Assembly: GCA_965226795.1 (NCBI GenBank)
Contig: CBDDDZ010000002.1
Location: 224,001-288,000, forward strand
Source of the DNA: Candidatus Latescibacterota bacterium
Lineage (GTDB): Bacteria > Latescibacterota > UBA2968 > GCA-2709665
DNA: 64,000 nucleotides
Reading direction: 5' to 3'
How positions within the stretch are numbered: position 1 is the first letter of the stretch; each line of letters opens with the position of its first letter. The position numbers and the translations under genes are program-made. Below, in pieces: positions 1 through 64,000 of the stretch. Under the pieces are notes generated by a model. It did no database searches. It was not told the origin of the DNA and worked only from the letters and a program-made list of their open reading frames with translations.

Positions 1-2
1 CT

Positions 3-569
3 GTTTTCGACCTCTGCGACTGCCGTGCCGGCATCCTGATCTGTTACGACAACAACCTGCCTGAAAACGTGCGCCTTACCGCCATGATGGGCGCCGAAAT
101 CATCTTCATGCCGCACGTCACCTGCGGGCTGCCCTCCTCCATGCCCGGCCGGGGAGTCATCGACCGCGCCCTCTGGGAAAACCGTCACCGCGACCCCGTG
201 TCCCTCCGGCAGGAATTCAGCGGACCTAAGGGCCGGGGCTGGCTCATGCGCTGGCTGCCGGCCCGCGCCTACGAAAACGGCGTCTACGCCGTGTACACGA
301 ATCCCATTGGCGTCGAACACGATACGGTCAAGAACGGCAATGCCATGATCCTGGACCCGTTCGGCGAAATCCTGGTCGAGTCCGATGCGCTGGACGACGA
401 CGTGGTGGTGGGATTGCTCACGCCCGATAAAATACCGGTCTCCTCCGGGTACCGATATATACGCGCGCGCCGGCCAGACCTCTACGGTAAACTGGTGGAA
501 CCCCTTCCGCCGGACATGCAGCGGGGCACGAATCCGGGCTGGAAACTGAAGCAACCCGAAGATAGGTAG
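3..569 (+). CDS. Carbon-nitrogen hydrolase (nitrilase family), 5'-partial
   Basis: Frame is open from the window edge: VFDLCDCRAGILICYDNNLPENVRL, with the ICYD catalytic-Cys motif; also RAYEN and G-AMILDPFG. Confidence 0.9.
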   Translation, partial: VFDLCDCRAGILICYDNNLPENVRLTAMMGAEIIFMPHVTCGLPSSMPGRGVIDRALWENRHRDPVSLRQEFSGPKGRGWLMRWLPARAYENGVYAVYTNPIGVEHDTVKNGNAMILDPFGEILVESDALDDDVVVGLLTPDKIPVSSGYRYIRARRPDLYGKLVEPLPPDMQRGTNPGWKLKQPEDR

Positions 570-666
570 GGGTCCCCCGATACCGTGCCCGAATTCGAAC
601 CGGCGCGAAGGACGGCCGGCGCGCCTGCCTGACGTAGCGTATTCTGAGATCAGCAGAGAGCAAAAA

Positions 667-2646
667 ATGGCGCAGAGTTCCGCACCTCGCACAGAATCCG
701 AATCCCGGGTCGCCCCTCAGTCCGACGCGGTCACGCTTCGCGCCGTCGCCATCGGTCTGCTGCTGGTTCTTGTCGTCAATTTCTGGATTTCTACGACCGA
801 ATACGTTATCCACGCCTCGCGGATGCAACTCTCCTTCTTCCCCCTCGCCCTCTTCGCCACTTTCCTCGTGCTCGTCATCGTCAACGGGTTCATCCGCCGC
901 CTCCGGCCGCACAGCGCCCTCCAGGCGTCCGAACTGCTCACCATCCTGGCCATGGGGTTCGTTGGCGCCGTGGTGCCTACCTCCGGCATCACGGGGTTTC
1001 TGCTTGGTATTCTTTCCGGCGTCTACTATTTCGCCACCCCGGAGAACCAGTGGGCCAACTACCTGCATCCCAATATGCCCGGGTGGGCCGTGCCATCGAA
1101 TGAAAATCAGGCGATGACCTGGTTTTACGAGGGTTTGCCTGAGGGGCAGCCGGCGCCTTACCGCGCATGGGTTTCTCCTCTCATCTGCTGGATTTTCTTC
1201 CTGCTTGCCCTTTGCACGCTCCTGTTCTGCATTTCGGTTATCCTCCGCAAGCAGTGGGTGCAGAACGAGCGCCTGGTCTTTCCGCTAGCTTCCGTCGGCG
1301 CCACGCTGACGCGTGCGACGCGTGGCGGTTTCCTGCCCGATGCCCTTCGCGGCGGCCTCTTCTGGGGCGGCTTCGGGGTGGGATTCGGCGCCATTACCTG
1401 GAACATCCTCAGCTATTTCTGGCCAGTCGTGCCCAAAATCCCGTTACAGGGCAAATGGGTCGTCTTTGCGAAGGGATTTCCACGTGTCAACACCCGCATC
1501 AACTTTCTGACCGCGGGATTCGCGTACTTCGCCAACCTGAACATCCTGTTCTCCATCTGGGTGTTCTTCGTTCTCTTTTTCTGGTTCGAAAACGGCATCA
1601 TCAACCGCATCGGATACGTTATCCCACGCAAGCCGCTCAATTTCTCCGCCGAGACCGAAGTCACGGCCTGGCAGGGCTTCGGCGCCCTGACAGCGCTGGT
1701 ACTGTGGAACCTCTGGACCGCCCGAACCCATATCCGGGCCGTCTTCGCCAGGGCGTTCGGGAAAGGTGATGCCGACGATGCCGGCGAGTTGCTCTCCTAT
1801 CGCGCCGCCGTGATCGGGCTCATCGGCAGCCTCATCTTCATCTGCGCCTTCTTCGCCCGGTTGGGCATGCAGGGCAAACTCGTCGCGCTGCTGGTGCCCG
1901 CGCTGATCGTCAATTATCTCTCCATAGCCCGCATCGTCTCGGAGACCGGCCTGGCCTACATGCGTACCACGTTGACCGAACAGTACGCCGCCCTCTACAC
2001 GATTGGCACGTCCGCCCTTTCGCCCGCCAGCATGTCGGGCATGAGCCTCACGTACAGCCTTGTCTGCCAGGGTAAGGGCACGTTCATGTCTCCCTTCATG
2101 CACGTGGTCCGGCTTGCGGACCTTATCCGCCGGAATCGACGCCGCCTGGTCCCCGCCCTGGCGCTGGTTGTGCTGGTGGGGCTGGCGGCGGACTTCGCCC
2201 TCACCATCCACCTGGGTTACCGAACCGGCGCTTTCAACTTCAACGCCTGGCCCTTCTCCAGCGCCGGCCGCTTCGCGTACGACCTCACCGTTACCCAGAT
2301 GCGGAGCCCCTTCGACACCAGCTGGGAGCGCCTGGCCGTCTTCTGCGTGGGCGCCGCCGCGATGTCCCTGCTTACCTTTCTGCACTACCGATTGCCCTGG
2401 TGGCCCTTTCATCCCATCGCCTTTCCCATTGCCTTCTCCTGGAACACTCAGCTCACCTTCTTCTCAATCTTTGTCGTCTGGGCTATCAAAGCTATTCTGC
2501 TCAAGGTCGGCGGCGTCAACCTCTACCGGAAGTGGCAGCCCGCCTTCCTGGGCCTGCTGACCGGCTATGTCCTGGCCATCACGTTCTCATTCCTCGTGGA
2601 CGCCATCTGGTTCCCCGGCCAGGGACACGGTGTGCACAATTACTAG
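667..2646 (+). CDS. Polytopic membrane protein, putative transporter (DUF6785/DUF6784-like)
   Basis: 659 aa with many hydrophobic helices; RKQW..NERLVFP and WWPFHPI motifs as I recall them for this family. Confidence 0.7.
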   Translation: MAQSSAPRTESESRVAPQSDAVTLRAVAIGLLLVLVVNFWISTTEYVIHASRMQLSFFPLALFATFLVLVIVNGFIRRLRPHSALQASELLTILAMGFVGAVVPTSGITGFLLGILSGVYYFATPENQWANYLHPNMPGWAVPSNENQAMTWFYEGLPEGQPAPYRAWVSPLICWIFFLLALCTLLFCISVILRKQWVQNERLVFPLASVGATLTRATRGGFLPDALRGGLFWGGFGVGFGAITWNILSYFWPVVPKIPLQGKWVVFAKGFPRVNTRINFLTAGFAYFANLNILFSIWVFFVLFFWFENGIINRIGYVIPRKPLNFSAETEVTAWQGFGALTALVLWNLWTARTHIRAVFARAFGKGDADDAGELLSYRAAVIGLIGSLIFICAFFARLGMQGKLVALLVPALIVNYLSIARIVSETGLAYMRTTLTEQYAALYTIGTSALSPASMSGMSLTYSLVCQGKGTFMSPFMHVVRLADLIRRNRRRLVPALALVVLVGLAADFALTIHLGYRTGAFNFNAWPFSSAGRFAYDLTVTQMRSPFDTSWERLAVFCVGAAAMSLLTFLHYRLPWWPFHPIAFPIAFSWNTQLTFFSIFVVWAIKAILLKVGGVNLYRKWQPAFLGLLTGYVLAITFSFLVDAIWFPGQGHGVHNY

Positions 2647-2802
2647 TGTTCTGCCCCGGAAATAGATTGCCGAAATTCGGCCGCCGAGTCGCCCGGCTGG
2701 CAAGGCGCCTGAGCGAGGCGACCTGAGCAAGGTCGGCGAGGCAACGCAGCGAGACGGAATGAATCGGCTGATGAATGGTAACATATTTCTGGGACGGGAC
2801 AC
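2646..2802. mobile_element. MITE-like element with 19-bp imperfect terminal inverted repeats
   Basis: GTGTTCTGCCCCGGAAATA ... TATTTCTGGGACGGGACAC; starts at the last base of the upstream TAG stop; no plausible ORF inside. Confidence 0.6.
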
Positions 2803-2838
2803 CAAGCGCGATGGAAGGCGGACACCACGACGCATGTG

Positions 2839-2875
2839 GAAAAAGGGCCGACGAGACTCTCGTCGGCCCTTTTTC
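2839..2875. terminator. Bidirectional intrinsic terminator
   Basis: GAAAAAGGGCCGACGAG-act-CTCGTCGGCCCTTTTTC between convergent genes. Confidence 0.85.
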
Positions 2876-2985
2876 AGTTGCCCGATTTCCAGCGCAAACT
2901 TGCGTATGGTTGTTTGAGGCGGCGTCTTAACCGGCAACACCACCAGCCTTCGTATTTGGACTCACCGTTGCTTGGGCCTGTAAAT

Positions 2986-5028
2986 TCAGGGCATCACCCG
3001 AAATACCGCCGAACTCGCCGCCTGGCTTTCCGCCTGCAAATCCTCCACGACAACCTTGAACGCCCAGGGTCCGGGTGTAGACCCCTCCATATCCAGGGTG
3101 AGATAGTGCGGCTGCCAATCCCTCGTCTCACTGTACGAATTGGTCACGGCCGTGGTCCACTCGGGAATCGCCACGTCTTTTTCCGTCCACTTTTCCGGCA
3201 GCAGGCGGGTCTGGTAGGTAATCCGGTACCGTGCGGCGCCGAACTCATCCCGCTTCAAATTGTAGACCTCGAAATAGAACGTCATGCTGCCGTCCCGCTG
3301 GCACCGCTTCAACGGATTGGGCAACACCATGAACCTGTCCCGGCCGAACGGGCGATCATCCTGTTCGACAACCCGCTGAGCCAGCAGCAGGTCGCTGATC
3401 TCCAGTCTATCTCTGCCGTACCGGCTGATCTGTAACGAATCGCGAAAGGTTCCAAGACTGCGTCTGTTCCGATCCTCCGTCTCGACCGCGAGATGGTACA
3501 TCCCCGGATCCACAGACAGCCGCTCGCCCCAGAACAGGTACCCGTCCCGCACCGCATTACCCTCGATCCACGGCATTCTGTGAATAGGAGAAATGACCTT
3601 TTCGACTTCCTTCCATCCTGCGTCAAACAGAAACAGACCCTGCATCAGATCCACCGACTGTATTCCCGAACTGACCTCCCGGTGCTCGACGTGTTCGCCG
3701 GAAAGCGCATAATAAAGCTCCACGCGGGTCTTGCCGTCCTCTCCGCGGAATTGCGCGACCTCGAACGGCGCATCGTACCGTTTCAGCCAGTACGGGTCGC
3801 TGTAGTACTCGGGAACCCGTGCCAGAAGATCCTTGTATCTGCTTCGCACCGTACCCCGAATCGAAACCTGCAGCACGTCCCAGTCATTTTCCCCCAGGCG
3901 CTCGAATGTCACGCTGAACCCCGGATAGCTCCACGTCTCGCGCAGCAACACGTAATTCATACGATCCAGATAGATGTTTCGCGCGTCGGGATGTCCATAA
4001 CGTATGTACACCTGCCCCCGGTCCGTCTCCCAGCCCTCGACGCCGCGATCCGGATCGGAAAATCTGAGATTCGCATATGCGACCCGCCTGCAGTGTTCCA
4101 GCATCCGCTCGTTTCCTGGAGTCAGGAATAGCGGATCCCGCCCCGTCCAGAACCGGCGCAGGGTCTCTTCGTCCGGCAGTTCCCCCCCGTCTTTCAACGC
4201 TTCCCGGTCCGCCAACACCACCACCGACCTGATGAACTGCTGTTCCAGCCGGGACATCAGGTTCAGGCCTTCCGTATAGGCGGCGAAGGCTTTGTCCAGG
4301 TTCTCCCGGGACTGGTAACCCAGCCCCGTGAAAAAATACGCATCCCAGTCTTCCGGATGGCGTTCCGTATAACCTTCAAACAACTCCACGAGCAGATCGG
4401 CCATATGTCCTTCAAGGTAGACCTGGCCCAGCAGAATCCGGGCGGGACGATGTTCCGGATCCACCTCCAGCGTGCGGGTCAGATATCCGATCGCCTGCTC
4501 CCGCATTCTCCTGCCGTAATCTCCGTAATGGAACCTTCGTTTGCGTTCCAGGCCGGACTTCAAGGTTTCCCGTTCCAGGTTGTACATCATTTCCCTGGCG
4601 GCGTAGCGCCCGGCCAGATAGAGGGCCCCGGCGTCATTCGGCGACAGCGCGACCGCGCGCCTGATCTGCTTGTAAAACTCATCCCGCGATCCCGACTGCC
4701 AGAAAATCTCCGCATACGTCTTCATGTAGGCGGCGTTCTCCGGCTCTCGCTTCATTGCCCTTTGCACCCACTGCCTCGCGAACCGCCTGGCCAAGACGGT
4801 GTCGCGGCTCAAATAGTGCCTGGCCAGTGCATGCATCGCCCGTCCCGACGGATCGTACCGAACAGCCCTCTCCATCAGCGACACCCGCTTCATGTGGGAC
4901 AGCGAGGAATCCGCTGCGGAGGCCAGAAGGGCCGCCGCCTTGTACGCGTCCCGCTTGGCGGCCGCCAGGGGCGCGGTGACGCACAGGATGGTCGAGATCA
5001 ATAGTGCAAAACGCAACATGATGAACAC
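2986..5028 (-). CDS. Exported TPR + GWxTD domain protein (copy 1)
   Basis: Signal peptide, TPR-like helices, FW..RDP, EH.RRVAYAN, GWETDRGQVYIRYGHP, beta-rich C-terminus. Confidence 0.88.
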   Translation of the reverse strand: MFIMLRFALLISTILCVTAPLAAAKRDAYKAAALLASAADSSLSHMKRVSLMERAVRYDPSGRAMHALARHYLSRDTVLARRFARQWVQRAMKREPENAAYMKTYAEIFWQSGSRDEFYKQIRRAVALSPNDAGALYLAGRYAAREMMYNLERETLKSGLERKRRFHYGDYGRRMREQAIGYLTRTLEVDPEHRPARILLGQVYLEGHMADLLVELFEGYTERHPEDWDAYFFTGLGYQSRENLDKAFAAYTEGLNLMSRLEQQFIRSVVVLADREALKDGGELPDEETLRRFWTGRDPLFLTPGNERMLEHCRRVAYANLRFSDPDRGVEGWETDRGQVYIRYGHPDARNIYLDRMNYVLLRETWSYPGFSVTFERLGENDWDVLQVSIRGTVRSRYKDLLARVPEYYSDPYWLKRYDAPFEVAQFRGEDGKTRVELYYALSGEHVEHREVSSGIQSVDLMQGLFLFDAGWKEVEKVISPIHRMPWIEGNAVRDGYLFWGERLSVDPGMYHLAVETEDRNRRSLGTFRDSLQISRYGRDRLEISDLLLAQRVVEQDDRPFGRDRFMVLPNPLKRCQRDGSMTFYFEVYNLKRDEFGAARYRITYQTRLLPEKWTEKDVAIPEWTTAVTNSYSETRDWQPHYLTLDMEGSTPGPWAFKVVVEDLQAESQAASSAVFRVMP

Positions 5029-5127
5029 CGCGTAAATTGGTGGGGATGGGAAACCGATGAGGAGCCGGGTGAAGGCGTGAGCCGCATCCCGTTACGGACG
5101 GTTCCGAACGAATCCCGTATCACATTG

Positions 5128-5155
5128 TAGACCCAGAAAGGGAATGAAAGGTTCC
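5128..5155 (-). promoter_or_regulatory. ECF sigma-type promoter
   Basis: Minus strand GGAACC-N17-GTCTA, about 100 nt upstream of GWxTD copy 1. Confidence 0.5.
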
Positions 5156-5203
5156 CCAGGCGTGAATATCGTCCCTGAGACCGGTGGGTCGGTTCTTCGC
5201 CGG

Positions 5204-7327
5204 CTACCACCGCACGCGAAAACGCGTTGTCGATTCGGCCGCCGTGCCGGCCAGTGAATCCTCAATGACCACCCGGAACGCGCGCAACCCCGGCGATGTA
5301 TCGGCCATATCCACCCGCAGATACCGGGGTTCCCAATCCCGAGCTCCGCGGTACGTATAAGACACCGCCGTCGTCCACTGCGGCTGCGGATCCTCCAGTC
5401 GTCGCTTCTCCGGTATCACCTGCGTCTGGTATCCGATCCTGTAATGCGTGGCGCCGAAGGAATCGCGCGCCAGGTTGTACACCTCGAAATAAAACCACGC
5501 ACTTCCGTTCCGTGAACACTCCGCCAGCGGATTGGGGAGCACCATATACCGCGCTCGCTCCATTGGCCATTCCTCGCGTTCTACGATCCGGCGCGCCATC
5601 AGCAGGCTGCTGATCTCCAGCGAATCGCGGCTGAACCGCCTGACCCGTAACGGTTCCCTGAACGTACCTACTTTCCTGTTCGCCTGGTCTTCCGCCTCCC
5701 CCGCCAGGTGATAATCCCCCGGCGCCAGCGTCAACTGCTCGCTCGCGATAAGATAACCCCGCTTGGTGGACACGTACTGTATCCATGGCATCCTTCGCAC
5801 TCGGCCGACCTCGCGCCGCAGCGTATCCCAGGCCGCGTCGAACAGGAACATCGCCTGCACCACGTCCACCGCTCGGATCCCGGGCCCGACCTCTTCATGC
5901 GTGACCTGGTCGCCGGGAAGCGCATAATATACCTCCACACCCGTCGTTCCACCAGAGCGCCGGAATTGCGCAATCTGATACGGCACGCTGTACTGATAAG
6001 GATAGCGGTAATAGTCCGGAACGGCCTTCACCAGCTCGCTGAAGGTCAGCGTCTGACCACCCAGCTTCGAGGCTCCGAACCGCCACGAATCCCAGGAATT
6101 GGTATTGAAGAACGAAACCTCGAACCCGTCGTACGTCCAGGTATCCTTTCGAGGTTGAAAGTCGAAGATCATCCCGGTCGGGCCTACCTTGCCCTGTCTC
6201 CTCAACTTCGCCTCCTCGGCGATCGTCCGAGTTAAACCCAAATCGATGTCCGCCGGCGTCATTTGCCGGGCGAGGGGTTTTCCATATCGGATATACGCCT
6301 GTCCCCGGTCCGTTTCCCACCCGGCGTACCCGTTGATGGGGTCGCCGAACCGCAGATTCGCGAAAGCCACCCGCCTGCACTGCTCCAACATTCGCTCGTT
6401 TATTTTGCTCAAATACAACGGATCTTTCCCGAACCAGAATTTTTGAATTGCCTCCACGTCCGGCGCGGGTTCGCCCTTCTTCCACGCCTTCTTGTCCCGC
6501 ATCAGGAACACCGATTGCATGAATCGGCGTTGCCGGTCGGAGAGGCGCGACAGTCCGTCCACGTAGGCCCGGTAGGCCGCTTCGGGGTCGCCCTTGGCCT
6601 GATGTCCCAAACCCTTAAAGAAATAGGCGTCCGAACGACCCGGATGTCGTTCAATATCGTCTCTAAACAGGGCAATCAACGCATCCGGCATCCGCGCCAT
6701 GTAGTACGCCAGCCCAAGGTTCACCCGGGACGGCCAGTGATCCGCATCCAGATCCAGGGCGCGGCTCAGATAGTCGATTCCGACGTCCACGTCCATGTCC
6801 GCGTAACCTCGCTGCGCGAACGTGCGCCCAGTCGTCACGTCTCCGTCCCCGGCCGCGCGCATCTCGTCCGCTTCATCCTCACGCGTGAAGAATGTCATCT
6901 CCCAGGACCAGACCACGTACCGCCCCGCCCAATAGTGCGCTCGCACGTTTTCCGGGTCCAGCGCGATGGCCTCCCGCGCCTTCTTGAAGGACGCGGGCCT
7001 CTGTCCCGTGCGCCACGCCAATTCCGCGAAGGTCGCCACGTAGTTCCCGTTCTCGGGTTCCCGTTCCAGCGCCCTCTTCAGCAGGGACCGCGCCTGCTGG
7101 CGCGAATACGTCGTGCCTTTTTCCAGCTTCAATCGCGCGAGCGCGTGCATGGCCTTTCCCGTCCGGTCGTGTTTCATCGCCTGCTTCGCGAGATCCCTGC
7201 GCGTTTCCCACTCCAGCGTCGTATCCGTGGATGCCAGAATGAGCGAATCCACCTTCGCAGGGTCGGCCTGCGCGGCCAGCGCCGGGGCCGTTAACAACCA
7301 CAAGCATAATACCGTCAATACGAACAT
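5204..7327 (-). CDS. Exported TPR + GWxTD domain protein (copy 2)
   Basis: Signal peptide (ALA-AQA), TPR-like helices, GWETDRGQAYIRYGKP; paralogous to copy 1. Confidence 0.88.
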   Translation of the reverse strand: MFVLTVLCLWLLTAPALAAQADPAKVDSLILASTDTTLEWETRRDLAKQAMKHDRTGKAMHALARLKLEKGTTYSRQQARSLLKRALEREPENGNYVATFAELAWRTGQRPASFKKAREAIALDPENVRAHYWAGRYVVWSWEMTFFTREDEADEMRAAGDGDVTTGRTFAQRGYADMDVDVGIDYLSRALDLDADHWPSRVNLGLAYYMARMPDALIALFRDDIERHPGRSDAYFFKGLGHQAKGDPEAAYRAYVDGLSRLSDRQRRFMQSVFLMRDKKAWKKGEPAPDVEAIQKFWFGKDPLYLSKINERMLEQCRRVAFANLRFGDPINGYAGWETDRGQAYIRYGKPLARQMTPADIDLGLTRTIAEEAKLRRQGKVGPTGMIFDFQPRKDTWTYDGFEVSFFNTNSWDSWRFGASKLGGQTLTFSELVKAVPDYYRYPYQYSVPYQIAQFRRSGGTTGVEVYYALPGDQVTHEEVGPGIRAVDVVQAMFLFDAAWDTLRREVGRVRRMPWIQYVSTKRGYLIASEQLTLAPGDYHLAGEAEDQANRKVGTFREPLRVRRFSRDSLEISSLLMARRIVEREEWPMERARYMVLPNPLAECSRNGSAWFYFEVYNLARDSFGATHYRIGYQTQVIPEKRRLEDPQPQWTTAVSYTYRGARDWEPRYLRVDMADTSPGLRAFRVVIEDSLAGTAAESTTRFRVRW

Positions 7328-7392
7328 TCAAATCTCCGAAAACCCGGCAGGATTTCCATTTACGCGACACCAATCCATGCCATACACATGGG

Positions 7393-8505
7393 CTATGGCG
7401 CGTGTATCGTCTCATGGGCACTGCTGTACCGCGCCACCGCTTCAATATCCAGTTCGCACCCCAGCCCCGGTGCCATGGAAACCGGCGTGAATCCGTCTTC
7501 GAAAACCATCGGCTCCAGGATCAGGTTGTGCTCCCGCACCCAGCTTCCCACGATGTCCGACGCCATGGTGCAGTTCGGCACCACCGAGACCGCGTGCACG
7601 AAGGAGGATTCCATGATTCCCAGGTCCACCCCGGAACCGTGCCAGCAGCGCAGCCCGGCCGCCTCCGCAACGGCGGCGCACTTCGCAAAGCCCGCCATGC
7701 TCCCGCCCAGGTTGACGCAATCCACCACACCGGCCTTCACGGCCCGCAGCACCCCCTCACCACTCCCGAGATGCATCGCAACTGGAATACCGATGGCCTC
7801 GTGAATCTCCACGTACCCTTCCAGATTCGACTTGGGGATCGGGTCTTCGAATACCTCCACGTTGCCCAGTTGCTCGAGTTGGCCGGCGAGTTCAATCGTC
7901 TGCGCCGCCGTGCGAAACCGCTCGTTCGGATCCACCGTGACCTTGAACTCCGGCCCCGCCACGTCCCGGATTGCCCGTAGCCGTTCCACCATTGGCTCCT
8001 CGATCTTGCACTTGATCTTGATCCCCTTGAAGCCGTGCTCGAGCGCCCGCGCGACCGTCCGTTTTCCATCCTCAGGTGTCTGGGACCCCATCCAGTAATC
8101 CGCCCGCACCCGGTCGCGCACCGCGCCGCCCAGCAGGGCATGCACGGGAAGTCCGCGCACCCGGCCGATCAGATCGAAAACGGCTACCTCGAGGGCGTGA
8201 TACGCGGGGCCCGTTCCTACGTCCAGCACCGTCTCCGTTCCGTCGCTGCGAGACTCGTAGATATTCTGCAGCGTCACCGCTTCGGGGTCCCGGCCCAGCA
8301 CCAGGGCCGCGCCCGCGCGCACGTCTTCGATGGGCACGCCCCGGCCGGTTTCGCCCAACCCGTAGTACTCGGTATCCGTATTGAGCCGGAGGATATGCTT
8401 GGTCACCTCGTCCCATCCGACGTTCGGCACCCATTCGGGGCTGTTCACCCGTCCCGGAATGGTCGGAACCACCACGGTCCACACGTCTACTGATGTCATT
8501 TTCAT
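7393..8505 (-). CDS. Mandelate racemase/muconate lactonizing enzyme family (enolase superfamily)
   Basis: GLGE, DLIG...GLPVHALLGG, KIK, DPN, EDP, PGLG motifs. Confidence 0.9.
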   Translation of the reverse strand: MKMTSVDVWTVVVPTIPGRVNSPEWVPNVGWDEVTKHILRLNTDTEYYGLGETGRGVPIEDVRAGAALVLGRDPEAVTLQNIYESRSDGTETVLDVGTGPAYHALEVAVFDLIGRVRGLPVHALLGGAVRDRVRADYWMGSQTPEDGKRTVARALEHGFKGIKIKCKIEEPMVERLRAIRDVAGPEFKVTVDPNERFRTAAQTIELAGQLEQLGNVEVFEDPIPKSNLEGYVEIHEAIGIPVAMHLGSGEGVLRAVKAGVVDCVNLGGSMAGFAKCAAVAEAAGLRCWHGSGVDLGIMESSFVHAVSVVPNCTMASDIVGSWVREHNLILEPMVFEDGFTPVSMAPGLGCELDIEAVARYSSAHETIHAP

Positions 8506-8617
8506 CGTCCGCTCCTCGGTTTAAAGATTTCCGGATACAGTATGTCTATACCCGGTGCGGCATCGCTATGCTCAGCCACTAGCGAAACCTTAAGCATCCA
8601 ATGACGAAAAAACCTGC

Positions 8618-8659
8618 TTGACAACGACAACTGATATACTGTATATTGAAAGTAATACA
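8618..8659 (+). promoter_or_regulatory. Sigma70 promoter overlapped by a YtrA-type GntR operator
   Basis: TTGACA-N18-TATATT; inverted repeat TGTAT-N10-ATACA at 8640-8659 upstream of the GntR gene. Confidence 0.65.
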
Positions 8660-8684
8660 CTAATTCACTTTGGAGAACTGACCC

Positions 8685-9077
8685 GTGCTGATTGCAATCG
8701 ATCACCACAGCGGCGTGCCGGTCTACCGGCAGTTGATGGACCAGATTAAATTTCATATCGCAAGCGGCCTGATTCGGCCGGGCGAGAAGCTGCCCGCCAC
8801 GCGCACCCTCTCCGCACAACTGGGTGTCAACCCGATGACCGTCAGCAAAGCCTACGGCTATCTGGAGGCGGAGGGCATCGTGGAACGGCGTCGCGGGCGT
8901 CCCCTCACCGTCAGTTACCTGAGACCCGAAAAGATCGAGGTTCATAAGCTTGATCGTCTAAGGCAGAGCCTGGCGCCCATTGTGGCCATCGCGAGGCAGC
9001 TTGGCATCGACAAAGCCCAGGCACTGGAAATTTTCGGCCAGATGATGGACGATGCCGGCAATCAAGAGGAATCATAA
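8685..9077 (+). CDS. GntR family regulator, YtrA subfamily
   Basis: PVYRQLMDQI...PGEKLPATRTLS.QLGVNPMTVSKAY..LEAEG winged HTH with a short C-terminal domain. Confidence 0.92.
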   Translation: MLIAIDHHSGVPVYRQLMDQIKFHIASGLIRPGEKLPATRTLSAQLGVNPMTVSKAYGYLEAEGIVERRRGRPLTVSYLRPEKIEVHKLDRLRQSLAPIVAIARQLGIDKAQALEIFGQMMDDAGNQEES

Positions 9078-9078
9078 T

Positions 9079-9351
9079 ATGGAATCTGCATTCGAAGTCA
9101 AGAATCTCACAAAGGCGTTTGGAGACGTGACCCCGCTGGACAACGTGAGCGTGGCCAGAGGAAAATCGCTTGTCTCGATGCCGGTGTACCATCGGTTCAC
9201 GTTCGGACCCTACGAAACGGCCAAATTGGCCGCACGGAGAAACTCCACGCGGAGATGGAAACTCACGGCTCCGCTCACCGGCCTTATCGACTGGATCCGC
9301 GCCGGCGAGTACGAGAACTACGGCGCGGTCCGACCCTTCCATATGTTCTAG
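9079..9351 (+). pseudogene. Truncated ABC transporter ATPase remnant
   Basis: MESAFEVKNLTKAFGDVTPLDNVS is a typical ABC ATPase N-terminus; no Walker A follows; the rest is unrelated. Confidence 0.7.
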
Positions 9352-9368
9352 ACTGGTGCCAGTTGTGC

Positions 9369-10961
9369 TCAGGAGCTTGGCTCAATCAGGAGGAGACCGG
9401 CCTTATCAAGACTTGGACCGAGTCGCGTTGGCGGACGGCGTGTATCGTCAACAAAGCAACCCCATTTGAAGCCGTCTGTCTCGATTCTGCACATCCCTTT
9501 GCCATGAGGTCCAATGGCGATTCTTCCGACCGCACCGGTCCCGGGCGGAAGCCTCAAGTAGACGGTGACAAAGTTGTCTCCAGTCACCGATATCTTCTCG
9601 ATCGGATCCCTATAGGTAGAAAGAAGAAAGCGCACGTAGGGTTCGACAAAGAATGTTGCGCTTGCAACTTCCACTCTCCGTTCATCGGGATACTCATATA
9701 ATCCGGCTCGAAGACCCTCGATGCTGGGATAGCTTCGACGGATGTTCTCCCACCCACTAACCAGTGGTGAATCCTCAAATGGGCTAGTGCCGCCAATGAC
9801 TGGACGATATTCGTCTTCCCGTGCCTCGGATTCCTCTTGGATTCTCGTAGGACCTTGCGGCTGCTTCGGTTGCTCAGTTGTCTCATCTGGATCGGATGTG
9901 GAAACCGGAGTTGCTGCGCTGGGCTGCCCCGCTCTCCTGGACACAGTGGCTTCTGGCGAATCTCGCACATCAATCTTCCTCATCGACCCACGCATAGCCA
10001 ACGAGATAGGAAGATCTACAAGTTCATCCCTGGGTTCCTTCTCCGTCCAAATGGCAAACCGATACTCTCGTTGATCCCTATGCTTGATGCGCTTAACGAA
10101 AACCGGACATATCACCCTTTCGAGGTCAGAATGCAGGTTGTCGAGAAAGTCGTACGGGTCGGGCACATAGATGACGGGCCCATGAAAGACGGTCTGCGAA
10201 GGATATTCCGCCTGGATTCCCTCTTGGTCACCTATTCGATCAGTCAGCGTGGCCGTCTGTCCTTGTGGACCGAGGTGCTCTGCGACCATCAGGCCGAGCG
10301 ACCGCGCAAATTCACGGGGGCGATGGATGAACGAGAAGTGATCGTAGTGATCTGGCAGGGTCGTCTTCAGTAGGCGCATTTCCTCGTGAGTCGTCGGTTC
10401 TATCGCTGTGCAGAGTATCCATCCGTTCTTGCCGTATGAGACGGCATGACGGCTCCTGGATGTCCGTTTCGTGCCTGTGGTCTCGAACCTCGCCGTCGCG
10501 CCGACAAGTTCGGCCGCTTTGTTCTTTTCGGCACTGTCGGATCGTGCTTGGTGCAAGTCCTCGGGATGATTGATGCGAGTATGCTCCAATGTCTTCGAGA
10601 CACGAGCCTCATGGGAATCCTTGATCAGGCGTTCTCCGAATCTGCGGAAAAGTGTCGGTTTCGAGATGCGCACGGTCGGGTACGTCTCGATTGCATACTT
10701 CTGGGAGCACCCTTTGATCACCGTCGTAATGGGGAGCCGTGCTTCTGGAGTACGCATGTCGACAAAATGAAGGCGAATCAAGTGACCGGCATCATCGACA
10801 ATGCTCTCGGACTGGAAAAGCGGAGTCCGGTATCTGCATCCAACGCGAACATCCGACGTCATGCCCGGATCTTCCTGGCACACCTCGGAAGCCGCCTCAC
10901 CCTCGACGTGCCCGGTGTCTGGAAGAATCTCGGTCGGTCCACTTCCTTTGTCGCTCTTCAC
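9369..10961 (-). CDS. Hypothetical protein, lower GC, cassette-like
   Basis: 530-aa ORF with GGAGGT RBS before GTG; FVKR..H.DQREYRF motif. Confidence 0.7.
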   Translation of the reverse strand: MKSDKGSGPTEILPDTGHVEGEAASEVCQEDPGMTSDVRVGCRYRTPLFQSESIVDDAGHLIRLHFVDMRTPEARLPITTVIKGCSQKYAIETYPTVRISKPTLFRRFGERLIKDSHEARVSKTLEHTRINHPEDLHQARSDSAEKNKAAELVGATARFETTGTKRTSRSRHAVSYGKNGWILCTAIEPTTHEEMRLLKTTLPDHYDHFSFIHRPREFARSLGLMVAEHLGPQGQTATLTDRIGDQEGIQAEYPSQTVFHGPVIYVPDPYDFLDNLHSDLERVICPVFVKRIKHRDQREYRFAIWTEKEPRDELVDLPISLAMRGSMRKIDVRDSPEATVSRRAGQPSAATPVSTSDPDETTEQPKQPQGPTRIQEESEAREDEYRPVIGGTSPFEDSPLVSGWENIRRSYPSIEGLRAGLYEYPDERRVEVASATFFVEPYVRFLLSTYRDPIEKISVTGDNFVTVYLRLPPGTGAVGRIAIGPHGKGMCRIETDGFKWGCFVDDTRRPPTRLGPSLDKAGLLLIEPSS

Positions 10962-11098
10962 TGCTCACCTCCCAACGCAACAGATCAGATGCGGAATATA
11001 CATCACACCTTGCACAATGTCATTCATACTTGTCATTCTATCTCTCAAACCCTGGTTTCCACCTCAAACCCCCGGCGCCATCTACCCATGCGCCTTGG

Positions 11099-12130
11099 TC
11101 AGAGACTTCGACACCATCCGCGCGAAGCGACGGTAGTAGTCGGCCAACGACATGCCTTCGAAGTCCCTGGGTTGGCCGTGAGTTCGATCCCGACGCCGTC
11201 GATCACCAGATCGGTCCGCAGTACCGCCGCTTTGGGTTCGTGTGTTTTTTCCTCGATATTCGGATCGATTACGAATGTTCCCTCAAGCTCCGCGGCGTCC
11301 GTGACATCCAGCGCCTCGCGCTTGTCGACCGCAACACCCGGATCGCCCGAGGCGGTGAGAAAGACGTGAACCGGATCCGGCTTCTTATTCAGAATACGCC
11401 AGCGGACGGGGTGGGGGACACCTGCAACCAGCTTCTCGTCGGAAAGGCTGCACGACACCATCAGATCGTTGTTCTCGATCTCGGTGATTCCCCAACTCTG
11501 GCGGTCGAACACCAGTCTCAGGAAATCGCCGTCCGGGGCCCGCCAGAGATACTCATAGACCTTCACCTTTCCCCGCGTCATCACGTCCTCTTCCGGCTTG
11601 AGTTCCCTCACGTGGGCCTCGTACCAATCGTGCCTGGCAAAAAAAACGGCGGCGAGCGGATGCCGGCGGGCGGCGGGAACGAAGTTTTCCATGTGTACGG
11701 ACGAGTCCGGCCGCCACATAAACCCCATCTTCTTGTACAGCGGCATCGCCTTCAAATTACCCGGCCACGTGTACAGATCGACGCGCTGGAACCCATCCTC
11801 GTACGCGCGGTCCAGCGCGGCCCACAGTACGGACTTTCCGTGCTTCTTACCATGGTAATCCGGACGGCAGTTGAGGTACGGAACAAACGCGTGTACCTGC
11901 TGTCCCGGCTTTGCCCGGATCTTGCAGATGCTGATGATCTTCTGCCCAGTCTCGGTGACAAAGGCTCCCAGCAGGTTGTTTTCGCGAATATCCCGCTCCT
12001 GTTCGTCGGGAGTCGTCTGCCACCCTCCGCCTCCCGGCCAGGCCACGTCCGCCGCCATCTCGAGCGCGTAGAGCTTCTCCGCGTCGCCCTTTCGCCAATC
12101 CTGGACGAGGTTTCTGGTTTTGTGGAGCAA
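11099..12130 (-). pseudogene. GNAT acetyltransferase, probably C-terminally truncated
   Basis: LNCRPDYHGKKHGK...DLYTWPGNLKAMPLYKKMGF GNAT motifs; GGGGAG RBS before TTG at 12130; coding character is lost after ...GIELTANPG. Confidence 0.65.
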
Positions 12131-12234
12131 AGGCTCCCCTTTCTGTTTCAGCACTGGCTGTTTTGAACTATGTATTTCGAATAACTCAATATGTATTAAG
12201 GCTGCTTTGTTCGCGTATCAATCATCTCCACGCC

Positions 12235-12400
12235 CACAATAGATTGTCGACTCGTTGAGGGAGTGTGGGTGAATGTGGGGCAGACATTCCTGTCTGCCGT
12301 TCTCATTTCGGGGAGACGGAGGCGAGTCGTGGCGTGTCCGGACACAGGATTCTGAGGTTTCGGTTTGATGTATATGAGCAGACAAGAATGTCTGCTCCAC
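12235..12400. repeat. REP doublet (GGGCAGACATTCCTGTCTGCC type)
   Basis: GTGGGGCAGACATTCCTGTCTGCC ... GAGCAGACAAGAATGTCTGCTCCAC; homologous to 31877-32058. Confidence 0.8.
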
Positions 12401-12660
12401 TTTTATAAGCTTTAGTTCGATGTATCGCTTGAGCGCATCAACCATCCGAGACAAAACGCCTGTAATTGCTTGCACTTCCCGAAGCAGCAAGTCGCCACTG
12501 TCACCACTCTATTTGCGCCCACACTGTCATGCTGAGGAAGCCGTCAGGCTGACGAAGCATCTACTGCAGCGTCGGATGATGCCCGAGCGTCTGTCACTTT
12601 GACAGGACTGACGGGCAGCACATCCGCTCGCCCTTCAGGCGGCGGCATCCACGGATGGGT

Positions 12661-12733
12661 GCCTGTACCCTGAGCCGCTCCCTGAGCTTGCGGTCCCTGA
12701 GCCTGTCGAAGGGTCGAAGGGTCGAAGGGTCGG
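12661..12733 (-). repeat. CTTCGACAGGCTCAGGGA repeat with tandem 8-mer
   Basis: Reverse complement matches 34417-34498 and 51765-51815; 3 copies of CGACCCTT here versus 2 in the others. Confidence 0.8.
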
Positions 12734-12856
12734 ATCATCCCTCCCCTCCCCGCGTCGGGGAGGGGAGGGGGAGGGGTCGCCATCCCCACACTCGGAGGCA
12801 GCCTGCAAGCGCCGCGCCCTACCCCGGTGGAATTTGGTCGGCAGCAAGCGTCTCGT

Positions 12857-15229
12857 TTACTCAACCACCCGGAACACCACGTTCCGTTCCGAGATCTGCC
12901 CCGTGTAGAGGTCCTTCACGGTAACGATCAGCTTGTGGAAACCGGCGGGGGCGTTGCGTGCGTCGATCTGCAGGAAGGTGAAGTCATCCTTCTGATTTCC
13001 CTGGTATCGCGCCGTGACCGTCGTCTCCGTGCTTTCGCGTGAACGAGGCGTGTTCTCGATCTCCTCGGAGATCTTATTGCGTTCCGGCAGGATGTATTTC
13101 ACACGGTAACTCACGGACTCTTCAATTTCATCCCGCCAGAGGTCTTCCTCTCTCTCGATTATCGCTTCGTCCACTATGGTCTGAATCTCCACCGTGGCGC
13201 CCGCGCCCGGTGCGTCCAGTGCGGCGAACCGTTCGGGGTGGATCTCCTCGCGATCCGGCCGGGTCAGCCGGTAGGAAATCCGGTATTTGGTCCGGCCGAA
13301 CCTGTCTTTTTTAAGATTGTAGATCTCGAGATAGATGAAGACCGGCTCGGATCGGCCGTAGGTATGGAGAGGATTTGGCGTGACGCGAAGATCGTCACGC
13401 CCCTCGGGAAACGGTGTTTTGGGCTGGATGCCGGAAGCCAGGAGAAGATCGCTCATGGTCAGTAATGAATCCGCCGTCCAAAATTCCCGGAATTCGCGAA
13501 AGGTCCCGATCGATCCGGTGCCGCGGTCTCGGACCTCCACCGCGAGACGGTGCTGCCGTGGGGCGACGCGCAGCGTTCGGAACGACACAATGTGGTTGCG
13601 CCGGATGCTGTCGCTTTTCGTCTCAGCCACGTTGGCGAACACCGGCCACTGCATGGTTACATCCATCTTCTTCCTGTAGACCTCATCCCAGTGCTCATCG
13701 AATAAGAACACGCCGTCCTCGAGGTCCAGAAGGCCATCCGGCTCGTTTACGCGCACCCGCGCCTTCGGAATGGCGTAGGCGAATTCCACGCGAATGCTGT
13801 CGTCCTCACGAAAGGCCGCGACCTGGTGAGGCATCCGATACTTCAGTTCGCGATAAGGGTCGATATACCGCTGCGGCGTATCTCGAAATACATGCCTGGC
13901 GGGAGGCTCGGGTGTTCCCCACATATTCCTCCGATTCCTGCCCGCATAAAAGTCGCCAAGATCGTTTCGCAGTTGTGTGACGGAGTACGTATCATTTCCA
14001 TTAACGATTCTAACATTCTCCATCAGATCTCCAACGGCCCCGCCTCCAGCTGATCCCAGCCCAAACCGCCATGCGTCCAAGCCGTCGCTGCTCTTAAACG
14101 ATATGCGGAATGTCTCATAGAACCACGTTTTCGACGTAGCGAAGGAAATCCGTTCAATAAACCGTCCAAACTTGATAAATGCCTTACCCGTATCCGTCTG
14201 CCATCCTGGAATACCCTTAAAAGGCCGGCTGTACCTGAGATTGGCATACGCAACCCGGCCATAATGCTCCATCTTCCGCTCGTTGAACTCCGTCAAAAAC
14301 AGCGGATCCTGCTTCCGCCAGAAACGGTCGCGGCGGTCATTTGTCCAATTGTCACGGCCAGTGTCTCCGTACGTAATCGCTTGTGCCATCCGTGTACGTT
14401 CTTCTTTCGACGCAATAATATCCACCGACTCCATCATGGACCGCTCTTCGTCAGTTATTCGCTCCATGGCCCGCGTGTAATAGCTATGCGCCAGGTTCAT
14501 TTCACCCAGCATCTGGTAGCCCAAACCGCAGAACATCAACCCATCCTTGTCCTCCGGCGCCTGTTTCAAAAAACGCTTGAAGACCAGGATCAACTCTTCA
14601 GGTTGCCCGGTCTCAACATGCAGCAAACCAAGCTGGTAATATGCGCCTCTAAAACCGGGATCCGCTTCAATGCTCTGCTGAAAATGTGTCCTCGCCCGCT
14701 TGAGATCCTGCTTGGCGAAACGTTTCCAATAAAACATCCTTCCAAGATTTTTGTCGACGAAGATGAAAGGGTCCTGCCTATCGATATAACGAAGATAATC
14801 CTGCACTGCAAAATACCCCGCCCAGTACGCCGCCTCCGCATTCTCCGGCTCCGTTTTCGCCAATTCTTCATAGTGCCGTACGGCATGCCACCAGAAACCC
14901 TGTCTGCTGAGCAATTCGCCGAGCGTCATCTGATAATCCTTGTTCTCCGGATCGAGCCGCATCGCCTGATTGAGCGCCTTCCGGGCGCTCTGGCGCGTGA
15001 GCGGCGTGTTCATTTCGATGTACAGCTTCGCTATTTGATAGTGCGCGGGCGCGAATTTCCAGTCCAGCTTCAAGACCCGCTCAAAAGCCTCTATAGGCTC
15101 CTTCGGAGGCGCCTGTCCGACCTGTGCCAATGCCTCGCGGTAAAGCGAATCCACGCTCGCGTCCGTCTTCCCGGCGCGTACTTCGCCTGTCACCAGCAGC
15201 GCCACTATGCAGAAAATCAAGAGTCTCAT
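12857..15229 (-). CDS. Exported TPR + GWxTD domain protein (copy 3)
   Basis: MRLLIFCIVALL signal peptide, TPRs, FWRKQDP, EHYGRVAYAN, GWQTDTGKAFIKFG. Confidence 0.88.
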   Translation of the reverse strand: MRLLIFCIVALLVTGEVRAGKTDASVDSLYREALAQVGQAPPKEPIEAFERVLKLDWKFAPAHYQIAKLYIEMNTPLTRQSARKALNQAMRLDPENKDYQMTLGELLSRQGFWWHAVRHYEELAKTEPENAEAAYWAGYFAVQDYLRYIDRQDPFIFVDKNLGRMFYWKRFAKQDLKRARTHFQQSIEADPGFRGAYYQLGLLHVETGQPEELILVFKRFLKQAPEDKDGLMFCGLGYQMLGEMNLAHSYYTRAMERITDEERSMMESVDIIASKEERTRMAQAITYGDTGRDNWTNDRRDRFWRKQDPLFLTEFNERKMEHYGRVAYANLRYSRPFKGIPGWQTDTGKAFIKFGRFIERISFATSKTWFYETFRISFKSSDGLDAWRFGLGSAGGGAVGDLMENVRIVNGNDTYSVTQLRNDLGDFYAGRNRRNMWGTPEPPARHVFRDTPQRYIDPYRELKYRMPHQVAAFREDDSIRVEFAYAIPKARVRVNEPDGLLDLEDGVFLFDEHWDEVYRKKMDVTMQWPVFANVAETKSDSIRRNHIVSFRTLRVAPRQHRLAVEVRDRGTGSIGTFREFREFWTADSLLTMSDLLLASGIQPKTPFPEGRDDLRVTPNPLHTYGRSEPVFIYLEIYNLKKDRFGRTKYRISYRLTRPDREEIHPERFAALDAPGAGATVEIQTIVDEAIIEREEDLWRDEIEESVSYRVKYILPERNKISEEIENTPRSRESTETTVTARYQGNQKDDFTFLQIDARNAPAGFHKLIVTVKDLYTGQISERNVVFRVVE

Positions 15230-15343
15230 CGATCTGGCTTTCCGGAGCAATGAACAGGAAGCAAAGTCCCGTGTACGCGAAATAATCTGGCGACACGGCG
15301 CCGGCGTGGGCTCCCGATCGCAGCCGAACAGCTTCGCTCGCTA

Positions 15344-18300
15344 TTACTCCAATACCAGTTCCATCGTCTCTTCCCGTTCGGTGCCGGCGTGGATGTCGCG
15401 GACCTTTACTTTCAACATAAACTCCCCGGCGCCGGCTCTGCTCAGATCAAGAGATAGAAACTCCCTTGTATCCGGCGTATCGCCCAGGCGCTCGACCGTG
15501 ACGGACGTGGCGGGTTTTTTCCCGCCGCCGAAGATTTTGAGCAGTCTCCTGACGCCCTGCTGTTTCAATCGTGTCAACCCATATGAGACTTCGAACGACG
15601 TCGTGCCCCGCTCGTCGGGCGTCAAATTGTAAAGCTCGAAATAGATGTACACCGGATCCTTACGTGAGAATCGACGAGAGGGATTGGGAACGGCATGGAT
15701 ACCACGAAGGTTGAACCCGTCGCTTCCTTCGACGTCGGGCCAGATCACGTGGGCCGGCACGACGCTGCTCATATCCAGTTCCGTATCCGAAAAATCCGGA
15801 ATTCGCACGCCCTGCTTCCAACCGCCCAGGAGATGGCCCCGCGAGGGCCGCAGAAAAAACGCCGCGTAGCTGGAATCGGGATCAGCGGAAAGCCGAAGTA
15901 CGCCGAAACTTCCGTCCTCGTAACGCGATCGTTCCACCTGCGCCTTTCGGACGTGTCCGGTCAGGTTCTCAAATCGTTTCCATTGCAGGTTGTGCATCGC
16001 CAGGCCGTACTCGTAGATAACCGACGTATCGGGCAACTGGCCGTAGTCCTTTTTCAACGCCTTGAAGGGCATTCCATAATACAACTCAACGTCGCCTCTG
16101 CCCCCTTCACCCTTGAAATACGCCAGGTAGGAATCGTAATCCAGCTCATCCACGTCGTCCTCCCACGAATGCCGGTCCGTCCGCAGCCCCATCTCCACCG
16201 ACTGCCGCGCTTCACGCCTGGCCTTCTCATTTTCCCATCGGACGCGCGCTCTGTAGTTCCCCGAGCCGGAAAGGGATTCCACGAGACGCCAGTCCGAACC
16301 CATACTGCTGGGCGTTGCCACGAAATTGAATACCATCTGAGGAAACGCATCCGTCTTCCAGTAGTGCCAGATTTCGGCCATCGAGAACTTCTGCGTATCC
16401 GACGGACGGCCATGCCTTATATATAGCAGACCCGGATCGTTAAACCTGTCGTTCAAATCGATTGTACTCGGATATGGAATCTTGTCGTCTTTGTCAGGAT
16501 CGTAGAACCACGTCCGGAAGCCGTCGAAAAGGTAGTACCGTTCGGCATACAGGATCCGCCGATAATGCTCCGCCAATCGTACGTTGGGAAACACGGCGGG
16601 CGTGGGGTCGCGGCTCACCCAGACCTTTCGGAAAAACTCCCGATAGGCCTCATGCGTCTCGAGTTTGGAAAACGCGTCCATCTCCTCGACGGTCACGATA
16701 TACTTCACGTCTTCATACATCAGTTGCGCATCCAGAGAGTCCTGAATGCTCTGCACCGCCTTGTCGTAATAGCCCTCTCCAGTCTCAACGGCGTCACGTC
16801 CATAAGCAATTCGCGCCAGGGAAAGATAGGCCGGTATCACGCTCAACGAAGGCCCAGACGCAAGCCAGCCCTGCAGCACCGTATCTGCGCGGGCCGTCCG
16901 CCCGGCGAGCCGCAGGGCTTCGCCCTCGAAATAGCGCGCGTATTCCGAGCCATGCCTTCGCATCCATTTCAGCGCATCATCCGGATCCGTATTGTCCAGG
17001 AGATGCAGGTACAGACGCCTCAACCTTCGCCGGTGGAGGCGCGAGTCGGGCTTCAACGCCACCTGCTTTTCTCCCAGGCGAATCGCCTGTTCAAACGCTT
17101 TGTCATAGCGTTTGAGTACCGCGTACTGATAGTAGGCGTCGCGGTATTGAGGTGTTATGTTCACCAATTGTATGAAGTACCGTTCCGATCGCCGCCAATT
17201 CAACCAGCGCATTACAGTCGCCTGGAATTTTCCGGCTTCCCGGTGCGCGATGGCCAGTCGGTAGAGCGCTTCGGGATTGTCCGGATCCTGGTCCAGAATC
17301 TGTCCTGACCATTGCTTCAGATCCCCCCAATCCTCCTCCTGCATCGCCACGTCGCTGAGCGCCATCAACGCCGAAGGAGATCCAGGGGATCGCTTCAACG
17401 CCTTCTTGAAATAATATTTCGCGTCCTTGGGCGCGTTCTGCTTCAGATGGACCCTTCCCAATCCCACGTAGGCAGGCGCGTACTGATCGTCCTCCGAAAT
17501 CGCATCTTCGAAACGTTGCATCGCCGCATCGAATTCGCCGGCAGCCAGAAGATCGACTCCCTGGTTGAACGTCGCAGGTGCGCCGGGATCTGATACCAGC
17601 GCCTCATCGGGAACCGCCTGCCCGGTGATGCCGCGTTGGCCGATAACACCGTCCGGCATTTGCCGCTGGAGGCGGGGAACACGGTGGGACCAATAGCCCG
17701 TTTCAGGACCGGTTGTCCGCTCGAAAGCCATACGCCGTTCCTCCGGTGCGGCATTGAGGCGCGCCAGGAGGGTGTCGCTGTCGGCGAGACGGACCACCCT
17801 GACGCCCTCCATGTCCCGTATCGCGACGGGTTCAGCGCGATCCAGCAGCAGCCGGTCCGGGCGCGGCACCATGGCGGATGGAAAGACCAGCACGCCACGT
17901 GCAGGCGGGTCTTCGGTGGTCGCCCCCGGCGGTGCGTGCATCCCCGAGTGATCTGAAACTGAAACGACTGTCATCGCCCCCGAGATGCCCCCGCCATGGC
18001 CTTCATCGAGTCCCTCTACCGCAGTCGCCACGGCCTCGGCGCTATGCACGGACACCACCGCGTTCACGTTCGCCGTCCGCTCCAGCGCCTTATGGTTGGG
18101 CAGGGCCTCCTTCGCGAAGCCCGAGAACGCCGGAATATATCCCACGCGTATGGTATCGGCGTCCCAGACGTCCGCCGCCATCTGTCCGCGGGTGCGATTC
18201 ACCACCAGGATGTTCGGCGTCGCCGGCGCCGGCATGACCAGGTACACCGGGTCGCCCCACCGGCCTGCCAGGTCCCGGCCCTTCGCAAGACGGTTCATGA

Positions 18301-18679
18301 AGCCCATCAGGTTCAGGCTCGCCCGCGCGTCGATCCGGCGCATCCGGATATCGGCCAGTAGCAGCCGGGTCTCGTCCGCGCTGACCGAGCCGGTCTCCAG
18401 CGCCAGGTTCATCGCGTCGACGTCCCGTTTGAGCGTCAGCAGCGACTTGCGGTTGCGCTTGCGCAAGTCTGTAAGCATTTCCTCGAAGTCGCCAACTGGA
18501 GCGGGTATGGACGGTCCAGGTTTCGTCGCGCGGAGAGAACGTCTCCCGTCCAACTTCAGATGAATGCTGTCCACCGGACCTTGAATTCCCTGGACGCGCA
18601 CATCCAGGGAATCGCCGCCGGCTGCATTTGCGCCCGCCAGCAACAGATATAACAAAACGACGGATTTCACACCGTGCAT
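15344..18679 (-). CDS. Large exported TPR protein with degenerate GWxTD domain (copy 4)
   Basis: GGAGGT RBS; signal peptide; long TPR array; W..RDPTP, EHYRRILYAE, NDPGLLYIRHGRP; same C-terminal VPNP...VYIYFELYNL domain as copies 1-3. Confidence 0.85.
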   Translation of the reverse strand: MHGVKSVVLLYLLLAGANAAGGDSLDVRVQGIQGPVDSIHLKLDGRRSLRATKPGPSIPAPVGDFEEMLTDLRKRNRKSLLTLKRDVDAMNLALETGSVSADETRLLLADIRMRRIDARASLNLMGFMNRLAKGRDLAGRWGDPVYLVMPAPATPNILVVNRTRGQMAADVWDADTIRVGYIPAFSGFAKEALPNHKALERTANVNAVVSVHSAEAVATAVEGLDEGHGGGISGAMTVVSVSDHSGMHAPPGATTEDPPARGVLVFPSAMVPRPDRLLLDRAEPVAIRDMEGVRVVRLADSDTLLARLNAAPEERRMAFERTTGPETGYWSHRVPRLQRQMPDGVIGQRGITGQAVPDEALVSDPGAPATFNQGVDLLAAGEFDAAMQRFEDAISEDDQYAPAYVGLGRVHLKQNAPKDAKYYFKKALKRSPGSPSALMALSDVAMQEEDWGDLKQWSGQILDQDPDNPEALYRLAIAHREAGKFQATVMRWLNWRRSERYFIQLVNITPQYRDAYYQYAVLKRYDKAFEQAIRLGEKQVALKPDSRLHRRRLRRLYLHLLDNTDPDDALKWMRRHGSEYARYFEGEALRLAGRTARADTVLQGWLASGPSLSVIPAYLSLARIAYGRDAVETGEGYYDKAVQSIQDSLDAQLMYEDVKYIVTVEEMDAFSKLETHEAYREFFRKVWVSRDPTPAVFPNVRLAEHYRRILYAERYYLFDGFRTWFYDPDKDDKIPYPSTIDLNDRFNDPGLLYIRHGRPSDTQKFSMAEIWHYWKTDAFPQMVFNFVATPSSMGSDWRLVESLSGSGNYRARVRWENEKARREARQSVEMGLRTDRHSWEDDVDELDYDSYLAYFKGEGGRGDVELYYGMPFKALKKDYGQLPDTSVIYEYGLAMHNLQWKRFENLTGHVRKAQVERSRYEDGSFGVLRLSADPDSSYAAFFLRPSRGHLLGGWKQGVRIPDFSDTELDMSSVVPAHVIWPDVEGSDGFNLRGIHAVPNPSRRFSRKDPVYIYFELYNLTPDERGTTSFEVSYGLTRLKQQGVRRLLKIFGGGKKPATSVTVERLGDTPDTREFLSLDLSRAGAGEFMLKVKVRDIHAGTEREETMELVLE

Positions 18680-18684
18680 GGCCC

Positions 18685-19176
18685 TTACCTCCACTGTCGC
18701 TCCAGTTCAGCTTCCATGTCCAGGATCGACGCCCGGATCTTCGCCAATTCCTTGCGAACCGGCGCCGATCTTCCGTTTCCCGGCGGTGGAATCGTCTCGT
18801 ACATCTCCAATCCCCAGATCGCGAGCATCAACGCCGCGGCCGCGGCTGCCGGCGCAAGCACCCTGCGGGGAATCCTGCCGAGAAGATCCGCCGGACGCCA
18901 TCGAGCGCGCCGCGGCGGCGGCAGTAGCCGATTCGACAAACCACTCCAGAATCCCTCCGGCGCCGTCGCGTTTGCGACCGTTGCCTCGAAATGACTCCGC
19001 ACTGCGTCCTCGCTTAGACCCAGCCGCTCAAACGCCAGCGCGCAATCCCCGCACCGCGCCACGTGAGCCCGCATAGCCTCTTCCCCCTCGGGCGATAAAT
19101 CGCCGTCCAGGTAGCTATGCATCCGCTTTCTGGTTTCGCGACACCGGGATTTCAGCATCTTGCAACCCTTTCTCAT
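18685..19176 (-). CDS. Zinc-finger (zf-HC2) anti-sigma factor with one TM helix
   Basis: C...YLDGDL...HVARCGDC (HxxxCxxC), then a hydrophobic segment. Confidence 0.9.
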   Translation of the reverse strand: MRKGCKMLKSRCRETRKRMHSYLDGDLSPEGEEAMRAHVARCGDCALAFERLGLSEDAVRSHFEATVANATAPEGFWSGLSNRLLPPPRRARWRPADLLGRIPRRVLAPAAAAAALMLAIWGLEMYETIPPPGNGRSAPVRKELAKIRASILDMEAELERQWR

Positions 19177-19181
19177 TTCGG

Positions 19182-19739
19182 TCAGTCCAACAGACCCTGT
19201 CTCTTGATCTCTTTCTGCAATTTTTCTCGCGCCCGGTGAAGCCGGGACTTTACCGTGCCTTCGGGAATGTCGAGAATCTCAGCAATTTCACCGCAGGCGA
19301 GTTCGTCCAGATAGGTCAATACCACAACCTCGTGAAGTTTTCTCGGCAACCGGTCAATCGTCGCCCGCAGGCGTATCCGCACGTCCCGTTTCGCAACCTC
19401 GACATCGGGCGCGTCCGTCCGCGCCGAAGCCAGGCTCCCGAACCATGAGGGCGGTGTCAGGCGCTCCAGGAGCCGCCGTCGCCGCCGCCGCGCGTTCAGT
19501 GCGGTTCGAACCACAATCCGGTACAACCAGGCCTGAAAGGGAACCTGACCGGAAAACGAACCCAGGCCCCTGTAAGCGCGGACGAACGCGTCCTGAGCGG
19601 CCTCCTCCGCTTCCTCCCGTCTGCCCAGAACCGATAGCGCAACGCGGAAGACAAAGTCCTGGTGGGGTTCAATCAACCTCCGGAACGCGTCCCGATTTCC
19701 CGAAAGACACTGCTGGATCAGGTCCCGTTCCTGAAGCAT
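19182..19739 (-). CDS. ECF RNA polymerase sigma factor
   Basis: AEEAAQDAFVRAY, FQAWLYRI, EIAEILDIPEGTVKSRLHRAR; GGAG RBS before ATG at 19739. Confidence 0.95.
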   Translation of the reverse strand: MLQERDLIQQCLSGNRDAFRRLIEPHQDFVFRVALSVLGRREEAEEAAQDAFVRAYRGLGSFSGQVPFQAWLYRIVVRTALNARRRRRRLLERLTPPSWFGSLASARTDAPDVEVAKRDVRIRLRATIDRLPRKLHEVVVLTYLDELACGEIAEILDIPEGTVKSRLHRAREKLQKEIKRQGLLD

Positions 19740-19866
19740 GGTGAACTCCGGCGTCTTGGCGTGCAGATGAAACGCTATCGGAATTTGCATTATGTGATCT
19801 ACGGATAACACTCTATTTCCCAAACACCGCGATAAGTGGCGCTGCATATCCTTTCTCACATCCTGC

Positions 19867-19894
19867 AAGACACGCCTTCTGTTGAACCGGTTCA
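19867..19894 (-). promoter_or_regulatory. Putative autoregulatory ECF promoter
   Basis: Minus strand TGAACC-N17-GTCTT upstream of the sigma gene. Confidence 0.5.
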
Positions 19895-20107
19895 GTAAAA
19901 ATTCGCCAGTTCTCCCCAAAAAGCAACATTTATTGCGGGGAACCGAAACGCAGGCGCGTCGATTATGCCCGCCGGGTGGCCTCTCGTCGCCCGCTGCCCA
20001 ATAAACCCTTGACGCGTCCTGTCCATGTCACTACTTTTTTGGGGTGACGGCGCAAAAAACGAGGGTCCCGCCCTGCCCTCTTCACCAACTTCACGGAGAA
20101 TTGAACT

Positions 20108-21478
20108 ATGCCGGACCCGAAATATCTCCTGGACGACCGGAAAATGCAGGAATTCATCGCCAATGGATTCACAACGATTAAGGTCAATCTCCCGCCTGAG
20201 TTCCATGAAGAAATCTACAGGAAGACCGACGAAGTCTTCGAAAAGGAAGGGAACCCGGGAAACAATGTCCTGCCGCGCGTTCCCGAAATCCAGACCGTTT
20301 TCGACCAGCCCGAAGTCCGCGGCGCCTTCACCTCCATCCTCGGGCCCGACCATACCATGCACACCCACCGCCATTGCCATTTCAACAAACCCAACGGGCC
20401 CGGCGGCGGCTGGCACAAGGACAGCTATTGGGGCTACTATAAGCTGCGTTACCACCGCAACCGGTGGGCGATGGCCTTCTATTATCCCCAGGACGTGGAA
20501 CTAATAAACGGCCCGACCGGCGTCATTCCCCACACGCACTGCTATATGGACCGTCTGAAGAATCCGGACGAGGCCGGTGTTTCCGTGTGCGGCGAAGCCG
20601 GAACGATCGCGATCGTCCACTTCGACATCTGGCATCGAGCCATGCCGAACCAGGTCGACAAGAGACGGTATATGATGAAATTCCAGTTTACACGTATGTC
20701 CGAGCCCACGCAGCCGGCGTGGAATCATAACGACGGCGCCTGGAGCAACGCGGACGTTGGAAACAGACACCCATTTGTCTGGAACAGCATCTGGGACTGG
20801 TCGCGAGGGTTGAACGCCAACGGCCACGCGGGTAACGTGGATGCGCTTTCGCGGGCCCTCCAGGATGGCGACGAAACCGCCCGGCTCAACGCGGCGTACG
20901 AACTGGCCGCAACCGGAGAACCGGCTGTTGGTCCGCTTGTTCGCGCCCTTCAGTCGGGCGACGACAGCGTGAAACTCAACGCCGCATACGGGTTGGCCGC
21001 CGTGGGTGAGCCCGCCGTCCCCGAACTCGTCGGCGCGCTCGGACACGATGATGAAAAGGTCCGTGGCCACGCCGCCTTCGCGCTGGGCGACGCCGGTCCA
21101 GCGGCATCCGAGTCGGTACCCGCACTCGCGAAAACGTTGGACGATCCGTCCGAATGGGTTCGCCACCACGCGGCCGAAGCCCTGGGCACCATTGCCAGCA
21201 ACCCGGACGAGGCCGTGCCCGCATTGGCGAATGCCCTGAAGGACGACGACGGCCAGGTTCGTTATACCTCGGCGTATTCCCTGGCGCGTATCGGAGCGGA
21301 CGCCGAATCCGCCATCCCGGCCCTCAGAGAAGCCCTGCAGGACGAGAATCGCTACGCCTCGGGGCACGCGGCGGTGGCGCTTCAGCACATCGGCACGCCC
21401 GAATCGCTCAATGTCCTGTTGGACCATCTCAGCACGGCCCGGTGGTGTCCTATAACGACACGGGAAGACCTGTATTAG
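20108..21478 (+). CDS. PhyH-family dioxygenase fused to HEAT (PBS lyase-like) repeats
   Basis: WHKD, GPT.VIP, HFDIWHR; C-terminal L..D....VR..AA.ALG repeats. Confidence 0.88.
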   Translation: MPDPKYLLDDRKMQEFIANGFTTIKVNLPPEFHEEIYRKTDEVFEKEGNPGNNVLPRVPEIQTVFDQPEVRGAFTSILGPDHTMHTHRHCHFNKPNGPGGGWHKDSYWGYYKLRYHRNRWAMAFYYPQDVELINGPTGVIPHTHCYMDRLKNPDEAGVSVCGEAGTIAIVHFDIWHRAMPNQVDKRRYMMKFQFTRMSEPTQPAWNHNDGAWSNADVGNRHPFVWNSIWDWSRGLNANGHAGNVDALSRALQDGDETARLNAAYELAATGEPAVGPLVRALQSGDDSVKLNAAYGLAAVGEPAVPELVGALGHDDEKVRGHAAFALGDAGPAASESVPALAKTLDDPSEWVRHHAAEALGTIASNPDEAVPALANALKDDDGQVRYTSAYSLARIGADAESAIPALREALQDENRYASGHAAVALQHIGTPESLNVLLDHLSTARWCPITTREDLY

Positions 21479-21597
21479 GCTGAACAACCAGCGGCGGGGC
21501 TAAGGCACGACAAATAGTCGGGTAAAGCCGATCGATGGGTTGTGTTCCGGGCCTGCGAGGTCATTTTCTTCTCTCTTTATTTAATTTTCCTTTTTTC

Positions 21598-21830
21598 TGT
21601 CCTTTTTCTTGTACGCCCAAGAAAAAGGACCAAAAAGAACGGCGCCTGCCTGCCGAGCACGGCTCGGCGCAGGCAGGCCGTTCGGCACGGGGCCGGTTTT
21701 TCCGAAAATCGTCTCAGATGAATAAGAGGAAATTGGGTGTCCTGCGGGTCCCTCAGGTGTACCAGAACCATAGCAGGGGACGGATCAACGTGGAAAAACC
21801 CCCTTCTCCACAACCGGTCGCAGGTGCGAT
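21598..21830 (+). repeat. Structured intergenic module, copy A
   Basis: CCTTTTTCTT/AAGAAAAAGG hairpin, GC box, GGTTTTTCC...GGAAAAACC arms around an 82-nt core. Confidence 0.85.
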
Positions 21831-22154
21831 TAAACACATTAGAGGGCGATAGAAATCCCTACTCCCCCACCGGGCGGTCGTGTGGTAGACCGCGAAGGAC
21901 CGATGTGTGGATTTGGGCTTGGACCGCGTTTTTCCGATTGCTGTTGTCGCATTTTGCGACACCCGGAAGCAAGGGCGTCGTGCCCGTGCAAACGTTGTGC
22001 CGTATAGCAACGGGTTTTCGCTGGTTTTAGGCTGACTGCTGTACGCTGATCGCTGAAAACTGACGGCTTCTTACGTCTCCCGTCTCCCTACTCACCCGGT
22101 GGCCACGGGGTGGAAGGGCGGTCTGTTTCCCGGGGGTGGATGCGTGAGGTGTTT

Positions 22155-23282
22155 ATGACGACGACCTTATACAGAACGATCACCTTTCTTGCAGTGCTGA
22201 TTCTTGTGGCCGCATGCGGAGGGAAGGAACAACCCGCCGCCCCAGAGCCGCCGCCTGCCGAGACGACGGGTGGCAACATCCAGCAGAACAGACCCCTGCT
22301 TTCGGACGACAAGTTCGGTGCCGACTCGAATCCTACGGGCAATCCCATCGGAGGTGGAGACGGATACAATCAACGGGTCGAGGAGTACGACTATTTCGTT
22401 ACGAACCGCACGGAACTCCTGAACGCGCTCAAGCAGGCGACCGGGGGCCAGGTGGTCTATCTGGCGGACACTGCCAGGGTGGACCTTACAGGCGACCGGA
22501 ACATAGAGATCCGCGCGGGCGTCACGCTGGCCAGCGGGCGGGGCAAGCCCGATTCCGAGGGTGGCCTGGTCTATTCCAAGGAACTGGAGACGATTCCACT
22601 CTTTCTCGTCACTGGTCCCGACGTTCGCGTTACCGGGCTCAGGCTGGAGGGCCCGGACACGATGAGACGCACCGAGCAGATGAAGCAACTCCTGTCGGAA
22701 GGCCGGCAATTCAGTATCCCCAACTCCCGGGGCATTCAGACCGCACATCCCAGGCTCGAAGTGGACAACTGCGAACTCTGGGGTTGGACCCACGCCGCCA
22801 TTTTCCTCCGGGCGAATTCAACGGACAACCACGTCCACCATAACTATTTCCACCACAACCAGCGCCACCATATGGGCTACGGCGTGAATTTGGACCGGTC
22901 GGAAGCGCTGATTGAAGCCAACCTGTTCGACTGGTGCCGGCACCATATCGCCGGTACGGGCAGGCCAGGCACGAGCTACGAAGCCCGCTACAACCTGGTT
23001 CTCGAAAACGCCAACAGCCACAGTTTTGACATGCACGGCGGCCGGGACCGGGATGACGGAACGGATATCGCCGGCGACGTCATTCTCATTCATCACAACA
23101 CGTTTCTGGCTATCGACGTGGAGGCCGTCGTCATCCGGGGGATTCCCCAGGAAGCCTGTGAGATTTACAACAACTGGTTTATCCATTGGCTCCCGGCTAC
23201 CGCTGTCAGACAGGCATACGCCACGGGTAATCTACGGCTCTATTCAAACCAGTACACGCACAACCGGCTCGTCAAGGACTGA
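22155..23282 (+). CDS. Lipoprotein with right-handed beta-helix (pectin lyase-like), copy 1
   Basis: GAGGT RBS; lipobox LVAAC; repeated HHNYFHHN, IEANLF, IHHNTF strands. Confidence 0.85.
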   Translation: MTTTLYRTITFLAVLILVAACGGKEQPAAPEPPPAETTGGNIQQNRPLLSDDKFGADSNPTGNPIGGGDGYNQRVEEYDYFVTNRTELLNALKQATGGQVVYLADTARVDLTGDRNIEIRAGVTLASGRGKPDSEGGLVYSKELETIPLFLVTGPDVRVTGLRLEGPDTMRRTEQMKQLLSEGRQFSIPNSRGIQTAHPRLEVDNCELWGWTHAAIFLRANSTDNHVHHNYFHHNQRHHMGYGVNLDRSEALIEANLFDWCRHHIAGTGRPGTSYEARYNLVLENANSHSFDMHGGRDRDDGTDIAGDVILIHHNTFLAIDVEAVVIRGIPQEACEIYNNWFIHWLPATAVRQAYATGNLRLYSNQYTHNRLVKD

Positions 23283-23473
23283 GAAAAAAGCGATAGACGA
23301 TATCTTGAAGAGATACGCGATGGTCCGCGGCAAGATTGGCGGATGTCGAATCGTTGGACCGTATCGTTAACCGGTCTTGGCTGACAGCTAATTGCTGATA
23401 GCTGTTTTTCCTGACTGCTGAAACCTGTTCACTGACCGCTTCTTGCCGGGAATGATTGGACGGTGTTTAGAAA

Positions 23474-24601
23474 ATGACAACGACGTTGTACAGAAAGCTG
23501 ATGTGTCTCGCCGCTTTATTTCTGATGGCGGCATGCGGCGGGAAAGACAAATCCGCCGCGCCGGAGACGCCGGACGGCGGTTCGGGAAATGGCAACACCC
23601 AGCAGAACAGACCCCTGCTTTCGGACGACAAGTTCGGCGCCGACTCGAACCCCACGGGCAATCCCATCGGCGGCGGAGATGGGTACGATCGGCTTGTCGA
23701 TCGACACGACTACATGGTTACGAACCGGACGGAACTACTGGACGCGCTCGAACGGGCGGGCGCGGGCGAGGTCGTCTATCTCGCCGACACCGCGAGGGTG
23801 GATCTGACGGGCGACCGGAACATCGAGATCCGCGCGGGCGTCACGCTGGCCAGCGGGCGGGGCAAGCCCGATTCGGATGGGGGCCTCGTTTATTCCAAAC
23901 AACTGGAGACCCTTCCGCTCTTCCTCGTTACCGGGGCCGACGTACGCGTGACCGGCCTCAGGCTGGAGGGCCCGGACACCATGAGGCGCACCGAGCAGAT
24001 GAAGGAGCTCCTTGCAGTCGGGGAGTATTACAGCATTCCCAACTCCCGGGGCATTCAGACCGTACATCCCAGGCTCGAAGTGGACAACTGTGAACTCTGG
24101 GGCTGGAGTCACGGCGCGATTTTCCTCCGGGCCAATTCAACGGACAACCACATCCACCACAACTATTTCCACCACAACCAGCGCCATGGCCTGGGTTACG
24201 GCGTGGTTATGGACCGATCCGAGGCCCTCATCGAGGCCAACCTGTTCGACTGGGGCCGGCACCATATTGCCGGCACGGGCAGGCCCGGCACGAGTTACGA
24301 AGCCCGCTACAACCTGGTTCTGGAAAACGCCAACAGCCACAGTTTCGACATGCACGGCGGAAGGGACCGGGACGACGGAACAGACATCGCCGGCGGCCTC
24401 ATTCTCATTCATCACAATACGTTCATGGCCGTCGACGTGGAAGCCGTGACAATCCGGGGCATACCCCAGGATATCTGTGACATCTACAATAACTGGTTTA
24501 TCCACTGGCTCCCGGCTACCGCAATCAGACAGGCCTACGCCACGGGAAACTTGCGTCACTACTCAAATCAGTATACACATAATCGAGTCGTAAAGGACTG
24601 A
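23474..24601 (+). CDS. Lipoprotein with right-handed beta-helix, copy 2 (tandem paralogue)
   Basis: Lipobox LMAAC; nearly collinear with copy 1. Confidence 0.85.
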   Translation: MTTTLYRKLMCLAALFLMAACGGKDKSAAPETPDGGSGNGNTQQNRPLLSDDKFGADSNPTGNPIGGGDGYDRLVDRHDYMVTNRTELLDALERAGAGEVVYLADTARVDLTGDRNIEIRAGVTLASGRGKPDSDGGLVYSKQLETLPLFLVTGADVRVTGLRLEGPDTMRRTEQMKELLAVGEYYSIPNSRGIQTVHPRLEVDNCELWGWSHGAIFLRANSTDNHIHHNYFHHNQRHGLGYGVVMDRSEALIEANLFDWGRHHIAGTGRPGTSYEARYNLVLENANSHSFDMHGGRDRDDGTDIAGGLILIHHNTFMAVDVEAVTIRGIPQDICDIYNNWFIHWLPATAIRQAYATGNLRHYSNQYTHNRVVKD

Positions 24602-24636
24602 GCGAACAGCGCATTGTCGCGAGAGGAGATCTGCGG

Positions 24637-25089
24637 ATGGCGAAACGGTGGAAGGTGTATTTGTCCGGCGAAATCCACAGTGACTGGCGGGACCGGATCG
24701 TCAGCGCGGCGGTGGAAAAGGAACTTCCGGTCTCCTTTACGGCGCCTGTTACCGATCACGCCGCGAGCGACAACTGCGGCGTGGATATCCTCGGCCCCGA
24801 AGCGTCCGGGTTCTGGAAGGATCACAAGGGCGCGAAGATCAATGCCATCCGGACCCGCACGCTTATCAGCGATGCCGACGTCGTGGTGGTGCGCTTCGGA
24901 GGCACATATCGGCAGTGGAACGCGGCGTTCGACGCCGGTTTCGCCGCGGCGCTGGGCAAGCCGATCGTCGTGATGCACGACGCCGACATCGCCCACGCGC
25001 TCAAGGAAGTCGACTCGGCGGCGATGGCGGTGGCACAGACGCCCGAACAGGTAGCGGACGTTCTCGGGTACGTGACCCGGGAAACGTGA
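24637..25089 (+). CDS. YtoQ family protein (nucleoside deoxyribosyltransferase-like)
   Basis: VYLSGEIHSDWR, DHAASD, YRQWNAAFDAG, HALKE motifs. Confidence 0.85.
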   Translation: MAKRWKVYLSGEIHSDWRDRIVSAAVEKELPVSFTAPVTDHAASDNCGVDILGPEASGFWKDHKGAKINAIRTRTLISDADVVVVRFGGTYRQWNAAFDAGFAAALGKPIVVMHDADIAHALKEVDSAAMAVAQTPEQVADVLGYVTRET

Positions 25090-25440
25090 ATTGCACGTTA
25101 CCCGTCTGACAGATGTGTCGAAAATAACCGGCAAATGGGCGGCGAATGCCCACAGGTTCCACACGTGCAAGTGGTGCCGTGTCGACCGTACCCGGGAATG
25201 CACCGCCGTATCGCAAGCGCGTATTTCCCCCAACGTGTCCGGTACGGCTGAACAAAAAACATCTTGAAAGATGAACAAAGATGCACTATATTATGGTGCT
25301 TTCTTTCCCCTTTATTTCCCCGCAATTAGGTTCGTTTTGAGCCCCGTTTCGTCCTGATCCCACGTCAGGTCCGTCTGTCTCCCCGCCTGTACTGTCGCCG
25401 CGCCGGGTGGCGCGTTCTAGCGACCCCGAAAAGGTGTACT

Positions 25441-27342
25441 ATGCCCGAAACCAAACCGACAATCAGGAAATCGAGTCAGCTCTCGCTATCCATTAACGGG
25501 AAACCCGCGCCCACCCCGAGGTCGTCCGGCAAGCGCAACAATGGCGCATCGCCAGAACACGGGTACGATGAGTCCAAAGTCAAGACGCTGAGTTCACTGG
25601 AACACATTCGCCTCCGAACCGGCATGTACATCGGCCGTCTGGGCGATGGATCCAATCCGGATGATGGCATCTACGTCCTGCTCAAGGAAGTCATCGACAA
25701 TGCTGTAGATGAATTTATTATGGGTTACGGAAAAAAGATTGACGTCAGCATCGAAAACAACCGGGTCCGGGTTCGAGACTACGGCCGCGGCATTCCCCTC
25801 GGCAAAGTCATCGACTGCGTTTCCACCATCAATACCGGCGCTAAATACAACGACGATGTCTTCCAGTTCAGCGTGGGCCTCAACGGCGTGGGAACGAAGG
25901 CCGTCAACGCCCTCTCTTCAGATTTCAGGGCGGTTGCCTTTCGTGACGGAAATTACTTCGCAGCGCATTTTGAACGAGGGCGTCTCAAAGGGAAAAAGGA
26001 GGGTCGGAAGCCCGGCGAACCCGACGGATCCTATTTCGAGTTTCTGCCGGATGTAAAGATTTTCGGAGAAGACTTCGCGTTCAATTTCGACTATGTCAAA
26101 CAGCGGATGTGGAACTACGCCTGCCTGAACAGCGGGCTTTCGCTGGTTTTCAACAAGGAGCGCTTTGTATCCAGAAACGGACTGCTGGACTTCCTCACCC
26201 GCGAAGTCGGCGAGTCGGCTCTGTATGAACCGCTTTATTACAAATCTCAATACCTCGAGTTTGCCTTTACCCACACGGTCAGCTATGGCGAAACGCACTT
26301 CTCGTTCGTCAACGGCCAATACACCAGCGACGGCGGGGCCCACCAGAGCGCCTTCCGCGAGGGCATCCTCAAGGGCGTGAATGAGTTCTACAAGAAGAAC
26401 TTCAACGGTATCGACGTGCGGGAGAGCATCTCGGGCGCCGTGGCCGTCAAACTCAAGGCCCCTGTCTTCGAGTCCCAGACCAAGAACAAACTGGGGAATA
26501 CGGATATCCGGGGGTGGATTGTCACGGACGTCAAGAGCGCCGTGGTCGACCTCCTCCACAAGAACCAGACCGCGGCCCGGCGCCTGTCCGAGAAAATCGC
26601 CCAAAACGAACGGTTGCGAAAGGAACTCAACGCCGTCAAGAAAGAGGCCAAGGAGGCCGCACGGAAAATCGCAATCAAGATTCCGCATTTCAAAGACTGC
26701 AAATACCACCTGGACCACAAGAAACACGGCGAAGACTCAACCATCTTCATCACCGAAGGCCCATCCGCGGCTGGCTCCATGGTCGCCTCGCGCGACGTCT
26801 ACACCCAGGCGATCTTCGGCCTCAAGGGCGTTCCTCTGAACGTATTCGGCAAGAACAAGGCAGCGGTGTACAAGAACGAGGAACTGTTTAACCTCATGAT
26901 GGCGCTCGGCATCGAAGACGGCATCGAAAATCTGCGTTTCAACAAAATCGTTATCGCCACCGATGCGGACCATGACGGCTACCATATCCGGTACCTGCTC
27001 CTCACGTATTTCCTGAACTACTTCGAGGAACTGGTGCTGGCCGGCCATCTTTATATTCTTGAAACCCCGCTTTTCCGCGTGCGAAACAGCAAGGTCACCC
27101 GCTACTGCTACAACAATCGGGAGCGCGACAGTGCCCTGGAGGATATCAAAAATCCCGAAATCACCCGCTTCAAAGGCCTCGGGGAGATCTCGCCCAAAGA
27201 ATTCGGGCAGTTCATCGGCGACGATATTCGACTGGTCAAAGTCAATATCAGGTCCATCTCCGAAATCGCCGATATGCTCAGTTTTTACATGGGCAAGAAC
27301 ACCCCGGAACGCAGGGACTACATTATCGAAAATCTGATCTGA
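25441..27342 (+). CDS. parE: Type IIA topoisomerase subunit B (topoisomerase IV ParE-like)
   Basis: EHIRLRTGMYIG, EVIDNAVDE, GLNGVG, FESQTK, TEG.SA, ATDADHDG, RFKGLGE. Confidence 0.88.
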   Translation: MPETKPTIRKSSQLSLSINGKPAPTPRSSGKRNNGASPEHGYDESKVKTLSSLEHIRLRTGMYIGRLGDGSNPDDGIYVLLKEVIDNAVDEFIMGYGKKIDVSIENNRVRVRDYGRGIPLGKVIDCVSTINTGAKYNDDVFQFSVGLNGVGTKAVNALSSDFRAVAFRDGNYFAAHFERGRLKGKKEGRKPGEPDGSYFEFLPDVKIFGEDFAFNFDYVKQRMWNYACLNSGLSLVFNKERFVSRNGLLDFLTREVGESALYEPLYYKSQYLEFAFTHTVSYGETHFSFVNGQYTSDGGAHQSAFREGILKGVNEFYKKNFNGIDVRESISGAVAVKLKAPVFESQTKNKLGNTDIRGWIVTDVKSAVVDLLHKNQTAARRLSEKIAQNERLRKELNAVKKEAKEAARKIAIKIPHFKDCKYHLDHKKHGEDSTIFITEGPSAAGSMVASRDVYTQAIFGLKGVPLNVFGKNKAAVYKNEELFNLMMALGIEDGIENLRFNKIVIATDADHDGYHIRYLLLTYFLNYFEELVLAGHLYILETPLFRVRNSKVTRYCYNNRERDSALEDIKNPEITRFKGLGEISPKEFGQFIGDDIRLVKVNIRSISEIADMLSFYMGKNTPERRDYIIENLI

Positions 27343-27451
27343 ACACCCCGTCGATCTCCTTCGCAAGGAATACAGTGGCCAGGAGAAAACCGCGGTCCCG
27401 TCTTTCCTTGGCCCCTGATCCCTTGATGTTGAACGGTGAAGAGGAGAAACC

Positions 27452-29341
27452 GTGGCATACGTCGACACCTTGTACGAAAAATATTATCTCGAGTTTGCGT
27501 CCTATTCCATCAAGAACCGGGCGATCCCCAACATCGACGACGGCTTCAAGCCGGTTCAGCGGCGCATTCTGCACGCCCTGTACGAGATGCACGACGGCAA
27601 GTACCACAAGGTCGCCAACGTCGTGGGCCAGACCATGCGGTACCATCCCCACGGCGACCTCTCAATCTTCGGCGCCCTCGTGAACCTGGCCAACAAGGAA
27701 TTGTTCATCGACAGGCAGGGCAATTTCGGCAACATCTTCACCGGCGACGAAGCCTCTGCCGCACGCTATATCGAATGCCGCCTCACGCCACTTGCAAGAG
27801 AGGTTGTCTTCAACCCCGAGATAACCGAATACGAAGACTCCTACGATGGTCGCAACCGTGAACCGATCGCATTTCCCGCCAAAATCCCGGTCCTGCTCGC
27901 CATTGGCTCAGAGGGCATTGCCGTCGGTATGACCACCCGCATTCTCCCGCACAACCTCATCGAACTGCTCGAAGCGCAGATTGCCTGCCTGCAGGGCAAA
28001 CCCTTCGGGGTCCAACCCGACTTTCCCACAGGGGGCCTGGTCGATGTTTCCGAATATAATGACGGCAACGGGAAGGTTCTCGCCCGCGCCAGACTGGACA
28101 CCAGAGATCCGAAACGCATCGTCGTGCGCGAACTACCCTACGGCACGACAACCGAAACCCTCATTGCCTCCATCGAAGACGCCACCAAAAAAGGCAAACT
28201 CAAAATCACGGGTATCAGCGATTATACGACCGATCAGGTGGAAATAGAAATCCAGCTCGCCCGCGGCGTGCATACCAAGGACACCGTTCACGCGCTGTAC
28301 GCATTTACGGACTGCGAAACGTCGATATCGACGAATCTGCTGGTCATACAGGACAACCGGCCGGAAATTACGTCCGTGACCGAAGTGATCGAATACAACA
28401 CCGGCCGCCTCGTGGAGATTCTCAGGACCGAACTCAAACTCGAGGAACGTCAGCTGACCGCGCGGCATCACGCTAAAACCCTTGAACAGGTCTTTATTGA
28501 AAATCGCGTTTACAAAAGCATCGAAGAGGAGACCACCTCCGAGCGTGTCTACCGTGCGGTGTTCGACGGGTTGAAACCCTACCAGGAGAGCATCAGGGGG
28601 GAAGTTTCACGGGAGGACGTGGAAAACCTGCTCAGAATCCCGATCAGGCGCATCTCGCTCTACGATATCAACAAAGCCGAGGCGGAAATGCAGGATATTC
28701 GCACGCGCCTCAGGGAGGTCCGTGCCGACCTGCGCGGCATGCAGGCGTTCGCCGTTGCGTTTCTCGAGGGCCTCATTGAGAAATATCGCAACGACCACCC
28801 CCGTAAAACCGAGATCACAAGCATCCAGAGAGTCGACGCTCGGGAGGCCGCCCAGCGCAATCTCAAGCTGCGATACGACAAGAATACAGGTTATCTGGGC
28901 CACCAGGTCAACGGCGGCGCCCTTTTCGACGTGTCGCCGTACGACCGCGTTCTGGTGATCCGAAAAACCGGCATGTACTCCGTTGTGGACGCCCCCGAAA
29001 AGCTCTTCGTGGATAGGGGCATGCTTTTCTGCGGTTTCGTGGACGAAGACCGCGTCTACAATCTTCTCTACAAGGAGAACGAAACCGGATATCTCTACAT
29101 AAAACGTTGCAAAATCGACAGATTCATCCTGAACCGGGGGTACGAATTGGCGCCCGAAGGCTGCCGAATCCTGAAACTCACCACCGACTCCGACCGTGCA
29201 ATCCGGGCCCACTTCAAACCCAAACCCCGGGTGAGAATCACAGAAGAGGAATTCGTCATCGCAGAATATCCCGTTCGCGGCAACAGGGCCAGGGGCATTC
29301 GTCTCGCCAACCGCGAAGTCCAGACCGTCAAGTTCATCTGA
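27452..29341 (+). CDS. parC: Type IIA topoisomerase subunit A (short ParC-like)
   Basis: DGFKPVQRR, YHPHGD, QGNFG, AARYIECRL (catalytic Tyr), GIAVGM, PDFPTGG; 629 aa, no canonical GyrA box seen. Confidence 0.88.
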   Translation: MAYVDTLYEKYYLEFASYSIKNRAIPNIDDGFKPVQRRILHALYEMHDGKYHKVANVVGQTMRYHPHGDLSIFGALVNLANKELFIDRQGNFGNIFTGDEASAARYIECRLTPLAREVVFNPEITEYEDSYDGRNREPIAFPAKIPVLLAIGSEGIAVGMTTRILPHNLIELLEAQIACLQGKPFGVQPDFPTGGLVDVSEYNDGNGKVLARARLDTRDPKRIVVRELPYGTTTETLIASIEDATKKGKLKITGISDYTTDQVEIEIQLARGVHTKDTVHALYAFTDCETSISTNLLVIQDNRPEITSVTEVIEYNTGRLVEILRTELKLEERQLTARHHAKTLEQVFIENRVYKSIEEETTSERVYRAVFDGLKPYQESIRGEVSREDVENLLRIPIRRISLYDINKAEAEMQDIRTRLREVRADLRGMQAFAVAFLEGLIEKYRNDHPRKTEITSIQRVDAREAAQRNLKLRYDKNTGYLGHQVNGGALFDVSPYDRVLVIRKTGMYSVVDAPEKLFVDRGMLFCGFVDEDRVYNLLYKENETGYLYIKRCKIDRFILNRGYELAPEGCRILKLTTDSDRAIRAHFKPKPRVRITEEEFVIAEYPVRGNRARGIRLANREVQTVKFI

Positions 29342-29423
29342 ACCCGATACCGGTGTCAAGACAGAAGCAGGATCGGACGCGCCTCCGTTTTTGTCTCCCG
29401 GCGTCACGGAAAAAGAGACCCAT

Positions 29424-30188
29424 ATGCCAACGAAACCCATTGCCGACCTCCTCGACCTTTCCGGACAGGTCGCCATCGTCACCGGCGCCAGCCGGGGCAT
29501 CGGCAAAAGCATCGCCGAGGTCTTCCACCAGGCGGGGGCCAGCCTCACCCTGGTCGCGCGCAATGCCGGTCCATTGGAGGCGGTCGCCGAGACGCTTTCG
29601 GCCAGCGGGGACGTGCTTGCGGTTCCCGCCGACGTCGCGGACGAGACACAGATCAACGCCTTCGTCCAAAAAACCGTAAAGACGTTCGGCCGCGTCGACA
29701 TTCTGGTGAACAACGCGGGCCTGGCCAGCCCGGGTCGCTATACCGGCGTCGACCTGGGCGAGTGGCAGCGGGTGATCGGCGCCAACCTCACCGGCGCATA
29801 TCTCTGCTGCCTCGCCGCGGCCCCCCACATGGAAAAACAGAAAAGCGGCCGAATAATCAACATCTCCTCCATCAGCGGCCAGACCGGCGGCGTCTCCGGC
29901 GGGGTCCACTATGCCAGTTCCAAGGCAGGTATGCTGGGCATGACCAAAACCCTCTCCCGGGACCTGGCCACGAGCAATATCACGGTCAACGCCATCACCC
30001 CGGGCGTGATCGAAACCAGCTTTCAAATTTCTCCCGAAAGCCGCAGCAGAATCAACGAACTTATTCCAATGGGCTATATCGGGCAGCCCGAGGAGATCGC
30101 CTACGCCGCCCTTTTCCTGGCCTCCCGGATGGGCGCGTATATCACCGGCGCCACGATCGACGTGAACGGCGGCCTCCTGAAGCGATAG
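29424..30188 (+). CDS. Short-chain dehydrogenase/reductase (FabG-like)
   Basis: TGASRGIG, NNAG, YASSK. Confidence 0.92.
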   Translation: MPTKPIADLLDLSGQVAIVTGASRGIGKSIAEVFHQAGASLTLVARNAGPLEAVAETLSASGDVLAVPADVADETQINAFVQKTVKTFGRVDILVNNAGLASPGRYTGVDLGEWQRVIGANLTGAYLCCLAAAPHMEKQKSGRIINISSISGQTGGVSGGVHYASSKAGMLGMTKTLSRDLATSNITVNAITPGVIETSFQISPESRSRINELIPMGYIGQPEEIAYAALFLASRMGAYITGATIDVNGGLLKR

Positions 30189-30227
30189 TGGAGTACGCCG
30201 CATCGTATTTCAATTCTCCGATCGTAC

Positions 30228-30445
30228 TGCCGGTGGTGTGGGGGCTTTTCCGCGCTAATCCGTTCAGCAACAGGTTAATGGAACACCAGAGAACTACGAA
30301 GGCCACTAAACCAGGTATACGCCCCTTGGGGTGATTCGCGGAAAAGCAGCCCCGCGGCGTTTGAGCGGCGCCCTTCTTTTTCGCCCTTTTTCTTGGGCGA
30401 TGCAAGAAAAAGGGCAAGGGAATAGGGGACGTTTGGGGGTGGTGA
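30228..30445 (-). repeat. Structured intergenic module, copy F
   Basis: GCCCTTTTTCTTG/CAAGAAAAAGGGC hairpin; GCTTTTCCGCG/CGCGGAAAAGC arms around an 82-nt core. Confidence 0.85.
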
Positions 30446-30537
30446 AGACTCTAACTCACGGGCGCTGCGAGGCGGGATGAATCGGCGGAAGAATCATGGC
30501 AGGTTTCAGGGAGTTGGACACTGAAAAGGAGATGGAC

Positions 30538-31728
30538 ATGACAGCTCAAGAAGCGAAATGGACGCCTGGTCCCGGAACGATTGAATCTCTACTCTCGCGG
30601 ATCAAGTCAAAACCCGAGGAAGTTCGGTGGACAGACATCGCCTGGGAAACCGACCTCTGGAAAGCCCGACGGCGCGCGGCTGCCGTGCGCAGACCGCTGT
30701 TTATCTGGGCGATGAACGGCAACCCGCTCGGTTGCGTCTGAAACAACGGTATAGCGGGCCGTGAGTCCGTTTTCTCCCATCCCGATGTAATCCGCACCCT
30801 CAACGAATCTTTCATATCCGTTGCGGATAACTGCAGTTATACCCAGACACAGAAAGACGCCAAGGGCGAATTCTTCCGCCTCGTGGCCGAACAGGGCCAT
30901 TACGGAGGCCGCACCCAACCCACGGCAACCCGGCAGGGCCTGTACGCCTGCACGGCGGACGGCGAGTTGCTGGGGTCCATCAACACGAGGGATGCGGGCC
31001 CGTTTCTGGATCTGCTCGAGCGGAGCCTGGCAAAGTGGCGAGAACGCCCGGACAACGGCGCAGCGGGTGAAATCCCTGAAACCTATCCCATCGATCCCAG
31101 ACTCGGATGGTCCTATCCGGAAGACGGCCTGGCGCTCAAGGTCACGGTTCGCGACCTTCCGAGGAATTCCGAAGACGTCGACACACGGCACAACATCGAC
31201 TTCGCGTGGTTTACCGAAGAGGAGGCCGGGTCTCTGGTGCCCGGCAATGCCCGGCCCGGCCAGACGTATCTCGCGCCCGGCTATTTTACCAGGCGTCTCG
31301 CCCTGCGTCACTTCATCGACACGGTTCGCGGGCAATCGCCCGGATGGCGGGAAGAAAACCTGAAAGACGGGGAGATCCGCATGACCGTGGAATCCTCCGA
31401 AACAGACTGCATCCGGCTCCACCTGGAGGGACGCATCCACCTCGAGGCGGAACCCACGCTCGAGACCAATCCCTTCAGCGGCCTTGCCGTGGACAAGCCC
31501 CGGGGCCTGAACCTGAGCCTGTACGGCCGCCTGGCGTTCGATCCGCGCCAGCGGCGCGTCGAAGCCTTCGATGCCGTGGCGACTGGCTCCCGCTGGGGCT
31601 GCACGACCTACAATGTGCGCTTCGACGACCCGGGCCCCGCGCCCATCGGCTTCGCCTTCGAACGCGGGTCGGGCGATCCCATCGAACGCACCCCTCCCGC
31701 GGCCCTGGGGCCGAGGTACTTTGCTTAG
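30538..31728 (+). CDS. Probable selenoprotein (396 aa, CxU motif, thioredoxin-like N-terminus); UGA at 30739-30741 read as Sec
   Basis: ORFs 30496-30741 and 30883-31728 are in the same frame and separated only by TGA: PLFIWAMNGNPLGCV*NNGIAGRESVFSHPDVIRTLNESFISVADN; AAGGAG RBS. Confidence 0.8.
30753..30771 (+). promoter_or_regulatory. Bacterial SECIS-like hairpin
   Basis: AGCGGGC-CGTGA-GTCCGTT; loop starts 18 nt after the UGA, with G at loop position 2. Confidence 0.6.
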
Positions 31729-31876
31729 CGACGCTTTTTGAGATGTAGTACAAAAATCGGATTGTTGCTGCAACCAGTAGTTGCAGGTAAACGCCAAAAG
31801 TGCCTCGGCTTTTCACCGAGGCGCTTTTCGTGGCAAAACTATACTGCTTTATTCACGAATCATTCATCTCAGCCCC

Positions 31877-32058
31877 CACAATGACTTGTCGAGGCGTTGA
31901 GGAAGCGGGTTTGAAGATGGGGCAGACATTCCTGTCTGCCCTTCTAACGGTCCTTCCGAATCCGCGGCCAAGGGGGAGTAGGGGCAGGTTTGAAACCTGC
32001 CCCTACGGTTGGAGCATCGAAACGAATGGATATGAGCAGACAGGAATGTCTGCTCCAC
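31877..32058. repeat. REP doublet with nested GTAG palindrome
   Basis: Same arms as 12235-12400; GTAGGGGCAGGTTTGAAACCTGCCCCTAC at 31978-32006 in the spacer. Confidence 0.8.
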
Positions 32059-32204
32059 CCTCTCAACCATATGTGCACCGAGTCGAAATATCGTGAATGC
32101 CGTTTTATCTGTTTGGATATCCCATAATTGGTGGCCCCGAACCCGCCGCGGACCAGAGCACTGTGAGTGATATCCATTTTTCGATATTCTGTATCTGCGA
32201 CCAT

Positions 32205-34166
32205 CTATGGTCTCTCTATTCTGAACCTCGTCTCCAGCACGTCGTCTCCGCTTCCACCGAACGGCACCTCGAGGAGCCACGGCGCGGTTTGTCCGCGGCG
32301 GTGGGCGTTCGGTCGCAGCCATTTGACGTTCCGCCGAAGCTTCGTCGTCCCCAACCTTTTGCTATCGAAGTCGATCCCGACTGCCACGTCCCCGCAAACC
32401 GCACGAAAGCCGCCGGGCGAGCCCGTGACCTCGACACCGTAGTCGAAATGGAAGAGGGCTCTGTGGAACTTTCTGCTCTCGCTTCGTGCGCTGTCGGTGA
32501 GCTGCCATTCGTTGCGTGATCCGAGACGTATTTCGCGCGACCATGTAACGCCGCCTGTGGTCTTCAGCGTTCCCCTCATTACCGATTCCGTGCCGACGCG
32601 GAGCGAACTTTCCACCGAAGCGGCAGCGACGCCCCAAACGTCGACGAGATCCTCGGGGCGAGACCTTGGCTGCCCATCGGTGAGAACGACGGACTTGGAT
32701 AGGTCGGAATAGGGATAGCCCCGAGCCGGCTTTCCGCGGTGCCGGGATCCGTTGACATGGATGTAGAGTTCGTTCGACGGGAGCCACAGGATCGGCACCC
32801 CACGGGCCAGGAATGTGATGCCAAGGGTGTCGTCGTGCGCGTGCCCGGTTACGTCGCACTCCCCGTCCGGGATGTTCAGAGTGATGGCGGTGGCGTTCCT
32901 CTTCCAGGAACTGCGGACAACGGCGATGCCGGTTGCTGGCAGCCGGACACCGCCGGGAAGCGAGGGCCGAGGTTTCGCGGAACGTGCCTGCAGCAAGGGA
33001 GGCAGGTGACGGTTCAGTCCCAACCGCTGAAGCACTTCACCGCAGATTCCACTGTCCAGCGCGAAGCTGCCCAGGCCGAGGAGACTCGCCGTCGCCGGTG
33101 CCGCGGGAGGCTCACCGTCCCCTACCGGGGGAAGATGGCCCGAGGGCAGGACCGTGAGCGCCATCTGCTCTGCGGCCCGACGTATGACCTTGCGGTCTTC
33201 GGCGTCCATGAGCCGCACACGATTCAGCTTTGCGACCAGGAGCGGCGCGAGAAACATTTCGAGCGTGACCATCGCATAGCTGCCGGACCGCTCGACGTAA
33301 CAGCCGTCCGAAAGGAAGCTTCCCGCCGCATGGCGCTTCAGATTCCTTCGGGCCAACGTCGACAGGCGTTGAAGTCGCGGCGTCTCGGGGAAGTACATCG
33401 CCATAACCGCGGGAACGTTACAGGTCCGCATGATGTGGTGGTTGTTGCGCGCGTAGGGCGAATTTTCGAAGTGGATGTAGGCCGCGGAAGTGAACCACAT
33501 GGCCTTGATGAACGCGAAGGCCGTGTCGACGGGGACCTCCGGTGCGAATACGATCCCGCTCTGGATACAGCTGATCCAGTTGAAGAGCCGGTGGCCGCTC
33601 GGCATGGACTTCTCTCCGGTGGAACGGCAGAAAATCATGTCTTCACCTGTGAATTCCGGATCGAGTCTGAACGGCCAGTCGGTCACCCAGCGGGCGGCGA
33701 ACTCGGCGAACTTTGCGGCGTATGCACCCTCCCGGGAGGCGGCGTGGGCGATGGCGAGATCGCGCATAAAGGGACAACACTTGAAGGTGTTGCCCGGCAC
33801 AAAAAGACTGAGCGTATCGGGCGTGACCCAGTCCAGGTCCCTGCCGAACCGGAGTTCCATCCCCGGCGACATAACAAGTATGTTCCGAAGCGCGAGATCG
33901 GCGCGCGCCGTGAAATCCTCGATATCCGGCCGGAGTACCGGGGGCCAGAGATGACGCACTTCGCCCCTTCGTCCATCCCGAAGGTCGCACAGCCATCGCG
34001 GGGACCGGCGATTTCGGAAATGGTTCACAAACTCCGATCGTGCAGCGTCGAGGTCGCCTTTATCGACAAGAGAGGGGACGCGCCGGAGCTCTTCGGACGA
34101 TCCCTCAAACTCGAGGAGGAAGTCGCGATCCGAGAATTCGGTCAGACTGCGCGGAAGTTCAGTCAT
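32205..34166 (-). CDS. Heparinase II/III-like protein
   Basis: NNH, FLSDG.YVE.SGSY, P.VGD, HAHDD.L motifs; helical domain followed by beta-sandwich. Confidence 0.8.
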   Translation of the reverse strand: MTELPRSLTEFSDRDFLLEFEGSSEELRRVPSLVDKGDLDAARSEFVNHFRNRRSPRWLCDLRDGRRGEVRHLWPPVLRPDIEDFTARADLALRNILVMSPGMELRFGRDLDWVTPDTLSLFVPGNTFKCCPFMRDLAIAHAASREGAYAAKFAEFAARWVTDWPFRLDPEFTGEDMIFCRSTGEKSMPSGHRLFNWISCIQSGIVFAPEVPVDTAFAFIKAMWFTSAAYIHFENSPYARNNHHIMRTCNVPAVMAMYFPETPRLQRLSTLARRNLKRHAAGSFLSDGCYVERSGSYAMVTLEMFLAPLLVAKLNRVRLMDAEDRKVIRRAAEQMALTVLPSGHLPPVGDGEPPAAPATASLLGLGSFALDSGICGEVLQRLGLNRHLPPLLQARSAKPRPSLPGGVRLPATGIAVVRSSWKRNATAITLNIPDGECDVTGHAHDDTLGITFLARGVPILWLPSNELYIHVNGSRHRGKPARGYPYSDLSKSVVLTDGQPRSRPEDLVDVWGVAAASVESSLRVGTESVMRGTLKTTGGVTWSREIRLGSRNEWQLTDSARSESRKFHRALFHFDYGVEVTGSPGGFRAVCGDVAVGIDFDSKRLGTTKLRRNVKWLRPNAHRRGQTAPWLLEVPFGGSGDDVLETRFRIERP

Positions 34167-34416
34167 AACGCTCCGATCGGGGCCGCTGTCTCACGGCCTC
34201 CTGGATAGGTTGTACACGGTCATTATTTCCGGTCTCCGCCGGTTCTGTCACTAGCCTGCCGGCCTGCCGTTTCCTCCGACCGCCCGTCTCGCTGCGTACC
34301 TATCGTTGCATACACTGAGCCAGCCAAAGGTAGTCCGTAGAACCGGCTTGCCGAAATGCCCGCGTTTCGAAATGCCCGCGTTTCGTGACCCGTTTGGCGC
34401 CATTCATTGCCCTTCG

Positions 34417-34565
34417 CCGACCCTTCGACCCTTCGACAGGCTCAGGGACCACAAGCCCAGGGACCACAAGCTCAGGGAGCGGCTCTCAGGGTACAGGCTT
34501 TATGATGTCCTTTGTTTGCGTCTTATGCGTTGCCTGTGCTGCTTGCGTTGAGCTTGTCGAAATGG
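34417..34565. repeat. CTTCGACAGGCTCAG / TTGAGCTTGTCGAA inverted doublet
   Basis: Shared with 12661-12733 and 51712-51815. Confidence 0.75.
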
Positions 34566-34803
34566 CCTGTCGAAACGCGCTCTTCGACCTTACACGATCG
34601 TCCGAACACCGCGGTCCAGCCGGGATGAAACCATGGGTGGTCCGCAATCTGCATGATCATCAGGCAGTAGCCGTCGACAGCCCCGGCAGCGTTCGCGCGA
34701 GGCACCTCGCGTCGCTGCGTCCTTGACACCGCGCGTCGTCTGTGGCTAAATATGCTCACTCATTTCGAACGACCGCACCAGCCAACAATCAAGGAGCCTT
34801 TCC

Positions 34804-35778
34804 GTGAACGTCCCACCGACAGACGGCATACGGGTTCCCGTCGAAGACCTGCGGCGTCTCGTCTCAAGGATCTACGAGGCCGTCCCTCTGCCGCTGGAGC
34901 ACGCCCGCCTGATCGCCGATCTGCTGGTCGACACCGAACTGCGCGGCGTGGTCAGCCACGGCGTGGCGCAGGTGGAGCGATACGTCCGCTCGTTCCAGGA
35001 AGGACGCGCCAACCCCGATCCGTCCATCAAGGTCCTCCACGAGAGTCCAACGACCGCCGCACTCAGCGGGGACGGCGGTCTCGGAATGATCGTCGCCACC
35101 CGGGCGATGCAAATGGCCATTGCCAAAGCCAGAGAACTCGGCGTCGGCGTGGTCACCACCGTCTATCACGACCATCTGGGAAGCTCGGGGAAGTACGTGC
35201 GCATGGCCCTGAAGGAGGACCTCATCGGCATCAGCCTTTCCGGTCGGAGCGCCGCCCCGTCGTACGACAATAGCATCCGCGGCTCGATCCAGGGCAGTCC
35301 GCCGTTGGCCTTCGGGATGCCAGCGGGCCGGGGTCAACCCAACTTCCTGCTGGACTATGCCAGCCATTTCGTGGCGGCTGACGAAGAGGTCCGCAAGAAT
35401 CCGGCGGTCTTCGTGAAGGCCATCGGCATGTCTCACGTGGCCAACATCCTCTCGGGGACCCTGGGGGGACAGATGCTGCCCGAATTCGACCGGCGAACCG
35501 CGAAGTTCCAGGGCGCGGACCAGTCCGGATTTCACATGGCGCTGGACGTGAGTTGCTTCACGTCTCTCAACGCCTTCAAGGCGGACATGGACTACCTGAT
35601 GGACGAGACGGCGAAGATGCAGCCTATGCCCGGACTCCCGGATGCGGGCCTGCCGGGACAGAGGGCCCGGCAAAAGGAGGCCGACTACCGGAAGAATGGC
35701 ATTCCCATTGCCGCGAAGGCGGTAACGTCGCTCGAGGGCCTGGCCCGCGAGTTCTCTCTCCCGGTCCCCTGGAAGTAG
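34804..35778 (+). CDS. Ldh_2 family (type 2 malate/L-lactate/sulfolactate) dehydrogenase
   Basis: LRGVVSHGV, DGGLG, HLG, PLAFGMP, LPG motifs. Confidence 0.85.
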   Translation: MNVPPTDGIRVPVEDLRRLVSRIYEAVPLPLEHARLIADLLVDTELRGVVSHGVAQVERYVRSFQEGRANPDPSIKVLHESPTTAALSGDGGLGMIVATRAMQMAIAKARELGVGVVTTVYHDHLGSSGKYVRMALKEDLIGISLSGRSAAPSYDNSIRGSIQGSPPLAFGMPAGRGQPNFLLDYASHFVAADEEVRKNPAVFVKAIGMSHVANILSGTLGGQMLPEFDRRTAKFQGADQSGFHMALDVSCFTSLNAFKADMDYLMDETAKMQPMPGLPDAGLPGQRARQKEADYRKNGIPIAAKAVTSLEGLAREFSLPVPWK

Positions 35779-35821
35779 AGTCCCGGCTCAGCTGCGTCGT
35801 TTGGTAAGTAATTCCCTTTCT

Positions 35822-36943
35822 TTACCGGAACCAGTCATAGTTCAGCCCTAGAGATCGGTCCTCGAGAGGAAGCTGGACGCGGTCTCCACCACGCGCCGAA
35901 GACAGCTTCAGCGCGACCTCAACCTCCAGGGCGACGGCGACTCGCCGACCTGAGTTCTTCGGCTCGTCGAGACGGCCGTCCATGCAGTCGATCACGTCGT
36001 TCAGCGAGTAGACTGCGCCATACGGAAACGCCATCTGCGGATCCGGCCACGGCATCTCGACCCGATCGTTGCCGGACCTCTCAAGCTGCTGTCTCAGATG
36101 CCATCGACGGTCCGCCCCGAACTCGATCTCTCCCGTGCTCCCTTCCAGGCGGACCCCCGGAGCTCCCGTGCGAAAATGCACCACCGTGTGGTCTGCCGCG
36201 ACCATGATACCCTGGCCGGTGAATTCGTCGCTTCCTCCGGGACCGCCGAACTCGTCGGTGCCCTCCCCCCGACGGGGCAGGTCTCCGATTCCCGAGACCC
36301 AGGCCGGCGCGCTGTCCAGGAAATACGACCAGTTCTGATGTTGAGCGAATGGTCCGGGCGCCTCTATTGACCGGATCTCTCCGATGGCCCCGCTCTGAAC
36401 CAGTTCTCTGGCTTTGGCGAATGAGGGGTGGGTCGTCGTGATCGCGCCGCAGCTCAGGGGGACGCCCGCATCAGCGCACGTGGCTACCATGCGGTCCGCC
36501 TCCTCGAGCGTGTGACACATCGGCTTGTCCGTAACGATGCCATGTGCACCGCACGCCACGGCCAGGCACGTCAGATCGGCGCGCCCCTTCGTATTCGTGG
36601 CGATGGCCACGATGTCCAGTTGCTCGGCTCGGAGCATCTCTTCGGCATCCGTGTAGGTCGCCACGATCCCGTAGCGCTCGGTGAACGCCGCGAGCCGTTT
36701 CGGGTCCCGGTCGGCTGCCGTCACCAGTTCCACCTCGGGCCGGTTGTGCAGCGCCTCCGCGTAGGAGGATGGATTCCCCTCGGTGCCCGGATGGTCGTGG
36801 TGGTGGAATCGGCGATGGACGTCCAGCCGGGGAGTCGGGCGGTTCACGTCGTCGATGTCGAACCGGTCGGGGATGCGCGCCGCCAGATCGTAGAGCATGC
36901 CCATCCAACCCAGTCCGATCACTCCCGCTCGATATTTCGCCAT
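35822..36943 (-). CDS. Gfo/Idh/MocA oxidoreductase
   Basis: GVIGLGWMG, DIVAIAT, DKPM, GAIGEI. Confidence 0.85.
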   Translation of the reverse strand: MAKYRAGVIGLGWMGMLYDLAARIPDRFDIDDVNRPTPRLDVHRRFHHHDHPGTEGNPSSYAEALHNRPEVELVTAADRDPKRLAAFTERYGIVATYTDAEEMLRAEQLDIVAIATNTKGRADLTCLAVACGAHGIVTDKPMCHTLEEADRMVATCADAGVPLSCGAITTTHPSFAKARELVQSGAIGEIRSIEAPGPFAQHQNWSYFLDSAPAWVSGIGDLPRRGEGTDEFGGPGGSDEFTGQGIMVAADHTVVHFRTGAPGVRLEGSTGEIEFGADRRWHLRQQLERSGNDRVEMPWPDPQMAFPYGAVYSLNDVIDCMDGRLDEPKNSGRRVAVALEVEVALKLSSARGGDRVQLPLEDRSLGLNYDWFR

Positions 36944-36973
36944 GGTTACTCCTATCGTTATGCTTCAAAAACA

Positions 36974-37945
36974 AGCTATCAGCGGTCAGCTATCAGCGGT
37001 CAGCTATCAGCGTTCAGCAAGAAGCAAAACCATCAAAACCTGCGCCTGTTGCCATTCAGCAGGGACAATTCTTGCATGGAACTGCGTTCCGGTCGGCCAC
37101 AGGCTTTACCTCTCCCATTCACTTTTATTTTCTCTTCGTCCTTTTTCTTATTCGCGTAAGAAAAAGGACCAAAAAGAACCGCGCCTGCCTGCCGAGCACG
37201 ACTCGGCGCAGGCAGGCCGCTCGGCGCGGGGCCGGTTTTTCAGCGAATTGCCTCATGAGACCGGAAAGACGATTGTGCCCTGGGTACGCGTTCGAACACA
37301 CGACGCCCCGGTGCTGAACGGAATAACGCGGAAAAACCCACCTCTCCGCCACCGATCGCGTGAGGGATAAATCTCAGGAGCGATTAAACCTTTCTGCGAT
37401 AAGAATTGCGAGTTTTTCCGTGCATTGATGTTTCTGGACGTTAAAGCGCGGAGAATCCAGTTCCACCCCCGAAGCGGGTGGCCTGTTGTTCCGGTGATGT
37501 TGCGGGACAACAGGGGACGCTTGGTGTTGGCGTTCGATGCTGATGGTGAGCGGTGCGTTTTATGCCGCGAACAGACCCCCCACACCACCGGTCGCGCCGT
37601 TGTTGTATACGTAGGGGCGACCCATGGGTCGCCTGCCTGGTGGCTCTGATGAAACCATGCCGGTATCTAACGCGATGCGTTTCGAGAGGACTACCAGAGC
37701 AGAGCGCGCGATTCCGTCCAATGCAGGGGTACGATCTGCTTCCGAGGCTGGCAGGGCAGAGTATCATGTGGATCCCGTAAGGCGATTCGCGCTGTGCATA
37801 AGGCAGGCCCCGCGCCCAGCGGCGACTTTTGGTTCCTTTTGGTCGCTTCAAAAGGAACCCGCCGGAGGAAGGGAATTTGGGGAGAGGTGGTTTTTGAATT
37901 TGGTTTTCCCCTATTGCTTTCGGCTGAACGCTGTACGCTGCCTGC
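36974..37945. repeat. Composite element B: two inverted modules with heptamer-repeat outer arms
   Basis: (CAGCTAT/CAGCGGT)n at 36975-37018; module (+) at 37137-37360; GTAG REP at 37611; module (-) at 37698-37885; GCTG heptamers at 37923-37945. Confidence 0.85.
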
Positions 37946-38122
37946 TACGGTCTCACTGATGTGCATCCATCCACGTCAAAACATGCTGGTGTTCCTGCCG
38001 TGCATCCTGTATGGTATACACCTCCGTGGGACATACCTCAAGACAATTTCGGGAACCTCTTGTTCACGGTCCGAATCCGCGGGGTCCGGAAGGCGTCAAT
38101 CCTCACGTCAGGAGTCACAATC

Positions 38123-38899
38123 ATGCGAAGCAGCAAGTTGCTCGCGAAGGTGCGGGATGGCAAGCCGGCTCGGATCTGCGGACTCGGCCACTTCATACCG
38201 GCATACATCCGGATGGCCGCGACCGCCGGTTTCGACTGCATCTGGCTGGATGGGGAGCATCGCTGTTTTACGGACCGCGAAATCCAGGCAATGCTCGCCT
38301 ACTTCCACCTATACGATATCGACTGCATGTTTCGCCCACCGACCACCGAGAAGACGAGGCTGTATCGATATCTGGAGGACGGCGCGACCGGCCTGATGAT
38401 ACCCCACGTCTCGACGCCGGAGAAGGCGCGGATGCTGGTTGACGCGGTCAAGTTTCCGCCCGTTGGCGACCGCGGTATGGACGGGGCCGGGCTCGACAGC
38501 GAATTTTTCCTGGACGGCGGGGAATCCTACGTCGAGGAGGCCAACCGCGAGACATTTCTCGTTGTACAAATCGAAACGTCGCAGGCCCTGGAAAACCTCG
38601 ACGCGATCGCATCCATCGAGGGTGTCGATGGGCTGTTCGTCGGCCCGGGGGACCTGGGTTTAAGGATCCAACGACTGAAGGAAGGTTTCACGCTTGACGA
38701 AGCCATTAGAAAAGTCGCGGACGTCGCGGGCGAACGGGGTGTGGCGTGGGGCTGTCCGGCGGCTTCCGCGGACCACGTTCAGGAACTCTGCGACATGGGC
38801 GCAAAGCTGGTCGCATACGGCAGCGAGTTCTTCGCGCTTATGCAGATGCTCGAAGTCTGTTCGCGAGACCTCGACGGGGTCTATGGCGACGGATCCTGA
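38123..38899 (+). CDS. HpcH/HpaI aldolase family
   Basis: GFDCIWLDGEH, PHVST, PP.G.RG, VQIET, DGLFVGPGDL; AGGAG RBS. Confidence 0.92.
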   Translation: MRSSKLLAKVRDGKPARICGLGHFIPAYIRMAATAGFDCIWLDGEHRCFTDREIQAMLAYFHLYDIDCMFRPPTTEKTRLYRYLEDGATGLMIPHVSTPEKARMLVDAVKFPPVGDRGMDGAGLDSEFFLDGGESYVEEANRETFLVVQIETSQALENLDAIASIEGVDGLFVGPGDLGLRIQRLKEGFTLDEAIRKVADVAGERGVAWGCPAASADHVQELCDMGAKLVAYGSEFFALMQMLEVCSRDLDGVYGDGS

Positions 38900-39041
38900 G
38901 GTTCGCGGCCTGTCAGTCCGTCATTCCACCGCGACCGGGCCGCAGGCGTCGATCGGCTTTCAACCGCCCGGTGAAGATTGCGAACTCTACTTAGTCCCTT
39001 CTGTTTGATCGCCGCGAAGTCTCATCGAGCAGCCAGGGCGA

Positions 39042-40055
39042 TCAGGTTCCCTCGAATCGCGCCAGCAGTTCGGCCGCCCTTTCCCGCGTAGCCGGGTCAT
39101 TGTGCCGCGCGATGATGCGCTGGAGCGCTGAGACGGCCTTCTCGTCTCCCTGCTCGGCCATGTCGAAGGCCATCCGGTCCCGCCTGTCGTGGTAACTGTT
39201 GTCGTACTCCGCGATCTCGAGTTCGTAGTTCTCCCAGTAGTTCTTCAGCGATTCGTTTTTCCAGCCTGCATAGATATTCTCCCAGGTGTTCGGCTGGCTG
39301 TGGGGAAGAATGCTCCCCGGCGCGATGGGATCACTGACTCTTTGGTATCGCGCGTCGATGGACATGCGGAGACGGTCGGACCGGTTCGGAAGGCCCTTGT
39401 GGACAAGCATACTGTGGAAAAAGAGGACGTCGCCCTGCTCGAACGGTCCGCTGACCCAGGCTCCTTCGAGCGGATCGGTGATCTCGATTCCGCCCGCTCC
39501 CAGAGACGGCTTGAAGTCGTACACGCCCTGGCGATGAGAACCGGCGGCGACCTGCAGGCCGCCCATCTCGAACGGCAGATCGCTGAGCGGAATCCACGCG
39601 GTGTACGTTTCGGGTGTTCCCTGGATGGGAATGAAGTCCTGATGGGCCGGGGTCGTATACGCCTCCCGTTGAGGAAAGATGGTCCTCGCGATGATGCGCG
39701 CATGAGGCAGAATCGGTTCGCCGGCCATTCGCTCGAGAAGGGTAACGATGTTCGGGTGATGCTGGAGCGCGTGAAACGCCTCTAACCCATACATGGCGGC
39801 ATAGACATCCATGTAGGCCGGCTCGGGCTCGACGCAGAAGCCGTCCAGGTCTGCTATCCCGTCCTCCAGCGGCGTGTCCTTCCTGACCCATCCGGCTTCC
39901 CGGGTGATCTCGAGGAACCCCTTTCGCAATTCCGCCAGGATCTCGTTGGGTAACATGCCGCGTACGAAGAGGTATCCGTCGCGGTGCATACGCTCTCTCA
40001 GTCGAGGTCCGTTTCCCGCTATGTCGGTCGAATCTTCAAATGGCTTCAAAATCAA
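39042..40055 (-). CDS. PhyH-family dioxygenase
   Basis: DGYL..RG, PAHQD, TAWIPL, GGL....GSH, GDVLFFH...VH, R.SID.RYQ. Confidence 0.9.
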   Translation of the reverse strand: MILKPFEDSTDIAGNGPRLRERMHRDGYLFVRGMLPNEILAELRKGFLEITREAGWVRKDTPLEDGIADLDGFCVEPEPAYMDVYAAMYGLEAFHALQHHPNIVTLLERMAGEPILPHARIIARTIFPQREAYTTPAHQDFIPIQGTPETYTAWIPLSDLPFEMGGLQVAAGSHRQGVYDFKPSLGAGGIEITDPLEGAWVSGPFEQGDVLFFHSMLVHKGLPNRSDRLRMSIDARYQRVSDPIAPGSILPHSQPNTWENIYAGWKNESLKNYWENYELEIAEYDNSYHDRRDRMAFDMAEQGDEKAVSALQRIIARHNDPATRERAAELLARFEGT

Positions 40056-40094
40056 CCCTCCCCATCAGGTGTGTTCGAAACGCTTTGCCCTCGT

Positions 40095-41522
40095 TTATCC
40101 CATGTCTGCCTGGATGTCGGTGCCTTCCTTCTCCAGGTCGTCGTACCACCGGAGAAGCGTCGCCGGCTCGAGCAGTTTGGCCCGATTGTCCCGCTCTTCG
40201 TGGGACATACCCTTGAGGTCCTCGCTGTGGGAAACCTGTACGCGACACATCCCGTCGAAGAAGCGCCGATCGAAGTTCAGCTCGCGCCATGCAAGGTACA
40301 GCGCATACGGAAACGGCTCTGAGGAGACCCGACCCACCGGGCGGCTGTGTTCGTCAATTGTGAATTCCGGGTTGTACTCCCATCCGCCGTAGACCTCGCC
40401 GGAGTCGGACTGCTTATAGATGACGTTGTTCGTCGCCAGGATCAACCGCCGCCGGAGCGCGGGTGCGAACGGATGATCCCGCGGCAGCGCTTTGTGCAGC
40501 GATGCCAGGCCTTTAAGGATGATGAGCTGATACCCAACGTAAGAGTTGTGACCCGGATATCCGCCGTGGGGACACTGCGCAACAAAGATCGCTTCCTCGG
40601 TCCGCCGCACGGCGGATTCGAGGTAGGCCTCCTCACCCGTGGTCTCGAAGAGCGGACCCAGGAACCAGAGCGCGAACGCGTCGTAGTTGTTGTTGCCGGT
40701 GGCGGGGCAACGGACCGTCCAATCCGCAACCCGTCGAACCGCGCTCAGGCAACGTTCGTCCCCCAGCATTCGGTAGCCCTCGACAAGTGCCAACGCGGCC
40801 CATCCTGAGCTGTAGAAGCAGTCGCGGTCGTTCAGGACTCCCTCCCGGGTGTACCACCACCGGTAGGCGCCGTTCGGCTCCTGTTCATCGAGCAGATAGT
40901 GCAATCCGCCAACGGCCCGGTCCAGATACGTCTCCTCGCCGAACAACCGATACCCGGTGAGGTAGCCCAGGATGATGTTCGCCACGGACCGGTAGAGGGG
41001 ATGGAAACTGAGCTCCTGCGAATTGTAGCCCTTGCCCCAGGACCCGTCGGGGTTTCGGTCCTGTTCGCACATCCCGTGGCAGACCTGGAAGTAGTCCACA
41101 AGCTGTTCCCTGCGGACGGGCTCGAAGTCGTAGAGACAGGCGATCGTCCTGTCCCTGGGCAGAGCCGGAAAGCAACCCGGAGACTTGACCTCCACCGCCA
41201 CGACTTCGAAGTCGTCAGATACAACGCTGCGGATGTCTTCTCTGTCACCGAAAAGTGTTGCCGTTACCGAGTACCGTCCAGGCGGCGCACCATCCGGGAT
41301 CTCCCATTCGAACTCGAATTCCGCAGGGCCGGCCTCAATCGAAACGTCGTCCCTGCTTTCCAGGAAGTGCCTTGCCCCGACGGCGTCGTTTACTTCCAAC
41401 CGGGCCGACCCGCGCTGCGGCTGCCACCCTGAGGCGTGTACCCGGAGGGTCACTCGTTGGCCCGCGACAAGTCCGATGCTCTTGTCTACGATCTCCAGGA
41501 ACAGCGGCTTTCCAGAACGCAT
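40095..41522 (-). CDS. Ig-like domain plus alpha/alpha-toroid (glycoside hydrolase-like) protein
   Basis: Repeated Y...G.E.YL..A and Q..DG.W helix-hairpin motifs; AAGGAGG RBS. Confidence 0.65.
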   Translation of the reverse strand: MRSGKPLFLEIVDKSIGLVAGQRVTLRVHASGWQPQRGSARLEVNDAVGARHFLESRDDVSIEAGPAEFEFEWEIPDGAPPGRYSVTATLFGDREDIRSVVSDDFEVVAVEVKSPGCFPALPRDRTIACLYDFEPVRREQLVDYFQVCHGMCEQDRNPDGSWGKGYNSQELSFHPLYRSVANIILGYLTGYRLFGEETYLDRAVGGLHYLLDEQEPNGAYRWWYTREGVLNDRDCFYSSGWAALALVEGYRMLGDERCLSAVRRVADWTVRCPATGNNNYDAFALWFLGPLFETTGEEAYLESAVRRTEEAIFVAQCPHGGYPGHNSYVGYQLIILKGLASLHKALPRDHPFAPALRRRLILATNNVIYKQSDSGEVYGGWEYNPEFTIDEHSRPVGRVSSEPFPYALYLAWRELNFDRRFFDGMCRVQVSHSEDLKGMSHEERDNRAKLLEPATLLRWYDDLEKEGTDIQADMG

Positions 41523-41599
41523 AGGTTTCCTCCTTACGAAATGGCGACCCAACGCCGAATGCAATCATGAGAGCGCCCGCATGCTCACCAGGGATCGAA

Positions 41600-42460
41600 T
41601 CAGCCGTTGAGATTGCGGAAAAAGAAGCGCTGCGCCGTACCCCAAAGAATGGCGTCTTTCTCGGAGGGGCTGAGAAAATTCGCGTGGTCGCGGATCAGAT
41701 CCACGGCAGCCGGATAGTCGGTCATCGGGTCCTCCATCTCGATTGGCCCGCCGCTGTCGGACTCCCACATGCAGCGATGGGCGCCGTACGCTTCGACCAC
41801 CCGCTGGATCAGGGGCAGGACATCGAGGTAGGGGGCGCGGCGCGAGCACAGCGCCTGGAGCGGACCGATCTTGACCATCACCTTCTCATGCCTGGCAAAC
41901 CGGAGCAGCGCTTCCAGGTCTTTTTCGCTGTAGTCGGCTTCCCGGATGCCGACGTGGCACAGGTGATCGAGGATGACCGGCGTTTCCGGAAAGCGGCTGC
42001 ATAGCCGGTCCAGGTCGGGCAGCAGATCCACTTGCATGTTGAAGCTCAGGGCGAGTTCGTGCTCCGCACCGGCGGCGAACATCTTCTCGAATGCCGGGTG
42101 ATCCAATCCGGAGGGCGGCTCGCGAAAGGCGAAACACCCCTGCTGTGAGAGTTCGAGCATCGTGCTGTCGGGCTCGGGATCATCCAGACTGATCATGCCC
42201 GTGCCTGCAAACGTTTCGGGGTCGCCGGCGATGAGGTCGAGGATGTAGCTGTGATCGTACCAGTACCAGATCATCTGGACCAGGTTGATGCGCACGTTGC
42301 CGACCGTCCGGCAGTAGCTGAAGTACTCTTCCGGCGTGAAAGTGGGATGCCAGAGATCTTCTGCTTTGACGCTGGGGGCCAGGGGATAACGCGCGAAGTC
42401 GTCCGTCCAGACGTGGATGTGGGCGTCGACGATCCGGTGCGAGGATGCCTGTTCTGACAT
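41600..42460 (-). CDS. Amidohydrolase family (L-fuconolactonase-like)
   Basis: IVDAHIHVW, ILDHL, VKIG, MWESD, GTA.RF. Confidence 0.88.
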   Translation of the reverse strand: MSEQASSHRIVDAHIHVWTDDFARYPLAPSVKAEDLWHPTFTPEEYFSYCRTVGNVRINLVQMIWYWYDHSYILDLIAGDPETFAGTGMISLDDPEPDSTMLELSQQGCFAFREPPSGLDHPAFEKMFAAGAEHELALSFNMQVDLLPDLDRLCSRFPETPVILDHLCHVGIREADYSEKDLEALLRFARHEKVMVKIGPLQALCSRRAPYLDVLPLIQRVVEAYGAHRCMWESDSGGPIEMEDPMTDYPAAVDLIRDHANFLSPSEKDAILWGTAQRFFFRNLNG

Positions 42461-42605
42461 GGAAACTCTCCGCTCAAGGATCTCGTTGAGTCACGCGGTT
42501 TCGACGACCCCGGTCGACCCTTTCCGCCTGTTTTGCGTCTTCCGGCAGGATTGGCTATATTAATTCGACCCTGCAGCTCCTCAATCCTGTCGCCCGGAAT
42601 CCGAC

Positions 42606-43364
42606 ATGGCAAGAGAACAATACGACGGCGTCTGGCAACCCCATATGCTCGACCGGTTTCCGATGAATCCCAACGTGATGGTAAGCGATCTGGACCGGGA
42701 ACGACTGGACCTTATTCTTGCGTACGTGGCGGAAACCGGCCACAGCGAAGCCCTTTCCGACTGTGTCGCGCAGATTGTGGAACGTCACCCGAGATATCTG
42801 CGTGTGAAAGAATTGTTTGAAACCTTCGAAGCATACAAACGCATTGGACAGGCCATCTACGAACAGTGGCGTGCGGGCAACGTCGAGACGATTTTCGACC
42901 TGGCCTGCGGCCACGGCCTGCTGGGCATCCTGCTGGCCTGGCGGTTTCGCGGACTCCGCGTGGTCTGCGTGGACCTGGAACGGCGGCCGGCCTTCGATCA
43001 CTACCTGGAAATCGTGCACGAACAGGCCGTGCCTATGGAGAACATCGCGTACATTGAGAGCGACTTCAACAATGTGGAACTGAGCCCTCGTTCCTACGTC
43101 ATCTGCATTCACGCATGCAACGAAGGCACCCGGGATGCCCTGGAGATGGCTGGCGCGGCGAACGCGTGTTTCGCCGCCATGCCCTGCTGCATCCGGGACC
43201 GCATCTACCTGCGCCGCATCAACCATCTTGACGACTACGCGCGATACACGGCTGCGGTGGGTGTCATTGCCGGCCGGTACGGGGCCTACAAGATCACGGC
43301 GATCGACCAGCGTATCACCAACCGCAATCTCATTGTCCTTGGCGCGCCCGCGACAGCATCCTGA
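42606..43364 (+). CDS. SAM-dependent methyltransferase
   Basis: FDLACGHG, VCVD, IHAC, MPCC. Confidence 0.85.
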   Translation: MAREQYDGVWQPHMLDRFPMNPNVMVSDLDRERLDLILAYVAETGHSEALSDCVAQIVERHPRYLRVKELFETFEAYKRIGQAIYEQWRAGNVETIFDLACGHGLLGILLAWRFRGLRVVCVDLERRPAFDHYLEIVHEQAVPMENIAYIESDFNNVELSPRSYVICIHACNEGTRDALEMAGAANACFAAMPCCIRDRIYLRRINHLDDYARYTAAVGVIAGRYGAYKITAIDQRITNRNLIVLGAPATAS

Positions 43365-43430
43365 TTCCCCAACCGGGAAGCCGCCCCGCGGGCCCTCGGC
43401 GACGTATCGATTTCACGCGAACGCGATCCG

Positions 43431-44435
43431 TTACCACCGATAGTCGGGTTCTCCTGCTTCGGAGGCTGCGGCCGATGCCATCATGGTCTCCAGGTCTCCC
43501 TTTGGCCGGTAGCCGATCAGCGATTTCGCTTTCGTGATGTCGTGATCGTACATCCAGCGCACCGGAACCGTCACCTCCAGGGGTTCCCGCCCGGTGATTT
43601 TCTCCAGTAGCCGGGCGCCCTTCGGGAAGGTAAAGGGGGCCGGGGCTCCGCCGTTGAACGACTCTCCAACCGCATCCGGAGACCGCAGAGCGCACACCAT
43701 GCAATGCGCGATATCCCGCGCGTCATTCGGCTGGTAGTACCACGGGCGCCCGGATTCGTCCCGGACGGCGCACGGCTGGTCAGGACTGTCCGCGCGCGCC
43801 TCGATGTCGTGCCACAGTTCGGTTCCGTCGGCCATGTACATTTCCGTACCGGGCCCGACCTGTCCCGCCTTCAGTATCGTGCATACCCGTCCAACCGTGA
43901 ATTGATCGAGAATCGTCCGGCCCGAAAGCACGTGGCTGGGCCGTACGATGGAAATGCGAAGCCCCGTCTCCCTGGACGCCCGCTCGGCCATCAGCTCACC
44001 AATGTACTTGGATAGGGAATACTCGTTGTCGGGCCGCTTCGGATGCAACTCGTCCACGGGATGGTATGCGCAGGCGATGTTCTCGCCGTTATTCGGAAAA
44101 ACACCGGACGAACTTACGTAGACGTACCTTTCCAGACTGTCCGCGAATAGCCCGCACGCACGGGACACCTGCAGATTCGTCTGCGTGTTGTTCTCGAAAT
44201 AAGGTCCTACCAGGTTGGCCGTGTGGATCACGGCATCCGTCCCCGATACCAAGCGTTTCACAAAATCCCCGTCCGTCAAATCCCCGTCCACAAGTTCCAT
44301 GTCCAGGCCTTCCAGCCGGTTGAGACATGGATCGTCCGGCAGTACGGAACCCCGAACTTCGAGGTTCAGGTCCAGAAGCTGCCGTACCAGCCGGCACCCG
44401 ACCTGTCCTGCCGCGCCAGTAACCAGAACTTTCAT
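43431..44435 (-). CDS. NAD-dependent epimerase/dehydratase
   Basis: MKVLVTGAAGQVG, YSLSK. Confidence 0.9.
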   Translation of the reverse strand: MKVLVTGAAGQVGCRLVRQLLDLNLEVRGSVLPDDPCLNRLEGLDMELVDGDLTDGDFVKRLVSGTDAVIHTANLVGPYFENNTQTNLQVSRACGLFADSLERYVYVSSSGVFPNNGENIACAYHPVDELHPKRPDNEYSLSKYIGELMAERASRETGLRISIVRPSHVLSGRTILDQFTVGRVCTILKAGQVGPGTEMYMADGTELWHDIEARADSPDQPCAVRDESGRPWYYQPNDARDIAHCMVCALRSPDAVGESFNGGAPAPFTFPKGARLLEKITGREPLEVTVPVRWMYDHDITKAKSLIGYRPKGDLETMMASAAASEAGEPDYRW

Positions 44436-44794
44436 GGAAAACCTCCTGATCGTGCAAAGACGCTTCCACGTCACCTGTATCGATGCCGGCGCGGTGTACG
44501 CGGCTTTCGTCTTTGATGGAAACCGACGGCGTACCTGGTCTGATATGCCGGGAGGCAGACACCGCCTCTATAGTATTTCCAGATGGTAGAGCGAGGGCAA
44601 TATATCCCTCGCGGCTAGGCATTGCAACACCGACACCGACCCTCAGGAATTCTACTACGACCTATATAACAAGGTCTATAGAGAAATCACCAACAAAAAG
44701 GAGCGCCAGGGGAATAGGGATCATGGTTACGAATGCAGCCGGGACCTGTCGAAACGCGCATGTCGAAATGTGCGTTTCGGTAGCCGTGAGATAG

Positions 44795-45015
44795 AAATCC
44801 CACCACCCCCGAACGTCCCCTATTCCCTTGCCCTTTTTCTTGTATCGCCCAAGAAAAAGGGCGAAAAAGAAGGGCGCCGCTCGGCGCGGGGCCGGTTTTT
44901 CCACGAATCTCGTCAGCGGCGTAGACAAGCAATTGTGCCCTACGTACGAATCCGGCCCCACGATGCTTCAATGCTGGACGGAACAGCGTGGAAAAACCCC
45001 CATCTCCGCCACCGG
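44795..45015 (+). repeat. Structured intergenic module, copy C
   Basis: CCCTTTTTCTTG/CAAGAAAAAGGG hairpin; perfect GGTTTTTCCACG/CGTGGAAAAACC arms around an 81-nt core. Confidence 0.85.
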
Positions 45016-45148
45016 GCGGGCGAAGGATGCAACACGAGGAGCCGCGAACAACCGCGTGCGGCGTATGAATTCGTAGGGGCAGCCCTTGTGGCTGCCCACG
45101 TGGCGGCGCGGGAGGTGGAATGGTCGTCCTTATTGGCATATAGAAAGC

Positions 45149-45312
45149 GACGAGACCTACCCCCTATCCCCCGTCCTGAAGGAAGGGGAAAACTGTCATG
45201 GGTTGAAGACTTATCGATCGATGAAAAACCGACAGGGAACAGAGTGCGACGGGCCATCCCCCGGTTTTCCTCCCACTTTCCTTTAGGAGAGGGGGCCGGG
45301 GGGAGAGGTCCC
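45149..45312. repeat. CCCCT/AGGGG-rich doublet repeat
   Basis: GACGAGACCTACCCCCTATCCCC...GGAGAGGGGGCCGGGGG; inverted homologue at 59103-59362. Confidence 0.75.
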
Positions 45313-45660
45313 AGGACCCACGTGGTGTCGATGAGGTAGCGGTAGGCATTCGAGCGCCAGAAATCCCGCGGATCGGCGCCGAGCCTGGTGAGATACAGCT
45401 CGATCCTCCCGGTCCCGACGTAGTTCTGATCGCGGCTTACGCACTTCGCGGGGCCCGGCGACGCTTCGCAGAGCTCACGAGTGACTACGATCGCACGTTC
45501 CATCGCGCGCCTTTCGTTCTATTGGAAACCGATCGCTCGATTCGTTAAATTGAATAGATTTCACACGTACGCTCTACCGTGGGTCAGAATCGTAGAGCGA
45601 TTCCAATATATCCCATGTCCGTCGGCATCGCAATCCCATGCCGTCTTAGGAGCACAGCAC

Positions 45661-46728
45661 ATGACGACCGCAACCCGCTTTCGCCCTGCCCACATCCACT
45701 CCGCCTCCCGAAATCTGTTTTCGGCTGCCGGCGTCCCCCGCCACGTCGCAGAGACAGTCTCCGAAATACTGGTGAGTGCGAATCTCGCCGGCCACGACTC
45801 TCACGGCGTACTTCGGATCCCGACCTACCTGGATGGCATTGCGAACGGCTCCATCGTTCCGGCCGCCGAACCCGAGGTCGTCCGGCAGCACACGAATACA
45901 CTGATTATCGACGGCCACCAGGGGATGGGCATCTACACCGCACGCAAAGCCATCGATCTGGCAATTGAAAAAACCGGCGAGACCGGAATCTGCTGCATCA
46001 GTTTCAGGCGCGTCGGCCACATCGGCCGGCTCGGCGAATACGCGGAGACCGCCGCCCGGGAGGGATGCATCGCCATCATCACGGTCGGCGTCGGCACCGT
46101 CGACGCGGTCGTCCCGTACGGGGCGGCCGGGGGCCGCCTGGGCACGAATCCGATCGCCATCGGCGTTCCCACCGGTGACCAGGCCCCGTTCGTGCTGGAC
46201 ATCGCCACAAGCGTCGTGGCCGAAGGAAAACTTCAGGTTGCGCGCGCCGAGAAATCGCGGCTGCCGGAAGGATATATCCTGGACCGGCACGGGAAACCCA
46301 GCACCGACCCGGTGGACTTCTACGACGGTGGTTACCTCCTGCCGTTCGGTGCGCACAAGGGATCGGGTCTTTCGCTGCTTACCTGTCTGTTGAGCGGCCT
46401 TTCGGGCGTTTCCGAGGTGGAAGAGGGGACGCTCGCCGGTGCCTTCATGCAGGTGATGCGCGTGGATGCCTTTACCCCCCTCGGGCCGTACCAGCGGGGA
46501 GTACGCGCCTTCCTGGACTCAATCAAGGCCATGCCACCCGCCGCCGGCTTCGACGAGGTGCTCGTACCCGGCGATTTCGAATACCGCACACGCGCGAAAC
46601 GTCTGATCGAGGGGGTTGACGTGCCGGGCCCCATAATGGAGAGGATACGCGACTGGGCCGACAGGTTGAACGTGTCCCTTTCGGAAGACGCTGTCGAACC
46701 GGCCGATGAGGAAAGGTATCAGGCGTAG
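45661..46728 (+). CDS. Ldh_2 family dehydrogenase
   Basis: ANLAGHDSHGV, HIGRLG, LGTNPIA, DIATS, PFGAHKGSGL, VPG. Confidence 0.92.
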   Translation: MTTATRFRPAHIHSASRNLFSAAGVPRHVAETVSEILVSANLAGHDSHGVLRIPTYLDGIANGSIVPAAEPEVVRQHTNTLIIDGHQGMGIYTARKAIDLAIEKTGETGICCISFRRVGHIGRLGEYAETAAREGCIAIITVGVGTVDAVVPYGAAGGRLGTNPIAIGVPTGDQAPFVLDIATSVVAEGKLQVARAEKSRLPEGYILDRHGKPSTDPVDFYDGGYLLPFGAHKGSGLSLLTCLLSGLSGVSEVEEGTLAGAFMQVMRVDAFTPLGPYQRGVRAFLDSIKAMPPAAGFDEVLVPGDFEYRTRAKRLIEGVDVPGPIMERIRDWADRLNVSLSEDAVEPADEERYQA

Positions 46729-46763
46729 GGGCGACGCATGCGGAGGAAGGGGAAAGGCAAGAC

Positions 46764-47340
46764 AGGTTGCGTTCCGGGCCTGTAAGGTCATTTCCCTTTC
46801 TCTCTTTATCCTGTCCTTCTTTGTTCTTCGTCCTTTTTCTTGTACGCCCAAGAAAAAGGACGAAAAAGAACGGCGCCGCTCGGCGCGGAGCCGGTTTTTC
46901 GGCGAATTACCCCTGTGACGGGTACGTACACTCTTGCCCTGCGAACGCGTAAGCACCCGCCGGGCAACGGCGCTAAACGGAATGGCGCGGAAAAACCCCC
47001 CACACCACAACCGTTCGCACGAGGGATAAAGCGTAGGAGCGCGGCGAACCCGTCTACAACAAGAGCTGCAAGTTTTTCCGTACAATGATGATGCTGGACG
47101 TTAAAGCGCGGAGAATCCAGCTCCACCCGCGGAGCGGGTGACCGGTTGTTCCGGGGATTATGCGGGACAGCAGGGGACGCCTGTTTCTGGCGTTCGATGT
47201 TGATGGTGAGCGGCGCGATTTTTGCCGCGAACAAACCCCCCGCACCGCTTACCGCTGATTGGTTCCTTTTGGTCGCTTCAAAAGGAACCCGCCGGAGGCA
47301 GGGAATTTGGGGAGATGTGGATGTTGAATTTGCTTTTCCG
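46764..47340. repeat. Composite element D (full module plus truncated inverted module)
   Basis: Module at 46829-47020; middle segment shared with B; GTTCCTTTTG/CAAAAGGAAC hairpin at 47262-47288. Confidence 0.85.
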
Positions 47341-47510
47341 CTTATTCTTCCGCTCCCGCGCCGAAGGCAAAAAACCAAATGGATAAAGGGGAATGATGGG
47401 TCGCGCTCCGGGCGCGCGCGGGGCGAGGCCATGTGCTGGGCGCAAGAAGACGGGGGCTAGATTCCTCGCCCCCGTCCGTTACCAGATTCTCGTCTGTCTC
47501 TGCGGCGTTC

Positions 47511-48104
47511 CTAAACGTGGGGACCGCGTTCCCTTATGATCCGCAGCGCCAGTTCCGGATCGATCTGCACAATCATCTCCGGTTCGACTTTGCAATGGCC
47601 GGGCAGGTCGAACCCCGCCACCGCGCTCCGGGCGTGCCACCCCGATAGCGACGCGTCCATCCCACTTTCCGCAAACTGCGATCCCGGCCCTCCGAACACG
47701 TCGTGAAAAACCGTGCTATACCCGTCTACGACCTGGGGCGACTTGGAGAATGATCCGCCGCCGGCGGAATTCACCATCCCGATACATTTCACGCAATACC
47801 ACACGTCGTTAAGCGTACCGAACGGGTCCAGCGCCCAATGCAGCGTCACGACGTGGGAAATGCCCGCCTCCCTGCCCGCCTCGTAACCGGCTTCCACGTC
47901 CGCGTCGTCGTTGGTGACCGCCCCGACGCCGCCTCCCGTGCCCGATGTAAACACCAGCCCGGACGGTGTAAACGTGGCCATGCAAATCCGCCTTCCCTGG
48001 GGCGCCGGACACGCATCCTCCCTGGACCCCAGATCGATCCCCAGCGCCTCCAACCGGTCGTACACGTCGAAATCCCGTTGCCATGAATTGTGCAGATCTG
48101 CCAT
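47511..48104 (-). CDS. RidA/YjgF-like protein
   Basis: RLEALGIDL, VF.SG, G.VNS, V.DG.S, HARSAV, LP....VE; GGAGGAG RBS. Confidence 0.75.
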   Translation of the reverse strand: MADLHNSWQRDFDVYDRLEALGIDLGSREDACPAPQGRRICMATFTPSGLVFTSGTGGGVGAVTNDDADVEAGYEAGREAGISHVVTLHWALDPFGTLNDVWYCVKCIGMVNSAGGGSFSKSPQVVDGYSTVFHDVFGGPGSQFAESGMDASLSGWHARSAVAGFDLPGHCKVEPEMIVQIDPELALRIIRERGPHV

Positions 48105-48252
48105 GTGGTCTCCTCCGTATGGGTTAGTGTTTCTCAAGAATGTCCATTCAAAATAAGGCCTTCATCCACAATGTCAAGCCCCTATGACGACACGGCTTCA
48201 CGGTTCTCGTCTGAAAGAAAAGCTGCCGATTCGGGCGTTTTCCGCGGTTCCA

Positions 48253-49323
48253 CTACCAGATCGTGGCGGCGATATACCGCTCGCCGTCGGGTTCGTCGTC
48301 ATAGTAGTACGCCGAAACGACCCTGCCGTCCGGCCGCTGCACCGCCCGCGGATAACCGACGTCGTGGTCCCCGCCGTCGTCCCGAAGGATTAAGGGGGTG
48401 CTCCATGTTGCGCCTTCGTCTTCGCTCAACACCGCGCGCAGCCCCGAGGGCGCATCCCGGTATCCGTATACCAGACACAGGCGCCCGTCGGCAAGCAGCA
48501 TCATCGCGGGCGGGTTGCCGCCGGTCCCGGTTTCCGCCACCGGCTGGTTCATAAAGCGCCAGTTCGCCGCGTTGTCGTCCGAACAGTAAAGGTCGATCCA
48601 ATTCCCGTCCCTGCTCTCGCGGCCTCCGCGGCATCGCACGGCCACCAGGATGCGTCCCCCTGAAAGCCTAACGCTGGCCGGCATGATGGCAAAACCTTCC
48701 GGTTCGTCTCCGATCCACGAAACGAACTCGAACGTCCTGCCGCTGTCCTCGGTTCCGGCGCAAAACACCCTCCCCTCGCGCCCGTTGGACTTGGCCGACG
48801 TCAGGAATAACGTGCAGGTATCCTTGCCTTCCACCAGATAATCCGTCCGCGCCGCGATGCCGGACAGTCCGAACATGGGCAGACCGAACGGTCCATCCCA
48901 GGACCGACACCGGTCCGTCGACGTGTAAAACCACGACCGCGCGCCCGCCGCGAGTCCCGTCCGCGCGCACATCAGGGCGAAATCCGGATGGCTGAAATCG
49001 ATCCGGTCGGGGTGTCCCTGTGGCAGCGCAACCGCCTCTTCTATTTCCAGGGAACGGTTCATATGTTCGTTCGCGGATACGCCCTTGTTTCCGGGAGTCG
49101 ATATCGGCATCGGTTCAACCGTCCAGGTCCGGCCTCCGTCGAGACTGCGTGCCTGCATGGTTTCGAACGGCCGGTCCCGGTCCCGCCGGTGAAATCCGCC
49201 GTCCGACCTGTGATACCCCAGCGTGAACCCCACCACGATCTCGTCTCCCCAGGACCAGATCCCATAGTTTGCCGGCCATCCGGCGTACCGCCCCTTTTCC
49301 CTGTAGATAACGACGTGTTCCAT
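48253..49323 (-). CDS. BNR/Asp-box (sialidase-like) protein
   Basis: Asp boxes SLDGGRTW, STDRCRSW, TEDSGRTF, SDDNAANW, SEDEGATW; D.GYP. Confidence 0.88.
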   Translation of the reverse strand: MEHVVIYREKGRYAGWPANYGIWSWGDEIVVGFTLGYHRSDGGFHRRDRDRPFETMQARSLDGGRTWTVEPMPISTPGNKGVSANEHMNRSLEIEEAVALPQGHPDRIDFSHPDFALMCARTGLAAGARSWFYTSTDRCRSWDGPFGLPMFGLSGIAARTDYLVEGKDTCTLFLTSAKSNGREGRVFCAGTEDSGRTFEFVSWIGDEPEGFAIMPASVRLSGGRILVAVRCRGGRESRDGNWIDLYCSDDNAANWRFMNQPVAETGTGGNPPAMMLLADGRLCLVYGYRDAPSGLRAVLSEDEGATWSTPLILRDDGGDHDVGYPRAVQRPDGRVVSAYYYDDEPDGERYIAATIW

Positions 49324-49556
49324 GCCTTGCCCCCATTGCGTTTGTTATGTGCTCAACCCCAGACGGATTGGGCCGCGTCGGATCAGACTTCCCCTACGGC
49401 GGTAACCGGCATCCGACTTAGCGGAATAACGTGACTACCGGGCCGGGCAAATCCGCCTTGTGCATCGCGCACGGCGGCGTTATTCTATACCGGTCGCGGG
49501 ATTTCCATTCCAACGCACGCCGCGTCCGGACCCGATTAAAGAGAAAGGACTCCTCG

Positions 49557-50201
49557 ATGAACACACTGCAACTCGCGGCGCCTTCCAATGCCTTTGTCCT
49601 GTTCAATGGCAGGGACCTCAGTAACTGGACCGCCCTGGACGGCGGCGAACCCGGCTGGACCGTGGAAGACGGTATCCTCCAGGTCGTGCCCCGGGCCGGG
49701 GATATCGTGAATACCGAACGCCTGACCGATTTCTATCTCCACCTGGAGTTCCGATGCCCGGACATGCCCGACGCCACGGGCCAGGCCAAGGGCAACAGCG
49801 GGGTTTTCCTACAAGGCATCTATGAGATCCAGGTTCTGGATTCATTCGGGGTGAGCATTCCCGGCACCGGAGACTGCGGCGCCCTCTACGATCAGTCGTC
49901 CCCCCTCGTCAACGCCTGCAAGCCCGCAATGGAATGGCAGACGTATGACATCTTCTTCCGTGCGCCGCGCATGAACGACGCCGGGGAAGTCAGCGAGCAA
50001 GCCCGCGCCACGGTACTTCAAAACGGCATCGTCATTCACAACAATGTCGGGATTTCAGGCCCCACCGGTTCCGCTTCCAGTATGGCGGTGGAAACCTCCG
50101 GCCCCCTGCGCCTGCAGGACCACAAGGATCGAGTAGCCTATCGGAACATCTGGGCCGTACCGCTTCCACTTAAGGGATCCGGAACCTACGAACCGCGGTA
50201 G
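49557..50201 (+). CDS. DUF1080 (3-keto-disaccharide hydrolase-like) protein
   Basis: LFNGRDLSNW, GNSGVF, YEIQVLD, EWQTYDI, LQDH, YRNIW. Confidence 0.9.
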   Translation: MNTLQLAAPSNAFVLFNGRDLSNWTALDGGEPGWTVEDGILQVVPRAGDIVNTERLTDFYLHLEFRCPDMPDATGQAKGNSGVFLQGIYEIQVLDSFGVSIPGTGDCGALYDQSSPLVNACKPAMEWQTYDIFFRAPRMNDAGEVSEQARATVLQNGIVIHNNVGISGPTGSASSMAVETSGPLRLQDHKDRVAYRNIWAVPLPLKGSGTYEPR

Positions 50202-50217
50202 CATCGAAACATCGGGA

Positions 50218-50883
50218 TTGGAAAACACCCGCCGCGGAACCGGCCCTGCACCGGAAAAGAAACCACCTGCCGCCAAAGACGATCCTGTGAATGACACCAT
50301 CGACCTGAGCAGCCTGGAGACAGACCCCCGCCTGCTCAGGTTTGCGCTCAATGGAAGCTGTGTCGACGGCCCGTCCTTTGAAACCTGGAAGCGCGCCCGG
50401 TCATTCATCGCTTCAGCGATCCACCGCCCCGGAACCCTGCTGGACATCGGCTGCGCAAACGGGTTCCTGCTGCGATGTCTTACGGAATGGTCCGACCACG
50501 AACTCATTCCGTTCGGCATCGACTCCAGCGCCGGCAGGGCCGGGGATACCGAGCGGTTCTTCCCTTCACAGCGCGACCATTTCGCCCGCCTTCCGGTCGA
50601 GCGGCTGGGTGAGATCGGTTCTCGTGGCCTTCCGGATAAGTACGACTTCATCTACTGGGCCGTCTGGGACAATTACGGGTTCGACCGCCAGGATCGAATC
50701 GACCTCCTCAGACGCGCCCTCGAAAACGTGAGAGACGATGGACGGCTGATTCTGGGTTTTTACGACCGCGAGCCCAAAACCATCGAAAACAAAATCGCCC
50801 GGATCAAGGACCTCAACCTGGGGCATGCTGTCCGCGTGGCGAATCCGAACGGACCGCAGGTACTGCTTCGTTTGTGTAAATAG
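50218..50883 (+). CDS. Class I SAM methyltransferase-like protein
   Basis: LLDIGCANG, GIDS, YDFI, DGRLILG; start uncertain. Confidence 0.7.
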   Translation: MENTRRGTGPAPEKKPPAAKDDPVNDTIDLSSLETDPRLLRFALNGSCVDGPSFETWKRARSFIASAIHRPGTLLDIGCANGFLLRCLTEWSDHELIPFGIDSSAGRAGDTERFFPSQRDHFARLPVERLGEIGSRGLPDKYDFIYWAVWDNYGFDRQDRIDLLRRALENVRDDGRLILGFYDREPKTIENKIARIKDLNLGHAVRVANPNGPQVLLRLCK

Positions 50884-51043
50884 CCGCATCTGGGGAGACG
50901 CAAGAGGCAAGAGGGGAGAAGGCCACCCAGCACCCGACCGCCTTTGCCATATCTCACGTCTAGCTTCTTGCGCTTGGGTCGGGTCGACGGATGGTGTGAA
51001 TGCTGAAAGACGACGCTTTTTCTTTAAGAAATCCGACTTTGGA

Positions 51044-51508
51044 TCATCTCTTGATCACGTCCTCGTACTCCTGGAACATTTCGATACTGATCCCGTCAGG
51101 GTCCAGCGCGTACATGGCGCGGGCAACGACCACCCCGTCGCGGTCCACGTCCGCGGGCGGATTGATGGATCCGAGCCCCGCGTCCTTCAGCCGCGCGTGC
51201 ATCGCATCCACGTTGTCCACCTCGAACGCCACGTGCGACGCGCCCAGAAACCGGTTCTCCTGGGGCCGCGCTTCGACCTTCGGATGAACGTACTGCACGA
51301 GTTCCAGGATAAACTCGTTCACCGGATGCCGCAGGATCGCAATCATCAGATGCACGTTATCGTAACCCAGAATCGTATCGTACGACGGCAGATTCTTACG
51401 CTCCGATATCCGGACCAGTTCCATCCCCAGCTGGTCCCGGTAGAACGAAACCGAACGCTCCAGATCCGATACCGTAAATCCGTGGTGATGCCCCATCACA
51501 ATGCCCAT
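51044..51508 (-). CDS. VOC/glyoxalase family protein
   Basis: HHGFTVSDLERSVSFY, LEL, HVAFEVDN, DPDG..IE. Confidence 0.9.
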   Translation of the reverse strand: MGIVMGHHHGFTVSDLERSVSFYRDQLGMELVRISERKNLPSYDTILGYDNVHLMIAILRHPVNEFILELVQYVHPKVEARPQENRFLGASHVAFEVDNVDAMHARLKDAGLGSINPPADVDRDGVVVARAMYALDPDGISIEMFQEYEDVIKR

Positions 51509-51711
51509 GTCTCTTCGCTCCCTGAAAATCGACGACCGTTCCGGCGGATGGATACGGACTGCCGCAGCGACGGCACAATCGGCAATCGTAATGATTCCTA
51601 TTATGTCAAGCGCTGCGACGTCCCAAAACCCATTTTTGTTAATATATAACCTGGAGCGGTAAAAAGCTGACGTTTTTTCCGCCTGGTACAGAAGAGTTCT
51701 TCGAAGCGCGT

Positions 51712-51815
51712 TCATTGAGCTTGTCGAAATGCCCGCGCTTCGCTTCCCCGACGGGTTACCTGCGCCGACCCTTCGACCCTTCGACAGGCTCAGGGACCAC
51801 AAGCTCAGGGAGCGG
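51712..51815. repeat. TTGAGCTTGTCGAA / CTTCGACAGGCTCAG doublet
   Basis: Shared with 34417-34565. Confidence 0.75.
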
Positions 51816-51915
51816 CGCTGCGAGGGATTCCGTTCACGCCTGACCTACGCTCTTTGCATGCGTTGCTTCCCGCCAAGCGCCCGTTGGACTCGAAGTGTTG
51901 TTCGTTTCGATTCAG

Positions 51916-51943
51916 GGAACTCTCGGACCACGACAGTCGTCTA
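51916..51943 (+). promoter_or_regulatory. ECF sigma-type promoter
   Basis: GGAACT-N17-GTCTA upstream of the exported thioredoxin. Confidence 0.55.
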
Positions 51944-52176
51944 TACTGAGCCAGTCACGGTGATCCGTCGACTGTTCGGAATCCAACCGGCCCGGCCTGG
52001 CAGACGTCAGGCCGTCCGGCGCAGATAGATGTTGACCATTCCGGCGGGTAATACCCACTAAGGCCGGAGGGGCGGCAATGCGTCGGTTCCGAAATCCGTC
52101 AGGGTCAGGCGTGCGCCCAATCGTTGCGCTACCGCCGGCCCGGTCCGTTCTCACACCGTTTCAAAGGAGTTGATCC

Positions 52177-52617
52177 ATGCGCATTCGACGCACGCTCGCC
52201 CTCGCAACCGTTTCCCTTGTTCTGATCGCCGGTCCCGCTCTCGCGGGTACCGTAGCGGTGGATGGCCAGGGCGACCCGGTCCTCTACGTCGTGAAAGTAC
52301 ATGCCGACTGGTGCGGCGCCTGTACGGACCTGGTACCCGTCCTCAATGAGGTTCGTACGGCTGTGGCCGATAAGCCCGTCCTCTTTGTCGAATTGGACGT
52401 GACCGACGCGGCCAGCACCGCCCAATCCCGCCTGCTGGCAGCTGCGCTCGGTATCGAGGAGCATCTCAAGGCCAACAACAGAACGGGCCTGGTTCTGCTC
52501 ATCGATCCCGCCAAGAAGGCCGTCGTGGAGACCCTGACCCTCAAGAGTCCCGCGGACGAGATGACCGGCAAAATCAAGGCGCACATCGCCGCAAGCGGAA
52601 AGACGTGCTGCGAGTGA
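52177..52617 (+). CDS. Exported thioredoxin-like protein
   Basis: Signal peptide (PALA), HADWCGAC, AAGGAG RBS. Confidence 0.85.
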   Translation: MRIRRTLALATVSLVLIAGPALAGTVAVDGQGDPVLYVVKVHADWCGACTDLVPVLNEVRTAVADKPVLFVELDVTDAASTAQSRLLAAALGIEEHLKANNRTGLVLLIDPAKKAVVETLTLKSPADEMTGKIKAHIAASGKTCCE

Positions 52618-52786
52618 GGACCGGAAGTATGGCGCGGCAATGCGTTCGGCCGCCCGAGGATTGAGATCCGGGGTCAGCCAAACCCACGGATGCGGCCCTC
52701 CAGGTCACTTTGGATGTCCGTTCTCAACGCCAACTGGTTGCCGCGCATCCGTGGAAACAGCGTCTCCTTCGAAGAGGAATTCCGGA

Positions 52787-53854
52787 ATGATCATAAAAAA
52801 AATCACGGCGACCACGGTCAGCATCCCCTATGCCGCCCCCGTCGGCCCGTACGTGGGTCGAGGCGCCGGCGGCGGCACGCTGGGTGGGACCGGACTTATT
52901 GTCAGAATCGAAGCCGACACGGGTCTCGTCGGATGGGGCGAGGGAACCGGCGGTTTCGAATTGGACCCCAACACGATCCTTGCGGGCAACCATGTCTCGG
53001 ATATCGAAAAGGCGATCGGCCTGATGGAAAACGCGGGCATCACCAGGGGTCCGATGTCGGGCATTGAAATGGCGCTCTGGGACCTCCTGGGCAAGCACGC
53101 CGGCCTGCCGCTGTGCCGCCTGATGGGCGGCGTTGTCCGCACCGAGGTCGACTTCACCGCCTGCATGGGCCTGAAGGAACCCGAACAGTCGGCCGCTACC
53201 GCCCGTGAATACATCGACCGGTGGGGGTTCCGATTCATCAAAACAAAGGCGGGAAACGACCCCGCGCAGGACCTGGCCATTGCCGAAGCGGCGCAGAAGG
53301 AGATTGGGGACGAAGCCGTATTCCGTCCGGATGCGAACGGTGGATATCCCCCGGAAGAGACGCTGGACATTATGAAAAAAATGGCGGACCTGGGCGTCCG
53401 CCACTTTGAAGACCCGTGCCATACCGAGCACGTGGAAACGCTGGCGCGGGTGCGGTCCGACGTCGGCACCCATGTCCTCGTGAACGGCGGCGTGGCCCTG
53501 CCCGACAGCATCCGGCCTTTTCTGGAAGCCGGCTGCGCCGACTCCCTCATGCCGGACACCCCGGCCGCCGGTGCGCTGCTTCGCGTGAGAAAAATCGCGG
53601 ATGCGGCGGAGCCATGGGAGGTCCCGTGCCTGATGCACTGTTCGCACGACCTGGGCCTCAAAACCGCCGCGATTACCCATATAGCCGCCGCCACGCCCAA
53701 CTTCTCGGGGCCCAACGACACCTGCTACCACGGGCTGGTCGACGACGTTCTCGCCGAACCCTTTACATTTGAAAACGGCCAGCTGGAAGTCCCCCTCGGC
53801 CCCGGCCTCGGCGTGGAAGTCGACGAATCCAAAGTCGAGAAATATCGCGTCTGA
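52787..53854 (+). CDS. Mandelate racemase/MLE family protein
   Basis: GWGE, EMALWDLLGK, KTK, DAN, EDP, GPGLG. Confidence 0.9.
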   Translation: MIIKKITATTVSIPYAAPVGPYVGRGAGGGTLGGTGLIVRIEADTGLVGWGEGTGGFELDPNTILAGNHVSDIEKAIGLMENAGITRGPMSGIEMALWDLLGKHAGLPLCRLMGGVVRTEVDFTACMGLKEPEQSAATAREYIDRWGFRFIKTKAGNDPAQDLAIAEAAQKEIGDEAVFRPDANGGYPPEETLDIMKKMADLGVRHFEDPCHTEHVETLARVRSDVGTHVLVNGGVALPDSIRPFLEAGCADSLMPDTPAAGALLRVRKIADAAEPWEVPCLMHCSHDLGLKTAAITHIAAATPNFSGPNDTCYHGLVDDVLAEPFTFENGQLEVPLGPGLGVEVDESKVEKYRV

Positions 53855-53945
53855 TCCGTTTCCGGCATTAGGGCCGAATCGTTTCCCGGCGCGGCGGGAC
53901 GGCATCGGCCCCGTTGTCCTTTCATAACATGAAGGAAGGCCTGGC

Positions 53946-54785
53946 ATGGACTCCGTCCACGTCGACGACCGCGACTGGTCCGCGCTGACCCTGGGCGAAC
54001 GCATCCGCCAGATCGAACTCGACGGATACGTCGTCCTGCCCGGTCTACTCACTCCCGGGCACGTCGCGGCGCTCAAGGCCGAGACCGCCAGGTTGGAGAC
54101 CCGGCCGGTGGACTACAGCGTCCACCAGCAGGTCTGCCCGAATCTGCAGTTCACCGGCGGCCACATCACCGAACTCATCGCCCATCCGCCCACCCTCGCC
54201 TTCCTGAACGAACTCTTCGGCGGCGAGACCATCTTCATGTCCTACACGTACGCCCGCTCCGAACCCGGCCACCCCGGTATCAGTCTCCATACCGACGGCC
54301 AGCCCTACGGCTCTCGGATCTTCGGCTACGGCGGCAGCGTTCCGTTCATGGTCAGAGTGCTGTATTACCTGGACGACCTCACGCGGGATGTCTCGCCCTT
54401 CCGGGTCATACCCCGCTCCCATCTATCCATGCATGCCGACGCCAACCCGTACAAACGCTACGGGGACCATCCCGAACAGGTGATGGTCCCCGTCAAGACA
54501 GGCGGCGCCGTTCTGATCAACCACAAAGTCTTCCACGGGAACTTCCCGAACACCGGCGCCCATGCCCGTGAAATGCTCGCTATTGCCTACCGCCCCGCGT
54601 GGGCCGGCCCCATTGCCGACGTGCCCGCGTGGAACGACGCCGACCTCGCCGCCCTGCCCGAAACCGTGTGCCCCCTGTTTGCCGATCCCAACACCCGCCA
54701 CTGGGACTTCCAGGGCGGCAATAAACCTGCCAACATGGCCCGAGAGGCGCCCGGTATCAACCCCAGCCGCTGGGATCGTCGGTAG
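53946..54785 (+). CDS. PhyH-family dioxygenase
   Basis: DGYVVL.GLL, LHTD, YYLDD, VIP.SH, VFHG. Confidence 0.88.
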   Translation: MDSVHVDDRDWSALTLGERIRQIELDGYVVLPGLLTPGHVAALKAETARLETRPVDYSVHQQVCPNLQFTGGHITELIAHPPTLAFLNELFGGETIFMSYTYARSEPGHPGISLHTDGQPYGSRIFGYGGSVPFMVRVLYYLDDLTRDVSPFRVIPRSHLSMHADANPYKRYGDHPEQVMVPVKTGGAVLINHKVFHGNFPNTGAHAREMLAIAYRPAWAGPIADVPAWNDADLAALPETVCPLFADPNTRHWDFQGGNKPANMAREAPGINPSRWDRR

Positions 54786-54943
54786 GGGAATCCGTAGTCG
54801 AAAATCGACGACCCGTCAACCGATTTCGCATCCCCGCGTCGAACGGGAATCCGCGCGGGTCTCCGATCGGACTCACCTTCCAATTACGAGACGTTTGTCG
54901 CGGCTCCATGCATCTCAAGTGAGCGAACTCGTGTTTCCCGCAT

Positions 54944-55831
54944 TCATGTCTGCGGGTTCCACTCCGCCCCCAGGGCATCGAACTGGCTGTAAAAAGCCTC
55001 CAGCACGGCGTCGGCGAGAGGTCCCCTTGTCGTCAGTTCCAGGTTATTCCGTGCGTGGTCCGGATTCGTCGTTCCCACAATGGCCGTATCGATGGCGTCC
55101 TGTGAAAGCGTGAAACGCAGCGAAAGTTCGATGGGATCCTCGGGGGCACCGTCCGGAATCTCAAGCTGCTGCGCCCGCTCAAAGTAGGCGTCGGCGTAAC
55201 CGTACGGCGACGCTGACTGCCCGATCGCCCCGTTCGCAATCGGCCTTTTGGCGATCACGCCCATCTCCGCCGCCTTCGCCTCCGGAAGCACGTCGGCGCG
55301 CCCTTTCTGATCCACCAGGTTGAACGACGTCTGCAGCGTGCTGAATACTCCCATCCGGATCGCCTCCAGCGCGTCATCGCCGTCGCCGCTGTAACCCACG
55401 TACCGTGTCTTTCCCGCTTCCTTCGCCCGCATCACAGCGTCGACGGCCTCTCCCTCCCGGAGCACTTCTGCCGAACAGGTGTGGAGTTGAACCAGGTCGA
55501 CGTGGTCCGTCCTGAGCCGCTTTAAAGACCGGTCGATGCTCTCCTCGATCACGGCCCGTGTCCAGGGCTCGCCAGTTGCGTCTCCGGTCACGTGGCCGCA
55601 CTTCGTGGCCAGCACGTATTCGTTCCGCCTCCCACCGATGTACCGGCCGATCAGTTCCTCGCTGTCGTGGTAGCATGCGGCGGTGTCGATCAACGTGATC
55701 CCGTCGTCCAGCAGCCGGTTCAGCACCCTTCCCACCCGATCGGGGTTTACGTCTTCGAGCCCGATCCTGGCGCCGCCAAACCCCAGGCGGGTGACTACCA
55801 GATCAGTCCTTCCCAGCGTGCGTGTTTCCAT
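54944..55831 (-). CDS. Aldo/keto reductase
   Basis: LGRT...LGFG, IDTA..Y, SE..IG, ATKCG, SLKRLRTDHVDLVQLH. Confidence 0.92.
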   Translation of the reverse strand: METRTLGRTDLVVTRLGFGGARIGLEDVNPDRVGRVLNRLLDDGITLIDTAACYHDSEELIGRYIGGRRNEYVLATKCGHVTGDATGEPWTRAVIEESIDRSLKRLRTDHVDLVQLHTCSAEVLREGEAVDAVMRAKEAGKTRYVGYSGDGDDALEAIRMGVFSTLQTSFNLVDQKGRADVLPEAKAAEMGVIAKRPIANGAIGQSASPYGYADAYFERAQQLEIPDGAPEDPIELSLRFTLSQDAIDTAIVGTTNPDHARNNLELTTRGPLADAVLEAFYSQFDALGAEWNPQT

Positions 55832-55879
55832 CGCGAACCCTCCATTAAGAGCGTGAGACGTAACAGGTCCACCCTGCGC

Positions 55880-56630
55880 CCAGCCATTAGCTGTCAGCTA
55901 TCAGCTGTCAGCTAGAGGCAAAAACCCGATTCAAATTCCACATCACCCCAGATTCCCTGCCTTCGGCGAGTTCCTTTTGAAGCGACCAAAAGGAACCAAA
56001 AGTCGCCGCTGGGCGCGGGGCCGTACATATGCATTGCGCGAATCACCTCACCGGACCCACCGGATCCGCTGCCCTACCGATCGCCGAGGATACCGTAATT
56101 CGGATTGGGACGGAACAACGCGCCCTGCTTTGGTAGTGCTCTGGAAACGTATCGCGTTAGATACCGGGATGGTTTCATCAGAGCGAGCCACCAGGCGGGC
56201 GACCCATGGGTCGCCCCTACGAATACAACAACGGCGTGACCGGTGGTGTGGGGGGTTTTTCCGCGTTTTTCCGTCCAGCACAGCAGTACTGTTACATCTG
56301 ACGGGCTCGTAGGGCACCCAATTGCATTTTTTCCCCTTAGGCGATTCGCGGAAAAACCGGCTCCGCGCCGAGCGGCCTGCCTGCGCCGAGCCGTGCTCGG
56401 CAGGCAGGCGCGTTTCTTTTTGGTCCTTTTTCTTACGCGAATAAGAAAAAGGACGAAGAGAAAAACAAAGTTGAAGTGGAAGGTAAAGCCTGTGTCCGCC
56501 GGGCCGTAGTTCCAAAGGGTGCTTGTCCGCAAATGGTCGACCCAGTAAGACCCTGTGGATAATCCACAAGTGGACAACCTCACGGTAGAATTCCCAATTG
56601 TCTTTAGCTGTACGCTAACAGCTTATTGCT
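55880..56630. repeat. Composite element E (inverted relative to B)
   Basis: Heptamer arms at 55880-55914 and 56605-56630; module (+) at 55945-56128; GTAG REP at 56197-56220; module (-) at 56240-56455. Confidence 0.85.
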
Positions 56631-56729
56631 ACTTTTCCCACCCGAAAACCTTCCGGTCGCCGTGCGGTTCGGGAAGATAAGGTCAAGGTCATGGAAATGC
56701 AAGAGGTTACCCGTTGATCCGGTTTTGGG

Positions 56730-56758
56730 TTGACAGAAAAGCCCGCTTGCGTTAGGTT
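56730..56758 (+). promoter_or_regulatory. Sigma70 promoter
   Basis: TTGACA-N17-TAGGTT upstream of the PhyH gene. Confidence 0.55.
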
Positions 56759-56874
56759 TGGATATCGCGATATACGCAGTCTGAAACCCGAGGGAACGAG
56801 GGGCTTGTCCCCCTTTCGGCCCGCCCCCGACGCGCGCGGGTCCGAAAACCCGTTCCTGCCCGGAGGAGACACCG

Positions 56875-57741
56875 ATGGAACAGACCCTTGAACGGGCCGT
56901 CTTTGACAATTACGTCGACGACGGCGGCTACACAGCAGATCTCTACGAATTTCACGAAATCGACGAGGGTATCGAAAGCTTCGACGCCGCGACCGATGCC
57001 GACGTGGATTATTTTCATCGGAACGGCTATCTGGCCATCAGGAAAGCGTTCACGAGCGCCGAGGTCGACGATATGCATAACGGCCTCATGGATCTTATCA
57101 AGGGAAAAAATCCGGACTTCAAAGGCGTACAGTTCGAAGCCAGCTACAAGGGCACGCTGCACGCCCTATCGGACGACGAACGGTGGGACGCCGTGCGCAA
57201 GCTCCAGTACTTCATGGGCTACGACCACCGCCTGACCGCTCTGGCCGAACACCCGAAAATCCTGGACATCATGGCGCGGATCATCGGCGAAAAACCAGCG
57301 CTCTATTCGCACCAGGCCATTCTCAAACCACCCAGGGTGGGGCGCGAAAAACCCTGGCACCAGGACCACGCCTATTTCAATCTGCCGATGGGCACCCCCA
57401 TCGTGAGCACGTGGATTTCCCTGGACCGGGCCACGCCCGAAAATGGCTGCATGCGGGTGATCCCCGGCACGCACTTACAGGGTCCCAGGGTTCATTTCAA
57501 GCGCCGCGACTGGCAGATCTGCGATACGCACCTGGTCAGAGACCGCGTCGTTGCGATCCCGCTCGAACCGGGCGGCTGCCTTCTCTGGTCCGGCATGATT
57601 CATCACGGCACCCCGGCCAACACCACGTCCTACAGGCGCCGGGCCGTTCAACTCCACTATTGTCCCGCGCGCGTGAAAGCAACCACGTCACAGGAACGCC
57701 TGGCCGTATTCGGCAGCGAGGGAAAAGACGTCTCCTGCTGA
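56875..57741 (+). CDS. PhyH-family dioxygenase
   Basis: NGYL, KPP, WHQD, W.SLD.AT.ENGCM.VIPGTH, HGT. Confidence 0.92.
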   Translation: MEQTLERAVFDNYVDDGGYTADLYEFHEIDEGIESFDAATDADVDYFHRNGYLAIRKAFTSAEVDDMHNGLMDLIKGKNPDFKGVQFEASYKGTLHALSDDERWDAVRKLQYFMGYDHRLTALAEHPKILDIMARIIGEKPALYSHQAILKPPRVGREKPWHQDHAYFNLPMGTPIVSTWISLDRATPENGCMRVIPGTHLQGPRVHFKRRDWQICDTHLVRDRVVAIPLEPGGCLLWSGMIHHGTPANTTSYRRRAVQLHYCPARVKATTSQERLAVFGSEGKDVSC

Positions 57742-57768
57742 AGCTGGATCAGACCTGCATTTCCCATT

Positions 57769-57808
57769 GAAAAAAGCCCCGGTGAAGATGTCTCCCGGGG
57801 CCTTTTTC
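57769..57808 (+). terminator. Intrinsic terminator
   Basis: AAAAAGCCCCGG...CCGGGGCCTTTTT. Confidence 0.7.
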
Positions 57809-58046
57809 GCCTTTATAACCAAAACATGAAGGAGTGCCCTTTCAAGATACTGGATCGGCTAAATGAAACTCCACATTCTGCTCCGGATCCCTACAGGAAT
57901 TGGGGCGGTTATTGAGCAGGCTACAAGAGACCTATCGGCGGTCTGGCGATGAGGATGGCCTCCTCAATGGATGGGGCCTATAATGATCAATCCAACGCCG
58001 AGTACGCAAAAGAACAGGACAAGCAATTCTATTACAGTGGCCTACC

Positions 58047-59033
58047 TTGCTTGCCCAAGAATACAAACCGGGAAAATACAAAATCATCATCGATGGCAAA
58101 CCACTACTGCGCAACAATGTCGAGGCCAGCATCTTCCAGTTGACCTCGCTATTACACCCAAAATGGACCTATCGCGGACATCCTCTTCTGGTTCATGCAG
58201 CGATCCCCGTATCGTCTTTGCCCGCCAACGTTGAAATCCGGGCACCACGATACATCCCTATACGCATCCCAACACGAATCCCCGACCTGTCATGGATACG
58301 AAACTCCACGTCCGGAAATGGAACGCATCTGTCTACGGCGCCATCCTCTTCTTGCAGATACGCGCCAGCTGAACGGGCCGTCCCAGCCCGACCTGAGTGC
58401 GTGGCTGATCGGCCGACGGGTGCGGAAGCGCGGCCCGGGCCCGCGGTCATCTTCGCCCACGGCAACGCGGAACTCATCGACCACTGGGCCGGCGAAATGA
58501 CGGCCTTCACCCGTCTCGGATTCGCCGTCCTGCTCGTCGAATATCCCGGTTACGGACGCTCCGGAGGATCGCCCACCGAGGCCAGCGTCACGGAAACCTT
58601 TGTCGCCGCCTACGACATGCTGGCCGCCCGGGAGGATGTGGACACAAACCGCATCGTTTTCATGGGCCGCTCGCTTGGAGGGGGCGCGGTGTGCGCGCTT
58701 GCGGCCGAACGCCGTCCGGCGGCGCTCATCCTGCTATCCACGTTCAAGAGCATCAACGCCCTGGCTGTGGAGAAATACTACGTGCCCGGATTCTTCGCTC
58801 GCGATACGTTCGACAATCTGACAACGCTTGGTGCCTATTCGGGTCCCGTTCTCATCGCGCACGGCACGCGGGACAATGTAATTCCGTACAGCCACGGCGT
58901 CGCCCTGCGAAAGGCATCCAGACGCGGCCGCCTCATCACCTACGAAGCCGGGCACAGCAACTGCCCGCCCGATTGGCCGGCCTTCTGGCGCGAGGTCGAA
59001 GGATTTCTGCGGGAAGGCGGAATTCTCCGGTAG
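58047..59033 (+). CDS. Alpha/beta hydrolase (Bem46/ABHD17-like) with dubious N-terminus
   Basis: FAHGNAE, EYPGYGRS, GRSLGG, HG..D, AGH; the first ~130 aa look unrelated. Confidence 0.7.
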   Translation: MLAQEYKPGKYKIIIDGKPLLRNNVEASIFQLTSLLHPKWTYRGHPLLVHAAIPVSSLPANVEIRAPRYIPIRIPTRIPDLSWIRNSTSGNGTHLSTAPSSSCRYAPAERAVPARPECVADRPTGAEARPGPAVIFAHGNAELIDHWAGEMTAFTRLGFAVLLVEYPGYGRSGGSPTEASVTETFVAAYDMLAAREDVDTNRIVFMGRSLGGGAVCALAAERRPAALILLSTFKSINALAVEKYYVPGFFARDTFDNLTTLGAYSGPVLIAHGTRDNVIPYSHGVALRKASRRGRLITYEAGHSNCPPDWPAFWREVEGFLREGGILR

Positions 59034-59102
59034 GCCTGGCTTCGGCCGTGCATGGACGATTCGGGTTCCTATGGCAGACTTCGCCTGACTAATTCACGAA
59101 AA

Positions 59103-59362
59103 GGGACCTCTCCCCCCGGCCCCCTCTCCTGCGAGGAGAGGGGGAGTCGAACGAAGTGTTGAGTAAACAATTGTTTATACAGGCTCCGATTGATTGGAGA
59201 ACGCCATCTCGTCACTTTCCCAAGCGCAACTCGCCGACCAATCACGATATTTCGAACCGATTTTTTCGTCAATCGAAACGTCTTCATCCAATCCAACCGT
59301 TCATCAACCAGTAACAGTTCCCCCTTCCTCTCATGAAGGGGGATAGGGGGTAGGTCTCGTCC
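59103..59362. repeat. CCCCT/AGGGG-rich doublet repeat
   Basis: Inverted homologue of 45149-45312. Confidence 0.75.
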
Positions 59363-59463
59363 GTCCAAATCCAGAATGTATCACACATTGGGATTCGCTT
59401 TCTCTATTCACTTGGAAGCTGTTTCTGCTTCGTGAAACTGCACTCCGTGACAATTCAGGTTAG

Positions 59464-60519
59464 GTGGAGTTGACAAGCACTGTACGGAAGAAAGAACTGA
59501 CCGTGCCATTGGATTACACCAGGTACGCGCGTGACGAGGATGTGGCGTTTTTCCAGCGCGAACTGGCATCGTTCGTACCGGACAGGGTGTACGACGCCCA
59601 CTGCCATCCGGACGTGCCGGGCAGCGGGAAGCCGCTGGTGAAAGACTTTGAAGCGGGTGTGGATCACGCCGACTATGTGCGGTTGATGGACTGCATGATG
59701 CCGGGGCGGGTTATCGCGGCGAATTTCATCTCGTTCCACGCGAGTCCGGAATGGCATGCCAGGTCCAACGAATGGACGGCCAGACAGGCGGCGCGCGATG
59801 TCCGCTGCCGGGGCGAGTTCTTTGTGAGGCCCGACGACGATCCGGAGTGGGTGCGGCAGGAGGCGAAGCGCCTGGGCCTGAGCGGGCTGAAGTGCTATCA
59901 CCTCCAGGCGCCGAGACACCCGTCGTGGGAGGAGGGCCGGCCCACGTGGGATGCGGATATCTGCGATTATCTGCCGGAGTGTCTGGTGAAGGTGGCCGAC
60001 GACGAGGGCTGGGTGATTACCCTGCATCTGGTCAAGCGGCGGGCGGTGGCGGATCCTGCGAATATCCACTGGATACGGCGTTACTGCGAGACGTATCCGA
60101 ATATGAAGCTGATCCTGGCGCACTCCGCACGAGGGTTTCAACCGGCGCACAATCTGGAGGGCCTGGCGCAGTTGGAGGGATTGGAGAATCTGTATTTCGA
60201 TTGCAGCGTCAACTGTGAGCCGATCGCGCACCAGAGCATCATTCGCGTCTTCGGACACGGAAAGCTGATGTATGGGTCCGACTTTCCCGTGAGCCATCTG
60301 CGCGGGCGATCGCTGGGTGCCGCGGACTCGTTCCTGTGGCTCTACGAAGACACGCCGGTCTGGGGAGAAAAGCACAGCAGGGTCGATCCGGTGCTGATCG
60401 GGCTGGAGCAGTTGCGCTCGCTGAAGTGGGCGTGCTGGTCGGAACGGCTCACCGACAGCCAGGTGGAGGACGTCTTCTGGAACAATGCGGCGGCGTTGTT
60501 TAACGTGACCACGGATTGA
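59464..60519 (+). CDS. Amidohydrolase family protein
   Basis: YDAHCH, GLKCYH, LILAH, YGSDFP, NNA..LF. Confidence 0.88.
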   Translation: MELTSTVRKKELTVPLDYTRYARDEDVAFFQRELASFVPDRVYDAHCHPDVPGSGKPLVKDFEAGVDHADYVRLMDCMMPGRVIAANFISFHASPEWHARSNEWTARQAARDVRCRGEFFVRPDDDPEWVRQEAKRLGLSGLKCYHLQAPRHPSWEEGRPTWDADICDYLPECLVKVADDEGWVITLHLVKRRAVADPANIHWIRRYCETYPNMKLILAHSARGFQPAHNLEGLAQLEGLENLYFDCSVNCEPIAHQSIIRVFGHGKLMYGSDFPVSHLRGRSLGAADSFLWLYEDTPVWGEKHSRVDPVLIGLEQLRSLKWACWSERLTDSQVEDVFWNNAAALFNVTTD

Positions 60520-60699
60520 ACGTCGATGGTCGAGGCGGCACTCCAGTCGACTTTAATGAAGTGTTAACGCGGGGCGGTCAGAAAAGGTATCCGGCCACTC
60601 AAATTATGCAGAAAATAGATAATTTTTGTAACTAAGTGCCATTATTATGCAAATATAAGATAATTTCTCGCTGCGTATGAGGCAACCACTTCAATTAAT

Positions 60700-60728
60700 T
60701 TGACTTGGTCTATGTTCTAAGCTATGCT
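60700..60728 (+). promoter_or_regulatory. Sigma70 promoter of the putative toxin-antitoxin operon
   Basis: TTGACT-N17-TATGCT. Confidence 0.6.
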
Positions 60729-60802
60729 TTTCGCACATGCGCGACGGGAAGTTGGGATCGCGGGAGAAATGCATTTGCGATACAAACCGCAGGGAGTGAG
60801 AC

Positions 60803-61294
60803 ATGGGCGTAGCAGTCATGGATGTGCCTGTTGCGGGAGAAGTGTCGTCTTTGATAGATCGTTCAGCGCGGGAGAACATGGATGCATTGTCGCGCCCTTC
60901 AATTTCAGGCGAGATATACCGAAATTTTGAAATTACCAATGATGTTGTTTTGAATGCCATGGCTGATTGGCATAAGTTTCTGAAGCTACTTGAAGAGAAC
61001 CCTGCAAACTACAAATCTATGTGCCGCGACGGTGATGTGAAAAGGGCTATCGCCGGCCTGGATGAAGCCGGGAAGACAGTGCGGAGAGAAACCTGGCTGG
61101 CTCTCGGAGAGAAAATTAAGGAGAACCACCCCGGCCTTTACGATAAATTCAAATTGGTGGATGAGAATATTGTAGCCTTTGGCGCACTCCTGCAAGAGGT
61201 AAGCTGGACCCTGTTGATTCTGCATCGGGAAGACCAGCCCAGCACGGGGAAGTCGTTTTCCGTAGATGAGGCAATTGCCGACTTGTGGAGTTAG
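60803..61294 (+). CDS. Hypothetical protein, putative antitoxin
   Basis: GGGAG RBS; acidic C-terminus SFSVDEAIADL; overlaps the downstream RelE-like ORF. Confidence 0.6.
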   Translation: MGVAVMDVPVAGEVSSLIDRSARENMDALSRPSISGEIYRNFEITNDVVLNAMADWHKFLKLLEENPANYKSMCRDGDVKRAIAGLDEAGKTVRRETWLALGEKIKENHPGLYDKFKLVDENIVAFGALLQEVSWTLLILHREDQPSTGKSFSVDEAIADLWS

Positions 61295-61614
61295 ACGTGG
61301 CTGGATCGTATCTCCCGGCGGTACAAAGAATCCAGTATCACAATAACGATGTCAGAAAGGACGTAAAAAAGTTACCAAATAAAAAAAAACGGCTCGAAGA
61401 GTTCATGAATAATCTCCGTGTCGGTCAGATACCCAGGACAGGGAAAAACATCGCACAAGTGGCAAACGTTAAATAGTATCGTTTAAACGATCAGTATCGC
61501 GTAGCCTTTTCGTTTCGAGATGGGACAGCAGTGATAAAATGCGTTGGCGATCATCCGAAAATTGAAAAATACCTCGCCAAGGTGGAATCGGAATCACGAA
61601 AGCATCGAAGATAA
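61285..61614 (+). pseudogene. RelE/HigB-like toxin with in-frame TAG at 61474-61476
   Basis: ...QVANVK*YRLNDQYRVAFSFRDGTAVIKCVGDHPKIEKYL...; basic protein of about 109 codons. Confidence 0.65.
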
Positions 61615-61740
61615 CCCAAACAAGACGCCGCATCGTAGATTTGAACCCTCACAATCCAAGCTAAAATACCAACCAGGGGGTTCGACACGTAGGCTAAAAC
61701 CGTCTGCAAATCGGCGTAATTCCATAAAGAATGCGACAGG

Positions 61741-61776
61741 AAAAAAGAAGCCGAGGTGAAAACCTCGGCCTCTTTG
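61741..61776. terminator. Intrinsic terminator
   Basis: AAAAAAGAAGCCGAGGT-gaaa-ACCTCGGCCTCTTT between convergent genes. Confidence 0.7.
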
Positions 61777-61922
61777 TCATCTGTTTTCTCGTGGTCCGGG
61801 CGGTGATTGTGGCCTGGGTGGTGACTGTGGAGTTGTTTCAGGTCTTGGAGGCGGTGCCGGTCTCGGGCTTGCGGGATTACGCGGTGGTCTTATGGCTCAT
61901 TCTTGCCCGCCTCTTTCTCCCA

Positions 61923-62438
61923 TCAGGCCTCCCTGATTGAATATTGATCTACCAGTGAATTATCTGCTTCTCTTTGGCTTTTGATGTTGAATTTGTCATT
62001 TACCGAGATATCTGCCCAACCAGGAATGCTTGTTGCCCTCTCGCCGGATTCAATAAGATCCATCAGTATATCGTAGGCTTCATTATTGTCTATCGCGTTG
62101 TTTTCTATCTTCGACCACAACGCTTTGTGTTTGTCCTGCAAATCAAAACACATGACGCTTACCGCATGAAGACTGGCGGATTTTCTTGCATGATTCCCAA
62201 GTAGGCCAAGCACACTAACTGCAACAATGCCCAGATCTACTATGACTTCAGCCAGCCTACCTATGTAGTCCGAAAACATAAAGCGACCAGCCCCGGCTAT
62301 TGCGCAGAGCGCAAGTCCTATCATGATAGCATTGTGTCGCCTGCGATAATAACGAGAAAGTTCATCGTAGCATCTGGCCGCCCTCTCTACATCCAGATAC
62401 TCATTCCAGGCCATCCTTCGAGTAGCGTCACTGACCAT
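61923..62438 (-). CDS. Two-TM SLATT-like membrane protein
   Basis: Helix, RYYRRRH, TM, TM, A..H, helical tail; GGAGG RBS; low GC. Confidence 0.6.
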   Translation of the reverse strand: MVSDATRRMAWNEYLDVERAARCYDELSRYYRRRHNAIMIGLALCAIAGAGRFMFSDYIGRLAEVIVDLGIVAVSVLGLLGNHARKSASLHAVSVMCFDLQDKHKALWSKIENNAIDNNEAYDILMDLIESGERATSIPGWADISVNDKFNIKSQREADNSLVDQYSIREA

Positions 62439-63012
62439 GGCGGACCTCCGAAGTCAACTACATCCCGTCGCAACGACAAAACGCGGGCTTCATCCTCTCA
62501 ACTAAAGGTACCGGATCGTACTTTGCGAGTCAAACGATTTTCGATGATACGGGCTCGGTACTTGAAGCCATTTCATCCGATTGCTCCTCCTCTCCGCCCG
62601 ATATACTACATTGAACCCGGCCGGCCTGTGGCGATTACACAAACGGGATTGCGGCTCATAGACCTGCCTGTCCGAATTCGTTTGAACGGCGGTGGGTTTT
62701 GAAAACCCATCAGCGAAGTTTCGGCAGATTCGGTGAGTTGTCGCTAGGTGTGTCTGAGACCGATCGTTCTGAGAGGAAATGTAACGGCGAAGCGTTGAGG
62801 GAAAGACAGCAAAAAGGACCAGAATATGTACAAGATAGATTATCGTTGTTGCAATATGCAACAGTGATGCAAAATCAAGGTAATTCCCCGCTGAACATGT
62901 TGACGTCGGGAAAGAATAAACCGACCGACGTCGCCGGCGCCGATGATCAGCGGTTCTTTGGGGACGATGTTTCGGAGGGAAATTTGAACCTGCGCGCCTG
63001 ATGTGGTGGCGG

Positions 63013-63999
63013 CTAAGGTCTGTAGATCAGCACGTGATCCGAAGCCTCGCCGTCTTTCAATCCGTCGACAATCAGCACGCGACCATCACGAAGGACCGTT
63101 GTTGTATAAAACAGTCGATTCTGCCCGATGCTGTCTCCCGTGCGACCGAACGTCCCGGAGGCCGGATCGTAAAGGACCACGTTTCCATCTTCGCCGCCGA
63201 TGAGAAACACTTCCCCCTTGCGAAGTACGGCGGCGGCCCGAATCGGCGTGATACCTGGAGTTCCCGCCGGCGAGAACGTTCCGGTAGCCGGGTCATATAG
63301 TTCGGCGGCCGTTACCTGCTCAGGAGAGGCCGGTTCGCCTTTAACACCGCCAACAACCAATACCCTTCCGTCTCGAAGAAGCACGGCTTTGTGATTTCGC
63401 CGTTCGTTGTGCAATTCGCCAACTTCCGTAAAGGCGTTGGACGTCGGGTCATAGATTTCCGCTGCTTTGCCCGAGGCCGCAGGATAGCCGCCGCCAACGA
63501 TGAGTATGCGCCCATCCAGCAGCAAAGTAGCCGTATGGCCTCCTCGACTGCCATCCAACCCGGAAATTGACGTGAAGTTGCCCGTGTCCGGGTCGAAAAT
63601 GGCCACGCCCAATGCGCAATATGTGAGGATGCTGCCATCGGGAAGTAACGCTGCCGTGCCGATGTCTCCCAACGTTGCGTTGTATGCGGAGAATCTTCCC
63701 GATTGCGGATCGTAAATCTCCACCGGAGGGAGGTGCCAACCCAATATTACGACCCGGCCATCCTGTAGCAATATTCCCGTGTCGCGAGTTCGAGCCACCG
63801 ACATGCTACGAGCCACCGATGAGGTTTGGGTCTCAGGATCGAATAGCTCCGTGCTGTCGTGATACAGTCCCGGAGACGTATGACCCGGGCGATCCGTCGG
63901 GGCGCCGCCCGAGATGAGAACGTGGCCGTTTTTCAATAGGGTCGAAGTATGCCAGAACCGCTTTTGGGTCAGATTTCCGGCGAAGTCAAAGCCCTTCAG
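63013..63999 (-). CDS. Kelch-repeat protein, 5'-partial
   Basis: Repeated R..HTATLL.DGRVLIVGG...AE.YDP; frame open to the window edge. Confidence 0.9.
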   Translation of the reverse strand: MKGFDFAGNLTQKRFWHTSTLLKNGHVLISGGAPTDRPGHTSPGLYHDSTELFDPETQTSSVARSMSVARTRDTGILLQDGRVVILGWHLPPVEIYDPQSGRFSAYNATLGDIGTAALLPDGSILTYCALGVAIFDPDTGNFTSISGLDGSRGGHTATLLLDGRILIVGGGYPAASGKAAEIYDPTSNAFTEVGELHNERRNHKAVLLRDGRVLVVGGVKGEPASPEQVTAAELYDPATGTFSPAGTPGITPIRAAAVLRKGEVFLIGGEDGNVVLYDPASGTFGRTGDSIGQNRLFYTTTVLRDGRVLIVDGLKDGEASDHVLIYRP

Positions 64000-64000
64000 G

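Follow-up and report, generated by a model that had tools for sequence, protein, structure and literature searches.

The structured module of ~200 nt that recurs in the window (the whole stretch of 64,000 nucleotides analysed here) is a real repeated element, present in 102 copies genome-wide, 73 of type 1 and 29 of type 2, and lying outside genes in 101 of the 102 cases. On balance it is probably a dispersed non-coding repeat, a non-autonomous mobile element recognised as folded single-stranded DNA with an open loop of constrained length, and it is likely the same kind of mobile repeat as BoxC of E. coli. Triplex repeats are already known; the part that looks new is the fixed-length loop attached to one. 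In the fold that we propose, a single strand may form an A/T-rich intrastrand triple helix together with a GC hairpin and a stem of 12 bp that closes an open loop of ~80 nt. A trans-acting protein would recognise triplex and stem and, at set spacings, three anchors in the loop, so that loop length and anchors would be kept. The remaining loop sequence would drift by ordinary point mutation, loops would be reshuffled now and then through exchange between copies, and the two types would act as partner ends comparable with types A and B of BoxC. The 102 copies were retained out of 146 matches to a loose pattern; their number, and the clustering of core lengths although the pattern permitted cores of ~71-92 nt, argue that the module is not a product of chance. 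Related modules were found in 18 of 21 genomes of the same taxonomic family.

The eight copies known from a preliminary description of the window have the core lengths, anchors and arm changes given there, and its hairpin variants (CTTG/CAAG versus CTTA/TAAG, TCC/GGA versus CCC/GGG) are present in the sequence. The first copy, of type 1 on the + strand, comprises a head at 21603..21639 (TTTTTCTT, loop, AAGAAAAA, linker and AAAAAGAA as the mirror arm), a GC-rich hairpin block at 21640..21694 that contains an optional 33-nt palindrome and, at 21695..21800, an imperfect arm, the 82-nt core 21707-21788 and the inverted arm. Further type-1 copies lie at 30243..30411 (- strand; head 30374-30411, core 30255-30336 of 82 nt, GCTTTTC-type arms), 37142..37338 (+ strand; head 37142-37178, core 37246-37326 of 81 nt), 44834..44998 (+ strand; head 44834-44871, perfect 12-bp arms, core 44906-44986 of 81 nt), 46834..46997 (+ strand; head 46834-46870, core 46905-46985 of 81 nt) and 56254..56450 (- strand; head 56414-56450, optional 33-nt palindrome 56374-56406, core 56266-56346 of 81 nt). 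Arms are imperfect in the copies with cores starting at 21707, 37246 and 46905. Type 2 is represented at 37699..37900 (- strand; head 37826-37857 with a 4-step mirror, core 37709-37787 of 79 nt, arms GCACAGCGCG and CGCGCTCTGC), at 55930..56128 (+ strand; C-rich leader, head 55971-56002, core 56041-56118 of 78 nt) and by a truncated copy at 47259..47352 (- strand), previously overlooked, which consists of head and leader only and faces the 46905 copy. The type-1 copy at 37142..37338 and the type-2 copy with its core at 37709 form a tail-to-tail pair. GTAG-type palindromes, which we take to be REPs, are found between paired modules at 37611..37633 (+ strand, within the mosaic) and 56197..56220 (- strand).

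For the head an intrastrand triple helix rich in A/T is predicted, like that of the BoxC/PIT repeats of E. coli, because the position of a G in its mirror repeat covaries across distant lineages. The A-rich tract had been taken for a repeated one; the three tracts form a mirror repeat and no direct repeat. On viral-collection contigs, 22 of 28 distinct heads, with a stem of at least 4 bp, were used to assess the mirror rule: a G occupied the same index of the third arm in 13 of the 14 C-containing pyrimidine arms, which represent roughly 8 lineages and not 14 independent events, while shuffles gave a mean of 5.0 and reached 13 in 0 of 20,000. In this set the mean mirror run was 5.4, against 2.7 for the direct-repeat run. 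In sister genera T5-C/A5-G has become T4-C/A4-G, both arms having shifted together. A 7-step head pattern stands upstream of 67 of the 73 type-1 cores and has 118 matches in the genome, versus 0 in the genome read backwards. In the type-1 head the tracts, all three on a single strand, lie in the register of a triplex with 8 steps, above the stem criterion of 6-7; the type-2 head (TTTT / AAAA / AAAA) has 4 triples only and falls short of it. With a first loop of 8-9 nt and A/T-rich tracts, the head lies outside the 1-6 nt loops of ITxF and the G/C-rich TMECO consensus.

The module resembles BoxC, PIT and TMECO, as described by Holder et al. (2015, PMC4666352), in the order of pyrimidine tract, loop, purine tract, linker and mirror tract on one strand, in its intergenic location, in the inverted pairing of two types and in a copy number that differs among kin. 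That account presents intrastrand-triplex repeats as bacterial, BoxC being the first, with neither function nor mover established, and reports types A and B of TMECO as paired in 5/5 cases (PMC4666352). Modules are also crowded away from the inferred terminus, like TMECO in E. coli K-12 (PMC4666352). Unlike TMECO as characterised in that source, the module is A/T-rich rather than G/C-rich, has a longer first loop, and adds a GC hairpin and a stem closing the ~80-nt loop; its type 2 is limited to 4 triples, unlike BoxC/PIT/TM (PMC4666352). The earlier statement that no described family could be recognised holds for Rfam (0 window matches at the gathering score, best E 0.15 at 55850-56600), but it missed the intrastrand-triplex head that ties the element to the BoxC/PIT/TM class. 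No earlier description of the module itself was found in the literature searched, which lay mostly outside subscription journals.

Of the two strands, the one opposite to the orientation first assigned is the likelier carrier of the T-A-T-rich fold; T-A-T triplets drive the stability of pyrimidine-motif triplexes (Holder et al., PMC4666352). According to the same source RNA forms pyrimidine-motif but not purine-motif triplexes (PMC4666352), which would also suit an RNA read from the opposite strand, either a small RNA gene or an RNA element. Its stem would bear the ~80-nt loop, a GC hairpin would come next, and a U-A-U-rich triple helix would protect the 3' end like the MALAT1 ENE. On that strand the triplex would form the 3' terminus, 107 heads have all three tracts exactly and no T in the third arm, and arm mismatches on the + strand are more often A-C (28) than G-T (12). 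We regard an RNA as unlikely: the wobble excess disappears once distinct changes are counted (9 versus 10), no conserved promoter is visible by eye, copies have no orientation bias relative to genes, the core is unstructured, Rfam gives no match and copies turn over fast. Wobble counts in the arms do not tell the two strands apart. RNA-library contigs assembled in two studies span the 56041/56266 pair, and none of the assembled contigs of three RNA runs spans most of the 44906 core; these contigs are uninformative on level, strand and ends.

The covariation of the arms was borne out across the 73 genomic type-1 copies, in which compensatory pairs occur at pair 2 (C-G 52, T-A 14), pair 3 (G-C 59, A-T 9) and pair 10 (T-A 48, C-G 20), and at least 11 of 12 arm pairs are intact in 60. 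Compensatory arm pairs and the mirror covariation of the head support the selected single-strand fold that had been suggested. The length constraint is likewise real, with 68/73 type-1 cores of 81-82 nt and 26/29 type-2 cores of 78-79 nt; of the 17 cores measured in three further genera 16 have 78-81 nt, and the remaining one has an insertion. The anchors AAT, TG.CCT and ACGGA are, as reported, invariant in the 8-copy alignment, and most anchor columns hold 1.2-2 bits among 72 distinct type-1 copies. Between the anchors the core is indeed variable, but variation is not confined to it, the ~100 nt past the second arm being equally variable. No internal core helix was detected by RNAalifold, averaged pair probabilities, mutual information or helix excess, and the folding z of the core is near 0. 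A coding core was rejected, as stops occur in every frame and cores of 81/82 and 78/79 nt coexist. The family supplies three-way covariation for an A/T-rich triplex joined to a large open loop; with loop length and three anchors kept across four genera, the module is a defined substrate for folding and protein-binding work, in which the ~230 natural variants collected mark positions that matter.

Core substitutions are ordinary, with transitions ~2.3x as frequent as transversions and all four bases changed at similar rates. Such a spectrum would be expected of an old repeat under neutral decay in its interior, in which head and arms alone matter and the fixed length reflects common descent, and the leader and tail of type 2 are also indel-poor in a multiple alignment. 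Decay of this kind is nonetheless very improbable, as length and three anchors persist at 55% pairwise identity in four genera and two families and indels occur in the core at about a third of the frequency seen in the tail next to it (gap events per substitution of 4% and 3% in cores versus 14% and 8% downstream).

We next consider how the loops vary. Divergence from the type-2 consensus climbs from 5% in the head to 26% in the core and 31% in the tail, which is what one might see if the body past the triplex were diversified by local mutagenesis or conversion begun there, through polymerase arrest and error-prone or template-switched restart, with the anchors under selection. Blockage of DNA polymerase by PIT elements has been reported from in vitro work (PMC4666352). 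A tandem pair on C3 differs at ~7/200 nt upstream, at 12/79 in the core and at ~30 of the next 100 nt, and then agrees; tandem units of L051 are ~3-4% different outside the module, yet their cores are replaced or half-replaced. Against this, three young copies (L045) differ at 2-3 core sites only, cores orthologous with genome G008 differ at 0-2 sites in 9/19 comparisons, the substitution spectrum is ordinary, and one tandem core has a 20-nt stretch in common with another copy, in register, a match accounted for by plain gene conversion. We therefore rate such mutagenesis as improbable. Similarly improbable is an undescribed type of copying, started by the triple helix, in which the following ~190 nt would be rewritten in register, a non-coding diversity generator without an adjacent reverse transcriptase (RT). 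Each copy would then gain a unique, length-exact 80-nt loop read by a protein, and active rewriting of the loop, for which one or two tandem cases provide the basis, would amount to a diversification mechanism of a new kind.

The occasional exchange proposed for the favoured mobile element is consistent with the chimeric cores that were found and with an association between core columns that falls with distance (p 0.0015 and 0.001); the PHI test gave no recombination signal (p 0.18-1.0). Site-specific crossover at TG.CCT was rejected, since chimera junctions are unclustered. Near-identical copies at unrelated loci were not found, nearest neighbours having at least 6 differences except for two segmental duplicates, so recent faithful copying lacks support. 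Orthologous cores have 0-7 differences in 12/19 cases while fourfold sites differ by 9-22%. Selection on cores at individual loci was rejected as the cause, because the low core divergence is accounted for by sequence that stayed unrecombined or was transferred recently. The low-divergence plateau spans the whole mosaic and one module-free insert has the same plateau; genes diverge unevenly, with 9% of 27-site windows unchanged versus 1.2% expected, and slightly less where they flank modules (0.17 versus 0.20).

Variable sequence within a conserved frame is also a feature of IS110 bridge RNA, of the variable repeats of diversity-generating retroelements (DGRs) and of integron attC sites. Cores of fixed length, unpaired and unique in nearly every copy could be guide or bridge segments of a programmable recombinase or nuclease. 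This reading, raised in the preliminary description as guide-like loops, is largely refuted and we give it hardly any weight: cores follow a position-by-position consensus, unlike captured sequence, and match the genome and their own flanks no better than controls (29.8 bits versus 29.7-30.0 in resampled controls for the rest of the genome; 8.67 nt versus 8.52 permuted, with a permutation maximum of 8.68, for the flanks). One module used as a query against phage genomes gave no match, nor did plasmid and phage searches with the window copies. Unlike IS110 bridge RNA, the module occurs in a genome without an IS110 gene (0 matches to PF02371 at 96% completeness) and its loops lack target matches; unlike DGRs, its cores have no adenine bias and no adjacent RT; unlike attC, it has an unpaired core, mixed orientations, no cassette array and no adjacent integrase.

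A role as substrate of an HUH enzyme or recombinase, also put forward earlier, is still tenable, but no such gene is flanked by modules, and no partner enzyme emerged from the examination of RAYT, IS110, DUF559, RT and integrase. Three Y1_Tnp matches for RAYT lie at C2:154-170 kb, with the nearest module core ~10 kb off; RT matches are at least 8 kb from any module, integrase matches about 40 kb or more, and GIY-YIG (PF01541) had no match. None of 30 DUF559 loci (44 matches) is bracketed by the module, cores being present in 2/30 and more than 550 nt away from the gene; where these loci have adjacent repeats, the repeats are of a G/C-rich kind. By eye, no mover-like protein was seen among the 73 of 149 neighbours with at most 330 aa, and no recurring gene family flanks 33 viral-contig heads. 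Low-copy genomes have no common neighbour gene, and DUF123, which adjoins one copy, was rejected as it was not found in the many-copy genomes G015 or G010.

Neighbouring modules less than 900 nt apart are type 1 plus type 2, tail-to-tail, in 23/25 pairs, and all 23 inverted close pairs combine the two types. Pairs of this kind recall left and right ends, and together with inverted 12-bp arms and anchors spaced ~30 and 41 bp they might point to a double-stranded protein-binding array of the transposon-end or recombination-site type, with phased A-tracts, arms and anchors ~3, 4 and 1 helical turns apart. We doubt this strongly, since the mirror covariation of the head requires a third strand, head-to-head pairs also exist (L009), the space between paired copies is free of genes and target duplications were not seen. 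In favour of the mobile element preferred here, species differ through gain, loss and swapping of copies: among 47 syntenic gaps holding a module, 29 are filled in only one of genomes G000 and G008. Viewed as possible MITE insertions, thirteen filled/empty comparisons revealed no crisp ends or target duplication, the ends being ragged, so modules may ride inside other repeats; two of the 13 sites are carried by a different inverted-repeat element. A terminator role was rejected for lack of a clear preference for gene 3' ends, and rearrangement breakpoints are not enriched at modules (2/7). In strongly skewed DNA, 53 versus 34 copies fall on the two replication strands, local skew being unreliable.

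Compared with REPINs (Bertels and Rainey 2011, PMC3337134), the module has similarly conserved ends, a spacer of set length and no two identical copies; like REPINs and BIME-like mosaics it is dispersed and thought to be moved in trans, and GTAG REPs share its mosaics. Unlike the REPIN-RAYT system described there, its consensus has no GTAG tag, it flanks no RAYT and its core is unpaired, whereas REPIN spacers form hairpins and REPINs are presented without a triplex head (PMC3337134). The R200, R26 and R178 families of Pseudomonas fluorescens (Silby et al. 2009, PMC2718517) are likewise long intergenic repeats, and several families of that species, compared by description only, have inverted arms flanking a variable core (PMC2718517). 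In term searches, 'R200' did not occur in the searched text of PMC3116915, nor 'triplex' and 'BoxC' in that of PMC6006769. The genome that holds the module also contains a separate G/C-rich triplex-repeat family. Two Pseudomonas-like contigs (L070, L072) carry a triplex-type head beside GTAG REPs; the body of the Pseudomonas-like repeat differs from that of the module and looks hairpin-rich by eye.

The eight module copies reported in the window, which spans C2:224001-288000 of its genome, were all recovered in place, with cores of 82, 82, 81, 81, 81, 81, 78 and 79 nt. In the whole genome, 146 sites matched a loose pattern and the 102 that also carried the upstream block were kept (73 of type 1 and 29 of type 2). 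Core length is constrained, as the preliminary description had proposed: cores measured 81-82 nt in 68 of the 73 type-1 copies and 78-79 nt in 26 of the 29 type-2 copies, with a pattern that permitted about 71-92 nt. By the gene calls made in this analysis, 101 of the 102 copies are intergenic, and their neighbouring genes within the window are ordinary and without relation to one another. In the orientation used for the original copies, a module opens with a C/T-rich leader and an A/T-rich head, followed by a GC hairpin block. Next comes the core, set between an arm and the inverted arm, and a variable tail ends the module. An optional 33-nt palindrome inside the GC hairpin block was polymorphic in reads. 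The segment C5:0.6-2.8 Mb of contig C5, which surrounds a GC-skew switch read as the terminus, holds only 5 of the 102 copies. Within the same family, BLAST relatives were present in 18 of 21 genomes; the sister family had them in 1 of 19. Across the phylum, an exact head pattern matched 18 of 168 genomes. Most named relatives bearing the module carry the label Candidatus Latescibacterota, and several RNA runs containing the region are labelled sponge metagenome.

The head had been described as a hairpin followed by a repeated A-rich tract. The hairpin pairing was retained (TTTTTCTT pairs with AAGAAAAA) and the direct repeat was not, the following AAAAAGAA being a mirror image. To assess this symmetry we used viral-collection contigs, whose heads were located by a short motif in which the informative positions were unconstrained. 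A stem of at least 4 bp was present in 22 of 28 distinct heads, and a T-run ending in C was matched by a G at the same index of the third arm in 13 of 14 heads (shuffle mean 5.0; 0 of 20,000 shuffles reached 13), these 14 heads amounting to only about eight lineages because several rows are kin. All three tracts are shortened together in sister genera. A strict 7-step finder gave 118 matches in the genome, 67 of them upstream of type-1 cores, and none in the genome read backward. Judged from its sequence, the head is a triple-helix motif in its predicted fold. The type-2 head permits only four triples, and a triplex is therefore doubtful in that type. That the module encodes an RNA carrying a 3' triple helix is a rather unlikely explanation.

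The tract layout of the head is the same as that of the BoxC/PIT/TMECO repeats, in which triplexes form in vitro and type A pairs with type B (PMC4666352). Among close module pairs, 23 of 25 consist of one type-1 and one type-2 copy placed tail-to-tail with REP mosaics between them. The module likely works like the BoxC/PIT class. Membership of TMECO, REPIN, IS110, DGR and attC was excluded by the features tested, no Rfam family matched, and no description was found in the literature searched, most subscription journals being outside its coverage.

Covariation of the arms was confirmed, with compensatory changes at 3 of 12 arm pairs across the 73 type-1 copies; the arms form a real stem, and additional paired variants occur in other genera. 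No conserved helix was found inside the core, whose folding is no stronger than that of shuffled sequences (z -0.3 to +0.1) and which was rejected as coding sequence. Its divergence was upheld: pairwise identity is 55% in type 1 (111 cores) and 65% in type 2 (59 cores) versus 76% and 90% in the flanks. Core substitutions are of an ordinary kind, gaps are about threefold rarer in cores than in the tail, and three other genera keep the same frame with a core of 78-81 nt in 16 of 17 measured. Neutral decay of the module is very unlikely. We lean towards a non-autonomous repeat whose recognised form is folded single-stranded DNA, for which we infer the fold, a trans-acting protein and the mode of spread: the protein would read the triplex, the stem and the anchors (AAT, TG.CCT and ACGGA) at set distances, and the remainder of the loop would be left free to drift and exchange. 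A duplex binding array appears improbable.

Modules turn over between genomes. Comparison with 1.6 Mb of the related genome G008 gave 47 syntenic gaps holding a module, which was present in both genomes in 18, in the window's genome alone in 18 and in G008 alone in 11. Nineteen same-type comparisons showed 0 (seven cases), 1, 2, 4, 4, 7, 18 and 33-39 (six cases) differing sites. Near-identity extends over whole mosaics; its best explanation is not selection on each core but DNA left unrecombined, or exchanged recently, in two patchily recombining species. Inside the genome, nearest cores differ at 6-29 sites, two segmental duplicates excepted. Some chimeric cores exist and column association falls with distance, but because the PHI test was negative, only individual cases demonstrate exchange between copies. 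Divergence within one tandem pair is about 3.5% in the upstream part, 15% across the core and about 30% over the tail, which is the main support for a copying or mutagenic process started by the triplex and changing the sequence behind the head; no comparable excess is seen in three other young copies, and this process is unlikely. In the related genome G013, whole modules are brought to new sites by an element whose terminal inverted repeats are ~21 bp long (L036:2736-3311, L048:2703-3568).

The suggestion that cores are guide-like was not borne out: their matches to the masked genome and to their own flanks did not exceed controls, a search for one module gave no phage match, and guides are now a most improbable reading. 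No mover gene flanked by modules was found among RAYT-type, RT, tyrosine recombinase, IS110, GIY-YIG, DUF559 and DUF123 genes, nor among neighbouring proteins (73 of 149 inspected by eye). DUF559 genes in this bacterial family accompany G/C-rich triplex repeats instead. These BoxC-like repeats form a second triplex family of about 20 sites in the genome (window 59144 (-), 59320 (+) and 12739 (+)); several members form inverted pairs, and they adjoin DUF559 genes across the family, including a decayed copy at C4:674653. A RAYT-type domain lies in frame within a large methyltransferase-like gene, in two copies (C2:162816-171780; L011, L012).

Other elements accompany modules or triplex heads. 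Segments that we take to be group II intron-like RNA (L055:2140-2871, L061:2106-2871 and L059:5544-6066) are inserted beside modules in relatives, without an ORF in L055, and resemble RT-gene flanks in the window's genome. More subfamilies with the same head and other bodies occur in the related genomes G020 (L219, L231, L238) and G016 (L220, L223, L233, L237); in one subfamily, GGCCGCGG arms enclose a longer loop. On Pseudomonas-like contigs (L070:1450-1860, L072:1177-1204), a triplex-headed element adjoins CRISPR-DR4 repeats and GTAG REPs. In other, distant lineages (L074, L081, L093, L139), a T(G/T)(C/T)CCTGCG motif comes after the triplex heads and by eye resembles the middle anchor of the core, the search that gave L074 having required the motif; deep homology is possible. 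Within the window, small intergenic repeats are interleaved with modules (36968-37043, 55876-55937, 34411-34486 and 51759-51819; TCAGC heptamer runs and the CGACAGGCTCAGG family). Tandem paralogous beta-helix genes at 22110-24601 are about 85% alike across 300 nt and carry short 15-nt repeats. A cluster at 2986-18694 comprises four large TPR proteins that have a ~60-nt coding repeat in common; one of them has a Pfam GWxTD match. An ECF sigma factor lies close to this cluster, as does a zinc-finger gene.

Follow-up and report, generated by a model that had tools for sequence, protein, structure and literature searches.

The 64,000-nucleotide stretch of Candidatus Latescibacterota DNA analysed here (the window) holds a forward-strand frame of 396 codons and a TAG (30538-31728), whose sole internal stop is the TGA at 30739-30741 (codon 68, in the context G-N-P-L-G-C-V-*-N-N-G). 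A mechanical ORF list splits this frame into 30496-30741 and 30883-31728. The locus raises the question of whether these are two genes, or one gene whose UGA is read as selenocysteine (Sec), and in the latter case what its product might do.

Features of the locus:
30526..30531, + strand: Shine-Dalgarno-like AAGGAG, 6 nt ahead of the ATG at 30538 (from the sequence)
30538..31728, + strand: single coding sequence of 396 aa with inferred Sec68 (from full-length homologues with one TGA)
30613..31053, + strand: thioredoxin-fold domain of the Trx7/UAS/DsbH/AGR subgroup, residues about 26-172 (predicted structure)
30733..30735, + strand: Cys66 of the C-x-U motif, common though not universal (66/72 aligned rows)
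30739..30741, + strand: inferred selenocysteine 68, in-frame UGA (U-N-N-G), at the first-Cys position of the thioredoxin motif (from the conserved TGA and the model)
30753..30771, + strand: bacterial SECIS-type hairpin, 6-7 bp stem, -7.7 kcal/mol (covariation)
30760..30762, + strand: near-invariant Arg75 (U+7), R in 178/179 rows, whose CGT codon gives the loop G-U
31090..31725, + strand: C-terminal beta-sheet domain (residues about 185-396), rich in conserved polar positions

One reading frame across the TGA

Translation bore out the claim of the initial annotation that the two ORFs form one frame interrupted only by the TGA at codon 68, and its count of 47 codons between the TGA and the second ORF is exact. 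An equivalent ATG and a length of 396 aa were found in 10 of the 13 other loci of the same genus, and nearly so in the remaining three. An assembly error at the TGA was considered and rejected, because contigs from several runs show no differing letter there: two RNA runs and one DNA run gave the same letters across it. A contig from a third RNA run spans 30528-31711, and none of the differences listed for it falls on the TGA. Several of the sequencing runs holding the stretch carry the label sponge metagenome.

As set out below, the 'stop' almost certainly encodes Sec, and the two 'hypothetical' fragments are therefore likely to be one 396-residue protein. A signal peptide was not seen by eye, and the window copy is probably cytoplasmic.

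Conservation of the TGA among homologues

Matches to the window family occur in 44 of the 168 genomes of the window's phylum, and in 42 of these a copy is full-length with a single TGA; near relatives of the window genome are labelled Latescibacterota or Gemmatimonadota. The 30 phylum loci listed, among them that of the window itself, have no stop within the frame other than the one at codon 68. TGA also occupies the site in 58/58 GTDB loci, a set found by patterns downstream of the site and overlapping the 30 phylum loci; these are labelled Latescibacterota, Gemmatimonadota, Poribacteria, Chloroflexota, Planctomycetota, Bacillota, Akkermansiaceae or uncultured. Family matches were found in 103 of the 301 genomes sampled from the phylum to which a Planctomycetaceae genome belongs, and the 71 aligned Planctomycetota sites (30 loci listed plus 40 weaker regions picked from about 165 matches) comprise 67 TGA, one TGT (L265) and three other codons. 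The family amounts to 1,521 clusters at 50% identity (E <= 0.001).

Among 267 database proteins, 215 have their start immediately past the site and 21 extend across it, the latter with Cys (7), Trp (2) or other residues (12) at the site. One of the Cys forms, P0389, is full-length (429 aa). Another, P0034, groups inside the clade of the window protein (SH-aLRT 97, quick tree), a placement that suggests a change from Sec to Cys. The initial annotation had named Cys or a conserved TGA at this position in homologues as a check on its reading, and both occur: TGA is retained at 58/58 and 67/71 sites, and Cys stands in 7/21 spanning proteins.

These data also bear on the reading of the UGA as a true stop that separates two genes or marks a pseudogene. 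Gene callers do give two ORFs, and databases list the 81-aa upstream piece as a protein (P0252). Yet neither TAA nor TAG occurs in the 30, 58 and 71 aligned sites, continuous Cys forms exist, and the starts of database proteins past the site are scattered. Termination would furthermore leave the thioredoxin domain with no more than its first strand, and a covarying hairpin follows the codon. We regard a true stop as very improbable.

Selenocysteine machinery and decoding of the UGA

The initial annotation had named a genome without Sec machinery as grounds against its own reading. In this genome (G000, 95.9% complete), selA (E 7.5e-169), selB (E 2e-110) and the selC product tRNA-Sec are encoded side by side on contig C5, and selD, which carries its own in-frame TGA, on C4. 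In the window's phylum, selA was found in 41 of the 42 genomes that carry a TGA-bearing copy (the one exception has 80% completeness), and elsewhere in four of five genomes from other phyla; this co-occurrence is weak support, since selA is common in the phylum anyway (131/168 genomes).

Decoding as Trp or another standard residue, by a reassigned code or leaky read-through, would account for the W at the site in P0051 and P0077, and Trp or Arg in homologues was another pattern that the initial annotation held to speak against Sec. Their closest loci, at 83% and 70% identity, carry TGA, however, and the W is therefore probably TGA translated under another code. In addition, many homologous genes have TGA as their terminal stop, the tRNA-Trp anticodon is CCA, and the only UCA tRNA found in the genome is tRNA-Sec. 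Such decoding is therefore extremely improbable, and none of the conditions that the initial annotation set for its own refutation held. P0051, P0077 and cluster members of 459 aa with Trp at the Sec site, probably the product of genes called with TGA as Trp, are a trap for homology checks.

The hairpin downstream of the UGA

Positions 30753-30759 pair with 30765-30771 around the loop CGUGA (30760-30764). The seven pairs and the loop G of the initial annotation stand, whereas its distance of 18 nt is that from the UGA to the loop, the stem beginning after 11 nt. According to the available text of PMC13188914, the bacterial SECIS consensus consists of a 3-9 nt loop at 16-37 nt from the UGA, a G in the first two loop positions, and a stem of 4-16 bp at <= -7.5 kcal/mol; the window hairpin conforms to this consensus, with a 5-nt loop at 18 nt, G as its second letter and -7.7 kcal/mol. 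The UGAs of selD and formate dehydrogenase in the same genome have hairpin loops at +17 and +18.

Taken alone, the hairpin lies within chance (five foldings gave z from -0.5 to -1.6), and a similar rule is passed by about 1% (224/21,608) of the open-flanked TGAs in the genome. Because a single hairpin is not beyond chance, the SECIS support is comparative. Over 47 distinct sequences, 95% of 282 cells of the six-pair stem are paired, with 40 double changes, against 30-47% in slid-pairing controls; 0/500 shuffles, which ignore relatedness, reach the observed covariation. Both pairs at third codon positions are paired in 56/56 distinct sequences, and the loop Arg codon is CGT in 57/58 loci, compared with 11.9% of the Arg codons in the rest of these genes. 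Synonymous recoding gave a mean of 4.1 pairs versus 5.7 observed; as the median per-locus p was 0.12, no single locus is decisive. In many Planctomycetota members the stem position is shifted; a stem of >= 5 pairs was found at 56/67 TGA-bearing sites there, compared with 0/4 non-TGA sites, while 11/67 TGA-bearing sites were without one under the rule used.

The locus and its family hold the features by which a bacterial selenoprotein is recognized, namely an in-frame conserved UGA, selA/B/C/D, SECIS geometry and Cys homologues, and according to our analysis of these sequences UGA codon 68 is almost certainly read as selenocysteine. By analogy with established bacterial Sec insertion, SelB would bind the mRNA hairpin and deliver Sec-tRNA to codon 68.

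Domain architecture

The predicted structure of the 396-aa protein (pLDDT 93.5) consists of a thioredoxin domain followed by a beta-sheet domain, and supports the thioredoxin-like fold that had been proposed around the site. The large C-terminal domain, described earlier as uncharacterised, indeed yielded no clear match among solved structures, and the window protein had no hit in NCBIfam (June 2026) or Pfam. In the model Sec68 lies just before helix 71-79, and its distance to a conserved F equals that of the first Cys in the genome's DsbH-type CxxC protein. The earlier claim of a CxU redox site thus holds in placing Sec68 in a thioredoxin motif, but it is Sec and not Cys66 that takes the first-Cys position. 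L071, L218, L240, L253 and L261 are among the TGA-bearing members in which another residue stands in place of Cys66, and a few distant members, such as L246 and L263, have adjacent C-U. Position U+3 is Gly and not Cys (G71 in 71/72 rows). The thioredoxin domain also contains a conserved T-R-Q-G-x-Y segment (residues 131-136). For the cis-proline loop that faces the active site in classical CxxC oxidoreductases, possible counterparts by sequence and model position are T-R-Q-G, which precedes strand 134-138, and a conserved Pro at 128. Many polar residues of the family are near-invariant.

Comparison with known families

The nearest solved folds are Thioredoxin_7/DsbD-C/DsbH/AGR/UAS domains (PDB 3f9u, 2lst, 3ph9, 2ju5, 3ira, 2dlx), with 11-17% identity to the window thioredoxin domain. 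In contrast to CxxC thioredoxin domains, the window family has U-x-x-G with Cys at -2 and an extra beta-sheet domain of 210 residues; with U-N-N-G, the window protein falls outside the C/U-x-x-C of classical CxxC oxidoreductases. When 144 family members were compared with NCBIfam and Pfam models, none scored better than E 1e-4; PF13899 was touched by one member (E 0.03) and PF03190 (DUF255/DsbH) by none.

A Sec in a short redox-type motif is shared with VPGUxxT (NF041383), Trx7/PDZ (NF041199), TsoC (NF045708), TsoX (NF045809), Trx-like Sec.1 (PF13192, CxU) and deiodinase-like proteins, and most catalogued thioredoxin-like selenoproteins are, like the window family, built on a thioredoxin-like fold. 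No catalogued selenoprotein family model was reached at cut-off, NF041383 being the only one touched (3/144 members, best E 0.0033). The spacing P-x-G-x-x-U of TsoC is common to the window family; its 87-position model had no hit in the window genome. No matching entry was recognized in the 119-family list (PMC13188914, Table 1, in its available text), as judged by motif and model only. The family was not found described in the literature covered, which included the available portions of PMC13188914, PMC13326102, PMC4807772, PMC12839072, PMC9344019, PMC8967691, PMC8639696 and PMC12013277; Haft and Tolstoy (2025), Deng et al. (2026) or their supplements may list it. It is a well-supported, widespread selenoprotein family that seems to be uncatalogued.

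Three further loci of the window genome (L194-L196, at C2:631474, C3:36900 and C4:896293) have an in-frame TGA in D-U-C-G-A-S-S-C with a hairpin loop at +19. They score 52-56 bits against UGSC_fam NF041046, short of its cut-off of 125, and so have the look of a variant subfamily of UGSC selenoproteins.

Possible relation to selenoprotein N

In the phylum that includes a Poribacteria-labelled genome, 84 of 121 genomes carry the pattern D-[E/Q]-S-C-U-G-S-G, and the control gave one match. The genes concerned reach up to eight matches per genome, have no NCBIfam hit and can stand in tandem, as many as four in a row at intervals of about 1.15 kb (L134-L163, phylum of G171). From the SCUG motif and an Arg at U+7 that is invariant in the SCUG alignment, we take this Poribacterial family as SELENON-like. 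A Poribacterial SelN orthologue is reportedly the subject of an unpublished thesis.

Profile comparison of the thioredoxin domains of the window and SCUG families aligned U on U (probability 96.9%, score 64-65, 112-117 columns), versus 42-88% and scores of 30-40 for a shallower DUF255/DsbH control profile; whole-protein profiles gave 82%. Forty of 214 window-family members matched the SCUG profile at E < 0.01, compared with seven for DsbH. By these profile scores, the window thioredoxin domain is closer to the Poribacterial SCUG family than to DsbH. In both families U+3 is G and U+7 is R; they differ in motif (C-x-U-N-N-G in the window family) and in order, the Poribacterial proteins carrying the thioredoxin domain last, with Sec mostly at about 250-286, and the window family carrying it first, with Sec at 68 of 396.

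For the beta domains, whose common register was first seen by eye, the first profiles aligned 23 columns at 4-5% probability, and a deeper profile aligned 97 collinear columns at 7%, above 150/150 short-block shuffles; long-block shuffles matched the scores of the earlier profiles. Since two beta-rich domains could share a pattern alone, this match in swapped order stays a lead and is only suggestive.

Animal SELENON (SEPN1) has its Sec in a thioredoxin-like domain, according to the available part of PMC8967691. Variants in patients are known at Sec462 and Arg469 (human R469Q), which gives the same U+7 spacing as R75. SELENON differs from the window protein in its SCUG motif, where the latter has G-C-V-U-N-N-G, in its membrane anchor and EF-hand, and in a C-terminal Sec domain (462 of 590 in human) that follows a large middle domain, while the Sec domain comes first in the window protein. 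No SELENON-type hit was obtained for the window protein in solved structures. We tentatively posit, at clearly less than even odds, that the window family is a domain-permuted sister of selenoprotein N with the same Sec-thioredoxin and beta domains in opposite order, animal SELENON being linked through the SCUG motif of the Poribacterial proteins and the U+7 Arg.

Genomic surroundings

Upstream of the selenoprotein gene lie a short-chain dehydrogenase (29391-30188, +) and two genes that by eye read like type II topoisomerase subunits (25441-27342 and 27452-29341, both +), all syntenic within the genus only. Further upstream, a pair of lipoprotein-like ORFs (22110-23282, 390 aa, and 23474-24601, 375 aa, both +) lie in tandem and closely resemble each other. 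A convergent heparinase II/III-like protein of 653 aa (32205-34166, -) follows downstream and is not adjoining in most relatives. No conserved operon pointing to a pathway was found among the neighbourhoods of relatives. The intergenic stretches at about 30310-30460 and 31913-32062, the second of which contains nested inverted repeats (27 and 14 nt), show raised depth in all four runs and are probably multi-copy repeat elements. In a contig of run X17, the 339-nt intergenic 30188-30528 is replaced by 49 other letters, which places the dehydrogenase gene of that strain directly before the selenoprotein gene.

Proposed function

There is a good probability that this Sec-recoded gene encodes a two-domain, likely substrate-specific selenium-dependent reductase. 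As judged from fold and residue, the protein is probably a redox catalyst whose second domain selects the substrate. Sec68, at the predicted nucleophilic position of the thioredoxin fold, would attack an oxidised sulfur of the substrate (a disulfide or sulfenic acid). As U+3 is Gly and offers no second Cys, Sec would then be recycled by Cys66 or, in members lacking it, by a thiol from outside. R75, the T-R-Q-G segment and polar residues of the beta domain may bind a specific substrate.

A selenoprotein of this kind might instead be a redox or ligand sensor, with Sec68 as a switch and the beta domain binding a partner or small molecule, and not a turnover enzyme. P0153, P0163, P0173 and P0175 join both domains, as a complete module, to Ser/Thr kinase domains; three of the four have S, D or A at the site, and from these three together with the 12/21 spanning proteins without Cys or Trp there, it follows that the module can persist without redox chemistry. 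Also in favour of a sensor are the lack of a resolving Cys at U+3, the presence of UAS and AGR domains, which are non-catalytic, among the closest solved folds, and the description of SELENON as a sensor acting on a partner protein (PMC9344019, in its available text). Most members, however, stand alone without a conserved neighbour, Sec is kept at 67/71 and 58/58 sites, and the number of near-invariant polar residues is as expected of catalysis. We therefore consider a sensor unlikely and favour the reductase. One of the kinase fusions also carries Kelch repeats, and in other fusions (P0134, P0253) the module is joined to a PQQ-type propeller or a SecDF head subdomain.

Implications

With matches in 44/168 genomes of the window's phylum and 103/301 sampled genomes of the Planctomycetaceae phylum, the bacterial selenoproteome gains a large family, one that databases split almost everywhere (215/267 proteins begin after the site). 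Its natural Cys forms lend themselves to simple expression and assay. If the link to SelN is true, a permuted sister of this protein spans Planctomycetota, Chloroflexota, Latescibacterota and Poribacteria, and the family would provide soluble, membrane-free bacterial models, along with Cys versions, for the chemistry of a human myopathy protein.
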